Position numbers and translations under genes: made by a program
In this document: one piece after another, positions 1 through 64,000 of the stretch
How positions within the stretch are numbered: position 1 is the first letter of the stretch
Layout: each line of letters opens with the position of its first letter
From: a virus
DNA length: 64,000 nucleotides
Direction: 5' to 3' (one strand)
Virus record (IMG/VR): IMGVR_UViG_3300045988_056971
Notes under the pieces: model-generated
What the model was told of the DNA's origin: nothing
The model's database searches: none
What the model saw: the letters and a program-made list of their open reading frames with translations, nothing else

Positions 1-1600
1 AGAAGGTCCTGATATAATAGTAAATCCATCTATACCAAAATCTGAGATTCCGGATAAATTGCTAGTAGCTGCGCTATCACCTGTCGGAATAGTTAATTGC
101 ATTGTGCCTTCCACTCCATCAGCTACATATAATACCTATATTTTTATGTCCTATGTTGCTACAATATCCCCTATATCAGCAGTAACTTCAATATTCGTAT
201 CTTCCTATTCATAGTCTACATTTACCTATATGCTTAGAGGTACGATAACAAATACCTTTCCCTAAGAGGGAAAGGAGTTGGGATATCTTAGAGTACAAGT
301 TACATTGTTTTCATCAGAATAGGCTGACTGAATAACATTACTATGCAAGCTGTAGACAATTACATCATCTAATCTGGTAGCGCTAGTTCCTCCAAGCACT
401 TGTCCCATATCTCTCCATACCAAAGAATCTACTTCTAGTATAGACTTACCATCCTTCACATATAACCTATACCCACTAGTAGAAGTAGCATTATTAGACT
501 GTATGAAAGTTCCAGTCTACATAGCTATACTTAAATAAGACCTAAGCTACGTATCTAATGATATAGCTAATTGCTCGTTTATTTTAAATTGTAAGCTTGG
601 ACTGGAAATGGTCATGTTTGACCCGTCATTATAGATTTTCAGATCTTTTATAGTAATTTCATCAAAGTAAGTATTTTTATCATTTCCAGTATTAGATGAT
701 AAAGCAATATACTCAGACAATTGCCCTTCTTTAGCTAAGTAAAGTTTATTTTCTTCTATTACAAATATGATTCCAGCCTTTATACTAGCCTACTGAGCTT
801 CTTCTAAAGTTTCATAATAGAATCCTGCATTAGTTAATGCCGTATATTTCTAATCTGTGGTTACTTCCTTCTGTTCTGCCAAGAATGATACATACGTAGT
901 TCCTACTTCTCCAGCTAGATTTACTTTAGTTCCATCTATAGAAATCCATACTTCGTTGCCTTCTTCAGTAGGTATTAAATATATTCCATTATCTGAAATA
1001 TCATCGGAACTAGATGCAGTTTTTAATATATTAGTGCTAGAAGAGGCAATTTTACCATTCTTTATAATATCAATAAATTTGCCTCCCCACTAGACTTTTA
1101 AATCTCCTTTTGTTTTTATAATAAAATTAGAATCGGTAGAACCAATAGTATTATAGGTTTTACCGAACATATTGGTTTTACCTTCTCCCATATTATTTTA
1201 TAGTCAGTACTTGTCTTCTGTTTCTATTAGAATAACTTATGTGAATCCAATCTAAGTTATGTTCATCTATTAACTAATCAAATGGTAATTTCAATTTTTG
1301 AGCTAAATCAAATAACTTTTTATTTTCCGATTTAGTATCTAAAACTGTACGTATATCGGCAGCCTATCCAGTCATGTGTTGGCTAGTACTAGCTCCTCCT
1401 ACAGCCCTATTCAGAGCTGGGCATCTATAACCACTAGTAACAATAATTGGCTTGCCATATGCCTCTCTAAGAGGGTCTAAAACATTTTCAATAAGAGCTA
1501 TCAAATTTTGCTCTTCCTCTTTAGAAGGAACGTTCTTGATTCCCTTCTACTAAGCAGTAGTGCTTTTCGTTAATTCTTCAATAGTAAAAAATTTCATAAG
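1..1600 (-). CDS. uncharacterised late/structural gene(s), partial at window edge, interrupted by in-frame TAG; boundaries unresolved
   Basis: The minus strand translates to structural-like peptide (e.g. DGVEGTMQLTIPTGDSAATSNLSGISDFGIDGF at 1-120). The only ORF on the track (262-459) ends in TAG, and many in-frame cta triplets follow on the plus strand. Confidence 0.3.
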
Positions 1601-1710
1601 ATTATATGTTTATGTGTTCACAGTAATATATAATCATAATTACAGATTTACCAAAACAAAAATAGGAGAACTTCCCAATCTCGGAAAATTCTCCTATTAA
1701 TTATATAGAG

Positions 1711-2103
1711 TTATTTTATCCAGTTTTTAAGCTGAGCCTTAAATAACTTTTTTGCCAACTAACCACTTAGATAAGCAGCTTTTTCAGAATATGGGTCAAT
1801 ACCAAACTCTTTACATATATGCATTTCAACATGGTTCTTCTCATGGTTATAAGTATCTATAAATTCCTCTGCGGAATCCGGTCTATTTATAACTATGATG
1901 CTTTTGTGTTCTTCTTGGTTAGTAAACGTAAAACCTGAATTTTCGTAATTTTCTATCCTAGAAGCTGCTCTATGTAAAACATCGTCTGGACATCCCAAAT
2001 CCTTTAATCTACTTAAAATGTATTGAACATTGGGATTTTCCACAATTATGCAAACTTCTATATCCCAATCATATCTCTCAAACAATACTCTGTAATGTGT
2101 CAT
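1711..2103 (-). CDS. hypothetical protein with HExxH (HEKNH) motif; one in-frame TAG at 1759-1761 read through to TAA at 1711
   Basis: ORF 1759-2103 ends in TAG. The same frame continues 16 codons to TAA. The HEKNH motif is present. Confidence 0.5.
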
Positions 2104-2501
2104 ATCACATCCTCCCAGTCTACCATAGTTCCGTTAGCTACCATAGTAGCATACCATCTCCTCATAGTAGTGCCATCTCCAGCGTCTTCATCGTCTATGG
2201 TATCCTTAATGTATAGAGCAAAATGTCTTTCATCTGTTATACTACTTCCGTAGTAATCAGCCTTACACATATTGCCAACAAATACATAATCATATCCAAC
2301 ATTATTTTCTAATTTAATGTTGTTCTGAGTTAATACCTTATCAATGTATTCTTTGGATACTGGCTCTAGGGATTTCCCTCCCTTTTTCATAAAAGAAATA
2401 GCGTATGAACACAAAGCCTTATTGAAATGCCAACCATAGTTTTGTAAGTACTTACGCATATACTTTGGCATATCGTCATACATATCCAAAGCTGCTCTCA
2501 T
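2100..2501 (-). CDS. hypothetical protein (133 aa), TGA stop, ATGA overlap with downstream gene
   Basis: Intact ORF with a TGA stop at 2100-2102 and compact operon spacing. Confidence 0.55.
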   Translation of the reverse strand: MRAALDMYDDMPKYMRKYLQNYGWHFNKALCSYAISFMKKGGKSLEPVSKEYIDKVLTQNNIKLENNVGYDYVFVGNMCKADYYGSSITDERHFALYIKDTIDDEDAGDGTTMRRWYATMVANGTMVDWEDVI

Positions 2502-2502
2502 A

Positions 2503-2715
2503 TCAATAGTATCTTGGGTAGTCCTCGTCGTCGTAATCAGAATCTCTCATTCCACCACGTCTACGTTTTCCGTATCTTTCCATGTAATGCTCACCAGATT
2601 TACTTTCTAGTTCTGATAAACAATGCATCAATTTCTTTCCGTGTTTAACAATTTGTTCAGCACAATCAGAAAGATGTTCAAATTTTGACTCCTGAATTTC
2701 AATTATTGTTGCCAT
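2503..2715 (-). CDS. small hypothetical protein (70 aa), acidic/Tyr-rich C-terminus
   Basis: Intact ORF with a TGA stop. Confidence 0.45.
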   Translation of the reverse strand: MATIIEIQESKFEHLSDCAEQIVKHGKKLMHCLSELESKSGEHYMERYGKRRRGGMRDSDYDDEDYPRYY

Positions 2716-3205
2716 GTTTTTCCTATTTTAAAGATGTGTTAATAAATTCTTTGAACATTTCTTTAAGAGAATTAATTTCTTCCCTCAAAGCCTTATTCTC
2801 TTGCTCTTGTCTCTGTTTCTCAATTATTTCTGGATTTAATTGCTATAGAATTTCGTCACATCCTTTAATAATACTCTAATGTGTTTCAATACTATTAATT
2901 ATATCCAGGCTTCTTTGCTTCATCGAAGAAACTTCACTATTCATTGCTTCTTTGTTGCAGGAAACCACAATATTATTTCCGAAATCCGCAATGTCTCCCA
3001 TTGCAGGTAATTTCTAGAAATTAGCAGATGTGCCGTTTATATCAGCCGTAATATCTACTATCATTTCCTGATTATACATTCCTGGGTTTCCATACTTAGG
3101 AACTGGTACGGATACGTTAGTAACCTTACCAATTTCCAAAGTAGGGACAGAATCTTTATGCAAGATAAATAGCTAATTACTATTCCTTAAATTCTAAAAT
3201 GCCAT
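2699..3205 (-). CDS. hypothetical coiled-coil protein (168 aa) with about 6 in-frame TAG codons
   Basis: Manual translation from ATG 3205-3203 to TGA 2701-2699 gives a coherent peptide (…QEQENKALREEINSLKEMFKEF…) only if TAG is sense. Confidence 0.4.
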
Positions 3206-3549
3206 TATGCAATTCCTGTTAATAATTGTAATGTATTAGTAGTATGCTCAAACCAGCATAGGTAAATTCCTGTTCCAGATATTTGAGCAACTGTTATATC
3301 TGCTCCGTTAAATCCAGTTAATCTCTAAGGATTGCCTCCACCAGAAGTGAAGACAATCGGTAGAGTAGTTGTAGTACCTGTAGGTATAGCCTAGTTAAGT
3401 CTTACGATTAGTAATCCTCTAAATGGCGCACCGATATTACGATGATTGTTAAAATCAAACTACACTTCTGTAGTCGTAACATTTACAGACAAACTACTAA
3501 TAGCTGGTATTCCTCCTCTATTGACATTAATATAAGTAGGTAATAACAT
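3205..3549 (-). CDS. small structural-like protein (114 aa), preceded by an AAGGAGG Shine-Dalgarno-like motif
   Basis: ATG 3549-3547 is preceded by aaggagg. Three in-frame TAGs. TAA stop at 3207-3205. Confidence 0.45.
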
Positions 3550-3563
3550 AGTTACCTCCTTTC

Positions 3564-4592
3564 TTAACCCCAAAGAGAGTTATTACATCCACAGCCATTC
3601 CATCCTGCGTAAGTTCCTAAAGCGTATCCGTTGAATACAGCCTAAGTAGGTACAGCAGTAGCACAGCTATATGGTAATGTTACAGTTTCAGGAAGTTTAC
3701 ACTTAATTCCGTTAACATCACTTTGTAGAGCATTAACAGCAGCAACAATAGGAGAAGTAGCTTGACCTATCATTTGTCCAAATGCAGCAGTCTATTGGGC
3801 ATTGTTGATAACAACAGCCTATTGACTATTCTTTTCACGTAAAGCATCAATCTTATCTAATAGAGCCTGATTCTACATAGCATCAAGCTTAGCTATAATT
3901 TGATTAGTGTTCGCAGTACCTGTGTCTCTAATAGTATTTTGAAGAGAGCAAGTCTGAGTTTGAGTTGCATAAGCAGTATCACAGAATCCTCTTTCTACTG
4001 CACGTCCTACTGAATCTACACTATTAGTAATCTGATAAGTCTGTCTTTCATTTGCTAGTTGATTTTGGTAGCCCTGTTCGATAATAGCTTTTTGTGTGTT
4101 GCAGCAGCAGTTGTTGATTGCCTGGATAACATCGCAATTACCTCTTTCTACGGCATTGATAACTCTTTCAGAAGTGTATCCTACTTGTCCACCTACAGTA
4201 GTAATTGCATTTTGGATATTGCAGCAGCAGTCTTTCAATACTCCAAAGTCGCAATTTAAGTTAGTAGCAAGTTGACCAAGAGCAGCGGAATTACCTTTGA
4301 TTGCGTCCATTAACAACTGAGTATTCTAGTTAGTATTCATCTACTCACGTAGACCAGCTAACTGTCCTTGAATTTCAGCAGATTGTAGGTTCTGACAGTT
4401 GTTGCCTTCACCAAACTCACCTCTGTTCATCCAACGCATCATCCACATCCAAACTAAGTACATAAACGGGTTGTTCCACATTCCGTTTCCGAATCCTCCC
4501 ATACCACCGTTCATCATAGCCATCCAAGGCAGCATCTGGTTAGTACTGTTTTCCTAACCATCAGGTACGATATAAGTTCTTGTATCACTCAT
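3564..4592 (-). CDS. cysteine-rich repeat protein (342 aa) with repeated CCCN motifs; at least 5 in-frame TAG
   Basis: ORF fragments 4341-4535 and 3873-4316 share a frame and are joined by TAG. Start ATG 4592-4590, TAA at 3566-3564. Repeats DCCCNIQNAITTV and NCCCNTQKAII. Confidence 0.5.
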
Positions 4593-4822
4593 AGTTTACA
4601 ATTTAAATGTTAATAATTAATGTTTATCTGTTCTAGAACTACACTATAATATACATTTCTAAGAGTGATATTAGACGATGCTAAAAACAAAATCGGGAAT
4701 CTTAAACAGTTACATTATGTTATCATAATATAAACTATTCAAGACTCCCGATTTCTAACTCGTTGCTGAGTTAATTCTTACTGGACAAAAATATATCTAA
4801 GTCCGCTTTATTCCAAGAAAGT

Positions 4823-5416
4823 TTAATTTAACTTCTATTTTATGAAGCTAATTAAGTTATCTTCTCCGTAAGTTTTAAGTCTGTAGTTTAAGGCAGTGTG
4901 AGACATTCCTATCCTTATTGCCCAAAATCTAATGCTTCCTAATTCTCCATCTATAGATATAAGTTTAGTTCTAACATTATTTAAACTCTTTTTTCTTTTA
5001 GTCTCTTCCGAATTTTTTCTTCCTGTTAGTTTTTCACTTATCCTTTTCTTTCTCTCTGGATGGTCTATGTATCCCTACTTCAAAGACTTGCTCATCTTGT
5101 CTAGACTCTCCTTAGTAAGGGATGTATAACCTCCCTCCTAAATATTATATCCATTATTTATAGAGTCATACTTCTTTATTAAATCTCGCTCTATTTTATT
5201 AGCAGCTTCTTTATTAAGATTCTCATAAAGAATTTCGTGAGTAAAATTTTCCCAGCCATATTTCTATATAGCTCTATGGAATTTAGTACTACTAAAGTAG
5301 TTTTTACCTCCATTTTTCCATCGTTCTATTATATTTGAACTCTATCCCACATATTTTTTACCGTTTATTTTATTGGTATGTACATATACTGAATAGTTTA
5401 GATTATTTTTACTCAT
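4823..5416 (-). CDS. GIY-YIG homing endonuclease (free-standing) with NUMOD/HTH-like C-terminus; about 6 in-frame TAG
   Basis: Translation [24 protein letters not shown](Q)[15 protein letters not shown]…[14 protein letters not shown]…NGYNI(Q)EGG shows the GIY, YIG, R, H, E and N motifs. The C-terminus [24 protein letters not shown] is HTH-like. Confidence 0.65.
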
Positions 5417-5706
5417 TTGCTTGATAAGAATATATCCAAATCGGACTTCTGCCAACTCAATTCTTTAAAACCTTCCTATTTGATTCCTTTCGGAATGAAT
5501 CCATCTCTAACATAATTGTCAAACGTAGCTCTACTAACACCAAGATAATCACAAGCCTAAATTTTACTCATTCTCTAATCTGGATTAGCGATATTCGACA
5601 ATACAGAAATAATCTTACTCTGCTGTTCCATTGTAATATTACAATTATCAGAGTCAATGTCATCTATGAATTTCTGTAACAAAGTTCTTATTATAGACTT
5701 CAACAT
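5413..5706 (-). CDS. helix-turn-helix DNA-binding protein (AlpA/Xis/MerR-like), 97 aa, 3 in-frame TAG
   Basis: ACDYLGVSRATFDNYVRDGFIPKG is an HTH motif. ATGA overlap with the homing endonuclease start. Confidence 0.5.
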
Positions 5707-6110
5707 TTCTTTTTAACTTTAAGATAAATGAACGAAATCATGCTTATTCCAAATAATACTAAGTATACTCTAAGCATCTGTAAATCTCCGATGTTGATTC
5801 CAACATATAAATCATATAGAGCTATGAGGTTAGTTAAGGTAACGAAGTATAAAGGAATCCTATACAAGTAGCAAAATCTGAATACATAAGATATGATGTA
5901 TAAAATTCCGAGAAATGCTAAAGATACTCCTCCAAGGCAACTTAAAATATAGCAATTGATGTTATAGTATGATAATATTGAATGTAATATATCATTTATA
6001 GACAGCACTACTGGAGTATATCTCAATATTATAATAAGTAGCTTATACAGCCTCTTATTTACACTTGCGTTTGATTTTTCCTCCACGTTTAACTCCGGCT
6101 CTTGGTACAT
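5700..6110 (-). CDS. predicted integral membrane protein (136 aa)
   Basis: Intact ORF with several hydrophobic segments and a TGA stop. Confidence 0.5.
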   Translation of the reverse strand: MYQEPELNVEEKSNASVNKRLYKLLIIILRYTPVVLSINDILHSILSYYNINCYILSCLGGVSLAFLGILYIISYVFRFCYLYRIPLYFVTLTNLIALYDLYVGINIGDLQMLRVYLVLFGISMISFIYLKVKKKC

Positions 6111-6130
6111 TAGGTTTCTTTCTTCCCATA

Positions 6131-6421
6131 TTATTCAGAGAAATGAGTTTTAACTGCACTAACTATTTCTTCCATATATTCTACAAAGTCTGCCTTTGTA
6201 GATTCGTAGGTACTATAATTAATATTAATTCTGTCCGAATTAGGTTCTAAATTGTAGTTTCCACTTCCTATTTCTTCTACTAATTCTCCTGGTTTCATTA
6301 CAGAAAAACTTATCCCAATGGAACCGATAGTATCCTTAGTAGCTGTTCCTGTCATTTCCCAGCCTTTTTCCACTTTTGTATCAGAGATTTGATACGTTTC
6401 ATTTGTTTTTACAATTTCCAT
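6131..6421 (-). CDS. hypothetical protein (96 aa)
   Basis: Intact ORF with a TAA stop. Confidence 0.5.
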   Translation of the reverse strand: MEIVKTNETYQISDTKVEKGWEMTGTATKDTIGSIGISFSVMKPGELVEEIGSGNYNLEPNSDRININYSTYESTKADFVEYMEEIVSAVKTHFSE

Positions 6422-6427
6422 AAATTA

Positions 6428-6880
6428 TTATTTTACAAATAAGTCAAATACAATTTCCATCAAGTCTGCAGCTTTAACAGAATTTCCATTAATTTCTACA
6501 TCATTTCCGGAATTAACATCTAGAATATCTGAATACTCTTCCATAGTGATTACATCATCTGGTGTATCTTTAACTTCCTCGAAGCCCTTCTGAATAAGAT
6601 ATTCTTGGTATTCAGAATTAGTTTTATCATTGAGTTCGTTGAATCTTGCTTCTTCTTCCGGAGTCCTTTCGGACTTATTAGCCAATTCTCTAAGTTCATC
6701 AGATATAATCTGATTTGTAAATTCTTGAGTATCATCATCGAATTGCTTCTTAATCTTATTATAAGCCATTCTGATACGCATAATCTTTACTTTTAACTCT
6801 TTTGGGAGTTCTTTGTCACCATCTTTAAGAATAATCTTGGTGATTACATTTTGTTTTGTCAATACATCATTTAACGTCAT
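6428..6880 (-). CDS. hypothetical acidic protein (150 aa)
   Basis: Intact ORF with a TAA stop. Confidence 0.5.
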   Translation of the reverse strand: MTLNDVLTKQNVITKIILKDGDKELPKELKVKIMRIRMAYNKIKKQFDDDTQEFTNQIISDELRELANKSERTPEEEARFNELNDKTNSEYQEYLIQKGFEEVKDTPDDVITMEEYSDILDVNSGNDVEINGNSVKAADLMEIVFDLFVK

Positions 6881-6945
6881 AAATCATTAATTTTTGGTTC
6901 AATCAATTATAGTAATACTCTTTTAATATAAAAACTTAATTTAAG

Positions 6946-9900
6946 TTAAAAACAAAGGAAGAATAACCCAAAACTTCCATCGTTAGTAGATGCATCATCA
7001 GCGGTATTAACATACCAATAATATGTAGACCTAGAACTATAACCACGAATTAAAGTACAATATAACAGAGAATTTGAAGAGTTGCTAGAATTTGATGCAT
7101 TTAAATTTCCGACTGCCCAAACCAATGTAGTATACCATGTCTATCCAGAAGGATAAACAGTTCCTATAGTGTATCTACCAGTATCTCTTCTTGAAGTAGA
7201 GGTTACAAAGTTATAATTCCCTCCATTTTTGGAATATGTAACCGACGTCCCACTGTAGTTATTTATCGTATAAGACGCCCAATATTTTACCATCACCCCG
7301 GTACAAGCGGTTGGAACTCCGCTAGAAAGATATATAGGGGTTCCTGACGAACCAACAGTACTAGTATAGTCGTCAATAGAGTTAGTACCGCTATAATAAG
7401 CTAGTTTGCCAGATGCTCCAGAGTTAACTGTAGCATTTAAGTAATATGTCATAGCAGTAACAGTTCCATTAGTTACATATACTCCTCTATTTGAGGCACC
7501 AGCATTACCCTTGGCGAAGTCCGCTAATGATTTGTAGGAGCCTCCAGCTAACAATACGTAGTTATTACTATTTACTGAACTATGATAAAATCCTCCTGCA
7601 GCAGTTATACTACCTGTATTAAAGAATGATCCTCCACTATTCCATTTAGCAATCCAAGTATATGAATTAGTTCCATTACTAATATTGGTTGCAGAAAATC
7701 CATAAAATCCTAAATCATTTCCTAATCCACCAAAACAAAGAGCATTTCCATTATTGTACTTAGCTCTAAATAAACAATGTGCAGAAGAGGTAGAATTATT
7801 CTAATCTGCGACTATACAATTAGATCTTGTAGCCATAGAAATCCAGCTAGAGCCAGTATAAGGAGCAAGATATCCTGCAGAAGCGTAGAATATTTTGCTA
7901 TTATATACTCTAACATAAGTCGAATCAGTCATATAAATACCACCTCCATATGTTTGGCTATACCATCCTGTACTTCCAGTACTTCTGAACCAGTTTGAAG
8001 TATAAGCAGTACTAAACGTAGGTGAAGTTCTTGAATTAGAGGAAGCTGATACCTTAACATTTGCCCAATAATAATTAGCTGGATCCTTTATATCAGAAGT
8101 ATAGGCTATAGTATACCATGAAGAGAACGATCCCGCAGAAGCATACCTAAAATACATTCTCGTATTATTCGGAAAAGCTAACTATGATACATACTAATTA
8201 GATGTTCCATGTTTGCTTTTAAATAGAGTAATTATCCCATTGGCGTTATCCTATGATACTGGCTTGTTTGAGGCTGAACCTGAGTAAGTGTCATATACTA
8301 ATCTATATCCATCTGATGTCCAACTACTTGGAGAGTTAAGATTACTTATAGAACCATAATATATATAGTTTGCCTTATTAGAATTAGTGGCATAAGGTAC
8401 TGTAATATTATTAGTAGTACCTGCCTTTGTCCATGTAAGATAGTTTCCATTAGTTCCCAATGAAGTAACGTACCTTCCGTCAGCAGTAGTCTAGGTTAAA
8501 ATTAACTTCCAGCTTCCCCAAGCAGAAGAGCTTGTGGATGTTCTCATGTATAAATTTCCACCATCTGTAAATCCTAGCTAATGCGTCTAACCTCCTGAGA
8601 AATCTGTAGTTCCTCCATAAGGCTTAAAGTGTAAGATTCCATGGTAAGTTCCTCCATTACTTAGTCCATCTGTGCTATTATATTTAAATTCAAATCTAGC
8701 TCCGCTAGAGAACTATGCTGGAGTATTATTAGTACTTCTAGTATCATGAGATTGTAAGTACCCAGAATAAGATGAGTATGGGACAGTTAAATTATTAGTT
8801 GTTCCGTTTTTAACCCAAGTCACATATGTACCATTTGTCCCTAGAGATGTAACATATCTAGTATCTCCATACCTATGATAATTATAACTATCTAGAATTA
8901 ATCTCCAACCTCCTGCAAATGTTCCTGTAGCTACCGCCCCATTGACAATCTATCTCATATATAATCCATGAGTAGTTCCCATATTATTAGGTCCAGATAG
9001 AATATCTGTATAGTATGTAGAACCCCAATACATCCTCAAGCACTAACCGTTTTTATAGGCTGCATCCTAACTATCAGAGGGCATTCCCCACTATCCTCCA
9101 GCAGCAGTTCCTCCTACCACAAAGCCTCCAGAGGAGTAATAAGTTAACCCAGTATTCTAAACCGAAGAAGATGAGTTAATTCTTGAAGATGCAGTAGCGT
9201 ATGGGACTGTTAGATTGTTAACTACTCCATTCTTAGTCCACGTTAAGTAATTTCCACTTGTACCTAAAGCAGTGACGAAATTAGCAGGATTAATGTAGGC
9301 GGTATAATTAGAGGAATCCAATATTTTTTTCCATCCTCCACTAAGAGTAGTAGCTATTCTCCAATATAGTCCAGTAGAAGTATTAGAAGACATTAATATC
9401 TACCCATACCATCCAGACGCTGTCTACATAGTAAATACTCCAAATGCATCTACTCCACTAGGCTTATCTGCAACAGAATTACTGCCACCAGCGTGATATA
9501 AATATCCGGGAGTAGTTTTGTTAGCAAGAGTATCACTTATTGTATGAGATAGTATTCTATTAGCTGTAGCAGCATTACCAGTAATTGAGATTCCCCAAGT
9601 ACCGCTTGCACCTCCACCGGTTTTAGTTACAGTATAATTAGTATAATTTCTGTGAGTTAATACTCTAGTCCAAGCAGAAGTATAACCACTTCCGTTGCTT
9701 GTATAGAATAACATTTCATTAGCAGCAGGATTACTTACTCCTGAGTTATTATGTGGAGTTATATATAACTACGTCTTATTCGTATCACTAGCTCCCCACT
9801 AGAATATAGCTGTTCCCGCCAATGGAATATTTACACCAGTATCTGTAGATACATATCCATTATTAGCGTAAGCCCAAGAACCTCGTTCAGCAAATGCTAC

Positions 9901-11394
9901 AAATGCCTTATTAACAAATGTAGAAGAATATGTATCAGCTGTATAAGCTGTTCCAGAAGAGCCGTGGTTGGCAGTTTTATTACCTCCTACATATCTTCCA
10001 TCAATAGAGCCAAACTAGTAGGTAGTAGTGATAGTTACATTCTAACTACCATTAACAGAAGCACTACCAGTAACTGCACCAGATAGACTAATAGTTCGCG
10101 CAGTACCCCAATAAGCTGTTACTATATTAGCAGTTCCATCAAATGATGTTCCATTGATGGTTCTTGCAGTCTATAGTTTGGTTGCTGTTGCCGCATTGCC
10201 TGTAATAGAAACTCCAAGAGTCGTACTACAGGCTGTTGGTGTACCTGCATTTAGGTATATAGGAAGAGTTGCAGAACCTTTTGTAGCCGTTCCAATCTTT
10301 AAAACTATTCCAGTATAGTTAGCACTATCTACAATAGTTTTCCATGACTTTGTATTCAAAGTTGAGTCTGTACTATTTCTCCAATACAAACTTCCAGAAT
10401 ACATAGAGTAGAACTGCATATATCTAGTACTTCCACTTCCAGTATTGAATTGAACAAGATGTCCAGATGCTCCAGGATAAGTTACATTCCAATTACCACT
10501 TAGGTTATTATTGCTAGATAACTCAGTTGTAGTTGGAATAGAACTTGCTATAGTCTAACTTCCCCTAGCTCTAAAGAATGAAGTTTCATGTAACCCGTCT
10601 AATAGGTCAGAATTAAGATTCGTGACTACCGTCTTACTAGTCACTTTTAGGGGAGCAGTTCCATCAGCTATATTTGAAATTAGCTAAGTTCCAGTTATTG
10701 AAGCCTTGACTATCAGAGGGCCAGTCATAGTATCTCCAGTAACATTTACATAGCGTTCATCTGATTCTGTCTTTGTATAATAATTTTCAGCAATAGCAAC
10801 AGCCTTTCCGTCTAACCTGAGAACTCCTTTACCTATAAATAAACCTACAGTTCCGCCCCACGGGTCTGTACTAGTAGGATATGGAAGAATACAAATAGAA
10901 CCAGTTCCATCTCCTCCAGTATTATGCTGCCCAATAGATGGGTTATAAGTTCCCTAAGATGTTCCTCCTTTTAACCATTTAACAACTGTCGTATAATTGC
11001 TTGTACTATTCTAATTCTAAGTAATAGTAGCATTATTAGCTAGAATAGGACCAGTAGAAAATGTTTTCACCCCAGTAATGGTCTAAGCTGTATCTAGGGT
11101 TACAAACTTGTTATCTATAATTGAATAAAATTGAGTCTTACTTATTCTCCTGATAAATGTATCAGAAGTATTTCTCACATATACGGAACCAATATCTGTT
11201 AATGCTTCATCTGAAATTGCAGAGTTAAAGTAGGTAGCGTATATATGCTAGCTAGCATTTCTCTAGACAAGTGTATTGGCTTTGGTTTCAGAAGAGAGCT
11301 CTAGATTTCCTCCATTACTAAGAAGAACTTGTGTGGCACTTCCTTGATATGTGGTTCCTATAAGCTTACCATATCCATCTTTAACCTTTATCAT
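6946..11394 (-). CDS. long tail fibre protein (~1480 aa), Ser/Thr/Gly/Asn/Tyr-rich, with many in-frame TAG
   Basis: Six ORF fragments (7141-10419) share frame 0 and each ends in TAG. Manual read-through runs from ATG 11394 to TAA 6946. Fibre-like motifs are present (YVNVTGDTMTGPLIVKA; NSDLLDGLHETSFFRARG). Confidence 0.6.
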
Positions 11395-12830
11395 ATTATT
11401 CTCTTAAATTTAAATGTATAAGTGTAAGCCTTTCCAATACCAGAACTTGCACCTATCTATAATTTTAAAACTCCAGAACTCTGCATAACAGTTCTTAAGT
11501 AGATTGTTTTTCCATATGCATGACCAGAGCGATGTAATATAATTTCATCTGTCTCTGTATCATTAGTACCATCTTTGTACCAACTCATTACACCAGAACT
11601 GTAGCAATTGTACATAGTCCCAGTGCTATCATTAGCATTAACTTGAACCTATACTATATAGGTACCATTTGCAGGAAGATTTGTGGAAGTAATACCAGTA
11701 TCCATCCATGCCTGTGTGACATTTAATGATTTTGTGATAGTGGTAAGGTTGTTAGACAGCTCATCAGTTTTTAACATAAAGTCTGATACTAATTTGTGTC
11801 CCCCACCTCCTAGTAGCACATATGAATCAGAAGAACCATTTTTATAATATCCATTAGCGTGTAAAATCCCGTTATCATATATTTGTAATATATTATTCCA
11901 CGAGGTTCCAGTATTAGTAGACTGCTAAAAGTTAAAAACAGAAGTATTAGCTGTGGAATCATCTGTTATAGATATCCTCTACTAATAAGTTCCATTATTC
12001 CAATGAATACTCTGAGTTCCATTAAACTGTATATTAGAGCCAAAAGTTTTAGTTCCCGTAATAGTCTAAGATGTATTTAGAGTAACATAGTTAGCTAATG
12101 ATTGATGTTCTGTAAGAACGGGCTTTCCACCTGAATATAATTTATTAGCCCACAGACTACCAGTACTAGGTTGTGCATATATAGTAGTAGTAGTATAAAC
12201 CTACTGAGTAACATTAGCACTTAAATCAGAAGGAGTATTTGTATTGGTATAACCTAGGATTACAGGTCTAAAATTTGCAGTAGTAGTAGCAGACTATAAC
12301 ACTTTCTAGTCAGTATTTTGGTCTGTATACCATCTAACCCAGGTCTTCCAAGCAGTAGAGTCATAATATCTAAACCATATTATACCGCTAGAAGTAATTA
12401 ATTTCTAGTAACGATAACCACTAGCATTTCTACCAACATATAACTCAAATGCATCTACACCACTGGGTTTGTTAGTTACACTATTACCTCCACCAGCATA
12501 GTACCATTTTCCTTCATCTAAGTAATCATCTAGATCTTGATTAGTCAACTATGTATAAATGAATGCCGCAGCCGCAGGTATGGACCAGGTGCCATCTTCC
12601 CTTAAAAATCTAATATTAGTTGCAGTATATGAGGGAACAGGCACCAATCCGTTATAACCTCCACTTCCAGCAGAAGTATGTTTCTTAAATACTGAGTAGG
12701 TAGTATCTGTTCCCTTGAATTTCTCCCCTCTAACGAATATATTTAAGCCCCTAAGGTCGAAAGTTATATCATTGTTCGCGGGAGCAGTTGTGAGAGCTGC
12801 AGCCGTTTTAGGATTGTATGCTATCTTCAT
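11391..12830 (-). CDS. tail fibre-like protein (~479 aa), TAG-containing; ATGA overlap with downstream fibre gene
   Basis: Frame 2 runs from ATG 12830 to TGA 11393-11391. No ORF of 60 aa or more appears on the track because of dense TAG. Confidence 0.45.
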
Positions 12831-12833
12831 AGA

Positions 12834-14009
12834 TTATGCTGTTTCGTATTTTTTAGTACTGATATTATACCAGCTTATTCCAAAACTAATATCTTGTATG
12901 TCGTCCCCGTTAGAGTCTGCTTTTAAATAAACATCTCCAGATGGTACGAAGTTTAGTGTCTTGTCTCCGATTGATACACCTCCAATAGTAATAGGTCTCC
13001 ATGAATCTTCTGCCGCTGGGTCGTAACCTAAAGCATTAATAACATTCTGTTTAGTTAAATAAATGCTTCCAGCGCTAGTAACAGAAATTGTTTTATTCGT
13101 AGAGTCTTTATCTACAATTACTCCTCCTATAGTAGTAGTAGTTGCGGCTACTAGAGATATTGTTCTAGCTGCACTACCATTATAAGTAACTCCAGCAGTT
13201 CCAAAAGTTAAGCCTGCACCAAGTGACAATGCGTTACTAACCTTCTTAGCTTCTCCTACTACTAAAGTAGACTGTGCAGCCCAAGTAGGAGCAGCACTAC
13301 CATTACTAAGTAGTACCTAACCCTAAGTACCACCAGTTGTTGGAGCATAAATGGTAAATGTATTAGTACTATTACTATAAACATATATAGAAGTACCGTT
13401 GACAGTATGTTTAACCTATCCGTTAATATTTGCTTCTACAGCTGTCCAATAAGCTGCAGTGTTTAATCCACTTCCTGTTCCGCCTTGTATACATATTAGT
13501 AAGTCGCCAGCTGAACACGTCTATCCAGCGTAAGTTCCTTGAGAAGTTACTCTATAGGTATCTCCGACCTCACATTTAGTGGGAAATCCCTAAACCTCTA
13601 CTCCAGCAACGGTATGTGTCGTATAGCTTCCATTACTATAAGTAATAGTACCCTTATACCGCATCGCATCGTTAGCAGCAAAGCTAGCATTAATTATCTA
13701 ATGAACCTACTGAGTAGTAAATAGGGTTGTTGTATTATTTACAGAGGTATTTTCAGCTATTGGCAAGTCTGTGGTTGTTATCTCAGCCCAGGTAGCATTT
13801 CCTCTAAATATTTCAGTGGCTTTACCGCTAGAAATAGGAACTAAACCTCTTACTGTAGGAGTAAATGTGGGAGTAAAATCCTTTCCATGAGATATAATGT
13901 GACCGTCTTTAGAAAAGAATAGCTTTACGTAATCCCCAGAAGCAGATTCCGGCAAAGTAAGATTGCCTGATATTTCAGCATAGGTATTAGCAAAATTTAA
14001 TAGTGCCAT
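12834..14009 (-). CDS. tail fibre/spike-like protein (391 aa), TAG-containing
   Basis: ORFs 13707-14009 and 12834-13229 share frame 2. TAG at 13707, TAA at 12834-12836. Confidence 0.5.
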
Positions 14010-14010
14010 A

Positions 14011-14433
14011 TTATAAATGATTCCATTTTAGTATAATTTTATTATCTTCATCTATTCCAAAATCATTCCCCAGAAGCAGATTCCGGTCTTCTGACCCGTT
14101 ATACTAAAGATAACCTTCTTGGTCCACTATTACCGTCACATTACTAGTAGGAGCGACTTCTACTATGTGTCCTCGATTATCGTATTTTACCTTTACTGAA
14201 GAAGGAGATTCATTTGCAGTTATGGAGTTGGAGTGAGTAAGAATTATATTCTTTTCTTGCTTAAATGCCTATAGTCCAGACCCAGCAGGTGTAATAATCT
14301 ACTCAATCTTCCTCTCTAGCATATTATCAAGAGTAATTACTTCTTCACCATCTTTAACTAAAACAGCTTCAGCAGTAGTCTAAGGAACGAATATCTAACC
14401 ATGTTGCTTAAGTTGTTTAATAGTTAATTCCAT
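14011..14433 (-). CDS. hypothetical structural protein (140 aa), 5 in-frame TAG
   Basis: Manual translation: MELTIKQLKQHG(Q)IFVP… ending …FGIDEDNKIYLKWNHL then TAA. Confidence 0.4.
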
Positions 14434-14435
14434 GA

Positions 14436-15122
14436 TTATCCTCCTATTACTTGGTCTGTGCTATCTGTGTTGACCATACTGTCATATAAATCTGATGGAA
14501 TAGTATAATTAACTACTACCTTAGAAGCACCGTCTGATGTAGTAACATCTTGAGCAGTGATAGTGTTTGCTAACTAGCCATTAATAATATTAATAGTCTA
14601 ATTAAAGGTTTCGTTAGTTACATAACCAGATAAATCTACATCTGTTTGGACTTCTCCAATTTTTTCCCAAATATATTTCGCCTGCGTATTTTCATACACA
14701 CAAATATATTCGATAAAAATATTTCCTGCAGTACCGGATGGTGCAGGAACTAAATATATAGAATTTAAACAGTCTTTTGACGCTGTTGGTAGCTAAGTAA
14801 CTATCTTGTATAGTTCTATGCTATTAGTAGTACTAATAACTCCTTCTGGAGAAATAGTAATACCTACACCAGCAGTAAGCTTGTCCTGTTTACCCTCTAA
14901 GGCTGTATTAATTTGTTGAACTGTATTCTTCAACACAGCAATATCTCCAGCATTAGTTCCTACAACTCCCATTGTAGTTCTTAATACCTTGTCAAGAGTT
15001 GTTATTCCTAATGATGAAAGTCCTGGAATATTAGAGGTATTTACTACTACTGCCTCCGCTAAGGTAATAGGGACAAATTCAGTTTTTGATTGAAATAATC
15101 TTTTTATTTGTGTTGTACTCAT
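14436..15122 (-). CDS. hypothetical structural protein (228 aa), 2 or more in-frame TAG
   Basis: ORF 14793-15122 ends in TAG and is read through to TAA at 14436-14438. Confidence 0.45.
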
Positions 15123-15712
15123 AATTTAAATAAATTATTAGGTATTTGGTAGTCTACATAAGATTTTAGTGTAGAATCTACAAAATCTAAGTCGGCTATC
15201 ATATTCTGAACTTCCTTTTTAGTGATAAAATTGTTGTTATTGTTTTCCACAATTTGACCTACAATTCTATCTATTTCTTCTTTACTATAAACTCCTAGAT
15301 TAGTTCTAGCTAGCGTCTTCTCAGATTCTGTTTTAAACTCGCCTAAATAATTTTCTTTACATAAATGAGTTTTATATTTTGGTTTTGGACATTCTCTAAT
15401 AAGCTAATTATCACATCCGAATCCCGTATCTACACTTCCTATAACTGAATCTGGATTTTTATGTTTCGGAGTTTTACAGCTAAGGTTGATTTCAGGAGGT
15501 GGAGGAACTGGCTTGTCATTATGCTCAAACCCTGTACTTATGGTAGTCATCACAGAATCCCCTTCTATAAAATCAATATGATTTTCAGGAGGTGGAGGAA
15601 CTGGCTTAGTATCATAGCCAAGCTTTATAGTATTAAGTAATGATTTAGAAGGAAGTAGCTAGGGCTTTTCATTCCCTAGCTATATTTTATCCTTTTCTAA
15701 ATTCTCATTCAT
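15119..15712 (-). CDS. hypothetical protein (197 aa) with duplicated KPVPPPPE segment
   Basis: A 27-nt direct DNA repeat (15487-15513 and 15583-15610) encodes PVPPPPE twice. ATGA overlaps at both gene ends. Confidence 0.4.
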
Positions 15713-16220
15713 TTAACGTAATCTTATCTGGATACCCAGAAGTATAATCATATTTTATAACATCTTCAACTGTCTTAAGCTCTTTTATAGCTAATAGATG
15801 TTGAGTTGTGTTTACATAACATTTCCCAGCGTACACCTCTAGCTAAGCTAGAAATTCTTTTACCTTGTCTACTGGTAATTCGATTATTTCACTACCAAGA
15901 ACCAAAGACATATTACCAGTACTACAATTAGCTAAATTTTGTAGTCCGACTCTAGTAGCTTTATCTAACCAATACTCTTTGTCGTTATAATAGAACGAAT
16001 CAACGTTAGATGATTTATCATATGCTTTAATAGCTGCTTCTAAAACTGGAAGCATTAATTTAAAATAACATACTCCATCTTTTCGCTCAAATAACTCCTT
16101 CCAAACACTCAAGGGGAGCCTTAACAGCTCCTCGTGAGTGAGTAAGGATTTCAAAGAGTCATCCTTATTAATTACATAATAACGATTATCGTGACTTATT
16201 TGCATGAAATTATCAGCCAT
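15705..16220 (-). CDS. hypothetical protein (171 aa), 1 in-frame TAG
   Basis: ORF 15843-16220 plus read-through to TGA at 15707-15705. Confidence 0.45.
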
Positions 16221-19200
16221 TCTTAGAATAATTAAATTTAGTAAATGGTACTCCTTGATGTTTAGTTAATCTCCAAGCATTATTATATTGAACTGTGTTC
16301 CAGTATGATGGGTCGTTATAACTACCAGTAACCCATTCATTAGAGTATGTATAACCTCCAGAACCTCCATCATATTGCTAAGTTCTTTGATAAGAATAGT
16401 TGTTAGCAGCTGACGAGTTAATAGAAGTAGTAATATTATTTACTCCAGCATTATCTCCAGAACCTACTATATTAGACCATACAGATGGGAACTAGTTGTT
16501 AGCTCTAGAATATGCAATAGAGAAAATTGGAGTTGTTAGCACTCCACCTCCATTGGCAACTGAGGTACTAATAGGCTATCTTACTGTATCTCCAGTATTG
16601 AAATTACTTCCAGAGACACTATAACCTCTATAGTAAATAATTCTAGAGAACTCAGCTACTGAAGGAGCATACCAATTACCTTTCTTATAAGCTGAATTTA
16701 GAGTTTCTCCATCCTTTACAGACGGTTCATATACCTACATACTATAGAAGTATGGATATAATAGACAGCTCATAATATCTGTTCCAGAAGCATTGGTCCA
16801 TACTGTCTGAATAGCTTCACATAGATTATTTAAGTTAGACTTAGATTCTATGTAGTATTCCCATGAAGTACTACCTCCTGAAGAAACTTGTTTTCTGCTA
16901 ATATAAGGCTTACAAGCTGAGTTATTATACAAAATAGGAAGTAACTTACTATTTACATGATTAATATATAATTCAGTATCAGACTTACCAGCAAATGCTG
17001 TATTTACCTGTATGTTGTAGGTAGATACATTAATATTATTAATTAAGTTAGGAGTAGCAGTACCAGAAACAGTTTCATAATTAGAAACAGACACGCTAGA
17101 CAAATAGGCTTGTACCTAATACAGCTGTTGTAATATCTATTCCTGAGAACCAGAATTTCCATCTGCACTATATCCTAAGTAGTAAGACTTTTCTTCATCA
17201 GTGTATTCCTTACCAATGATGTAAACTACTCCAGACGTATCATCACTTTCATCCTTTGCATACACTAGACCAACTAAAGTCTTAGTAGCATCAAATGAGC
17301 TAGTAAACGTACCATCAGCATATGCAAAGTCTCCAAGCTAAGGAGCCTTCCAAGCGAAGCTTACTTTAACAGTTTTTCTAATGGGAGTTCCACTATTAGC
17401 AACCTTCATACTAATAGTTACTGTAGCAGTACTACTAGATTCCTTCTTCAAGGTAATAGCACCAGTCTAATCAATAGTAGCAATATCAGTTGATACTCCT
17501 GACATAGAGTAAGTAATATCTAAGTATCCATTTACTGATGGATTATAAGGGTTAGTTCCAGATTTTATTTCAACATCATTACCAGAATCTACTGTAATGT
17601 CAAATAGGTTTTGACGAACGATAGTTCCGGATTCTCCAGCCTAGTAATATACAGAAACTTCCCCTGCACAACTAAAGTCTAGGATTTCAGCACTTTGGAA
17701 ATGGATTCTAATCTTAGAAGAAGAACTAGAAATGTCTCCAAATGTATTAACTAATAACTGCTTTGTAGCAAAGCTAATAGCCTTCAACTAAGTGCTTCCT
17801 GCAGTATTTACAATGTAAATATCTCCAGTTAAGTTACAAGTATTAGTAAGAATCATCTTTCTTAATGCATCTTCTGTTATATACAGATTAGCATTTCTAA
17901 TAGTTACTGATTGAAGGGCATTGCAGTTAATTAACTATTCGCAGAAATTAGCTACATCAAAACTTCCTACATTATCACAGTCAATATATACTGTTGATAA
18001 ATTATTCAATCCTTCAAATGTAATATCAGTCAATCCTGGATTATCATAGATTCTAAATGTTTCTATAGTATCAGGAAGAATTACATTCTTTAGTCTACCA
18101 GTTTGTGGGAATACTACGCTCTTAGTAGTAGTCTTAGAGAAGTCTATAGTCTCTAACTTTAAGAACTTAGACAAATCCATTTCTGTAGGAAGTGTCATAT
18201 TTCTAAGAGTTAAGCTCTCTAACACTGGGAATGAAGGAGTAAATAAGCTGATAGCTAAGTCCGGATAATCGCTTGGGAATAGACTAGTATAATCGTCTAA
18301 CTAAGCATTATCAATTTGGAACTCAGTAGTTCTAGCAAAATCTGCATCAATAGTAGACATCTTTAAACCTAAAATATTTAACTTCTTATATAAAGTAGTT
18401 AAGTATATACCTTGGTTAATTGCAGGATCTCCTTGATTGATTTCGGCTGTATAACTATTTCCTGTCTATGCTAAATTCTTAATTGCATCAAAGTTAGATG
18501 TCTAGAAATTAGATAGATAAAGGTTTTTACCGTTGTAATGATAAACAGGATAGCAATCCTAATATGGTTCAAACTCCATTCTTAATCTCAGAGTATCACC
18601 ACTACCTGCAGAACTTGCAGTTCTTAGTGCAATAGCTCCTAAAGAAGTCTATGCATAAGTAGAAAGGAATGCAAATCTCTTGGTCATGAACTATTTCTCA
18701 CAAGCTAAGCAAGAGCCGTGGCTTTGTTCGATAGGTTCAATCTCGTTGTTACTATAATATGAAAGTACCTTAGAATTTTTAATAGCCTAAGCATTTTCAT
18801 AATATATCTTAGCTGTATGGTTATATGCTACTGCTGGGAACGTTTCTTGAACATTGAAGAACACTTTATAGAAGTAATTTGATTTATCTTCCATACTGTT
18901 ACTGTTCTTAAATGCAGTATTTATAACACTTGCTAAATATGTTTTTATTTCAGATTCGAAACATTGGTCAAACATATAGAAGAATACATTGTTAGCATCT
19001 CCCCAATATACTGAGTCAGCTTCTCTATAGGAAGTCTCTAGCAAATTATAGGGCTTAGATTGAAGACCGTTGTTATCAGTTACTAAGATAGTATCTAAGT
19101 CGTCTCCAATAAGTCTAACTAGATAATCCCCCTTACCGCTCTCAACAAATTCTCCTTCTTCGTTTTCTTCTCTTAGTTTTCCAATAATTTGGAAATATGT

Positions 19201-22200
19201 ATTTTTAGCTCTATTGTCAGTTCCAGATACAAACTTAATAAAAGCCTAGTGGAAAGCAATATCATTTACATCTATGTAGTTCTTAATTCCTGTAATGAAA
19301 TTAGCTTTCATTGCATCTAATGCAGCAGGAATACCTAAAGCGCTACTTGTTCCAGCTAACTCGTAGATATTAGCTCTAGCCCATCCAGTAGCAGATTCAT
19401 AACTTACTCCCGCACATACCCAAGTTCCGTTAATATCATCATAACGATAAATATCTCCGGACTTGTGACTAGTTGGATTTAGCGTACAAGTACTAGCTGT
19501 TACAATGTACTTTTTAGTTACATCCCATCCAGAAGGACTAGTAGCACTTGTCTGAACCATGTTGTAATCATGTGTATAAACGAAGTCATAGAACTCTCTA
19601 AACTTCTTTAAAGATTCATGTACTGATTCAGCAAATTGGAAGTATGTCTTTCCACTATCATTTTCTACTTCTTCACAACCATAATCAATATCCCAAGCTC
19701 CTCTCTAGTCGTATACAACAGATTCATCTTCGATTAGAAGATTATCCCAAGGACGAAGTAAAGAATTAGTATAAGTTATAGTTGGTTGATTAGTTAGTCC
19801 ATAAGTATCTTCTCCAAGTACACCAGAGGCTCTTTGAAGCGCCTACCAAGGACGTCTAAAGTTTACAGATGGGTCAGTGTTTTCACCACCTTCTAGCATT
19901 AGATATTCAGGAGTTATATCTTCGTCATATCCACTGGAAGCATCGTCTCCTTTACCTGCTCCCCAAGTTTGGAATCCCATAAATTTGATAGATTCATCAT
20001 TATCTAACAAATCTGCTAGTTCTATAGTAGAAACATCCTCTAAATCAGTTTCCCAATAGAAGTATAGGAATGGTTCTTCATGTACGGCTTTCTGTCCTCC
20101 TGAAATTAAATTTCCTCTAGATTCCTTATAGGCATCATCAAATAATTTACAAGAACCAATCTTATGAGACTGCATAGAAGAAGCAAAGTTTACTTTACCT
20201 ACTAATTTAGTTATCTTATATGCAGTAGTATCTTGCTATCCATCATAAGGAGGCATTACATAGTAACCCTTTGTAGAAGAAGCATCTTCTCTAAACGTAT
20301 TAGTATCTGTATCTAACTAAGAGTATGGAGTAAACGGACTCTTTATTTTCTGTCCTTCCTAATCCTTTAATTTATTCAAAGCATAGGTAACATTCCAAAT
20401 TAGATATCTCATTGCAGAGGAACCTTGTCCCTTTACTTGACCATGAGTTAATCTACCTCCGTATAAGTTATTAACAGAAGAGTTAGCATAGTTAACGAAT
20501 AAAGTTACTGGAGAATTTTTCTATGCTGTTTCTTGTGGAGGAGTTTCATTATCTTCACCTCCCCAAGCTCTATGTGGGAATTTAGCTCCAGTCGGGAATA
20601 CATATACTAAAGTATTATATTTACTATTAGCTCTACTAAAAGAGATTTCTCCATTAGTTCCAAGAATATCATTCTTGTCGAAGAACTCTTCTTTAGAGGT
20701 CTTTTCTTTCAAGAAAGAAAGATAATTTTTCTAAACCTGATTAAAAGTAAGAGCAGTACTATTATATACTCTGAATAGATAAAAATCAATATCAGCAGTT
20801 GTAGGATTAATCTATAGTGCTGCAGAAGCAAACGTATTAAGTTCAGAATCTGTTAAAGAAATTTCTCTATCAATTACTCCATTCACATATATTCTAACTA
20901 AGTTAATGCTAGTAGTAGGAGCTGCCTAATCAAAAGCACTCTAGAAGCTAGCTAGGAAGTTCGGATAGTAAATATCACTCTTAGAGATAACAAAGCCTTT
21001 CTATACAGTTACTAATACATGAGTCTCTACCAATTCTTGGAATTGAGCATTTCTAGCATTAAATAAATCGTTATCCTCAGTATTCCAACAGAATTGAGTA
21101 GGTCTCAACTAGAAGTTTCCTATTGTAGCTATTGGTTTGCTCTCATCACTAATGTTATAAGTTTTAAATCCTAATTCAATAGTGAAATTATTTCCTAATC
21201 CTAAACTTAGAGGTGATTTTAGTATAGGATTATCCTGTGCAGATACTTTAAATATTGTACGCCCATCTTCTTCCTACCATCCGTCTGACGATTCCAAATC
21301 TGATATTACCGTAGCCGGATTTGAACCAGTGGCATATTCGTCAGTAACAAAAATATCATTTAAGTAGCCTTCAATCTAGTCAAAGTTCTTAGAAGGAGCT
21401 ATATCCTACGAATATATAAATTCTGGATTCACTGCTTCTACTCTCATAGTTTTGAAGTTGCTTGTATAGGCAGTAGTCTATCCTAAACTATTAGTAAATA
21501 CAGTATAGAACTTATAGTAAGTATCATCTACTTTAATTACTAAATATTTTTCAGAATCGCTACTATTTATCTCTATATACTTTTTATACGAAGTGTCGTA
21601 GACTCCCTATTCATTGTAAGATGAAGCACTAATAACTTCATATTTCATGATTTCAGTAGGGTTCATACTTTCAGAGTCTGGCATTTCATTCTCTAGATAA
21701 GTAGTTATAGCCATAGAGCTATTATCTGGGCTAAATACGGTTAACTCATATAGAGTAGCTACTCCATTGTTCGCAATACCATTACTTACTCCATTAATAG
21801 CAACGATTGTTTCTGCGCAATTATACGTATAAATAATATCTACATAAATATAGTCTGTATAAATAGAACTCTCAGTATTATGGACTGCCTTTACAGCTAA
21901 TTGATTAAGTCCTGAGGTTAAACTAGAATAATTCAATACCCCTCCACTTGTAGAAAATGCAGAGCCGTTATTAAATCCCTCTAAGTGATAATTGCTAGTT
22001 GTTCCTCCAGTTAGAGAGAAATTAACTAGGTTGTTACTTAAGACAACTTCCCCATTGTAATTAAGAGTGATTACTTCTGTAGTAATTGGAAGGTCTAAAG
22101 TATCTTCTACTTCAGGGTCATCTATTACCTGAGCAGTAATTTTCTTAGCAGACTAAGTTTTAGTAAATAACTCAGTAATATCTATCCAAGCTAGAGTATC

Positions 22201-22728
22201 AATTAATTCCTCTGATGATACATTAACTCCAGTAATTGCTCCAGTAGAAGGATCAATAATACACTAGTTATATTTAATATTGTTTACTCTAAATGTTCCA
22301 GATTGAGTTCCATAACTAATCTTAACATTGAAAGGTCCAATTCTATCTGTTGTTACAGAAGTAGTAGCAACGGCGTACATTGCAATACCAACCTTAACAT
22401 TTCTATCAGAGTTATATTGCATCAAAAGAGAACTATTAGCCTCGGTATAGATTTTGTCAGTCTTATTGTCTAACATTACTCCATACACCATAATACCATA
22501 AGAGTACGTGGGAGGAATAACTGATACTTCAGTTTCTACCTTATCTCCATTACTCTTAAGAAGAGTAAGGATGCTAGTAGAAGAATCATACGATGCATCT
22601 ACTATATCCTATCCCTCTGTCTTCTCTATTTTTCGGCTTATGAAATCCTCAACCTCCATTCCAGAATGTCCATCCCATTCTGTTGCTAAATCTGTAATCT
22701 GATTAGGTAAATTTTCAAATTTTGCCAT
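16213..22728 (-). CDS. giant virion/tail-associated protein (~2170 aa) with more than 25 in-frame TAG codons
   Basis: Eight ORF fragments (16735-22491) share frame 0 and all end in TAG. Coherent read-through runs from ATG 22728-22726 to TGA 16215-16213. Confidence 0.45.
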
Positions 22729-22737
22729 TTTTACAAA

Positions 22738-22969
22738 TCAATTATTTTTCCATGAATCATCTTTTAACCAAGGTCTGTCTTGTAGCCAAGTTCCGCTACC
22801 AAAACAGCTTCTAACAGCATCGTATACGGTAAGCCAGACTAACTACGACCCTTTATATATAGCTCCAATGTTCTTTTGTACTCTTTGCTAAACTTGTTCT
22901 ACAAGTTCTAGAATATCTTTTTGGACCTGTAATATTAACTTACCATTTCTATATATCATAATTTAGCAA
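22738..22969 (-). CDS. small hypothetical protein (76 aa), 2 in-frame TAG
   Basis: Manual translation MIYRNGKLILQVQKDILELVEQV(Q)QRV… with a TGA stop. Confidence 0.35.
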
Positions 22970-23333
22970 AATCTTCCTTGACTTTAGCTTTTATCTATTT
23001 TAATATGTTAAGATATTCCTTATATTCATTAATACCTTCAGAATCAGAAGTAAGATTTTCTGAATAGCTATTATATGAATTGATTAAATCAAATTCTTCA
23101 TCAACTGTAAGGAATCTTCTAACTATAGCTTTTACACAATCTTTGTAATTAGGCTGCCCATTTAATAATACCTAGATAAAACTATAGTAAGTTTTTTCTT
23201 TTATGGTATTGTCTAAATCAAGTACTTCAACACTAATTTCTTTTATATCATAGTTATAGTAATAAGTACCGTTCCCAAGTTTTTGGATTGTCTAAGGATA
23301 AACGTCCATTTGTATTCTATTCGGCTCTAACAT
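22966..23333 (-). CDS. small hypothetical protein (122 aa) overlapping the 3' end of the RT gene out of frame; possible DGR accessory gene
   Basis: A frame-2 ORF from ATG 23333 to TGA 22968-22966 (2 TAG). ATGA overlap with the next gene. Confidence 0.35.
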
Positions 23334-24546
23334 AAGGTGTTATTTTAAAATTTATAGGAAATTTGTATCTAAGCAAAGAATAGTGTAATCTCCTATTCTT
23401 ACTTTTAAAATAGTAGGGTTTATTGTTATACATGAAATGTACTCGAAAATGATTGTCATAATCAACAACCTCTACAATGTGAATATATTTATTATAAAAC
23501 TTAGATATGTTAACTTCTTTTCCATTCCAGTTAGAGAATTTCAATCCAGTTAACTCCTCTACCTTTCTCAGCAAGTTCTTAGAGTTGCAAAATTTCATCC
23601 ATCCAAAATAAGACCTCATTCTTCTATTCAATTCATCTTTATCAATCTTATTCTATTTATATAGATTTATAAGCCTAAACATCCTCATTTTTATAGATTT
23701 TCTCAGTAGAACATGAGTATGATAGAATTTATAGCCTACGAAATCAATACCTCTGCTTTCTACAGGGAATATTTGATAATTAGGCTTCAACTCTAGGTTA
23801 AGAACCTGTTTCAAATATAGTTTTATAGATACTAATACATTTCTCAAATAATTCTTGTCATTACCAAGAATCACAATATCGTCAGCATATCGAAAGTAGT
23901 ACTTACATTTTAACTCCTCTTTTACCCAGTGGTCAAAATATGTCAGATATAAATTTGCAAAGAATTGTGATAGATAATTTCCAATAGGAACTCCCTTCGC
24001 TGAATAAATTATTTCTTTCAACAGTTTTAATAGTTTTTTATCCTTTATCTTTCTCTATAACATTTCGTATAAAATGTCGTGAGTTATAGAAGGATAGAAT
24101 TTTTTTATATCCATTTTCAAGCAATACTTTGTTTCTTCTGGATGTTTCTATAACACCTTAAACAAATCATACTCTACTTTATGAATACCTCTATTTCGTA
24201 TAGAGGAATATGTTTGGTCTATAAATATACTAGTCCAAATAGGCTCCATAATATTCATTATAGCATGGTGAGTTATTCTATCTGGATAGTATGGAAGTCT
24301 AAAGATTAATCTTTCTTTAGGTTCGTATATTATAAAGGTACTATATTCAGAGGTTTGATAAATCAAATCCCTTAACTTATCGGATAATTCCTTATTTTCT
24401 TTTAATCTATTCTTATCATGCTGCTTGATTCCACATCTAATAGACTTATTTCTTCTAGCTTTATCGTCAGCTAGTTCGATGTTATCTTCAGCGTATACTT
24501 TCTCGTGCAAATATCCTACACGTTTCAATTTTTTTATATATTTCAT
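23254..24546 (-). CDS. DGR reverse transcriptase (~430 aa) containing 4 in-frame TAG codons
   Basis: Three same-frame ORF fragments. Joining them across TAG restores RT motifs: ERLIFRLPYYPDRITHHAIMNIMEPI (motifs 1/2), CLKMDIKKFYPSITHD (motif 3), GVPIGNYLSQFFANLYL (motif 4), YADDIVILG (motif 5/YxDD). A TR/VR pair sits immediately upstream. Confidence 0.85.
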
Positions 24547-24686
24547 CGGAAGCGTTCGAGAATTAACCTACTAACACCCTTCATTCAACACTACGTTATC
24601 TTTTGCCTAGAGGCAAGGATATTACTTAGCAAACTAAAAAAAATAATAAAATGTTTCTAAATATATAATAACTCGACATTGGAATT

Positions 24687-24780
24687 GGCATTGCTGACGT
24701 CATTGTTAGAATTGAAATAGCTGAGACCTGCATTGCTGCCATTATTCGCGTTGCTGCCTACTAGCAGTACTTTTTTGCCA
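24687..24780 (-). repeat. DGR template repeat (TR)
   Basis: About 94 nt aligns to VR1 and VR2. Every mismatch sits at an adenine of this copy on the minus (RT-sense) strand. It lies between the target gene and the RT. Confidence 0.8.
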
Positions 24781-24845
24781 ATCAACGGTTTTTAGAAGTA
24801 ATATCCTACGATTTATCATCTAAATCGATTTTTATATTGTATATC

Positions 24846-26663
24846 TTAAGATACTCTATTCAGAGTCCTGAACCCGACAAGGGAAGAGGCATGGCCGACG
24901 TCAAAGCTAGAAAAGAAATAGCCGAGACCCGCAGTGCCGCCAGTAATCGCGCGGCCGCCCACCAGCAGCGTGCGAAGCGCTGTGCTGCTTGCGTTGCAGT
25001 AATGGTAATCGCAAATATAAGTAGTAGCACTTCCTCCAACAGCGGATGGAATTATTTCAGCGGTTTCACCTAAGTCAAATGCCTTAATATAACCATCAGA
25101 TGCTACTTCGTATCCTGCAACGGTTTTCTCTCCAACTACGTCGGTAAATTCCGATACGTTAGTAGTTGTATAGACAGTGCTAATCTCATTAGCAGCTGCC
25201 CTCACTATAACTACTCCGTCCAGGTTAGTCCAAATGTCTCCAAACGGATTATCGAACCCTCTCCAGCGAGGTACCTTAAATGTATGAGTTGCTACTGTAC
25301 TTGTGCCATCTTGAGCTGTACATTCTGGAATAACTAAATCTTTTACTCCAGTGAAGTTACCAAATTCATTGCAGTAACCACAAGGCGTAAGTGGATATGT
25401 TGCATTATATCCTGACCAACTTGTAGCTGCGTTAGCCCAATCTGTAACTCCAGGTCCTAAACCTCCTTGATGATATCCATCCGCAGTTAACTCTGCATTA
25501 TATGCAGCCTAAGAATTAAAATTAGCATATTCAATGACATAATTCCAGTAGAATATCCATTTGTAATATTCATAGCATAGCAATTCTGAACCAGCATTTG
25601 TTGCATATGTTCTCATAGTAGCTCTAGAAATATTAGTTCTAGGCTTTCCTAAATCACTTCTGAATATATCCTTAGTTTCTAATTCTGTAGTTAGATAATC
25701 ATCGTAGTTAGCTCTATTTCCTCCACCTCTAAATGCAGTAGTAGTATTAACTACTGATACAGCTTTTGGAGTTGCGGAGACTGTGGTATCAACTGTACTT
25801 CTGTATGCATCTATTAATAGTTCAGGAATTTCTACCCATGAATCATCAATTTTGACAGTAGAAGTTCTAACCCATCTTTTGTTTCCATCGCTGCCAGATT
25901 TTCCATAAAATTTAGGAGTATTAACTCTTACTGTTCCATCAGTTCCATCTAAGACAGATGGAGTTTCTCCGTCTTCTTTATAAGACCAGTCATCTGGAAA
26001 CAGATAGTAATTTACTACATCATTGTTTGCTACACAACCTCTATACGCTGATTGAATAGGAAGAGATTTATGCAGCAAAGGATTACCTATTCTAGTAAGT
26101 TCCGGAGATGCTACTGTAACATCCCATTCTACTCCATAGGAATATAAATCCATATTACTATTTAGCTCAGTAATCTACTTATCAAGCTTTTGTTGTGCCT
26201 TCTACAATTCTTCCCAAGCCTCATTTAGCGCTGTAAATTGCTCTTCTAGCTTAGAACTTGAATCTGCCCATTCAGCAGTACCATCTGCTGAGAAAACTAG
26301 CATCTATCCAGATGCTCCTCCAGATGGAATATGTTTATTTCCAGAAGTAGTTGGATGTACATAATTATTAGCATTATTAGCTATAGTACTTAACTTTTCC
26401 TTCTCAGTTTCAGTATAATTGGCTTCAGAAAGTCCCTTTCCTAACTCCTTATCTACTTTGCCTTCAAGCTCACCCTTAGTAGCTAATTCACTAATATCCT
26501 AATGCTCAGTTAAATATCCACTATCATTCTGTAACTAAGAAGTTTTAGTTGGAATTGCATTAGCCTTGGCATATGTCGTATCTATAACATTTCCAGCACC
26601 ATCGTAAGTAGCTTTTAAATCGTATGTGGTTTCCCCAACCTTTATAGATTTGATTGCTGCCAT
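24846..26663 (-). CDS. DGR target: tail fibre protein (~605 aa) with a C-terminal C-type-lectin-like variable region; several in-frame TAG
   Basis: ORFs 25509-26153 and 24846-25205 share frame 2. Manual extension reaches ATG 26663. The C-terminus …LLVGGRAITGGTAGLGYFFSSFDVGHASSLVGFRTLNRVS ends in the GFR motif typical of DGR variable regions. The N-terminus has fibre repeats. Confidence 0.7.
24888..24975 (-). repeat. DGR variable repeat 1 (VR1), GC-enriched relative to TR
   Basis: It aligns base-for-base with the TR. More than 30 differences all fall at TR adenines (A to G/C/T). Confidence 0.85.
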
Positions 26664-26664
26664 A

Positions 26665-26877
26665 TCATTGTATTATTAAAGTTTCATCAACTACATCGTG
26701 ATCTATTCCCTCTATGGAAGCAGTTAGGTCCTCAACAGCCTTCTACAATTCTGCTTTAGTAGCATAGTTCTTGAGAACTTCCTAGTCTACTCCAGAGCCT
26801 CCTCCTATACTTCCTCCAACAACTTTTACTGGTTTGGCAGAACTCTTAAACTGTCCTTCAATATAAATTGTTCCCAT
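26665..26877 (-). CDS. small hypothetical protein (70 aa), 2 in-frame TAG
   Basis: Manual translation MGTIYIEGQFKSSAKPVKVVGG… with TGA just upstream of the target-gene ATG. Confidence 0.35.
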
Positions 26878-26879
26878 AT

Positions 26880-28721
26880 TGTTTAAAATATTAATTGTTC
26901 ATTTTCTCCATCTACCTCTACACTAGAACCTGGCTATAAAGCGTCTATCTTTTTCTACAATTCGGCTACGGCCTAGCTAATTAGTTCTTCTACCTCAGCT
27001 TTGGTGTAGTATCTCTCTATAAGATATTCGCTCCTAACATATCCAGTATCTTGTAAATCTTTTTCTCCATAGGTGCAATAATAAGTATCTTCTTCAGTCT
27101 TACTATTCTCAACTAGGTCATCATAATCAGCTTGTGGTAAGCATACAAGTTTTGGTACTTCTTCAGTAATAGCAACTTGCTTGCCTCCAGCAAATAGCCT
27201 GTTATCTTCTGTGGTAAGTTTAACAGAACTCTCAATAACTTGCTCAGTTCCTGTTTCCTCAGAAGGTTCTCCAGTTGTTCCCTATTGTACTTCTTTTTCT
27301 CCAATTTTCTAAATAGTAATATCAGAAGTTTCTACTGATGTAGATTTCAAAAGCTCAGTGCTAAATTCTTTAGCAGCAGCAGCCTAATCATCCTGATATT
27401 TTTTCTAGGTAACAAATATGAAATCATCATCTCCGGTTTCAGGAGAGTCTCCCCTTAAACTTTCTTTTGTTACGTAATCTTCGGCTATCTAATCTGATAA
27501 ATCAGATAATGACTATTGAGTAGCATAAGTAGACTGAGCATTTTCCTTAGTAAGAAATTTGTCATCAACCTGCTAAATAGTATAATAAGCCTTAATATCT
27601 TCTGTAGTAACGTAGTTTCCAAGTTTTTGCAAACCTTGAACTATTTCATCAATCTACTTCTTGGAGTAATAATTTGTAGCAACCCAGGACTGATATTGAT
27701 TGGTAGTATGATAATTCTAATCCAAATATTCCTTAGTAATATAAACCTTTGCATCATTTGTGACGTCATATACATAGTAATATGTATCAGGCTCTACCGT
27801 CCCTTCCTCTACTAACTTTAGATACTCTTCTTCAGTTAATGTTACTAAGTTCGGAATATCCGATTCAGTAGCAATCTAATCTTCACCTATAAATAATCCT
27901 TCAGACCTAACGTCTACTACTAGCTAGCTCTCTCCCTCTACTACAGGAGATTTTATCTATCCAACAGTGATGCTTTCTAAGGAACCATCTCCATCTACCT
28001 TAAGAGTTTTATCTAACTCGTCTTGGATGGCCTACTAATCTTCCTCATATTCTTTCTTTGTAACGAAGACAAAATCATCTCCTTCCATTCCCTCTCCTCT
28101 AAGACTTTCTTTAGTAACGAAAATATCGTCTGTTTCTTCCTTAGTATAATACTTAGTCAGGGATAGAGCTAAAGAATCATTAGAGACATAATTAGTAGTT
28201 AATTCTTCCAGTGTAGCATAATCTGATAGGCTGGCAATAGTGTTATCTAAGTCTGTTCTAATCTATACTACAGTAGTATTAAGGGCCTTCTGTTTTAATT
28301 GCTCTTCTATCTTTTTTCCCCATTCCGCGGATAGGTAAAACTAGTCATCGTCTAAGCTATCCTCATATATATAATAATATGTCTCAGCATGAAGATACGT
28401 TTTACTTTCATCTATGGGCCTAAAATCGTCTGTAGTATTCTCAGACCATTCTTTATATTCAGCCTCTGTACAGGTGATTATCTAGATAGATTCATAGGAT
28501 GCTTTCCATCCTTCCTTGTATTTAATCTTAGACTTATCAATTAGCATATAAATATTTCCGTTATCTATGTTAGCAACGGTCATACCTTGATAAGCATACT
28601 TCTCTGGAATAGAATAAAGTTCGTCTAAGTTATTAACGACTGTTCTATTATCGAGAGGCTTCGGAGTTTCTACGGTTAAAGCGACACCTAAGGTAGCATC
28701 ACCTGTATATTTAAATGCCAT
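26880..28721 (-). CDS. long repeat-containing structural protein (~610 aa), TAG-dense; lower boundary approximate
   Basis: Starts at ATG 28721 (ORF 28482-28721 ends in TAG). There are internal near-repeats at about 27440 and 28100 (…FVTKESLRG…). Confidence 0.35.
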
Positions 28722-30295
28722 TATTGTGATAGAATAAAGTTAATTTGATGTGGCAATGCTGAGGAGTAAGTATCTTTCTTAGTCCATACCTTGTAAGTAA
28801 ATCCATTTATCTACTCGGTAGACGTTTCCCAACCACTTAGGTCTACATTTAAATATCCAAGTCCCCCATCTACGGTAAATGAATTTAACTATGTGTTACT
28901 TCCTGGCAATTTTATAATAGCCTTACCACTTAGTGAAAATGTGATAGTTCCAGACGATTGTCCAAAAGGAACTAGCGCCTATTTAATCACACCATCAGTA
29001 TTACCAGAATACCAAGGATATGTGGCTACTACCTAAGCGGTAGCGGAAATAGAACCAGCTTCTACTCTCTTATCTGTAACTTCTCCTTTATTATTTATCA
29101 AATATTCTCCAGCGGCATAACTCACTGTACCAGAGTGAGTATAAGTACCAATAGAATTATATGTATCAGACTCTACAGGAGAACTGTTATAAGTAATAGT
29201 TTCTTGTCTGTCAGTTTCTTCTCCAGCATCATTCTTTATAAATATAAGTGTAGGAGTTAATAAAGCAGTTCCTACTTCTACTATTTGAGAAGTAAAACTA
29301 TAATAAAGCTATGGGTATACTAAATCTCTAACTACTGTTGGAAATAGTAAAGTATCAATAATCTCATTAAAGGGCTTGCCCTTAAGTTTCTCTACTGTAG
29401 TCCCTTCAATTACTGTTGAAGTAGTATCATCTGGGAGTTCTGTCTAATAAGTAGCTATAGTTTCTAAGTTAGTTTGTATATTAGTAATACTTTCGGTATT
29501 AGCTTCTACTTTAGTATTTGTCTCTTGTTGTGCTTCCTAAGTTTTCTATACTTCTTTCTTTGTTTCTTCTAGAGCAGGTTCAAGATTCTTAACATAGATA
29601 CCTGGAAGGATAATAGAAGAGGTTTCCTCTCCAATCTCCTATTCTATTAAATGAATAGCATTATCTTCCTAAGTAGATAAAATCACCTCTAAAGAATTAT
29701 CTTCCTTTAGTTCTATGGTTTTGGAATTTTGGAGACTATTCTTAATCCAGTTAAGAATGTTTTTATCAACATCTATATTCTCAATAGCATTATTCAACTC
29801 AACTATAGCTTCATTGATTTTTACTATTTCTTCAGATAGATTATTAATCCCTTTTCTATTAGTATCAATCTCTCGTTGTAAATCCTCCTTCAATACAGAT
29901 ATAGAAGTTCTAATATTGCTTATATCGACTTTCAGTTCTTCTATTGCTTCTGTATTAGATTCATATTCACTAATAAAGTATAGGGCATAGTCTAGGGCAT
30001 CCTTCACAGTATTAATACCTTCTGCAACGTCACTAGTATAGGTCCATTTTTGTTCTATATACTATACTAGGTCTTTTTGCAGTTCTATGGTTCCACTAAT
30101 GTTTCCCCACAATAGACTCTACTCATCAGCAATACCTAAGTTCTTTCTTACTTTAGCTTTTTCTAGTTCTGTCCTATATTCTCCTAAATAGTTATTTCTT
30201 AAGAGGGGTATAGGCTCACATTTTATAGGCTTACCCTTTTTACCACAAGGCACTATATCTGCGTTACTTACCGAAGTGTAAATAGACTGTATCAT
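28721..30295 (-). CDS. tail-associated coiled-coil protein (524 aa), about 12 in-frame TAG
   Basis: Frame-1 read-through verified codon by codon from ATG 30295-30293 to TAA 28723-28721. It includes the ORF fragment 29669-30007. Confidence 0.5.
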
Positions 30296-30450
30296 TCTAG
30301 TTTAATAATTGCTATTTAATAAATTCGTGATTATCTAGTCTTACAGGTAGGTTAATAAAACAAATTAGATTAAGAATATCTTGATAATCTGGTTTATATC
30401 CCTTTTTGAGTTTTCTTAGAAAATCCTCATACCTTTTAATAGCCTTTCTC

Positions 30451-31182
30451 TTAAGAGCATCCACAACCTATACGTTTATGTCCATGGTGGTGATTATCAC
30501 AGAATCCTCCACAGGTACGGAACATCGCTAGTAATCTCTCAGCCTCCATGAATTGTTTAAAGCATATTAAATAATCTATAATGTTAAGAGTCATCCATAT
30601 GAAATCTCGAGCAAATATATCTGCTTCCTAATCTCTAGTTAGACACTTATTTAGTAAAGCATCAAAGAGTTTCTTACAATAATTAATGTAACACTACTAC
30701 AAGTTTCCTGTAAAGAAAACATCTACCTTACATTTTTTTATAGTAGTTCCTTCTATGTTTCGTTCAAGAACTTCTTTAACTGTACACTCTTCTAGCTTAC
30801 CTTCTACTTCTTTATATAATTTTTCTCCATCAGTAACATAGATAGTCTCATAGTATTCCTTGTACTCGTCCGATGAATTTTCATACCATTTCATATTAGG
30901 AATAATGATATGGTCTACTACGTAATAACCATCATCCTTGACCTTAAACATACACGAGTCTAAGTCTTCTGTATGGTCATTAAGTAGGACATCTATCAGA
31001 GTAGCATCGCTTATACTAACTTTGATGATAGTATTCAAGGTAGCACTCTCACTATACTTATAGGAGTCGTAAGAAGTTACTACCTCTACATCTTCATCAA
31101 TATACTAGCCATATTCTTTTGAGAAATCTTCTATCAGTATTTCCCCATTAATTTGGGTATGTATATCAATACTAAATTCCAT
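30451..31182 (-). CDS. hypothetical protein (243 aa) with Cys/His-rich C-terminus (RTCGGFCDNHHHGHKRIGCGCS), 4 in-frame TAG
   Basis: ORF 30697-31038 extended in frame 0 from ATG 31182 to TAA 30453-30451. Confidence 0.4.
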
Positions 31183-31249
31183 ATTGTAATAATTAAGACT
31201 CAATAGGCCACTAACCATATTGAGCAGGGGTAGAAAAAGGTTTCCATTT

Positions 31250-34030
31250 ACCTGCTTGTCTTATTCGTCTAGACATGAAGACGGAAGTAAATGATAAACT
31301 AATATCTTGAGGATAATCTGTCCAGATATAAGAATATCCATCTGGGGTAGGAGGTAGTTTATCTAGTCCAGAAGAAGGCTGACCATTCCAATAGTAGTTA
31401 TAGTCATATGCCTTTAGAGAAGTAACTTCTGTAGTTTCTTTCCCTTCAGCATCTATATACAGCGGATTTCCGTCCTCATCTGTTTTCTATTTATATTCTA
31501 TAACTGGTGTTATTCCCTCGGTTCTAGTATATATAGTCTATATAATAGTAGAGACATCACTCGCTACTATTTCATAGATAGTAGTTCCCTATGATTCATC
31601 AGCTCCCTAAAAAGTAAATTTAGTTCTTTTCCATATATACGGATTCTCTTCTGTTGGAAGCTCAAAAGTATCAGACCACTACTTACTTGATAATTTTATT
31701 TCAGATTCATCGGCAGTATTAGCAGGGAGATAATGTATTTTAATAATAATACTATTAACTGCTTCACTTGAACCGGATAAATCTGATACCTACTTAAATA
31801 ATTTTTTTAGGTCGTCTTCTACATTTGATTTAGAACCGGAAGCATTACTTATAATTACTGTCCCATCAGAGATAGGATAAATCTACTGCTAATCTTTGTT
31901 GTATACAATTGTTCCAGTTGCCATATTAATGTATTTGTCTTATTTTGTCATTATATGGATTTCCATCATGAAGCTAAGCCAACTCTATTTCAGTTCTTTT
32001 TTCTTCAATATCCATTTGTCTATCTTTATAAGTAGAATCAGACTGAGCTTTAAGCCAGTTAACTTTATATTCTAACTGCATCTTCTACTATTCTAATCCT
32101 AGTCTCTATTCATCTAAGCTTTCAATCTTTTGCTGAGCTTTCTATAATTCTTGCTATAACTACTGAGCCTATTGAGAAGTTTCTTCTAATTTTTCTTGTA
32201 GTTGCTGAAGCTGATTATTTTCCTCTTTGCGAACTTGAACAGCTTTCTTAACCTTATATTTAAGGTCTGTTAGACTCTTAGATGTAAGAGCCTCAAAAAT
32301 AATATCTGGGTCCATCTGTTGACTTTTTACGAACTCTGGAATGATTGCTTTTATAGTCTATAGATCTTCCATCACTTCTGAACTAGCAGTAATATGAATA
32401 TCGTAGTCAGTAACAGTAAAATACTCAGGAAGTGCGGTGAATATCTGTTGATATTTATCCCCAAGTATAATAGTTCCAGTTAATCCTTTCTTATAAGTAA
32501 CTTTAGCCTAATTAAGACTATCTAGTAGTATCTCGCAGGTTATTAAATCCATCTGCTAAAAATAGTGCTTAGTTACTATATACGAGTTAGCTACTCCCTA
32601 CTTAATATTAGTAACTGCATCTCTAGTTTCTATACCGTTAAGTCGTTCCCTAAATACTCCAGTTATTGATGATGTAGTTTGTTCTACTGATTGAATAGCT
32701 AATTCAATAGCCTATACAGCCTATGCTTTTAAGGTATCATCAAATCCGTTATATATCTAGTTTGGAGCTTGCTGTCCATCATTCCTACCTTCTTGGCTTG
32801 AGTCTATCCACATGATACCACCTTTTTTATAGGCTAACCATTTTTGTACTCGTTCTGGCCATTTAACTCCTAAGTTGGTAGGCAACAGAGACATATCCAT
32901 AATAACTCCGGCAGTACCACTATTAGCTATTAGATTATCTCTATAATAGTTTAATAAGTCGTATCTATCCTACAGATGTGCACATTTTAATATAAGAGAA
33001 TAAGGCTACTAAGAGCGATTTAAGAAATATACTCCATTTACCGATAAAGAACAGAAGTTGGGATTATCTTTAGACCTCATAACAGTCTTGTCTAATCCTC
33101 TAAGAATATATATCTCTTCTCCTATTCTGATAGTATTGTATCTCTACATCACAAAATCATCATCTGTTTCAATCCATTCAACATCATAGACTGGGATTAA
33201 CTAGAACCTATGAGCACTATATTCATTGTCTGGATAGCCGGGAATGGTTTCATGATTCTAATCTTCATTTACTACTGTACAAGTATCTCCATATACTCTT
33301 CTATAAACAGCAGCTGAATCATCAGCTCGCCATTCATCTTTTAGTCTTCTTAAATCTTCTCTAGATATTTCTTTGCCATATTTAGCTAAAATCTAACTCT
33401 TACTCATCCACTTTCTTACTACAACTCTATATGAGTTCCTTACATATGGAGATTCTGGATTTCTATCAACAAATGTATTAAGTGGGTTTAATACCTCTAT
33501 TTCAATATTAGTTCCAGAAGCCGATGATTTCACTCTAAAGAATGTATAACCAGTAATTAATAAGTCTGTTAGTAACTAACGTAACTTAGTAATTAAATCG
33601 GTTTCTCTGGATTGCATAATATAATGTACTATATTCTAAGCTGCAATTTCATATTGAGAAATAAAGGATTGGTCAATATCCTATATAATTTTATCTAACT
33701 AAGTCTTTACAGCTTTATCAGTAATATCCTTGCCATCAATAAACTTAAGAATTGAATTACTTAAATGGTCTTTCAAAAACTTTACTATTCCCTTGGTTAT
33801 TTCTAGCTATTTTTCTCTTGTTATATTACTGATAGTATCTGAATCTTTGCAAGAAATTTTCGGAAGTATAGGAGTTCCTAAATATTCTCCAACTAGAGCA
33901 TCTACGTGTTTCTTTAATAAAGGCGTAAACTCTACCGAAGTGGGGCTACCTATTCCGAAATTTTCTTCCAGATAACGGAACTATTCAGGATCTCTTTTAC
34001 CATTATAATAATTATAAGCTTTCTGTAACT
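31250..34030 (-). CDS. unresolved TAG-dense late genes (position relative to the terminase suggests portal/capsid candidates)
   Basis: The track shows no minus-strand ORF of 60 aa or more, despite continuous coding-like composition and frequent cta triplets. Confidence 0.25.
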
Positions 34031-34038
34031 CATACTTA

Positions 34039-34500
34039 TCATATACAAGTTCCGCAATAGCCTCGTTTGTCTTGTCTATCAATTCCTTCTCTTTCATAAC
34101 ATAAATTATGTTGTTCTGGAGGAAGTTTAGTAGCGTTATAATACTTAACTCTTTGTAACTTCCTACTTCTTAATTCTTCCTTAATAAATGGCAGAAATTC
34201 TTCGTCTGGTAAATCTGCTATTATTACTAATGGCATTTCTGACCTATCAAAGTTAAAAGAGACTTTATACCCAACTGGGTCTAAACTCTCAATATCTAGT
34301 CCGCCTATATACTCCATTTTGTACAAGTCCCTCATATATTCTAGGATCACTTGTTTCAACTCTGTATGGGTCATCATATTCGTTTCTTTGCATATTAAGT
34401 TCAGGAGTTTTCTTAGTTGGAATAACTCCAAATCTTTTAATTCCTCTCTCGTCGTAATAGTAACCAAAATCTTGGAACTATTCAACTTCTTTCTCCACAA
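34039..34500 (-). CDS. hypothetical protein (about 153 aa; start uncertain, possibly TTG)
   Basis: ORF with a TGA stop. The listed start corresponds to TTG, and an in-frame stop lies 14 codons upstream. Confidence 0.4.
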   Translation of the reverse strand: MWRKKLNSSKILVTITTREELKDLELFQLRKLLNLICKETNMMTHTELKQVILEYMRDLYKMEYIGGLDIESLDPVGYKVSFNFDRSEMPLVIIADLPDEEFLPFIKEELRSRKLQRVKYYNATKLPPEQHNLCYEREGIDRQDKRGYCGTCI

Positions 34501-34666
34501 GTACGGGCTGTCTTCCTGATAGCTCTTGGTCTGCTAACTCAGTCATACCTACAGCGGCTACAATATCATACTTACCCTTATTTTCATCATTATATGCAGT
34601 GAACTATTCTAGCATTTCTTCGAACCATATAGTATGGCAATAGTCTTCTATAAAGGCGGCTGTTAA

Positions 34667-36652
34667 ATCAGTATGCTATTCGATTATAGTTTTTGTAGCA
34701 GGAGTTCCATACTATTTAGTAGTTCCATTTCTAACGTCAGTTAGAGTAGCTCTTGGGCGCTTCATAAAATAGTTAAGGCATCCTTTTTCTCTAGCCCAAG
34801 TAACCATACCCATACGAGTAGCTTCTATATTTATTTTACAATTATAATAGCGAGCTAAACACATAGCTATTTTATAGGCTTCTCTGATGTCTCCAGGTCT
34901 ATCCTTGTACATAGCAACATACTGAGGGTCATTCATACCAAACGCACGTTTCTTAATCGTTATGCAGAAATCAGACGGGTCTCTGGTTTCCTTAGAAGTC
35001 TAATTCGCTCCAATATCAATACCGTCTATACCTGCTACGTATAAGTCTCGCATCTCTTTATAAACTGGAACTTCAAAATCCTAGCCGTTATCTTCTGCCT
35101 CCTATCTAAGCTTTTCCATTTGTTCTTTATATAAGTCAGACCATATTGGATGCTCTAGAATTTTTACTTTACCATTGCTATTAGGAATCCATTTAAAACC
35201 ATCAATGTTATCCTAAGTATGTTTATTATTTTTGTAAAAATAATCAATATAACCACATTCGGGTCTTGGACCAATTTGTTTAAGTCTTATATTAGCTATC
35301 TATTCGGCAACTAAAATTTTATTAAACTTATTAACACCTTCTAGATTAAATGCTTCTTCTGCATTCCAACAACGTTCAGCACATTTCTTTAGGTAGTCTT
35401 CTGGTACAGCTAACAGATTATCTCGCTCCTCCTATAAGAATTTCTTATATTCTACAGTATTACACACTCCTCTGTGGTCCATAAATTCTGGATTCAAAGA
35501 TTGTATAAAGTATGGAATAAAGAATCCACTCTCTATAGTAGTCCCATCCTAAGTCCAATTATGTCTAAATGGAAGAATCTTATATGCTCTTGGATTATAG
35601 TAAATCTTTTTTAAGCCCTCTAGAGGAGCACCCATATCACCGCCAGTACCTCCAAACAACATTGTTCCACGAGGCATACCTTGAACTTCACAAAGTTCTT
35701 GACCTTGTACCACAGCGGTATCAAGTCCAGGCCAGGAACCAGCTTCATCATATATTAATAAATCTACACGGTCTCCACGAATGTTAGATGGTTTAGCTCC
35801 GTTAATTGCCACAACCTCAGATTTAAATCCTACGTCTTCAAACTAACCATTTATTTTGATTTGTTTACCTGATTTCTTTCTCAAATCCTGGTCAATAAGT
35901 CGCAATTTAAAAAATCCTCCTCCAGTACAGGTATTTAAGAATGTAAGAGCATTGTCAAACTTACTAAAGGTACCCTTAAGGAAGGTATCATTAAAGCAAG
36001 TAATCATAACCCTACTTCTTCTAATAACAGAGTACATACGAGCAGAAAGAGAGGCGTTTATTTCAGAGAATCCAATAGAACGAGCTTTCATTAAAGCTGC
36101 GTGCTTGTGTAGCACTCTAGCCATCTATAGATAATGAAAGAACATATAATGTGATGCAAAGAATATTGGGAAGTCATTATCAGTACCCTCACCAGAGGCT
36201 TTCTACTAGTCAATAGTAGGTAACTAATAGAAATTTAAGAAGAAGTAATTATCTCCAGTAATGGTGTACCCATTAACTGTCATTCCATACTTACATCTTC
36301 TATATTGCTCTTTCCAAAATTCGTTGTACCGCTTACTATCTCTAAGGTAGGGACAGTATTGACCAGTTCTTTTATATACTTCCCTAGTCTCGGTAAACCA
36401 ATCTGGATTAAAGTCCAATCCATGAGTTTCGTCAATAGGTCTGTATCCAGTTATTTCATAAGATAAGGTAGGGTCAAATACTTCTATTTTATCTCCTATT
36501 TTAACATCCCAATAGTCAGAATTTCTGACCCTTTCCTCTCTTATTTTCCATACTAATTCTCTAGCTTCTTTAGCATCCTCTTTCTATTCTTTTTCTCTTA
36601 CCTAATCTACAATATTCTATATTTCTTCAGGTAATATCTTTTTTCTTGGCAT
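34667..36652 (-). CDS. terL: terminase large subunit (661 aa), about 10 in-frame TAG
   Basis: Five ORF fragments share frame 1. Read-through runs from ATG 36652 (AGGAGA RBS) to TGA 34667. It has a Walker A-like motif (LMKARSIGFS), a Walker B motif (DLLIYDEAGSW) and a C-terminal nuclease-like region. Confidence 0.6.
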
Positions 36653-36664
36653 AATTAAAAGTCT

Positions 36665-37218
36665 CCTGGGTCAAAACCATCCACAGCCCCAGCTCTAACA
36701 GTAGATTGTTCAGTAAGTTCTTTCTTAACCTAGTCTTCTAGTGTTATGAGTTCTTCATGAACTTTGTGAAGGGTAGCCATTTCCTTCATTACTTTTTCAG
36801 CCTGGAATACTGGTTTGCCGTTATTATCACGCTCATTTAAATCTACAATAGTTTCGAAATAATCAATAAACTAGTCTGCAGCTCTTTTAGCTGCTTCTAG
36901 TAATTTTATTGACTTGTTTGAATCTTGTAACGCTCTGTATTTCCTACAAGCTTCTCTAAATATAGGGTCATTAAATTCCGACTCTGTCAATCCAGAATCG
37001 CTAATAGCTTCGTCATGTCGTTCATGTTCCGAATACTAACTGTATGGACTTTTCCAGTCTATAGCTAAATAAATGTAAGATAGTTCTCTAGTAGCTCTAT
37101 CCTTTTCTGCAGATTTATCCCTCTAGATTAAAGCCTTAAATTCCTTAACTAGCAATATCTCTGGTTCATTTATTTCTAGCTATTTAGTTAAAGTGTTATA
37201 GTTAAATACATTCATAAT
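36665..37218 (-). CDS. hypothetical protein upstream of terL (possible small terminase subunit), about 184 aa, 3 TAG
   Basis: Manual translation MNVFNYNTLTK(Q)LEINEPEILLVKEFKAL…; the call rests on position only. Confidence 0.3.
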
Positions 37219-37261
37219 CATTAATCATTATCATACACATTAGATAATCTTATTATTTCTT

Positions 37262-37831
37262 TTTCATTTTGGAACCGCACTTATTGACTTTCATTTTTGA
37301 GCCACAAGCGTCTTTCTTAGCATATTGTTTTCTGTCAGGAACCCATTTTCCTCCCTGGAAATTACCCTTATGTCCTTTATTGGCCATGATTTCCTAATCA
37401 TTGTATTTATTGATTGATATAGAATCTCTTGAGGCTTCGTCTCTAGCAGATTTCATATCTTTCTTATACTAAGCTCTTCCAGCCTTAAATTTATCAACTT
37501 CATTAGCTTTCTTAGTAACTTTAGTTCCTTTTTGTGCTTTCTGGCAAGCTTTACAGATTCTACCGCCTTGCTTAAAATATACAAGCTCTTCTCCTTCTGG
37601 ACATACTCCTTTTAGCTTCTTATAATACTCAAGCTTAGCTCCAAGCCTAGCCATTACTCCTCCTTGCATTTTCTGCATAAATTCCTGATACTTAGCTTTA
37701 ATGCCGTCTTCTCCTAATTGTTCAGCATAAGCTTGTAAATCCTATTCAGATTGTACTTGTATTCCCTACGCAGCGGCATCTTGTATTAGATATGCCATAA
37801 ATGCTTTTTGTAATTCTTCCTAGTTAGCCAT
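37262..37831 (-). CDS. Lys-rich small basic protein (about 189 aa), 3 in-frame TAG
   Basis: ORF 37469-37678 ends in TAG and continues in frame into …MANKGHKGNFQGGKWVPDRKQYAKKDACGSKMKVNKCGSKMKKK. Confidence 0.4.
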
Positions 37832-38041
37832 TACTCTTCTACTTTAATTAAATCCTTAGTATTAAACACTGCTTCCTACATAAGTCCGGAATCAGTAAAC
37901 CATCTACATCTTAATCCTCGTAATCCTTGGTTATCTTTAAATAAAGCTGCTTCTCTTCTTAGAACAAGCATAACTGGAGAATGCATTACTTTACACTACC
38001 GTAAAGTAACACAATCCCCAGGCTTAAAATAAACTTTTTCA

Positions 38042-38644
38042 TCAATTGTTTCCATACTTCAATTCGTTTCTTCTTTCAGTTAGCTTTTCGTTAACTACAG
38101 CCATAATTCTGTTCTCATTAACTACAACAAATCCAAACTTGTAGAACGGAACCATGCACTCGCTAGCTATTGTATAGAATACTATATCTCCAGGTTTTAG
38201 GAACTCACACTTGTACCCAACCTCAATAACAGTACCCACTTTAATAAATTGTTGTTCTTCTTCTATTTCTCCTGTTTCATTAGATTTATATGTTGGAGCA
38301 AATCCACCTAAGTCTGTAATTAATCCACTCTTAGTAGTTTTAATTTTTTGAAACGGATTTTGTTCGAAAGGTTTAATTAATGCATACCCATACATGGGCA
38401 TAATTTCTACACCATTCATATCCTCAGATAATGATTTGGCGTAAGATTCTAAAGCTGCATTATGTTTAGAGAATTTATCTTCTAGTTCATCTACTGCTGT
38501 ATTGAATCTTTCCTGTTTTTCTCTTAATAAAGTTTTATCTGCAGCTTCTCCATTTACTATAAGGTGCTGTCCTGTACCTTCCATACCAGTTATAGCTAGT
38601 GCTAGTTTCTCATTACTGTTCAATTCTGTTCTTAAAGTTTCCAT
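38042..38644 (-). CDS. hypothetical protein with GroES-like (Hsp10-fold) C-terminal region; no TAG
   Basis: Intact 200-aa ORF. …GLITDLGG…GEIEEEQQFIKVGTVIEVG…KPGDIVFY resembles the co-chaperonin fold. Confidence 0.4.
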   Translation of the reverse strand: METLRTELNSNEKLALAITGMEGTGQHLIVNGEAADKTLLREKQERFNTAVDELEDKFSKHNAALESYAKSLSEDMNGVEIMPMYGYALIKPFEQNPFQKIKTTKSGLITDLGGFAPTYKSNETGEIEEEQQFIKVGTVIEVGYKCEFLKPGDIVFYTIASECMVPFYKFGFVVVNENRIMAVVNEKLTERRNELKYGNN

Positions 38645-38652
38645 AATTCATT

Positions 38653-38991
38653 TTACCATTTACATAAATCACAATGTTCATCTTCTATTCTAGTTTTGTT
38701 CTCTAGTATACAACCACATTCCTCACATACTTCTCCAAATGAAGTCTGTAATTTATGAGGACAAGTATTACAAATATTTAATCTCGTGGTTGCTAAATCT
38801 TGATTAATTCCAAATATATGGAAATATATACTCTTCAATATTACTAAAGGTTTAGTAAATATTGCTTTAATCCATTTCTTTGGCATCTTTTCAGTAGGTT
38901 CTTGAGTCATAAGTATATAAGCCTTAGTAGGGTTAGCCATTACTGGAGTCCCATATAGTAATAAATTATTTACCATTTCTTCGCAGGACAA
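38653..38991 (-). CDS. zinc-ribbon protein (112 aa)
   Basis: Intact ORF with CxxC…CxxC pairs. Confidence 0.45.
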   Translation of the reverse strand: MSCEEMVNNLLLYGTPVMANPTKAYILMTQEPTEKMPKKWIKAIFTKPLVILKSIYFHIFGINQDLATTRLNICNTCPHKLQTSFGEVCEECGCILENKTRIEDEHCDLCKW

Positions 38992-39185
38992 TGCTTCTTC
39001 TCATTAGGTATCTTTAATTCCAGTAGACATCCACATCCTTTTATATACCCTTCTTTTGGACCAATACTTATGTCATTGTTTTCTGGATTTAAATACAACT
39101 GTCCATTACATATTGCATCTTCTTGATTACATATTGGACAGCGTCTACATATTTTCCATCTTTCTTCTATTTCCTCTAGTGTCAT
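38970..39185 (-). CDS. zinc-ribbon protein (71 aa)
   Basis: Intact ORF with CRRCPIC…CGC…HC. Confidence 0.45.
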   Translation of the reverse strand: MTLEEIEERWKICRRCPICNQEDAICNGQLYLNPENNDISIGPKEGYIKGCGCLLELKIPNEKKHCPAKKW

Positions 39186-39187
39186 AA

Positions 39188-40102
39188 TTAATATTCAATA
39201 CGTTGACGTTTCTTTTTATTTTCTGCCAATATAGATTCTTTCTTGTAAAAAGAAAGCATTCTTATTACTTCATCTTTTAAATATGGTAAGTGATATACTG
39301 TCATGTTATCACTGTGGTCGAAGTGTACTAAAACTAAGTCTTCAATTTCAAATTCTGGGTTTTTCTTCTGAATCATCCAGGCGTAAGTACTTAGCTGAAG
39401 GGCATAATGCCAATAATTAACATCATCTAAATTATTTAGAGGATACTTCATCTTAACTGATGTCTTAGTTTTAGAATTAAAGAAACTCTTTGTTTCTATT
39501 TTTTTATTAGTCTTCCAGTCACCAATAATTATCTTATTACCTCTTTTAACTAATAAGTCAATTTGTCCAGCTATTCTTAGTTTTCCGTCCTCAGATACTC
39601 TAGAGATTAGATACTCAGGATATACCCCATTCTCCAAATCTAGATTGTTATAGTCTTTTATACACTCAAACTTGCCACCTATTTGATATTTACTTAGGTC
39701 TATATCCTTCTTCTTTTTGTAAAAAGAGTTTTCCAAATCTGCATGGATTCTAGTTCCTCTCTCGCAAGAGTTTCTGTTCTCCATATCCCATGCATCTAAG
39801 ATAGCTTGTTGTTCTTTATTAAACTCGTCTTCTGTAATGTTATGAAGTTCAAGTAGAACTTTGTCAAATTTCTTAGTATTCAGCAGAGATTTTTTCTCGA
39901 TAGCCCAATCTTCTTTAGGTAAGAGTTTCTCTAGTGCTTTATATGCTGACCAGAACTCTTTATCAAAGGGTTGGGTGAAAGAATGAATTAAAGTCGTTAC
40001 AGATATAAATTTCTGTTCTGGCTTTGTAACATCATAATAAATATGAGCTTCCTCTTCGAAAGCTATGTTCCCATTTTGTTTTGTAATTTTACTTTTGTCC
40101 AT
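39188..40102 (-). CDS. PD-(D/E)xK family nuclease (RecB/Cas4/YqaJ-like exonuclease), 304 aa
   Basis: Intact ORF. GQIDLLVKRGNKIIIGDWKTNKK matches the D…(D/E)xK motif. Confidence 0.5.
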   Translation of the reverse strand: MDKSKITKQNGNIAFEEEAHIYYDVTKPEQKFISVTTLIHSFTQPFDKEFWSAYKALEKLLPKEDWAIEKKSLLNTKKFDKVLLELHNITEDEFNKEQQAILDAWDMENRNSCERGTRIHADLENSFYKKKKDIDLSKYQIGGKFECIKDYNNLDLENGVYPEYLISRVSEDGKLRIAGQIDLLVKRGNKIIIGDWKTNKKIETKSFFNSKTKTSVKMKYPLNNLDDVNYWHYALQLSTYAWMIQKKNPEFEIEDLVLVHFDHSDNMTVYHLPYLKDEVIRMLSFYKKESILAENKKKRQRIEY

Positions 40103-40216
40103 TAGTCATAATTCATTTAATCATTTATCACATTTATCTATATTTATTTGATACTTTTCAAGTATATTAATATTCTTTGTAAGATACAAATCAATAAATA
40201 ATACATTATATTAAAA

Positions 40217-40558
40217 ATGTCTAATATGACAAAAATGGTAACATTTGGATGTCCAATTTTTAAAAACGGGTCAGGCATTCATATTAAAGAGAAAAACAAA
40301 GGTAAATTTACTGCCTCTGCTAAGGCTGCAGGATAGTCTGTACAGGAACATGCTAAATCTGTACTAAACAATCCTAATGCTACTCCTCTTCAGAAGAAGC
40401 GTGCTAACTTTGCTAGAAACGCGGCTAAATGGAAACACGAAGATGGAGCTAAGATACATAAACCAAGTGGACATAGATCTATTCTAGATAATGGATGGAT
40501 TCCTACTACTAGATTAAAGAAAGGAAATTATGGATTAATTAAAACAAGAAAGCAATGA
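40217..40558 (+). CDS. conserved-looking hypothetical protein (113 aa) with one in-frame TAG
   Basis: ATG 40217; …FTASAKAAG(TAG)SVQEHAKSVLNNPNATPLQKKRANFARNAAKW… is a coherent read-through to TGA 40556-40558. Confidence 0.45.
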
Positions 40559-40624
40559 ACGCTGTAGTTAAATTAATTAAAGAATTTATACTTAAGATAT
40601 ATCTTTATTTACTATTTATATTTA

Positions 40625-40825
40625 ATAAGTAATATGGACTATAATAGAGCAACTCTTTATGCGGCTACTGGTCGTACTTTATTACTCCCTGGCTGGAAAG
40701 GGTATTTTTATTGGGACTATACTAAGAATGAATTAAATTTTAGAAATGGAGACTATCATTTAGATAACAAATAGCTCAAGGAGAAAGGAGTTATGGAACG
40801 TAATGATTGGTATTATATAATATGA
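40625..40825 (+). CDS. small hypothetical protein (66 aa), one in-frame TAG
   Basis: MDYNRATLYAATGRTLLLPGWKGYFYWDYTKNELNFRNGDYHLDNK(Q)LKEKGVMERNDWYYII. Confidence 0.4.
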
Positions 40826-41214
40826 TAATTAAAAATAATATTATACCGTTTGGAGGTTATAAGGTAATTAATCTGTTTGGATTAATATTTACTAAGTCGG
40901 ATTTGACTGATGAGGATAAGAATCACGAGAATATCCATTCAGTATAGATTTTAGAATGTGCAATAGCGTTTGCAATACTTATATCTATATTATTTGGATT
41001 AGAATGGGTATGGTTAGCTATTCCATCTTTCTATATCTGGTATGGATTAGAGTATTTAATTATACGACTATTAAGACTTAAAGATTCTCAAAATGATTGC
41101 TACAGAGATGTAAGCTTTGAAGAAGAAGCTTATATGAATGAAGACAATTTACAGTATCTAGAAGGATAGAGAAAGATGTTTTCATGGATAAAATATCTAA
41201 AAGTTAATGCATAA
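40822..41214 (+). CDS. hypothetical membrane protein (130 aa) with HENIH motif, 2 in-frame TAG
   Basis: The ATGA overlap with the previous gene and the hydrophobic segments are consistent only with read-through. Confidence 0.4.
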
Positions 41215-41216
41215 CA

Positions 41217-41262
41217 AAATAGGCGAACTTAGACAATTAAGTCTAGGCTCGCCTATTTTTAT
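41217..41262. terminator. bidirectional rho-independent terminator between convergent genes
   Basis: A 10-bp perfect stem (aaataggcga / tcgcctattt) is followed by tttttattt. Confidence 0.55.
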
Positions 41263-41462
41263 TTACTATTATACGTACAAGTGATTCTGTTTGGCTCTTC
41301 CCACCAAGGTTTATCTGAAAGTGGAGTTCTGATGCTATTGGGCCAATTTATAATTGGAGTAGTTTCCTCTACTATAGCCTCCATTATTTTAAATAATGTA
41401 TCCAAGTCTAGCTCTGGAAGCAGCTCATGAATATTAGTTATTGTTTTCTTATAATTTATCAT
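41259..41462 (-). CDS. hypothetical protein (67 aa)
   Basis: Intact ORF. Confidence 0.4.
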   Translation of the reverse strand: MINYKKTITNIHELLPELDLDTLFKIMEAIVEETTPIINWPNSIRTPLSDKPWWEEPNRITCTYNSK

Positions 41463-41671
41463 ATCCTTTAAAAGTGTTGTTAATAATTACGTAGTATCTA
41501 CTGATATATCAGTACGATACACTTAGCTTATTTAAGTTGTCTAGATAATCTAAGAACCATTGTTCGTTTTGTTTTCCTTCTTCTACAATAGTATTAATTA
41601 AAGATTCTGTAGCTAATAGTGTTATTTCTGCTAGTTCCTCTAATTCCGATTTAGTAAGTTCGTTATATTTT

Positions 41672-41986
41672 TCAATCAAGTTTAACATAATCCATCCAGT
41701 CTTTTATATATGATTTACATTCTTCCAAATCTGGATAGATACTTGTTATAGAGCATCCAGTTTTCGGATTTTTAAAGTGGTGCATCTTAGCCTCTTCTTT
41801 TTTCTCCTCTTCTGTATTTCTATTTAATGTTCTATTCCAATAGTTGTACTTTTCATCTAACATTTCCATATCACATTCCTCTAATATTTTCATATTAGGG
41901 TTATTCATTATCTTGTCGTATTTTCTCTTTAAATTAGAGACTTTGACAACATCATTTCCATTTAATACAACTGCACACTGTTTCAT
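41672..41986 (-). CDS. hypothetical protein (104 aa)
   Basis: Intact ORF. Confidence 0.45.
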   Translation of the reverse strand: MKQCAVVLNGNDVVKVSNLKRKYDKIMNNPNMKILEECDMEMLDEKYNYWNRTLNRNTEEEKKEEAKMHHFKNPKTGCSITSIYPDLEECKSYIKDWMDYVKLD

Positions 41987-42210
41987 TTCAATACCTTATA
42001 AGTACATATCTTGCCTATCTGTTTTCCTTGAATTGTTATTTGCGGAAGAAAATAGCAGGCTTGATTCTCAAATTCTTGAGGTACAAAGATATAATCAAAC
42101 TTACTTCCAACTACCTTCTCACAAACTTTATTCCAATCGTCTCCCTCTTCTATAATAAGAGTTTTAGCTCCTGTTGGAGTTACTACATAATTCTCATTTA
42201 ATTTTATCAT
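41983..42210 (-). CDS. hypothetical protein (75 aa; track ORF trimmed to ATG 42210 to avoid the tRNA)
   Basis: The N-terminal 25 codons of ORF 41983-42285 overlap the tRNA gene. An internal ATG lies at 42210-42208. Confidence 0.4.
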   Translation of the reverse strand: MIKLNENYVVTPTGAKTLIIEEGDDWNKVCEKVVGSKFDYIFVPQEFENQACYFLPQITIQGKQIGKICTYKVLK

Positions 42211-42227
42211 AACTATTAATTTTGGCG

Positions 42228-42299
42228 TTGCCCTACTAGGATTCGAACCCAGACTAAATGATTTAGAGTCATCTGTGCTGACCATTACACCATAGGGCA
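42228..42299 (-). tRNA. amber suppressor tRNA, anticodon CUA (reads UAG); body resembles tRNA-Gln
   Basis: Hand-folded cloverleaf: acceptor tgcccta/tagggca, anticodon stem gatga/tcatt, loop ctCTAaa, T-arm ctgggTTCGAATcctag. The D-arm tggtgtaatggtcagcac is nearly identical to the tRNA-Gln(TTG) D-arm at 55397-55468 (tggtgtaatggtagtcac). Confidence 0.8.
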
Positions 42300-42839
42300 G
42301 TAACTTATTTCTCTTTTAGAGATTTATTTTCTGCTGCCAATTTCTCTAGTTCTTTTCTTAATTGTTCATTTTCGTGAAATAAAGCCTGCATAGTAGCGTT
42401 GATATTAGCTAATAGTATTCTCATTTGAGCAACCTATTCATACATAAGCTTTCAGTTGTTCAATTCTCTTTTTAGCTATATCTGACAATGCCATTTTGAA
42501 TTTAGCAATACCAGCTCTTACTGTTTCTAACTTGCCGCTTTCTAAGCATTCTTGTATTTTATGAACTTCAAGCTCTCCTAGATATTCGCATACATCTATA
42601 AATAAATCATCATCTAGAGATTCTAAATATTTCTGGAATTGGTCTACCTCTTCATTAGCTAGACAGCTTTCTTCCTTCTATCTTTCATAAGATATTAATA
42701 AGAACAAAGAATCGTCGGTAGATTCGGACTTAATAGTTAGCCCATTACCAGACATATAATATTCTTGATTCGTATTAATTGCCTCAACTAGCTATTTAAA
42801 CTAGTCCTAATTTAACAATGTTTCTAAGTCTGTAATCAT

Positions 42840-43157
42840 AATTGTTTTCTTTTTAGTTATATACAACAATAACCTCCGAAAAGTTAAACGCAAAGTTAAA
42901 AAATTCTAATTCAAATATTATACATATTTTATATATTAAGGGGAAAGCCGGTACAGGTACTTTATATAAATAGCCCCCTGGGGTTATTATAAATTCCGAC
43001 TTTTATATTTGGAGGGCAATTACCTAGATTCCAAAAATTCATAGAGTGAGTGTAGTGGCGGTCCACAACCCCTTTAGTCCCCCCCTGTATATTGATATAA
43101 AACTAAAACAAAAACAAAAATCAATTTCCAGTATTAACATTTTAAAATTTCAAGATT
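42840..43157. promoter_or_regulatory. divergent strand-switch/regulatory region between late (minus) and early (plus) arms
   Basis: No ORFs. Unusual C/G tracts (agccccctggggtt; ccacaacccctttagtccccccctg) sit in an AT-rich background. TAtaTTTGg resembles the Bacteroidetes -7 promoter motif (TAnnTTTG). Confidence 0.35.
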
Positions 43158-43604
43158 ATGACACTCGAAGAATTGAAAGACCAGAACGTAAGCGCAGTAG
43201 AAAGAGCTAAGGCAGTAGTATCAGCATTGGGACTGAAAGGTGATGAACGCTCAGTTGTTGTCGGCTTGTCAAAGGGCGATAAGTTTAAGTTGGTAGCAAT
43301 GAACAAGGTAGATTTGCCTGCAAATGCCAACCAACCAAACCAAAGCAACTTTACACCAATCACATTTAGCACTGACACAGGTGCAACCATTGGTGCAAAA
43401 CACTTTGCGGGCGTAGAAATCGACGACGATGCTCCGGCAATCGGTTCAACTCCGTTGGAAAATGCCGCTTTCCTTGTTTATTGCATTGACCACAATGTAA
43501 CATTTAAGGTAGACAAAAAGGTAACGGAAGACATCGAAGCTACCACTGACCGCCAAGCCTACAAGAAAAATACTTACAAGCTGGTAGTGGAAGACTATGA
43601 TTAA
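43158..43604 (+). CDS. hypothetical protein (148 aa), first gene of plus-strand early block; locally higher GC
   Basis: Clean standard-code ORF with a TAA stop. Confidence 0.55.
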   Translation: MTLEELKDQNVSAVERAKAVVSALGLKGDERSVVVGLSKGDKFKLVAMNKVDLPANANQPNQSNFTPITFSTDTGATIGAKHFAGVEIDDDAPAIGSTPLENAAFLVYCIDHNVTFKVDKKVTEDIEATTDRQAYKKNTYKLVVEDYD

Positions 43605-43655
43605 AAGATTGGGGAGAAATCCCCTTTCTTTTACATACAAATAATCTTTGTAGAA

Positions 43656-43850
43656 ATGGACATAAGAAAAAAGTTTAAGACTATAAAGTGTTTGTATAAT
43701 TGGGGCATAATCTATGACCCAAAGACTAATGAAAAGTTAAATTTCAAATCCAAACGTGTTTATTGCGTAACTTCTTGGGCTTGGATTATGACCTATCAAA
43801 AGTCAGAAGAAGATATTCCTGAGATAATTAGGATAGTCTTTGTAGATTAA
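43656..43850 (+). CDS. small hypothetical protein (64 aa)
   Basis: Intact ORF. Confidence 0.35.
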   Translation: MDIRKKFKTIKCLYNWGIIYDPKTNEKLNFKSKRVYCVTSWAWIMTYQKSEEDIPEIIRIVFVD

Positions 43851-44584
43851 CTCTAAGGTACTATGAGTTTTAAATAAAGTGCCCACATGAACCCCATCAT
43901 CGGAACGTTGGTTAACGGGGAAAACAACATCACAACAAATCAAATCAAAGTTTTTGTTTAGTTTTAGGATTATATCTGGCAGCTTGGAAAGACAAGCAAA
44001 ATCTTTATACCTATCTGCTAATAGGTTTAGTGTTCAACGCGAAAATTCGGTAAAGGAAGGAGAGAAATTGTCCACTAAAAAGACCCTCAATTTCCGGACT
44101 TTTTCCGATTTTCAAAAAATCCGCCAGAGTAGGAGTTATATAGCTCACACTCTCTATGGACATTATTTAGTATTTAGCCTATAAAAAGGCAACAAAAAGC
44201 GAGGCTACGCAGAAGAGCCTAACACCAAAAATAACTGCTACAAATTCTATGTGCATATTCGCAAACTTGAGCACTATAGGATTTAGGTTGAGCTGTAAGG
44301 ATTGGTCACTTATAGCAATATTATGAGTACTGCTGATATGTCAGTGACCGTACATATCACATATAAAATATGTTATACAATTATGTTAGAAGTTGCCAGG
44401 TCTAAGAAGCCTGATTAAAATCTCTAGATAGTAAGAGAGAACCTCATAAGGGTTCATTTTCCATCTCGAACCTATTCGCAAGTTTATAGACTAGCTATCT
44501 ATAAATTTAGTGAACGTTGATAACGTCCTCAGCATGGAAAACTGAGAAATAATCTCCTATCTTATTCTAGATATAGATAGGATT

Positions 44585-44651
44585 TCCCTACTGGTATAAT
44601 GGATTGCGTCTCCCGCTGGAGAAGATTCTGGTTCAAGTCCAGAGTAGGGAA
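44585..44651 (+). pseudogene. tRNA-like element (acceptor and T-arm intact, anticodon loop only 4 nt): degenerate tRNA or att-like remnant
   Basis: tccctac…tctggTTCAAGTccaga gtaggga a pairs as acceptor plus T-arm. The anticodon stem tctcc/ggaga encloses only cgct. Confidence 0.3.
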
Positions 44652-44907
44652 CTACTAAGTTGCAGTATTCATATTATTGTCGGACCATAATGGGTATGCC
44701 CTGAGACTATGCAGTTGTTGTGAAATAACTCAAAGTATTGTGGCACAGGAAGGTCTAGTCGTCACTTTGCTTATTTTATTAATTTTCATTTTGACTAAAA
44801 GGCACAGCGGTGCCTCTACTCCTAAGATAAGAACAACCTTTACGTGGTTTAGGAGATAAGTAAGCTATTCAAGCTGAAACTAATAGTTCTAGTAATAATT
44901 AATAAAA

Positions 44908-45243
44908 ATGTTTATCATGGAAATTATCAAGATTAAAGAACAGTCTATCAATGCAGAAGAATCTAAGCTCTATAAGAAAATGTTAGATTCTCTAGGAGTA
45001 ATCTACGAGACAGAGAAAATTAAGAAGGAGCAAATAGATGTTCCTATCTACGTTCTATTTGAAGAGCTAGATGTTAGGGCAAATAATGCTTTAAGGTCTG
45101 TTACTAATGACGTAACCATAACTCTAAGTACTTTCGTTAAACAGTATTCAAAGAGAGATATACTAAGAGTTAGAAATGTAGGAAAGCATACATTGACTCT
45201 AGTAGTAGAAGCTTTTAGAAAATTTGGATACGAATTAAACTGA
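44908..45243 (+). CDS. hypothetical protein (111 aa)
   Basis: Intact ORF with a TGA stop. Confidence 0.5.
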   Translation: MFIMEIIKIKEQSINAEESKLYKKMLDSLGVIYETEKIKKEQIDVPIYVLFEELDVRANNALRSVTNDVTITLSTFVKQYSKRDILRVRNVGKHTLTLVVEAFRKFGYELN

Positions 45244-45317
45244 GAATTGGAAGTCCTTCGCCCTTTGCTGGCTTAGAAGTAAAACAGCACTTTTAATAAT
45301 TTAATAGATAGTAATTT

Positions 45318-45935
45318 ATGATTGTAGATACGATGACAGGTAAAGATATTGTCAGGGAATTTAACCGCGATATAGACTCAATAGATAAAATTGCAGAAAG
45401 AATGGCCGTAAAGAAAAGGCGAATACTGTTGAAAATGAAAAATCAAATGACTTTTCCACACTTTGGAGAAATAACTCAGATGAAAGTTGGAAATAACAGA
45501 TATTATTTAGTATGGAAATGTCTAAGTAGAAATAGTTTAAATTATACGGTATTTACTAAATGTGGCAAAAGAATATATGCTTATTCTACTGATACTACAG
45601 TACTGGAGTTTACACGTCATTTTTTAGATAGGTATAACGAGAGGTTTAAAATTGTAGGACTAGATAATATACTAAGGAATATCTGCAAAGATTTTTGCTT
45701 AGGAAAAATATTTGATTCTACAGTTGTCACAGATACAGGACTATTTATAATGACTGAAACAGACTACGGATTCAGTGCAGTTACATGCATGAACGATTTA
45801 TCGAGGAAAAACAATTTAGAAAGATTAGAAAAAATAAGAAAAGGTCTCTCTATATTAGACCCTAAAAGTAAAGATGAAGAAATAATGCAATTGTATAAAT
45901 TGGGTTTATATGAAGATCCTCTGATGAGTCTTTGA
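45318..45935 (+). CDS. hypothetical protein (205 aa)
   Basis: Intact ORF. Confidence 0.5.
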   Translation: MIVDTMTGKDIVREFNRDIDSIDKIAERMAVKKRRILLKMKNQMTFPHFGEITQMKVGNNRYYLVWKCLSRNSLNYTVFTKCGKRIYAYSTDTTVLEFTRHFLDRYNERFKIVGLDNILRNICKDFCLGKIFDSTVVTDTGLFIMTETDYGFSAVTCMNDLSRKNNLERLEKIRKGLSILDPKSKDEEIMQLYKLGLYEDPLMSL

Positions 45936-45989
45936 AAATTAAGACGAAACTACCTAGAAATAGGTAGTCAGGATTAAAAGAAAAAGAAA

Positions 45990-46175
45990 ATGAGAAAATT
46001 CAACAGATTACACTGCGATTCAACTGTTCGCGCAAGATTTACAGATTCATGGGGAAGAGTGATAACTCTCACTGGAACCCACGCCTTCGAGTATACCATT
46101 CACATAGAAGGCATCAGAACAGTTACAGAAACATTTGTGAATGGAAAATTAGCAAGAAAAGATTTAACGAATTAA
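45990..46175 (+). CDS. small hypothetical protein (61 aa)
   Basis: Intact ORF. Confidence 0.4.
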   Translation: MRKFNRLHCDSTVRARFTDSWGRVITLTGTHAFEYTIHIEGIRTVTETFVNGKLARKDLTN

Positions 46176-46185
46176 AAAGAAAACC

Positions 46186-46419
46186 ATGAGAAAAAGATTC
46201 AAAGCTGCGAGAATAGCATCTTCAGACAACTACGAATTGTCTAGAAGAATACATTCTCAGTATTTAAAGAGATGGCACAATGCTAACATCGAGGTAATCA
46301 CTGAAATTACCACATCATTAGTAATCAAAGAACAAAAATACATAAGAGTATTTGGAGAATTAATTCCGATTTCGGAAGAGGAATTGAGAATCCATAACAC
46401 TCTGATAGTTGAGAACTAA
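46186..46419 (+). CDS. small hypothetical protein (77 aa)
   Basis: Intact ORF. Confidence 0.4.
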   Translation: MRKRFKAARIASSDNYELSRRIHSQYLKRWHNANIEVITEITTSLVIKEQKYIRVFGELIPISEEELRIHNTLIVEN

Positions 46420-46660
46420 TATGGAAGATTTATTAGCAATTGTTAGATGGGGCATTACTTTACCCGTTTGGTTATTAGAACATATACTGAAAGGTTTAAC
46501 TTTCATTGTTCTAGTATTTGGACTTGTCGTTATGGCGATTTTATTCCCGCTATTTCGGTCTATCTGGCGTAAGACAGGACAGTCTGCGATTTTTAAGTAT
46601 GCAACAAAATGGAGAGGAAACTATCCACTAACAAAAAAAGTATTTAGTTTATGGCAATAA
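46409..46660 (+). CDS. small membrane protein (83 aa)
   Basis: Intact ORF with a hydrophobic core. Confidence 0.4.
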   Translation: MRTNMEDLLAIVRWGITLPVWLLEHILKGLTFIVLVFGLVVMAILFPLFRSIWRKTGQSAIFKYATKWRGNYPLTKKVFSLWQ

Positions 46661-46937
46661 TGAGAAGAATCACCGAAATAAACGGTGAGATAATTATGGT
46701 GGAAACTATGATTATTGTAGGAGAGATAGTATTGATTACAGTACAAATAAACGGAGAACTAGTTCGCTATGAAATATTATCTGTTAGACAGTTATGGGAA
46801 GGTCGTTAGGGCCTTCTCAAGCTGGTCTGAGGCTAACAAATTTCGTATAACTAGAAATAGACCAGATTGGAGGATTGTATGACATACATCGTTGTATTTA
46901 TAATATTAATCATCATGTGGAAAATGATTGAAGACGA

Positions 46938-47792
46938 ATGAAAACAGTATTAACCCATACAGGAAAAATCTATGTCGATACAGAACATAGACTAGAGTTC
47001 TTAACTGTAGGAGACTATGGTAAGGAGAACAACATCAAGGCTGATTTCTTAGGTCTAACTAAGGAAATCAATGGAGTAGAGAATACAGCAGTAGACCTAA
47101 GCAAGAAATGGGTAGCAACTATTTCAACTCAGAAAGGCTGTCCTATGCATTGTAAATTCTGTGATGTTCCCAAGTTTGGATTCTATGGAAATGCTTCTAT
47201 AGAAGATATGGATAGACAAATCCGAACTATTATAGAAGGCGAAAGTGTCAGAGAAACAGACAGGTTTAATGTGCACTTTGCTAGAATGGGAGAACCAACA
47301 TGGAATGACAATGTATTAGCATTTGGACTTGCTCTCAGAGGTGTGGTTAAGTCTGCAGGATTAACAGCTAAAACTGTTCATCCAGTAGTTTCCACGATGC
47401 TTCCGAAAGCAAACAATAAGCTTAGAAACTTCTTACAGGTTTGGTGTAGCATAAAAAATGAGTTCTACAATGGAGAAGCAGGCTTACAGTTTTCAATCAA
47501 TTCTACAGACGATGAACAGAGAAACGAGCTGTTTGACTCTAAGAGTTTGTCACTAGCACAAATTTCTCGGTTGGCTGACGAGTTACCAATGCCAGTAGGC
47601 AGAAAGTATACTCTAAATTTTCCAGTAACCTCACAAACTATTCTCGATGCGAAGGAATTGTCAAAGCTATTTGATAGGGAGAAATTTATTGTTAAAATCA
47701 CTCCTATACATGAAACAGCTTCTGCTATAGAGAATGGTTTCCAGGTAACTGGATACTCTGATTATGACGTCGCTTTGAACAACCTTTACTAA
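46938..47792 (+). CDS. radical SAM enzyme, RlmN/Cfr-like Cx3Cx2C cluster (284 aa)
   Basis: ISTQKGCPMHCKFCDVPKFGF resembles the RlmN/Cfr SSQVGCALECKFCST motif. Intact ORF. Confidence 0.55.
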   Translation: MKTVLTHTGKIYVDTEHRLEFLTVGDYGKENNIKADFLGLTKEINGVENTAVDLSKKWVATISTQKGCPMHCKFCDVPKFGFYGNASIEDMDRQIRTIIEGESVRETDRFNVHFARMGEPTWNDNVLAFGLALRGVVKSAGLTAKTVHPVVSTMLPKANNKLRNFLQVWCSIKNEFYNGEAGLQFSINSTDDEQRNELFDSKSLSLAQISRLADELPMPVGRKYTLNFPVTSQTILDAKELSKLFDREKFIVKITPIHETASAIENGFQVTGYSDYDVALNNLY

Positions 47793-47952
47793 AAGAAGGT
47801 TGGGATGTTATAGTGTTTGTTCCATCTAAGGAGGAAGATTCTGACCGAATTACTTGTGGGAACGCACTAATCTCTGAAGAGAAGATTTAACAATTCTTAA
47901 CTAAGAGAAATCTAGATTATACTATATAATAGTAGGCAAACTCTTAGTTATC

Positions 47953-56841: not shown

Positions 56842-57290
56842 TGTGGTCAAGAGAAAGTCCAATGAAAGAATATGCCAGGAAACATCCTGGCTGTTCTCTT
56901 CAAGAGTATTGTGAATACTTAGATAATATTGCTAGAGAGGAAGCAGAAAGAAGGAGACTAAAAGAAGAAGAAAATAATCAACTTCTAAAAAGTTTTGAGG
57001 GAAAATGCTTTCAAATAAACTTCAATAGACAATCATTTGGTTATTTCAAGATAACTAAAGATATTACTGCCCTTAGAGAAGATGTTAAAGAAGATTTCTA
57101 TGAAGTTTTCATAGATAGCAATACAACTAGAATAAGTCTTGAAAAGAAGAGAATGATAAATCGTCAATGGCTTCCTGGGCAGGGAAGTGAAAAGTGTACA
57201 ATAGTTCCTGAAGAATTGTTCAATAAGGTAGTCAAGTATTATCAAGAGATGTGTACTATGGCTGAGAAAATAAGAGACGGGGAATTGTAA
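56841..57290 (+). CDS. hypothetical protein (149 aa)
   Basis: Intact ORF. Confidence 0.5.
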   Translation: MWSRESPMKEYARKHPGCSLQEYCEYLDNIAREEAERRRLKEEENNQLLKSFEGKCFQINFNRQSFGYFKITKDITALREDVKEDFYEVFIDSNTTRISLEKKRMINRQWLPGQGSEKCTIVPEELFNKVVKYYQEMCTMAEKIRDGEL

Positions 57291-57294
57291 CCTT

Positions 57295-57376
57295 GGGGTA
57301 GTGGCGGAATTGGTAGACGCGCTAGACTTAGGATCTAGTACAGAAATGTGTGAGGGTTCGAGTCCCTCCTACCCTA
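57295..57376 (+). tRNA. tRNA-Leu (anticodon TAG, decodes CUA), type II
   Basis: Acceptor ggggtag/ctaccct, long D-loop, anticodon arm ctaga-ctTAGga-tctag, long variable arm, T-arm gagggTTCGAGTccctc. Confidence 0.75.
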
Positions 57377-57607
57377 CAACTTTTATTCGATTATAGATTA
57401 TGAAAGAGTTAAGTGAAATTATCCAAGAATTGGTAGACAGTAGCAATTCCATGAATCAAATTGATTCAAAAACTGCTATACGGTATGTTGTGGAGGCTTA
57501 CGAAGCTGGAATGGATAAGGCTAAAGAACTTATCAAAGACAGTGGAGAACTTTAATTAACTGAATGTTCTGAAACATTCATATTAAATAACAATTAAAAA
57601 TAAAGAA

Positions 57608-58792
57608 ATGAACAAAGTTTGGATGTGTTCCGGGTCTACATACACCCAAGTAGGCTCAGGTTACAAGGTTTCGGAATCTCTTCCGGTTGGTATTTACAGT
57701 ATTAGTCTGACAATGACAGGTTATCACCTGGATAAGTATGCAGACAAGTTCGTATTTCCGTACAAGATGTATGGACTGCAGGAAGATTTCATAGACCATG
57801 TAATCAAAACTTATAATAACACAGAAGGAAACTTGGGAATCATGTTTACTGGTACAAAAGGTACTGGAAAGACTGTCACAGCTAAAGAATTAGCTAATAA
57901 GTTGAACCTTCCTGTTATTATCGTAAAGGATATGGGAGACCATAATCAATCTATGATTGAGTTTCTCTCTGGTATTGAGGGAGACTGTGTTCTCTTCCTA
58001 GATGAGTTTGAAAAGAACTTCAGCGAGTCGGATTCTACAATCCTCCAAATTATGGATGGAGTTTATAACTCTAAGTATCGTAAGGTATTCTTGTTGACTA
58101 CTAATGCAATGTCTATCAACGAGAATATGGTAGGACGTCCGTCTAGAATCCGCTACGTCAAGAAGTTTGAAAATCTTGATTTGAAGGTTGTAAACGAATA
58201 TCTAGACGATGCCCTGGAGGTTCCAGAAGCACGTCAAGATTTACTTGACTTCATTGATTCTTTGACTATATCAACTATTGATATTCTCAAAACTATAGTT
58301 AATGAAGTTAACATTCATGGAATTGAAGGTTTGAAAAAGGCTAAGAGTTTCTTCAACGTAGTAACTAATGAGTATGAGTATTCTTGTATCAGAGGTTACG
58401 CTTACACTGGAGAAATTGAACAAGACAAGAATAAGTTCTCTATTGAAAACTTCTCCAAGGCTGTTGAGAGATTTAATAATCCTATACCTAAGCCTATTGT
58501 TGATGACGAGGATAACTGTACTATAGAGGAAAGAAAAGCCCTCAACGAATACTATGAGTATCGTCGTCATAACTTCCACAGCCTGTCGTATAACTTTATC
58601 TATTCTTCTACCAAGTTCAGCAATCTTAAGGTAGGAGACGACTTCTACAATGACGAGATTATCGCTATTGACAAGAAGTTGAATGTTATTGTTACTAAGG
58701 ACGGTGGCGAAATTAACTACTGGTGGATTAAAGATCCTAACAGTAAACCATCTCTGTATCGTACAGGAAGATACGATTCTTTGGTACTTTAA
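57608..58792 (+). CDS. AAA+ family ATPase (394 aa)
   Basis: Walker A GIMFTGTKGTGKT and Walker B VLFLDEFEK. Confidence 0.65.
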   Translation: MNKVWMCSGSTYTQVGSGYKVSESLPVGIYSISLTMTGYHLDKYADKFVFPYKMYGLQEDFIDHVIKTYNNTEGNLGIMFTGTKGTGKTVTAKELANKLNLPVIIVKDMGDHNQSMIEFLSGIEGDCVLFLDEFEKNFSESDSTILQIMDGVYNSKYRKVFLLTTNAMSINENMVGRPSRIRYVKKFENLDLKVVNEYLDDALEVPEARQDLLDFIDSLTISTIDILKTIVNEVNIHGIEGLKKAKSFFNVVTNEYEYSCIRGYAYTGEIEQDKNKFSIENFSKAVERFNNPIPKPIVDDEDNCTIEERKALNEYYEYRRHNFHSLSYNFIYSSTKFSNLKVGDDFYNDEIIAIDKKLNVIVTKDGGEINYWWIKDPNSKPSLYRTGRYDSLVL

Positions 58793-58819
58793 AAACTGGG
58801 GAGCTAGTCTCCCCTTTAT

Positions 58820-58893
58820 GTCTGGATGCCTGAGTGGTCTAAGGGAACGGTCTGCAAAACCGTGTTTCGTGGGTTCGAATCCCACTCCAGATT
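58820..58893 (+). tRNA. tRNA-Cys (anticodon GCA), U73 discriminator
   Basis: Acceptor gtctgga/tccagat, anticodon arm acggt-ctGCAaa-accgt, T-arm gtgggTTCGAATcccac. The spurious minus ORF 58271-58885 overlaps it. Confidence 0.7.
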
Positions 58894-58913
58894 CTACACT
58901 AATTTATTTGCCT

Positions 58914-59342
58914 ATGGACAGAAAATTAAGAAGAGAGCTTTCTAAAAGAAAGTGGATTTCTAGAGCTAAAAAAGTTTATAACTCTTGCGGGAAGTTCTAT
59001 ATCCCGGTAAACGGAATTAAAGCCAGTGTTCAGTATAATGTTCCTATTTTCAGAAATAGAGCACTGAGAATTTGTGAATCAATTACGGATTTTCTTAATG
59101 ATTCCAAGTATGCCAAAATGCTTAAGAATTGCACTTCTCCCTACAGAAATAAGATGATGCAGTACGAATATAAGAAAGAGAATAGAAAAGATAGATATAA
59201 GGCTAAGAAAGATATCCAGGAAGGTATTCAGGAATATGAGTCCAGGGACAATCTTTCATGCTCATCATGTATATTCTATGATGGAGGTCTATGCGAGAAA
59301 GGATTATTAACGACAGATGATTGTCCAGAATATTGGGATTAA
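58914..59342 (+). CDS. hypothetical basic protein with C-terminal Cys cluster (142 aa; track ORF trimmed to first ATG after the tRNA)
   Basis: Track ORF 58683-59342 spans the tRNA-Cys. The first ATG downstream of the tRNA is at 58914. Confidence 0.45.
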   Translation: MDRKLRRELSKRKWISRAKKVYNSCGKFYIPVNGIKASVQYNVPIFRNRALRICESITDFLNDSKYAKMLKNCTSPYRNKMMQYEYKKENRKDRYKAKKDIQEGIQEYESRDNLSCSSCIFYDGGLCEKGLLTTDDCPEYWD

Positions 59343-59704
59343 TTATGGATAAATATATTAATGGAAATCTAATAAAGAGGATACTAGTTTTTAAAACTAG
59401 AAAACATCCAGAATGGAAGCATAGAATAGCAGATACTAAATTCTTATTCTGGAAAAAACATATTGACTATTGGTATCTTCTAGACCCATGCTTTGGGACT
59501 TACTCTGAGAAAGGGATGCTCGAATCAATTAGTAAGAGAACGTCCTTCTACAAGGATGGAATAGTATACCAGAAGCCGCATATTATTCTAGAGTTCTCTG
59601 AGAGACATGATGAGTCTATCTATTTTGATAGTGATGAGGAAATGGAAGGCTGGCTTGAGTCTTTCAGGCAAGAATTTGGAAAACCATTTATGTATATAGA
59701 ATAA
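59321..59704 (+). CDS. hypothetical protein (127 aa)
   Basis: Intact ORF. Confidence 0.5.
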   Translation: MSRILGLIMDKYINGNLIKRILVFKTRKHPEWKHRIADTKFLFWKKHIDYWYLLDPCFGTYSEKGMLESISKRTSFYKDGIVYQKPHIILEFSERHDESIYFDSDEEMEGWLESFRQEFGKPFMYIE

Positions 59705-59825
59705 TACCTTTATCCCAGTTTAGAGCTTAGCTCAAGTAGTGAAGAACAGTAGCTATTGGTTAAAACGAGGTGGAGTGCCAGACGAAAGACTGGAATTAAC
59801 ATAGTTTAACTTTGAATCTCCGACT

Positions 59826-60167
59826 ATGCGGAGTATCATTATGGCAGAATTGATTTTCTTACCTAATGGAAAATGCGATTTGAAATTTCATGCTAACATC
59901 AAAAACTTTAAAAGAGTTGAGATTGTGAAGCATAAGAAGAACTTCTTCAGGGTCTATGTAGACCGCAACGATAGCGTTTATGACGTGAAACGGTGCGAAG
60001 TCATCACTTGGAAGACCATAGAGAGAGGGAAAAGAAAGGTGAATGTTCCTGACAAGGTTGACGAGGTACGTGATGTACATCTGTTTGACAAGACTAAGGG
60101 AAATCCGTTCAAGATTGCGGTTACTAAAATAATCGGCGAGATTGAGGCACAGGAATTACTATCTTAA
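59826..60167 (+). CDS. hypothetical protein (113 aa)
   Basis: Intact ORF. Confidence 0.5.
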   Translation: MRSIIMAELIFLPNGKCDLKFHANIKNFKRVEIVKHKKNFFRVYVDRNDSVYDVKRCEVITWKTIERGKRKVNVPDKVDEVRDVHLFDKTKGNPFKIAVTKIIGEIEAQELLS

Positions 60168-60204
60168 GATAGCGTTTAGGAGAGTATCGTATAACTCTCC
60201 TTAT

Positions 60205-60279
60205 GCAGATGTGGTGTTAATGGTTTGAGCACGTCAGACTTCCAATCTGAAGGGGAGAGTTCGAGTCTCTCTATCTGCA
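60205..60279 (+). tRNA. tRNA-Gly (anticodon TCC)
   Basis: Acceptor gcagatg/tatctgc, anticodon arm tcaga-ctTCCaa-tctga, T-arm gagagTTCGAGTctctc. Confidence 0.7.
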
Positions 60280-60284
60280 CATTT

Positions 60285-60356
60285 GTAGGTATAGCACAAC
60301 GGTTAGTGCATCGGCTTGCCATGCCGAGGATGTGAGTTCGATTCTCATTACCTACT
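60285..60356 (+). tRNA. tRNA-Gly (anticodon GCC)
   Basis: Acceptor gtaggta/tacctac, anticodon arm tcggc-ttGCCat-gccga, T-arm gtgagTTCGATTctcat. Confidence 0.75.
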
Positions 60357-60371
60357 CAAAATTTAAGTTTT

Positions 60372-60608
60372 ATGAAAATAAAGTGTACAGTATGTAATAA
60401 AGAATTTTATTATGGAGACCATAACTCTCCAATGTTTATTGATGAGGTTTGGAACAAGATAATAAATTACTTTAAGCTAACCAATTTTGAAAAAGAAGCT
60501 GCAAAGAAATTCTCCTCTTATTACAAAGGGGAGGTAAAGATTATTATCCAGACCACCATGTGTTTATCTGTAGCGAATGTGCGGAGAAGGCTCTAGGTAG
60601 GGAAATAA
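60372..60608 (+). CDS. zinc-ribbon protein (about 78 aa); the annotated TAG at 60594-60596 is followed 4 codons later by TAA
   Basis: CTVCNKEFYYGDH…CLSVANV; the ORF ends at TAG and then (Q)VGK-TAA. Confidence 0.4.
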
Positions 60609-60674
60609 CTGATAAGGATATTAATGATTCATTATTTAATATCCCATTTAGAGAGAAGTACTTTAAATCTTAAT

Positions 60675-60759
60675 ATCCGTGTGGGTGAATGGTTTAGCCA
60701 TCAGTCTGCAAAACTGAAAAGAGAAATCTTTAATGAGGGTTCGAATCCCTCCACGGATT
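60675..60759 (+). tRNA. noncanonical type-II tRNA with GCA (Cys) anticodon, long variable stem-loop and U73
   Basis: Acceptor atccgtg/cacggat, anticodon arm tcagt-ctGCAaa-actga, variable arm aaaga-gaaa-tcttt, T-arm gagggTTCGAATccctc. Confidence 0.45.
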
Positions 60760-60779
60760 CTAATTTTAAATTTAAAAAT

Positions 60780-61415
60780 ATGGCATATATTTATTGCATT
60801 ACAAATTTAATTAATAGCAAGCGATACGTAGGAAAAACTACTACTTCTATAGAAGAGCGCTGGAAGGAACATTGTTATGACTTTTAGAAAGAAAGATGCA
60901 ACAAAAGACCTTTATATGATGCCATGAATAAGTATGGTGTTGAGAACTTTATGATAGAGGAATTGGAATATGTAGATAGTAACTCTGAATTATCTGAAAG
61001 AGAAATCTATTGGATAAAAGAGCTAGGAACTTATGGTTCTAATGGGTACAATGCCTCTAAAGGAGGAGATGGCACTATTCTATACAATCATAGTGAAATT
61101 GTAGAATTAGCTAGATTGGGATATACTAGTTCTTAGATACAAGAAAAAATAGGGTGCTGTAAAGACACTATTTACAAAGTTTTGAAGGCAAATAATATAA
61201 AAATTAGAAAAAGTAACGCAAAGTTAATTGCTTAGTATGACTTAGCAGGTAATTTTATACAGGTATTCTTTGGTTCCAGAGAAGCTTAGGAATGGTTAAT
61301 TAATAACGGAATTACTGACAATAAATCTGCATAGAGTCATATTATAGGATGCTGTAAGAATAAAACCAAATCATAGTATGGCTACATTTGGAAATATCTT
61401 CCAGAGCCTATTTAA
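60780..61415 (+). CDS. GIY-YIG homing endonuclease (211 aa) inside the tRNA island, with 5 in-frame TAG codons
   Basis: MAYIYCITNLINSKRYVGKTTTSIEERWKEHCYDF(TAG)KERCNKRPLYDAMNKYGVENF…EIYWIKELGTYGSNGYNASKGG shows the GIY-YIG core. Read-through of four more TAGs restores the C-terminal NUMOD/HTH-like segment …(Q)YDLAGNFIQVFFGSREA(Q)EWLINNGITDNKSA(Q)SHIIGCCKNKTKS(Q)YGYIWKY before TAA. Confidence 0.7.
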
Positions 61416-61561
61416 TCTTTAAATCACTGTTTCGACATTTTCAGTCTAAATGCCGTGTCTGGAGACGTTACCAACCAGTCGTGCTATACGGTTAGAATAG
61501 TCCGTGCCTCACTGGTGATAGAGGCATCCCTGGGTAGCGGATGTAAAGTAGCTGCCAATAT

Positions 61562-61640
61562 CGTGGAGTAGAGAAGTGGTCATCTCGCTAGGCTCATAAC
61601 CTAGAAATCGTCATAAACGGTTCGAATCCTACCTCCGCAA
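61562..61640 (+). tRNA. tRNA-like with CAT anticodon loop (Met/Ile2 family); T-arm/acceptor pairing noncanonical in the hand-fold
   Basis: D-stem gaga/tctc and anticodon arm ctagg-ctCATaa-cctag are clear. The GGTTCGAATCC T-loop is present, but the T-stem 3' strand could not be paired by hand. Confidence 0.35.
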
Positions 61641-61884
61641 CGAAACTCCTTTTGTGGCTCTGAATTAGATTAATTATTAACAATTTTAAACTTTGATGTT
61701 ATGAAGAAAGTAATTAATGTTGTGAAGAAAGCTGCTAAGTGGTATTTTGAACAGAGTTCTAAGAGCTATACATGGTTAGTTTCTGGAACTATTCCGCCTC
61801 CTTATAGAGGTCTAGAGTAAAGATACTACTAAAAGGTAAGTACCAAAGGGGTACTTATCTACACCCGTGGAGAAAATTAACTAT

Positions 61885-61956
61885 TGGGGTATAGTTCAAA
61901 GGTCAGAACTTTTGACTGTTAATCAAAGAATCATGGTTCGAGTCCATGTGCCCCAG
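61885..61956 (+). tRNA. tRNA-Asn (anticodon GTT)
   Basis: Acceptor tggggta/tgcccca, D gttc…gaac, anticodon arm tttga-ctGTTaa-tcaaa, T-arm catggTTCGAGTccatg. Confidence 0.7.
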
Positions 61957-62486
61957 CTATTGACCTTATATTAGATTATGCATCAGTGTGATTATTGTTG
62001 TTGGTACTACAGTGGAAATTGTGATTGTCCATATGTAATGAAGAAACAAGCGTGTGAAAATGCTTTGAAAACTAAAGAGAGAAATGAAAGACCTATTAGA
62101 AAAGTACAAAATGTTTCAAACTCCGAAACCAGCTAATGAGATTTCATGGAAAGACATGAAGGAATTTAACTCTTATATGAAAGAAGTAGTTCGTGATTAT
62201 AAGATTAAACAGGCTAAATCAATTCAGAGTGCTAGAAACGTAATAATATCCTGACCTGGCAAGGTAAAAATCCATTCGGGGTTTAAGTTGAAGCCAGTCC
62301 CTGCGGAATCATAAAGACCTTTTCTGATACGATAGTCGATGAACTGAGAGAGTAGCATGGTTGCGGACTTATGCTACTAGAACATGATTCAAACAAAAAA
62401 AAACTTATCTGGTGTTGTTAAGTTGTGGAATCTTAACAGTGGAAATTTATGGGTATGTCACCAATTAAAAAGAAAATCCCAAAAAT

Positions 62487-62560
62487 GGGCCGTTAGCTCA
62501 AATGGCTAGAGCGCTGGTTTTGCACACCGGAAGATAGGGTTCGAGTCCCTGCGTGTCCAC
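62487..62560 (+). tRNA. tRNA-Ala-like (anticodon TGC); 3' acceptor strand does not pair with the 5' strand in the hand-fold (possible pseudogene)
   Basis: gggccgt-ta-GCTCaaatggctaGAGC-g-ctggt-ttTGCac-accgg…GGTTCGAGTCC is canonical up to the T-loop. The 3' end cgtgtcca is not complementary to gggccgt. Confidence 0.35.
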
Positions 62561-62578
62561 AACTTTATTTAAAAAATT

Positions 62579-62764
62579 ATGAAAGTATATGTAGTTGTAG
62601 TAAATTATCACCCAGCTAATGCTCCTCAAAATTATGAAACTGATTGCCAAATCTTCTTAGACAAGAAACAGGCAGAGAAGTATAAAGAGGCTAAGGAAAA
62701 AGAGTTTCCTATTAGATGGGGAGGAGAGTATAATCATTGTAAACTAATTAAAAAGCATTTGTAA
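62579..62764 (+). CDS. small hypothetical protein (61 aa)
   Basis: Intact ORF. Confidence 0.35.
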   Translation: MKVYVVVVNYHPANAPQNYETDCQIFLDKKQAEKYKEAKEKEFPIRWGGEYNHCKLIKKHL

Positions 62765-62766
62765 TA

Positions 62767-62838
62767 TCGCGGGATGATAGCAGAGGTAGCTAGTCAGGCT
62801 CATAACCTGAAGGTCGTCGGTTCGAATCCCGCTACTAA
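62767..62838 (+). tRNA. tRNA-fMet-like (anticodon CAT); resembles the E. coli initiator through the T-loop, but the 3' T-stem/acceptor appears truncated
   Basis: cgcggga…tagc-agaggta-gcta-g-tcagg-ctCATaa-cctga-aggtc-gtcgg-TTCGAAT matches the initiator pattern. It is followed directly by cccgc, which can pair with the 5' gcggg. Confidence 0.35.
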
Positions 62839-62872
62839 GTTATTTTTAACAATTAAAATTAGATTATAGATT

Positions 62873-63298
62873 ATGGATTTCAAGAATCTTACAAAGGAAT
62901 CTCTTCCGAAAGAATTTCAGGAGAGAATTGAGCGTTTCAATCGTTTATTCATTGAAGCTGGTGATGGTACATTTGAAGAAAATGACCTATTTGGTTATGA
63001 AATGGGTTGTATAAAGCAAGCCTTATCGTTTACCGAGTTTTTCAAAGAAATGAGTCTAGAGGAATGTAAAGCCTTCTATGAGAAATATCCTAGCTTATTT
63101 GAGCTGATTGAGGCTATCAAAGACAAACTTCCGTACTTTGATAATGGTCATAGTGGAAACTCTATGAGCATGAGTTGGATGCTATACAGGTGTTATAAGG
63201 AGAAACCCGAACTTGTTCCTTATATGCACGGTTGTTTAGCCCAACTTGTTGGGGACGAGGGCTATCATGATAACCGTTCTGATGTTCCAAAACTATGA
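62873..63298 (+). CDS. hypothetical protein (141 aa)
   Basis: Intact ORF. Confidence 0.5.
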   Translation: MDFKNLTKESLPKEFQERIERFNRLFIEAGDGTFEENDLFGYEMGCIKQALSFTEFFKEMSLEECKAFYEKYPSLFELIEAIKDKLPYFDNGHSGNSMSMSWMLYRCYKEKPELVPYMHGCLAQLVGDEGYHDNRSDVPKL

Positions 63299-63588
63299 GT
63301 GTAATACAACAAGTTTATTTAGCTGAAGCTGGTTATTCTATTTACATAAAGGGAATTAAACCAGATAAGGATAATGAATGTTCTGGTGAGATTACTATAA
63401 ATGGTAATCCCACTAGATTAGAGAGAAAAGAACGCTATCATATTGATGGCAGTATGCTTGTAACTGACAATTACCACATTCCTATGGACTTTATAATTAA
63501 TTTTCTACAGGCCAATGGTTGTATAGAACAGAAGGATGGTAAGATGTATGTTGTATTAAAGGAAGTAGAATTTAAACCTAATTACTAA
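63295..63588 (+). CDS. hypothetical protein (97 aa)
   Basis: Intact ORF; start overlaps the previous stop. Confidence 0.45.
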   Translation: MSVIQQVYLAEAGYSIYIKGIKPDKDNECSGEITINGNPTRLERKERYHIDGSMLVTDNYHIPMDFIINFLQANGCIEQKDGKMYVVLKEVEFKPNY

Positions 63589-64000
63589 TGTTATCTATAT
63601 TATTCTCAGAATTTAAGGAATGGGGTTGTCCTAATTGTGGATGTGATTCTGTGACCAGTGGTTGTTTCTCTTGCGGAGGAGTTACCTCTGGAACTTGCAG
63701 ACATTGTAAACTAACATTCGAAATAAGAAGTGATAACGGAAAAGGCATAGTGCAATATGGCTCTCATCCAGAGAATCCTTCTGATCCAAATTCGGAATCC
63801 GTAATGGAGTATGCTCATCGTATTGCTCATCCTAGGTCCGGTGTTTCTGCCTGGCATTGGGAACCAAAAGACATTCGTCCAGAGGAAGGAGAATACTGGA
63901 GTTCTAGAGGTGTTGGATATGATTTATCTGGATTCGTAAAAACTAAAGCTGCTGGTGAACGTATATTAGCTATGGTGCATGAGGTTTTGGGAACTGATAA
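63588..64000 (+). CDS. hypothetical protein with N-terminal Cys cluster (zinc-ribbon-like), partial at window end
   Basis: ATG at 63588-63590 overlaps the upstream TAA (TAATG). WGCPNCGCD…CFSCGG…CRHC. No stop before position 64000. Confidence 0.4.
   Translation, partial: MLSILFSEFKEWGCPNCGCDSVTSGCFSCGGVTSGTCRHCKLTFEIRSDNGKGIVQYGSHPENPSDPNSESVMEYAHRIAHPRSGVSAWHWEPKDIRPEEGEYWSSRGVGYDLSGFVKTKAAGERILAMVHEVLGTD

Follow-up and report, generated by a model that had tools for sequence, protein, structure and literature searches.

The window, by which we mean the whole stretch of 64,000 nucleotides, has a GC content of 34.9%, carries 23 tRNA or tRNA-like genes and makes up roughly a third of the genome of a crAss-like phage (relatives, ~180-195 kb). 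To judge from its TerL and portal protein, both of which are crAss-like in sequence, it comes from a large crAss-like phage of the gut. The minus strand of the left arm holds the structural and lysis genes, and the plus strand of the right arm a tRNA array with auxiliary genes (Table 1). Relatives encode proteins of 2123-2170 aa in synteny with the largest protein, for which a role in the tail or in host interaction is presumed, while the M15 peptidase is likely an endolysin. The two repeats of the diversity-generating element (DGR) are 98 nt long, and all 23 mismatches between them fall on TR adenines of the coding strand.

Table 1. Features of the window and the evidence on which their assignment is based.
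Feature	Position	Strand	Evidence or remark
Recoded structural and lysis block	1-38055	-	TAG-sense calling; every gene stops at TAA or TGA
TAG-free exceptions in the recoded block	2100-2501, 5700-6880	-	Codon counts
Peptidase M15, 134 aa, 4 TAGs	1193-1597	-	PF08291, E 6e-24
GIY-YIG endonuclease, 197 aa, 5 TAGs, CAA/CAG 0	4823-5416	-	PF01541; codon counts
Tail-fibre-like repetitive protein, 1482 aa, 29 TAGs	6946-11394	-	
Giant protein, 2171 aa, 39 TAGs, leucine-rich-repeat-like sequence	16213-22728	-	phrog_24896, function unknown
DGR reverse transcriptase, 430 aa, 4 TAGs	23254-24546	-	phrog_1423, E 6e-112
DGR repeats TR and VR	TR 24670-24767, VR 24871-24968		Pair adjoins reverse transcriptase gene
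Tail protein, DGR target, 605 aa, 6 TAGs	24846-26663	-	phrog_5302
Portal protein, 723 aa, 28 TAGs	31926-34097	-	phrog_6547; crAss001 portal gp20 (7QOG), E 1.4e-12
Terminase large subunit (TerL), 787 aa, 19 TAGs	34289-36652	-	phrog_6681, E 6e-60, residues 92-711
First recoded gene past the TAG-free island	37831-38055	-	Overlaps 3' end of island
TAG-free island between suppressor tRNA and recoded block	38042-40102	-	Codon counts; includes ORFs of 71 and 107 aa
GroES-like protein, in island	38042-38644	-	
PD-(D/E)XK exonuclease, in island	39188-40102	-	
Conserved plus-strand gene, 1 TAG	40217-40558	+	tblastn against relatives L001-L006
Four small TAG-free genes	41259-42210	-	Directly downstream of suppressor tRNA
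Suppressor tRNA, anticodon CUA (reads UAG)	42227-42299	-	ARAGORN; Rfam tRNA, 66.3 bits
Recoded gene, 133 aa, 4 TAGs	42438-42839	-	Conserved; relatives show TAG in place of CAA/CAG and vice versa
Plus-strand arm, array of 22 tRNA or tRNA-like genes and auxiliary genes	43158-64000	+	
PD-(D/E)XK (PDDEXK_5) endonuclease in tRNA array, 3 sense TAGs	48124-48585	+	PF11645, E 3e-20, residues 9-136
tRNA-Gln(UUG), nearest paralogue of suppressor in window	55397-55469	+	ARAGORN, identity
GIY-YIG endonuclease in tRNA array, 6 sense TAGs	60780-61415	+	PF01541, E 9e-13; codon counts

Minus-strand ORFs of 100 aa or more cover 0.359 of positions 1-42840 under the standard code and 0.911 when TAG is read as sense, a 2.5-fold gain, and the length of the longest ORF rises from 306 codons to 2175. 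Taking TGA or TAA as sense in the same region and strand yields 0.380 and 0.423, so that only TAG restores the coding density. The 37 minus-strand genes of the left arm comprise 12,997 codons (TAG 256, CAA 210, CAG 91); their 36 stops are TAA (22) or TGA (14) and never TAG, and four-base overlaps of the ATGA type occur at 2100-2103, 5413-5416, 11391-11394, 15119-15122 and 41983-41986. Within the recoded block TAG makes up ~2% of all codons and ~46% of the glutamine codons, is placed uniformly along the genes and is followed by the same distribution of bases as CAA/CAG. In TerL, portal, reverse transcriptase, tail protein, M15 peptidase and GIY-YIG endonuclease, the matches to PHROG and Pfam families continue through the TAG positions. 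In the virion, DGR and lysis genes TAG behaves like any other sense codon and is never a terminator, a call that matters for gene annotation.

These results bear out much of an earlier note on this DNA. All 18 minus-strand fragments that it listed as terminating at TAG end at CTA on the plus strand, i.e., at an in-frame minus-strand TAG within a read-through gene, and its run of same-frame fragments over up to 6.5 kb is the gene of the giant protein. The restored motif sets that it described for reverse transcriptase and GIY-YIG endonuclease are full-length matches, as are those regained for TerL, portal and M15 peptidase, and the expected lengthening of genes, their TAA/TGA ends and the ATGA overlaps were likewise found. 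Its term "genome-wide" is overstated for a window that covers about a third of the genome, and recoding of the left arm, with its 256 TAGs, leaves four TAG-free tracts, two inside the recoded block and two beyond it. Each refuting test that it proposed was carried out, and its reading withstood them all.

Under table 11 the arm lies in fragments, as it would if the TAGs were true stops, whether in pseudogenes, through assembly or sequencing errors, or as leaky stops with mainly truncated products. We regard the probability of this as practically negligible. The frames are broken by a single one of the three stop codons and are otherwise intact over kilobases, and the pattern recurs in the independent assemblies of relatives, including 286 positions at which window and relatives share TAG; 2,365 sequences belong to the TerL cluster alone, and full-length homologues exist. 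Essential genes carry 19-39 TAGs each, at which leaky read-through would leave virtually no protein of full length. For even 10% of full-length product, a gene with 39 TAGs requires a read-through of at least ~94% per codon, and read-through that high implies near-complete reassignment rather than leaky suppression.

The CUA tRNA announced by the earlier note is canonical and was recovered by both ARAGORN and Rfam. It folds into an ordinary cloverleaf with a U1-A72 pair, G10 and A37, and its closest counterpart among the tRNAs of the window is tRNA-Gln(UUG), with 70% identity (runner-up, 64%). The near-identity of the D-arms claimed for this pair is confirmed by positions 8-19, which are the same in both. 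The tRNA is syntenic in four of the five close relatives (L001, L003, L005, L006), with compensatory changes in the acceptor stem. The U1-A72 pair is also present in several other tRNAs of the window. From its similarity and this non-exclusive pair, the suppressor probably has glutamine identity and would be charged by the glutamine pathway of the host. It had been placed at the head of the late arm; it lies near the head, but not strictly at it, since the recoded gene 42438-42839 sits upstream.

The meaning of TAG was compared codon by codon with six loci of recoded relatives, two of which are nearly identical. Among the 775 non-TAG partners of TAG, CAA (187) and CAG (82) together account for 269, followed by codons for Glu (102) and Lys (78), and the log-likelihood places Gln ahead of the next amino acid by more than 800 nats. 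TAG is mostly paired with CAA/CAG, rather than with gaps, and by this comparative codon analysis it is shown to mean glutamine, as the earlier note had thought most plausible. In 79 distant TerL homologues, two columns that are TAG in the window have Gln in 62 (column 451) and in 47 (column 683), and a relative with the standard code encodes column 451 as CAA.

Another amino acid (pyrrolysine, Tyr, Trp, Glu, Lys, Leu or Ser) is nonetheless suggested by ARAGORN's default label "Pyl" for the CUA anticodon, by Glu and Lys as second and third commonest partners, and by several other TerL TAG columns at which distant homologues favour Glu or Asp. We consider such a reading extremely unlikely. Tyr, Trp, Glu, Lys, Leu and Ser, which we weighed against Gln, are all one mutational step from TAG, while CAA is the top partner despite being two steps away, and genuine glutamine columns give the same Glu/Lys pattern. 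The gap in log-likelihood, the ordinary cloverleaf, the proximity to tRNA-Gln and the fact that no pyl genes were seen within the window likewise argue for glutamine.

TAG is absent from particular parts of the window. The conserved island between suppressor tRNA and recoded block, taken over both its parts (38042-40102 and 41259-42210), has no TAG in ~990 codons, where ~20 would be expected at ~2% (P(0) ~3e-9). Homologues of the part at 38042-40102 have none either in all six relatives, though the adjoining genes are heavily recoded; homologues of the four small genes downstream of the tRNA have none in L001 and L003-L006. The 21 plus-strand right-arm genes, of 3,832 codons in all, lack TAG both in frame and as a stop (TAA 15, TGA 5), compared with 187 TAGs in the other two frames. 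These genes therefore read the same under either code. According to the earlier note, plus-strand early genes never end on TAG; three further plus-strand genes do use it as sense. Recoding is not strictly by arm or strand, as two endonucleases in the tRNA array and the gene 40217-40558 carry sense TAGs. Homologues of the latter are longer and heavily recoded (21 TAGs in L001). The three endonucleases of the window use TAG and CAA/CAG in a ratio of 14:2, against 251:301 elsewhere (Fisher p 0.0013). An ORF ending on TAG at 60594 had been reported as the sole one; a TAA does follow three codons after 60594-60596, but a second small ORF (46651-46809) also stops at TAG, with TAA or TGA six codons on.

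The phage thus uses code 15, with TAG as glutamine in structural and lysis genes, and possesses its own suppressor tRNA. Following the model of Borges et al., we suggest that the host is on the standard code, and that TAG-bearing genes would be untranslatable until the suppressor, which probably receives its glutamine through the host pathway, accumulates, outcompetes RF1 and decodes UAG. Translation of late, lytic and homing-endonuclease genes may then be gated by the code, while the TAG-free plus-strand arm and conserved island can be translated correctly before any switch. The labels "late" and "early" derive from gene content, and the function as a timer is our inference. One recoded gene lies upstream of the tRNA and both strands bear recoded genes, which is at odds with a simple switch of a single operon. 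Genes for a release factor, an aminoacyl-tRNA synthetase or an anti-RF1 protein were not found in the 64-kb window.

A host that itself reads TAG as Gln, followed by the phage throughout infection, would make any switch superfluous, and the window reveals nothing of the code of the host. It is still very unlikely that no switch exists. The complete avoidance of TAG in right-arm genes and island, maintained in six relatives, fits compatibility with two codes rather than a uniformly recoded host, and the phage has its own suppressor. Moreover, host predictions published for the phage group point to Bacteroidota and Firmicutes that use the standard code (bioRxiv 10.1101/2021.08.26.457843, PMC12386605). 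We are highly confident in the reading as a whole: a crAss-like phage of code 15 whose CUA tRNA decodes UAG as glutamine, with a TAG-free arm and island and a proposed translational gate.

A Gln-type tRNA with anticodon CUA is likewise known from Escherichia coli as supE (glnV), which competes with RF1 for UAG and places Gln there. Suppression by supE is partial and tolerated across the E. coli genome, whereas TAG constitutes about half of the Gln codons in essential genes here and near-complete read-through is needed. Lak phage genomes measure ~540 kb. Lak megaphages and the phAss-1/Phassvirus group are other amber-recoded gut phages (PMC10607447) with TAG as Gln, CTA suppressor tRNAs and TerL, portal and tail genes shattered by standard callers; they differ in lineage and genome size (phAss-1, 136 kb, three suppressor genes), and some Lak phages carry RF2, none of which was found in the window. 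In gut crAss-like phages, code 15 with TAG as Gln is proven by metaproteomics (Peters et al. 2022, PMC9523058), with peptide evidence where ours is solely comparative codon analysis.

The model of a code switch as lysis timer was developed for TAG-recoded crAss-like phages (Borges et al., bioRxiv 10.1101/2021.08.26.457843), which share with the window a standard-code-compatible early/replication part, recoded structural and lysis genes and a suppressor tRNA. The same paper reports a homing endonuclease in an early region that strongly favours the recoded codon, as do the TAG-rich endonucleases here. In contrast, their "code-change module" of release factor and synthetase is absent from the window, and the gene of the M15 peptidase is no more heavily recoded than those around it (30 TAGs per 1000 codons, against 20).

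The likeness to crAss-like late-gene recoding drawn by the earlier note is apt, as the amber clade of the Zeta crAss-like group (defined by Yutin et al. 2021, PMC7886860) has the same profile. TAG-to-Gln recoding of late genes is already published for this clade and is not new (Yutin 2021, Borges 2021/22, Peters 2022, PMC12386605). Its named amber and DGR genomes (ctHMy13, ctoVY1, cthgQ11, 3717_85572; Table 1, rows 13-16, of PMC12386605) have 176-189 kb, ~34.5-35% GC, 23-27 tRNAs, amber suppression with a CTA suppressor tRNA and amber codons in the DGR reverse transcriptase gene. The window resembles them in GC content, tRNA load, genome size of its relatives, a forward block of tRNA and tRNA-metabolism genes, mobile endonucleases and recoding mostly in the structural part, a comparison of features within 64 kb rather than of sequence identity to the named genomes. 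On this profile, including TerL, portal and DGR, the phage is most probably a member of the Zeta group.

The two arms of the window have opposite GC skew, with the junction near 42-44 kb. On the minus strand of the left arm (1-42840), ORFs of at least 100 aa cover 36% under the standard code and 91% when TAG is read as sense; codes with TGA (38%) or TAA (42%) as sense do not raise the coding density and were rejected. Once TAG is sense, the longest minus-strand ORF grows from 306 to 2175 codons. This lengthening had been predicted in the earlier note, and all 18 positions named there are in-frame minus-strand TAGs within long read-through genes, which terminate on TAA or TGA with frequent 4-base overlaps, as described. 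The 37 minus-strand genes comprise 12,997 codons, among them 256 TAG, 210 CAA and 91 CAG, and their stops are TAA (22) or TGA (14), never TAG; three small ORFs in the gaps between called genes hold six further TAGs. None of the 56 stops of called genes is a TAG. In-frame TAGs interrupt conserved genes, such as those of the terminase large subunit (TerL) and the portal protein (see table), for which full-length matches to homologues are regained with TAG as sense. The TAG recoding in the left arm is genuine and far above chance. A gene caller using table 11 would shatter about 38 kb of the window, including TerL, portal, tail, DGR and lysis genes, and code 15 is therefore needed for annotation.

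Features of the window in order of position
Feature	Coordinates	Strand	Remarks
M15 peptidase	1193-1597	(-)	PHROG/Pfam match spans TAG positions
TAG-free genes	2100-2501 and 5700-6880	(-)	
GIY-YIG	4823-5416	(-)	PHROG/Pfam match spans TAG positions
Complete DGR	23254-26663	(-)	RT with 4 amber codons; RT match phrog_1423
DGR-type reverse transcriptase (RT)	23254-24546	(-)	PHROG/Pfam match spans TAG positions
TR, 98 nt	24670-24767		Gap between RT and target
Tail protein	24846-26663	(-)	PHROG/Pfam match spans TAG positions
VR	24871-24968		3' end of tail-protein (target) gene
Portal	31926-34097	(-)	PHROG/Pfam match spans TAG positions
TerL	34289-36652	(-)	PHROG/Pfam match spans TAG positions
TAG-free block	38042-40102	(-)	PD-(D/E)XK exonuclease, 71- and 107-aa ORFs, GroES-like protein
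Gene with 1 TAG	40217-40558	(+)	Conserved in all relatives
Four small TAG-free genes	41259-42210	(-)	Directly downstream of tRNA-CUA
tRNA, anticodon CUA, 73 nt	42227-42299	(-)	ARAGORN; Rfam tRNA model 66.3 bits
Conserved recoded gene, 4 TAGs	42438-42839	(-)	Upstream of tRNA-CUA
RAGATH-14 RNA	44388-44652 region	(+)	RF03145, 174 bits, full length
Auxiliary genes of right arm	46938-47792, 52337-54847, 56434-56841, 57608-58792	(+)	
tRNA array, 21 genes incl. two Rfam-only	47953-62832	(+)	
PDDEXK_5 endonuclease, 3 TAGs	48124-48585	(+)	TAGs inside Pfam match; in tRNA array
GIY-YIG endonuclease, 6 TAGs	60780-61415	(+)	TAGs inside Pfam match; in tRNA array
Rfam-only tRNA	62487-62559	(+)	Anticodon loop UGC
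Rfam-only tRNA	62777-62832	(+)	CAU; partial match

Within the recoded genes TAG behaves as an ordinary codon. The base next to TAG shows the same distribution as the base next to CAA/CAG or to codons at large (chi-square p ~0.7-0.8), and the TAG positions are even along genes; at true stops, T comes next in half of the cases. A hint of programmed read-through was rejected, since TAG has neither a special nucleotide context nor a positional bias. The view that these are pseudogenes or genes with leaky stops is contradicted by the TAG counts and by read-through arithmetic. Single essential genes carry 39, 29, 28 and 19 TAGs, for which 10% full-length product would require a read-through per codon of ~0.94, 0.92, 0.92 and 0.89, respectively, and 50% full-length product ~0.98, 0.98, 0.98 and 0.96. 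TAG is fully reassigned rather than leakily suppressed.

Public metagenomes contain thousands of TerL relatives; the nearest cluster, with 2,365 member sequences, is 97% identical. Database translations of these relatives already show Q at TAG, and the comparison was therefore moved to the DNA level. All minus-strand ORFs of the window were aligned to the ORFs of six related loci (L001-L006, themselves TAG-recoded), two of which, L001 and L002, differ very little, and codon pairs were counted. The partners of TAG in these loci are TAG (286), CAA (187) and CAG (82), so that CAA/CAG account for 269 of the 775 non-TAG partners; other partners encode Glu (102), Lys (78), Thr (43) and Leu (43). This is not a mutational-neighbour effect, because CAA lies two mutational steps away from TAG. 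In a likelihood test with substitution frequencies drawn from the same alignments, Gln outscores every other amino acid by over 800 nats, and the idea that TAG specifies an amino acid other than Gln is contradicted by the partner counts. Among 79 full-length TerL homologues, taken from the best 150 representatives clustered at 50% mutual identity, Gln is the commonest residue at TAG columns (15%), and the residue profile of these columns resembles that of genuine Gln columns. In particular, of columns 451 and 683, both TAG in the window, the first is Gln in 62 and the second in 47 of the 79 homologues. Column 451 is CAA in L008, a relative that uses the standard code and whose TerL is 46% identical and free of in-frame TAG. 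The correspondence of TAG to Gln in homologues that the earlier note had expected is found in the codon pairs, the TerL columns and the L008 codon alike, and together these comparisons indicate that TAG means Gln.

The genetic code differs inside the lineage. The standard code suits L008 (ORF coverage 0.86, TerL without TAG), whereas L007 (TerL 62% identical) and every closer relative are TAG-recoded.

The tRNA with a CUA anticodon announced in the earlier note is recovered by ARAGORN and Rfam, the ARAGORN label "Pyl" being the program's default name for this anticodon. With the same two tools no second stop-anticodon tRNA was found in the window, and neither of the two Rfam-only tRNAs reads a stop. 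The tRNA-CUA gene stands separate from the 22-gene tRNA array of the opposite strand. Of its paralogues in the window, tRNA-Gln(UUG) (55397-55469) is the most similar, at 70% identity against 64% for the runner-up; positions 8-19 are identical, in keeping with the D-arm likeness noticed earlier, and U1-A72 and A73 are common to both. Because a U1 start also occurs in other tRNAs of the window, the tRNA taken by itself is suggestive of a Gln identity and not decisive. The gene is conserved at the same site in four of five relatives, past the homologue of the gene at 42438-42839 and ahead of the TAG-free small genes; a second tRNA-CUA is present in L003, and none inside the fetched locus of L004. 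Across relatives the acceptor stem shows compensatory changes and the anticodon arm is nearly invariant, hence the gene is under selection as a tRNA. A scan for sigma-70 promoter and terminator signals near the tRNA and the arm junction gave counts no higher than in shuffled sequence; other kinds of promoter, for example those of Bacteroidota, the published host phylum of crAss-like phages, lie outside its scope.

No TAG, either as sense codon or as stop (15 TAA, 5 TGA), occurs in the right arm's 21 plus-strand genes with their 3,832 codons, where the left-arm rate predicts about 75 in frame; the other two frames of these genes contain 187. The earlier claim that plus-strand early genes never stop on TAG holds for these 21 genes, but two small ORFs terminate at a TAG that is followed by TAA or TGA 3-6 codons on. 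Small ORFs of this kind, with TAG followed by a nearby TAA/TGA, have also been reported for Zeta crAss-like genomes. Likewise, the proposed split of TAG by arm and strand describes the 21 right-arm genes but not three plus-strand genes with sense TAG. As far as timing can be judged from gene content, the distribution is compatible with a recoding of late, structural and lysis genes and with early genes readable in the standard code, but these three genes tell against a strict confinement. Three TAG-containing ORFs at 44730-45119 (-), 55990-56325 (+) and 59556-60167 (+) were discarded as spurious, as better genes or tRNAs overlap them and their composition is odd.

Two TAG-rich endonucleases lie between tRNA genes of the otherwise TAG-free arm, a position paralleled by the GIY-YIG endonuclease SegB in the tRNA cluster of T4. 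Together with the left-arm GIY-YIG gene, all three being free-standing, they use TAG over CAA/CAG at 14:2, whereas the remaining recoded genes stand at 251:301 (Fisher p 0.0013). Borges et al. described the same recoded-codon bias in an intron endonuclease of TGA-recoded Agate phages.

The plus-strand gene at 40217-40558 has longer, heavily recoded homologues in relatives, with exchange between TAG and CAA/CAG. A variable module, encoded on the other strand from the structural genes, separates the exonuclease from the small genes past the tRNA site (window 40217-41214 (+); L007 1178-5426 (-); L001 1979-5259 (-)), and is heavily recoded in relatives. The L007 module includes a Phage_lysozyme match and a protein with a lytic-transglycosylase-like motif spotted by eye; that of the window is cut to two short genes, one with an HExxH motif and membrane segments.

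The split into TAG-free and TAG-rich genes is conserved, and extends to a TAG-free island formed by the block and the four small genes between the tRNA-CUA and the recoded structural genes. In its ~990 codons about 20 TAGs are expected and none is seen (P(0) ~3e-9). Its homologues are without TAG in all six relatives compared (L001, L003-L007; TerL identity down to 62%), where neighbouring genes carry 3-40 TAGs each. The recoded genes begin with 37831-38055 (2 TAGs), which overlaps the last TAG-free gene at the latter's 3' end; the code change therefore falls within an apparent single transcription unit. In L006, a 644-aa exonuclease (4813-6747) has a LAGLIDADG match and yet no TAG.

The code-switch explanation published by Borges et al. 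and Yutin et al. (PMC7886860) is the best supported for this pattern, and code 15 in crAss-like phages has been confirmed by proteomics (Peters et al.). The phage would infect a host with the standard code, in which its TAG-free genes would be translated first. Its tRNA-Gln(CUA) would then be expressed, whereupon structural, DGR, lysis and endonuclease genes with TAG would become translatable, the code acting as a post-transcriptional gate. The parts of this scheme that we infer are which code the host uses, when the switch takes place, which enzyme charges the tRNA and what becomes of RF1. A host that is itself recoded is contradicted by the TAG counts. Pfam and PHROGs revealed no release factor, aminoacyl-tRNA synthetase or pyl gene among the window proteins, about half of which have no family match; the window is about a third of the genome. 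It is this result, together with the high read-through required, that leads to the idea of host RF1 being neutralised by an unrecognised factor from the TAG-free genes; that such a factor exists, and that the island would then mark a translational checkpoint within a single transcription unit instead of a switch of promoter, seems, as a joint proposition, unlikely. The window is another clean case of a phage with two gene sets, one readable in both codes and one readable only after the switch, and its gene-by-gene TAG map, with the island and the TAG-rich endonucleases, could help in designing experiments on the mechanism and timing of the switch.

Other elements of the window deserve mention. 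TR and VR of the DGR differ at 23 positions, all of them (23/23) A-to-N on the coding strand at TR adenines, and DGRs have been reported for Zeta crAss-like phages. In the right arm, a 68-nt tRNA-like cloverleaf follows 26 nt past the RAGATH-14 RNA, both within 44388-44652 (+). The loop of its "anticodon" arm has 4 nt and no anticodon, ARAGORN calls a 2-nt anticodon, and the Rfam tRNA model gives no match; the cloverleaf might signal 3'-end processing of the RAGATH-14 RNA. A relaxed Rfam search of the right arm found nothing besides this RNA and tRNAs. Within the tRNA array, the genes for Tyr, Cys, Met and Gly are duplicated, and tRNA-Cys at 60675-60760 (86 nt, with an extra arm) and tRNA-Met at 61562-61641 (80 nt) are unusually long. 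The auxiliary genes of this TAG-free arm include a weak radical-SAM match, an AAA ATPase, a 172-aa membrane protein followed by a 657-aa SPFH/Band-7 protein, and a tRNA-ligase CPD-like phosphoesterase, possibly for tRNA repair. In the gaps at 55470-56334 (865 nt), 43605-44387 (783 nt) and 61958-62486 (529 nt) there is neither a convincing ORF nor an Rfam match; the first gap, flanked by tRNA-Gln and tRNA-Met, falls in the most GC-rich part of the window.

Among GenBank phage records there is no close DNA match, the best being 65-72% identical over parts of TerL. All named matches of TerL in tblastn against GenBank phages are crAss-like, with 25-28% identity over ~80% of the protein, and the portal matches gp20 of crAss001 (7QOG, E 1.4e-12). 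The exonuclease (39188-40102) matches phrog_298, which places a PD-(D/E)XK nuclease within the structural block; Yutin et al. (PMC7886860) count this as a signature of crAss-like phages. No major capsid protein was identified in the window, a 524-aa candidate having no PDB sequence match, nor were giant transcription proteins with the DxDxD RNA polymerase motif; a 2171-aa protein matches only phrog_24896, of unknown function.

Membership in the Zeta crAss-like phages is likely. Their genome size of 145-192 kb can be compared with the relatives only, many of which are on contigs of 180-195 kb. Their many tRNAs and homing endonucleases correspond to 23 tRNA or tRNA-like genes and three endonuclease genes in the window, and their introns and inteins to a TerL intein and a LAGLIDADG insertion in relatives. 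The intein-containing TerL homologue P0003 has 1131 aa and matches PF05204, PF05203 and PF14528; L004 and L005 have a split portal gene. Code-15 translations of the lineage are already in a public protein collection. The recoding finding is correct and important for annotation, and will not surprise a specialist: TAG as Gln, the CTA suppressor tRNA and the concentration of recoding in late genes are known from crAss-like phages, specifically Zeta, as are amber codons in the DGR RT, TAG-avoiding early genes and recoded homing endonucleases. The conserved TAG-free island by the tRNA and the code boundary in an apparent operon are small refinements to this picture. With its GC content of 34.9%, its tRNAs, the CTA suppressor, amber recoding and a DGR, the window has the profile of the Zeta rows 13-16 in Table 1 of a 2025 paper (PMC12386605).

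Follow-up and report, generated by a model that had tools for sequence, protein, structure and literature searches.

A diversity-generating retroelement with a TAG-containing reverse transcriptase gene and two target genes in a crAss-like phage

The window analysed here is the whole 64,000-nucleotide stretch of the IMG/VR virus record IMGVR_UViG_3300045988_056971. On its minus strand, a tail fibre gene (target 1, 26663-24846), a template repeat (TR, 24767-24670) and a reverse transcriptase (RT) gene (24528-23254) follow one another in this order, which is the layout of a diversity-generating retroelement (DGR). From a repeat search and pairwise alignment, we found that the TR (24670..24767, minus strand), a non-coding segment of 98 nt, aligns at an offset of 201 with a variable repeat (VR1; 24871..24968, minus strand), which encodes ...LLVGGRAITGGTAGLGYFFSSFDVGHASSLVG... 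in the C-terminal domain of target 1. The two copies differ at 23 positions, and at every one of them the TR copy has a T on the plus strand, that is, an A on the minus strand. The TR contains 30 adenines, including 10 AAY codons in the VR frame; 23 of these adenines are changed in VR1 and 7 are kept. Arithmetic on these counts gives a chance of ∼(30/98)^23, roughly 1e-12, that all 23 mismatches would coincide with the 30 A positions among the 98. In the reading frame of the TR, A-to-N changes cannot create any stop codon, TAG included.

A first-pass annotation of this DNA had already designated the two segments as template and variable repeats, and the adenine-specific mismatches of the computed alignment bear this assignment out. 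The repeat pair is real, but the bounds given for it (24687-24780 and 24888-24975) need to be moved: the repeats start 17 nt earlier, at 24670 and 24871, and end at 24767 and 24968, beyond which the two copies are unrelated. The mismatches had been put at more than 30, which is instead the count of TR adenines, the actual number being 23; also, VR1 ends 22 nt, rather than about 40 nt, before the TAA stop (24846-24848) of target 1. The GC-rich patch described around VR1 was observed as well, GC being 0.53–0.62 at 24850-25050 compared with about 0.30–0.40 in the surroundings.

The RT gene (23254..24528, minus strand) encodes 424 amino acids from a conserved TTG start at 24528 to a TAA stop. The slightly longer ORF 23254-24546 has exactly four in-frame TAG codons, the number reported earlier, located at 24148-24150, 24055-24057, 23653-23655 and 23317-23319 (codons 133, 164, 298 and 410), and the standard code splits the RT into four ORFs. 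When translated through the TAG codons, the protein matches Pfam RVT_1 (1e-19) and phrog_1423 (1e-112). Among PDB entries it is closest to 8ub7 (E 4.9e-45 over residues 49-335), which we take to be Brt, the DGR RT of Bordetella phage BPP-1; the group II intron and retron RTs in PDB were far behind (1e-14 to 1e-16). The RT is thus of the DGR type. The signature of the DGR clade, YxDD together with [I/L/V]GxxxSQ in motif 4, is present in both its parts, with IGNYLSQ at residues 188-194 and YADD at residue 220. As TAG133 precedes all the catalytic motifs, this RT can be made only if TAG is translated, in agreement with the earlier proposal. The core of that interpretation, namely the TR/VR pair, the DGR-type RT and the need of this RT for TAG translation, is therefore supported.

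Next, we compared the RT gene with those of the relatives, by which we mean related IMG/VR contigs having 81–99.5% genome identity. It was intact in all the 17 relatives that cover it fully, with no TAA or TGA and no frameshift downstream of the TTG. Codon differences among them comprised 486 synonymous and 216 non-synonymous changes; the RT is under purifying selection in these 17 relatives.

The TAG codons are not confined to the RT gene. Terminase has 19 and portal 28 of them, and in these as in the tail genes TAG makes up 46–54% of the Gln-like codons. Target 1 has 6 in frame, and taking TAG as a sense codon triples the ORF coverage, from 16.3 to 50.7 kb, while none of the plus-strand genes contains any. 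ARAGORN located a suppressor tRNA gene with a CTA anticodon (42227..42299, minus strand), outside the recoded block, whose product is needed to translate both the RT and target 1. This tRNA is closest to the phage's own tRNA-Gln(TTG), with 51 of 73 positions shared. Eleven RT codon positions have TAG in at least one genome, and at 8 of them it alternates with CAA/CAG; one of these, codon 194, the Gln of the IGNYLSQ motif, is TAG in 7 relatives. A C-terminal motif, ...PKTWERYLLL, lying beyond TAG410, is conserved in distant homologs. Because of the CTA tRNA, the TAG/CAA/CAG swaps in relatives and the conserved motif past TAG410, we concluded that TAG is a glutamine codon in this phage, as judged from its sequence.

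The start of the RT gene deserves a separate description. An upstream ATG at 24546 would give an RT of 430 amino acids; it is in frame because the poly-A run between this ATG and the TTG (24529..24535, minus strand) has seven A residues in the window. The length of this run varies between genomes: A7 is found in the window and in two relatives, L017 and L018, A6 in 18 contigs and A5 in 4. In the A6 variant, the ATG opens a 6-codon uORF whose TGA overlaps the TTG (TTGA). In 22 of 25 genomes the run has six or five A residues, which makes TTG 24528, and not ATG 24546, the probable start of the RT.

The TR–RT spacer (24529-24669) holds a segment (24532..24620, minus strand) including an invariant hairpin, CCUUGCCUCUAGGCAAAAG, that resembles the Rfam family RT-17 (RF03020). 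The score, 28.7 bits (E 8e-4 to 2.5e-3), is below the gathering score of 40.4, so that we describe this segment as RT-17-like in sequence, hairpin and position only, and not as a member of the family. RT-17 itself scores 38.6 bits in the crAss-like phage cr7_1, at the same relative position between target and RT. Across the relatives the spacer diverges by 1.9%, the RT gene by 4.7% and the target gene by 10%. MFE folds of the spacer were no better than those of shuffled sequences. In BPP-1, the TR–RT spacer is structured and holds the motif RT-10 (PMC5737381).

We also looked for elements that could guide target recognition. No clear IMH/IMH* pair was found at the TR/VR 3′ end, where the homology simply stops after GTCG(A/G)G. 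All 59 VR copies have G in place of the last TR adenine (in GTCGAG), which could be an IMH/IMH* difference or could come from selection for Gly. Four nucleotides downstream of VR1, the centroid fold contains a small hairpin, ACTCT-GAAT-AGAGT (24853..24866, minus strand; 5-bp stem, 4-nt loop), which we consider a candidate target-recognition hairpin. Its stem is kept in all relatives and its loop varies (GAAT, AAAT, AAAC); as it sits inside the last codons of target 1, the meaning of this conservation is ambiguous. The putative VR2 hairpin, also in coding sequence, is broken in about a third of the relatives.

The cassette had been called a complete DGR. RT, TR and VR are present, but the small ORFs flanking the RT, target 1 and target 2 gave no match to Avd or to the four-helix-bundle or HRDC families in Pfam and PHROGs, in a search that covered the adjacent ORFs only. 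Avd is essential in BPP-1 and common in DGRs, and is not part of their minimal definition.

Target 1 (24846..26663, minus strand) is a 605-amino-acid tail fibre or tail protein, matching phrog_5302 'tail protein' (1.8e-84), and its translation ends with ...LVGFRTLNRVS, as had been read in the first pass. In an AF2 model of residues 386-605 (pLDDT 73), the C-terminal domain resembles DGR variable proteins having the CLec fold, with TaqVP as the best structural match, and it may be C-type-lectin-like.

We also searched the window with the TR pattern having N at the adenines, for which 0 matches are expected by chance. Apart from VR1, a single match was obtained, 26 kb away and on the opposite strand. 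This second variable repeat (VR2; 51127..51224, plus strand) departs from the TR, outside the adenines, at no more than 3 positions at the edge. Its reading frame is that of VR1, and it corresponds to residues 116-148 of target 2 (50782..51342, plus strand), a 186-amino-acid protein of unknown function, whose gene has no TAG and belongs to a TAG-free plus-strand block among tRNA genes. Target 2 matches phrog_11581 (unknown function; 9e-15), has no match in Pfam or PDB, and belongs to a family with 323 representatives at 50% identity. By hhalign, the two targets share only the 39-amino-acid VR segment. The AF2 model of target 2 had a pLDDT of 40 and was unusable.

We then measured how the repeats vary among the related contigs, counting as close relatives those with 98% identity or more to the window. 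Nearly all related contigs have an unchanged TR, with 30/30 A kept; TR mismatches amount to 0 of 882 positions in close relatives and 12 of 1862 in distant ones. In the close relatives, 124 of 248 A-site cells of VR1 differ (50%), as against 3 of 566 non-A cells (0.5%), the mismatch rate of the RT gene being 0.3%, and the 25 recovered VR1 sequences were all distinct. VR2, found in 39 related contigs, varies at A-sites only. The count was made on the 34 contigs whose VR2 was sufficiently near the TR pattern; these 34 sequences were likewise all distinct, and 3 of their 2074 non-A cells differ. The DGR is active in the population, as its VRs are hypervariable at A-sites and its TR is conserved; as this hypervariation is seen between assemblies, it tells of activity on the evolutionary timescale and not in this particular genome.

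One may ask whether the cassette could be a relic, with the RT a TAG-interrupted pseudogene and the difference between TR and VR a fossil of past activity. The splitting of the RT into four ORFs under the standard code and the lack of Avd among the flanking ORFs would suit such a view. This view is contradicted, however, by the intact RTs of the 17 relatives, with their excess of synonymous changes, and by the VRs, which differ only at A-sites between genomes that are 98–99.5% identical while the TR stays fixed. Moreover, the whole late block reads through TAG, and the only common indel of the RT region, the poly-A run, lies upstream of the TTG start. Taken together, we give a relic hardly any credence. 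If the RT is functional, its TAG codons might still be a dedicated switch, selected so that mutagenic retrohoming would take place only in the late, suppressor-on phase. TAG133 stands ahead of all the catalytic motifs, so that no active RT would arise without suppression; TAG164 is TAG in all 22 relatives, TAG133 and TAG298 are TAG in most, and the suppressor tRNA gene is outside the recoded block. Against this, no neighbouring late gene uses TAG for a smaller share of its Gln-like codons (0.46–0.78) than the RT does (0.40), and from one relative to another the TAG positions change freely to CAA/CAG and back, as neutral synonymous use predicts. We therefore consider such a switch unlikely. The dependence of the RT on suppression looks like a by-product of its place in the recoded late module and not like an RT-specific device. 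The link to the late, suppressor-on phase, which the first-pass annotation had emphasized, is reasonable to suppose, but it is not specific to the RT.

The poly-A run raises another question, namely whether the RT is phase-variable, slippage at 24529-24535 toggling the frame of ATG 24546 so that only the minority of A7 genomes make RT. The run lengths do differ (A7 in 3 genomes, A6 in 18, A5 in 4), and the three A7 genomes have 90%, 98.5% and 100% identity to the window, so that the change seems to have happened repeatedly. However, the N-terminal MKR(I/V)GYLHE of homologous RTs lines up precisely with the TTG, past the run, and both the ATG and the run fall within the RT-17-like RNA match. 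The VRs of A6 and A5 genomes are as diversified as those of A7 genomes, the A5 state is common to one sub-lineage, and homopolymer miscalls in the assemblies are a possible source of the length differences. We regard phase variation as quite improbable.

We favour, with a probability of about 0.9, the reading that this is a functional DGR of a crAss-like gut phage of roughly 185–190 kb, in which TAG means glutamine in the structural (late) block and one TR serves two rewritten genes. In this functional DGR, minus-strand transcription would produce an RNA in which the 98-nt TR is followed by the RT-17-like spacer, and the RT would be made only when the CTA-anticodon tRNA-Gln suppresses its four TAG codons. 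The cDNA would then replace the homologous VR, either VR1 in the adjacent tail fibre or VR2 in the remote 186-amino-acid protein. The TR codons (AAY and others) yield no stop, and therefore one template can serve a recoded and an unrecoded gene. The practical effect would be that the RT protein appears only once suppression is on. We infer that the spacer may provide RNA priming, that the element may function independently of Avd and that RT expression may be timed in this way.

To place this element among known systems, we relied on published descriptions. In the 2025 study of Zeta crAss-like phages (PMC12386605), DGRs are described in 18 of 43 genomes, 7 of those having amber-containing RT genes. 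Our phage resembles that group in genome length (about 182–189 kb there, 183–192 kb in the related contigs here) and GC content (about 34.5–34.8% versus 34.9%), and both have a CTA suppressor tRNA and amber suppression; this comparison was made with published traits (PMC12386605). The DGR order is also the same, a tail fibre target, whose C-terminal domain is of the C-type-lectin type there and may be so here, being followed by TR and RT, and so are the GxxxSQ motif and amber codons of the RT and the absence of Avd in most members, Avd being recorded among Zeta phages only for Lera and ct1yV3 (PMC12386605). RTs of the ctoVY1 group are 414 amino acids long according to the same text (PMC12386605), and a 414-aa TPA 'Caudoviricetes sp.' RT is 73% identical to ours. 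With 424 amino acids (430 from the ATG) and about 73–75% identity to the 414-aa RTs, the present RT therefore comes from a different lineage. The best nucleotide matches of the window are crAss-like, and its terminase and portal PHROGs are of the crAss type. Our likening of this phage to the Zeta group is thus indirect, by genome traits (Table 1 of PMC12386605), RT identity and crAss-type genes. The consulted text names only tail fibre targets for the Zeta group, and we found in it no remote second VR in a small non-fibre protein (PMC12386605).

The DGR of BPP-1 (Brt, Avd, TR, Mtd) shares with the present one a homologous RT, adenine-specific TR/VR differences, a VR at the 3′ end of a tail fibre gene, whose product may here too have a CLec-type fold, and a TR placed just upstream of the RT with a spacer between them. 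In contrast to BPP-1, there is no avd between VR and TR or nearby, the spacer resembles RT-17 and not RT-10 (PMC5737381), and the adjacent target is joined by a second, distant one on the opposite strand. A conserved C-terminal extension of ∼95 aa sets this RT apart, as do its in-frame TAG codons, and a GC-rich IMH could not be recognised.

Among other DGRs of Crassvirales, those of cr7_1 (Suoliviridae, Burzaovirus), crAssphage LMMB (PMC7290462) and Epsilon crAss-like phages (PMC11054128) have the same gene order, tail protein, TR and RT, and 65–70% nucleotide identity over RT and target. For the Epsilon target, too, TaqVP is given as the best structural match; the Epsilon RTs have GxxxSP, whereas ours has GxxxSQ (PMC11054128). 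These phages have genomes of about 100 kb or are of other families, and in the portions of the literature consulted no remote second target is reported for them.

Stop-codon-recoded phages are said, in a model ascribed to Borges et al. in 2022, to combine a standard-code early module with a recoded late module. The present phage fits this description with its TAG-free plus-strand tRNA/replication-side genes, its suppressor tRNA outside the recoded block, and a terminase, portal and tail block in which TAG accounts for about one in two Gln-like codons. As compared with such phages, the recoding is ordinary; what is special is only that a DGR RT and one of its targets are inside the recoded block and the second target is outside.

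Amber suppression in DGR RT genes has already been published in 2025 for Zeta crAss-like phages (PMC12386605), and the conceptual gain on this point is modest. The remote second target, a small protein outside the structural module, is apparently undescribed for this phage group. An active DGR in an abundant gut-phage family is here unusually well supported, public assemblies being enough to show two loci that are hypervariable at their A-sites only and a template that does not change. Because the RT is split by TAG and starts at TTG, such cassettes will escape the usual DGR finders and gene callers. The target 2 family is a candidate for experimental study. As a speculation, to which we give low odds, one TR might diversify two proteins that differ in function and in expression programme, a late, recoded tail fibre and a small, probably early and non-structural, protein from the standard-code block that possibly binds variable host molecules in or on the infected cell, for instance as an anti-defence or superinfection factor; the RT output might also be doubly gated, by amber suppression and by the slippage-prone poly-A tract with the uORF before the TTG. 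If true, a single mutagenic template would let the phage evolve a second host-interaction function alongside host recognition.

A repeat search over 22–28 kb returned a single outstanding direct repeat, with copies at 24670-24767 and 24871-24968 (98 nt, spacing 201, 77% identity) and no relation between their flanks beyond the 98-nt limits. From the base-for-base alignment, we observed 23 mismatches, and at every one of them the first copy has a plus-strand T, hence a minus-strand adenine; in the plus-strand reading, C replaces it at 10 positions, A at 7 and G at 6. The first copy, the template repeat (TR), has 30 adenines, of which 23 are changed and 7 kept in the second copy, the variable repeat VR1. 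By simple arithmetic, the chance that all the 23 mismatches fall on adenine positions is ∼(30/98)^23, or roughly 1e-12.

The first-pass annotation had described a diversity-generating retroelement (DGR) here, and this finding is correct, as is its claim of adenine-specific mismatches, which holds for 23/23 positions upon computational alignment. Its repeats, 24687-24780 and 24888-24975, lay on the true ones but were shifted from their limits; its mismatch count (>30) was too high, and VR1 ends 22 nt before the stop codon of its gene instead of ∼40 nt. The GC-rich patch that it had noticed is real (GC of 0.53–0.62 at 24850-25050 against 0.30–0.40 nearby) and coincides with VR1. It had also proposed to look for an IMH or a hairpin at the 3′ end of the VR. 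A hairpin having a 5-bp stem and a 4-nt loop does follow VR1 and is kept in the relatives, although its site is coding sequence; no clear IMH was found.

All the elements of the cassette are on the minus strand. Target 1, a tail-fibre ORF of 605 aa (26663-24846; 6 in-frame TAG codons, TAA stop), carries VR1 near its end, followed by a 103-nt gap, the TR, a spacer of ∼140 nt and the reverse transcriptase (RT) ORF, which runs down to 23254 with 4 in-frame TAG codons and a TAA stop. When translated with TAG as Gln, the RT hits Pfam RVT_1 at 1e-19 and phrog_1423 ('Reverse transcriptase') at 1e-112, and it contains both IGNYLSQ, the DGR signature, and the catalytic motif YADD, so that the RT proposed earlier upon read-through is confirmed. 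Its best match among solved structures is 8ub7 (E 4.9e-45, residues 49-335 aligned), which we take to be Brt from the DGR of Bordetella phage BPP-1. The RTs of group II introns and retrons are also matched, at 1e-14 to 1e-16, and rank behind 8ub7. We rejected both a group II intron and a retron as readings of the locus, given the lack of an intron RNA, the closest match to Brt and the presence of a TR/VR pair. The RT of this DGR is intact in 17/17 relatives covering the gene, with 486 synonymous versus 216 non-synonymous codon differences. A search of the ORFs that flank the RT, target 1 and target 2 (the gene containing the second variable repeat, VR2) yielded no Avd-like gene.

The next ORF, 125 aa long (22956-23333, minus strand) and matching phrog_11557 of unknown function, begins within the sequence for the RT's conserved C-terminal tail, the two sharing 80 nt (23254-23333, minus strand); the overlap has too few varying sites to tell which of the two frames is selected. 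Two of the related IMG/VR contigs, L003 (5497-8163) and L006, have an extra 888-aa gene with 21 TAG codons directly downstream of the DGR cassette, at a point corresponding to 22875-22967 in the window. By eye, its GNND...GHKH motifs look metallophosphoesterase-like.

The first-pass annotation had put the RT gene at 23254-24546, and an ATG lies at 24546. A poly-A run (24529-24535) sits between this ATG and the rest of the gene. It has seven adenines (A7) in the window and in two relatives; 18 genomes have A6 and 4 have A5, which puts the ATG out of frame in 22/25 genomes. In the A6 genomes, it opens a six-codon uORF whose TGA stop overlaps a TTG at 24528. Homologous RTs begin MKR(I/V)GYLHE..., corresponding exactly to this TTG. 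Phase variation of the RT via the poly-A run, whose length does vary, is the less likely explanation. Because the homologs start there and the ATG is mostly out of frame, we placed the probable RT start at TTG 24528, giving a protein of 424 aa.

The region 24532-24620 (minus strand), containing the ATG, matches the Rfam motif RT-17 at 28.7 bits, which is below the gathering score of 40.4; the crAss-like phage cr7_1 reaches 38.6 bits at the equivalent place. Conservation across the locus is highest in the spacer, the TR and the VR–TR gap. Single-sequence folds of the spacer and of the gap were no stabler than shuffles (z-scores of +0.4 and −0.2). A 2-nt deletion inside the RT-17-like element (24562-24563) is common to the most distant relatives (L002, L007, L021, L022 and L025), and in genomes of the L005 type the 3′ side of the second helix carries an uncompensated C-to-A change; therefore, the proposed RT-17-like pairing has no covariation support here. 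Weinberg et al. described motif RT-10 in the TR–RT spacer of BPP-1 and suggested that other DGRs use other RT motifs (PMC5737381). The spacer RNA element is a lead and not a member of RT-17.

Next, we considered the genetic code. When TAG was read as sense, long ORFs summed to 50.7 kb instead of 16.3 kb. The recoded block (∼1–37.8 kb, minus strand) includes the terminase (34289-36670, minus strand), portal (31926-34169, minus strand) and tail genes, and TAG makes up 46–54% of its Gln-like codons, with 78% in one gene. The latter, at 6946-11403 (minus strand), encodes 1485 aa and looks by eye like a tail fibre; it has 29 TAG versus 8 CAA + CAG codons, where its neighbours have ∼50% TAG. Every plus-strand gene at 45–64 kb and the minus-strand genes at 38–40 kb have zero TAG. 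A tRNA with the anticodon CTA (42227-42299) most closely resembles the phage's own tRNA-Gln(TTG). On the plus strand, small ORFs free of TAG are interspersed with ∼20 tRNA genes (47953-61957), and the tRNA set includes two each of tRNA-Tyr, tRNA-Cys, tRNA-Met and tRNA-Gly. An ARAGORN call at 44585-44652 has an odd 2-nt anticodon loop.

Across the relatives, TAG mainly swaps with CAA/CAG, at 8/11 of the RT codon positions having TAG in any genome and also at many positions of target 1; at RT codon 194, the Gln of IGNYLSQ, the window has CAA and seven relatives have TAG. As the in-frame TAGs are read as Gln, the RT needs suppression. The last of them, TAG410, could be taken for the true stop of the RT, which is ruled out by the C-terminal motif ...LSLDNPKTWERYLLL that follows it; this motif recurs in RTs that are only 59–78% identical, and its conservation in such distant homologs indicates that TAG410 is read through. 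The share of TAG in the RT (0.40) does not exceed that in the neighbouring genes. The earlier idea of an RT gated by suppression is thus plausible as a consequence of late-module recoding, but there is no sign of RT-specific selection: dependence on suppression is a property of the whole late module and not an RT-specific device.

We scanned IMG/VR with the TR pattern in which every adenine was replaced by N, and this returned 28 loci, 81–99.5% identical to the window and mostly in contigs of 180–192 kb. In almost all of them the TR is identical, with 30/30 adenines kept, and every VR1 is different. We computed mismatch rates over the nine contigs sharing ≥98% identity with the window. VR1 had mismatches at 124/248 (50%) of the positions that are adenine in the TR (A-sites) and at 3/566 (0.5%) of the non-A sites, the TR at 0/882 (0%), the RT gene at 24/7753 (0.3%) and the rest of the target 1 gene at 103/11110 (0.9%). 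This comparison between assemblies is evidence for continuing adenine mutagenesis at the population level, and the DGR element is clearly functional.

The same pattern, for which 0 chance matches are expected in the window, has a second match there at 51127-51224 (plus strand) with three edge mismatches only. This is VR2. Relaxed scans of the window gave no further VRs, the next best match having 35/68 mismatches. Across 39 related contigs, VR2 varies solely at TR-adenine positions, and in the 34 contigs close enough to the TR pattern to be counted, 34/34 copies are distinct and only 3/2074 non-A cells differ. VR1 differs from VR2 within one genome, and therefore the two arose by independent retrohoming events. 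The VR2 counterpart of the hairpin following VR1 is broken in about one-third of the relatives.

When VR1 and VR2 were pooled, the bases at A-sites were G 0.44, A 0.29, T 0.18 and C 0.09. AGC codons are almost always GGC in the VRs, a bias that reflects scaffold selection. In the VRs, the sites of TR adenines 6 and 9 nearly always hold G, though any base there would be synonymous. At VR1 position 5 (24964, minus strand), a recurrent non-adenine difference at the 5′ edge, CTGCT to CTGCG, was seen in eight contigs (L002, L007, L008, L010, L011, L016, L019 and L021). These observations suggest that cDNA integration usually has its 5′ boundary downstream of VR1 position 5 and of TR adenines 6 and 9. 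A few copies are irregular: the TR of L005 (1209-1306) has 6 A-to-N changes in its 3′ third, the repeat copy of L012 (143-240) is VR-like at the 5′ end and TR-like thereafter, L015 has a TR copy with 2 A-to-G changes, the TR of L018 has a 1-nt insertion and the VR1 of L004 has a 19-nt insertion (region ∼6890-6990). Such copies may have arisen as TR/VR chimeras during assembly, or they may reflect genuine damage or conversion.

VR2 is in frame in a 186-aa ORF (50782-51342, plus strand) without TAG, which lies among the tRNA genes in the TAG-free block. In the VR frame, A-to-N changes of the TR cannot create a stop codon, TAG included, and therefore one template can serve both a recoded and an unrecoded gene. 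By hhalign, the VR2 protein and the tail fibre have only the 39-residue VR segment in common. The sole family match of the VR2 protein is phrog_11581 (function unknown); its family consists of small proteins (∼180–220 aa) with 323 representatives at 50% identity. We found no Pfam or PDB relative of this protein, no homolog in the GenBank phage collection by tblastn, and no shared domain among 65 diverse family members in a Pfam scan. Pfam and NCBIfam searches revealed no lectin, FGE or DUF1566 domain in target 1 or target 2, and PDB profile searches with the target 1 C-terminal alignment and both VR2-family alignments gave nothing meaningful. An AF2 model of the VR2 protein failed (pLDDT 40; shallow alignment, 85–96% identity). 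The ORF directly upstream (50207-50671, plus strand) is paralogous to the N-terminal half of the VR2 protein (97.8% probability in hhalign); its own C-terminal half differs, and it lacks the VR scaffold.

By megablast, no close genome relative is present in the GenBank phage collection. The nearest GenBank phages by nucleotide are all crAss-like, among them cr7_1 (Suoliviridae) and crAssphage LMMB, and are 65–70% identical over the RT and target. A 2025 study on Zeta crAss-like phages reports DGRs in 18/43 genomes (PMC12386605). By indirect comparison, the traits of its ctoVY1, cthgQ11 and 3717_85572 group match the window phage: genomes of 182–189 kb, GC of 34.5–34.8%, a CTA suppressor, amber suppression and a DGR; the RTs of that group are given as 414 aa long (PMC12386605). 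A 414-aa RT from a TPA 'Caudoviricetes sp.' record is 73% identical to the window RT, and therefore the window phage is of a related but distinct lineage. DGRs of other Crassvirales with TaqVP-like targets have likewise been described (PMC7290462, PMC11054128). The DGR of the window belongs to a known, recently described kind. In the passages searched on the ctoVY1/Zeta group, we found no description of a small non-fibre protein carrying a remote second VR, of a variable poly-A run with a TTG start or of an RT-17-like spacer. What remains most interesting is the second target of this DGR, a small protein of unknown function.
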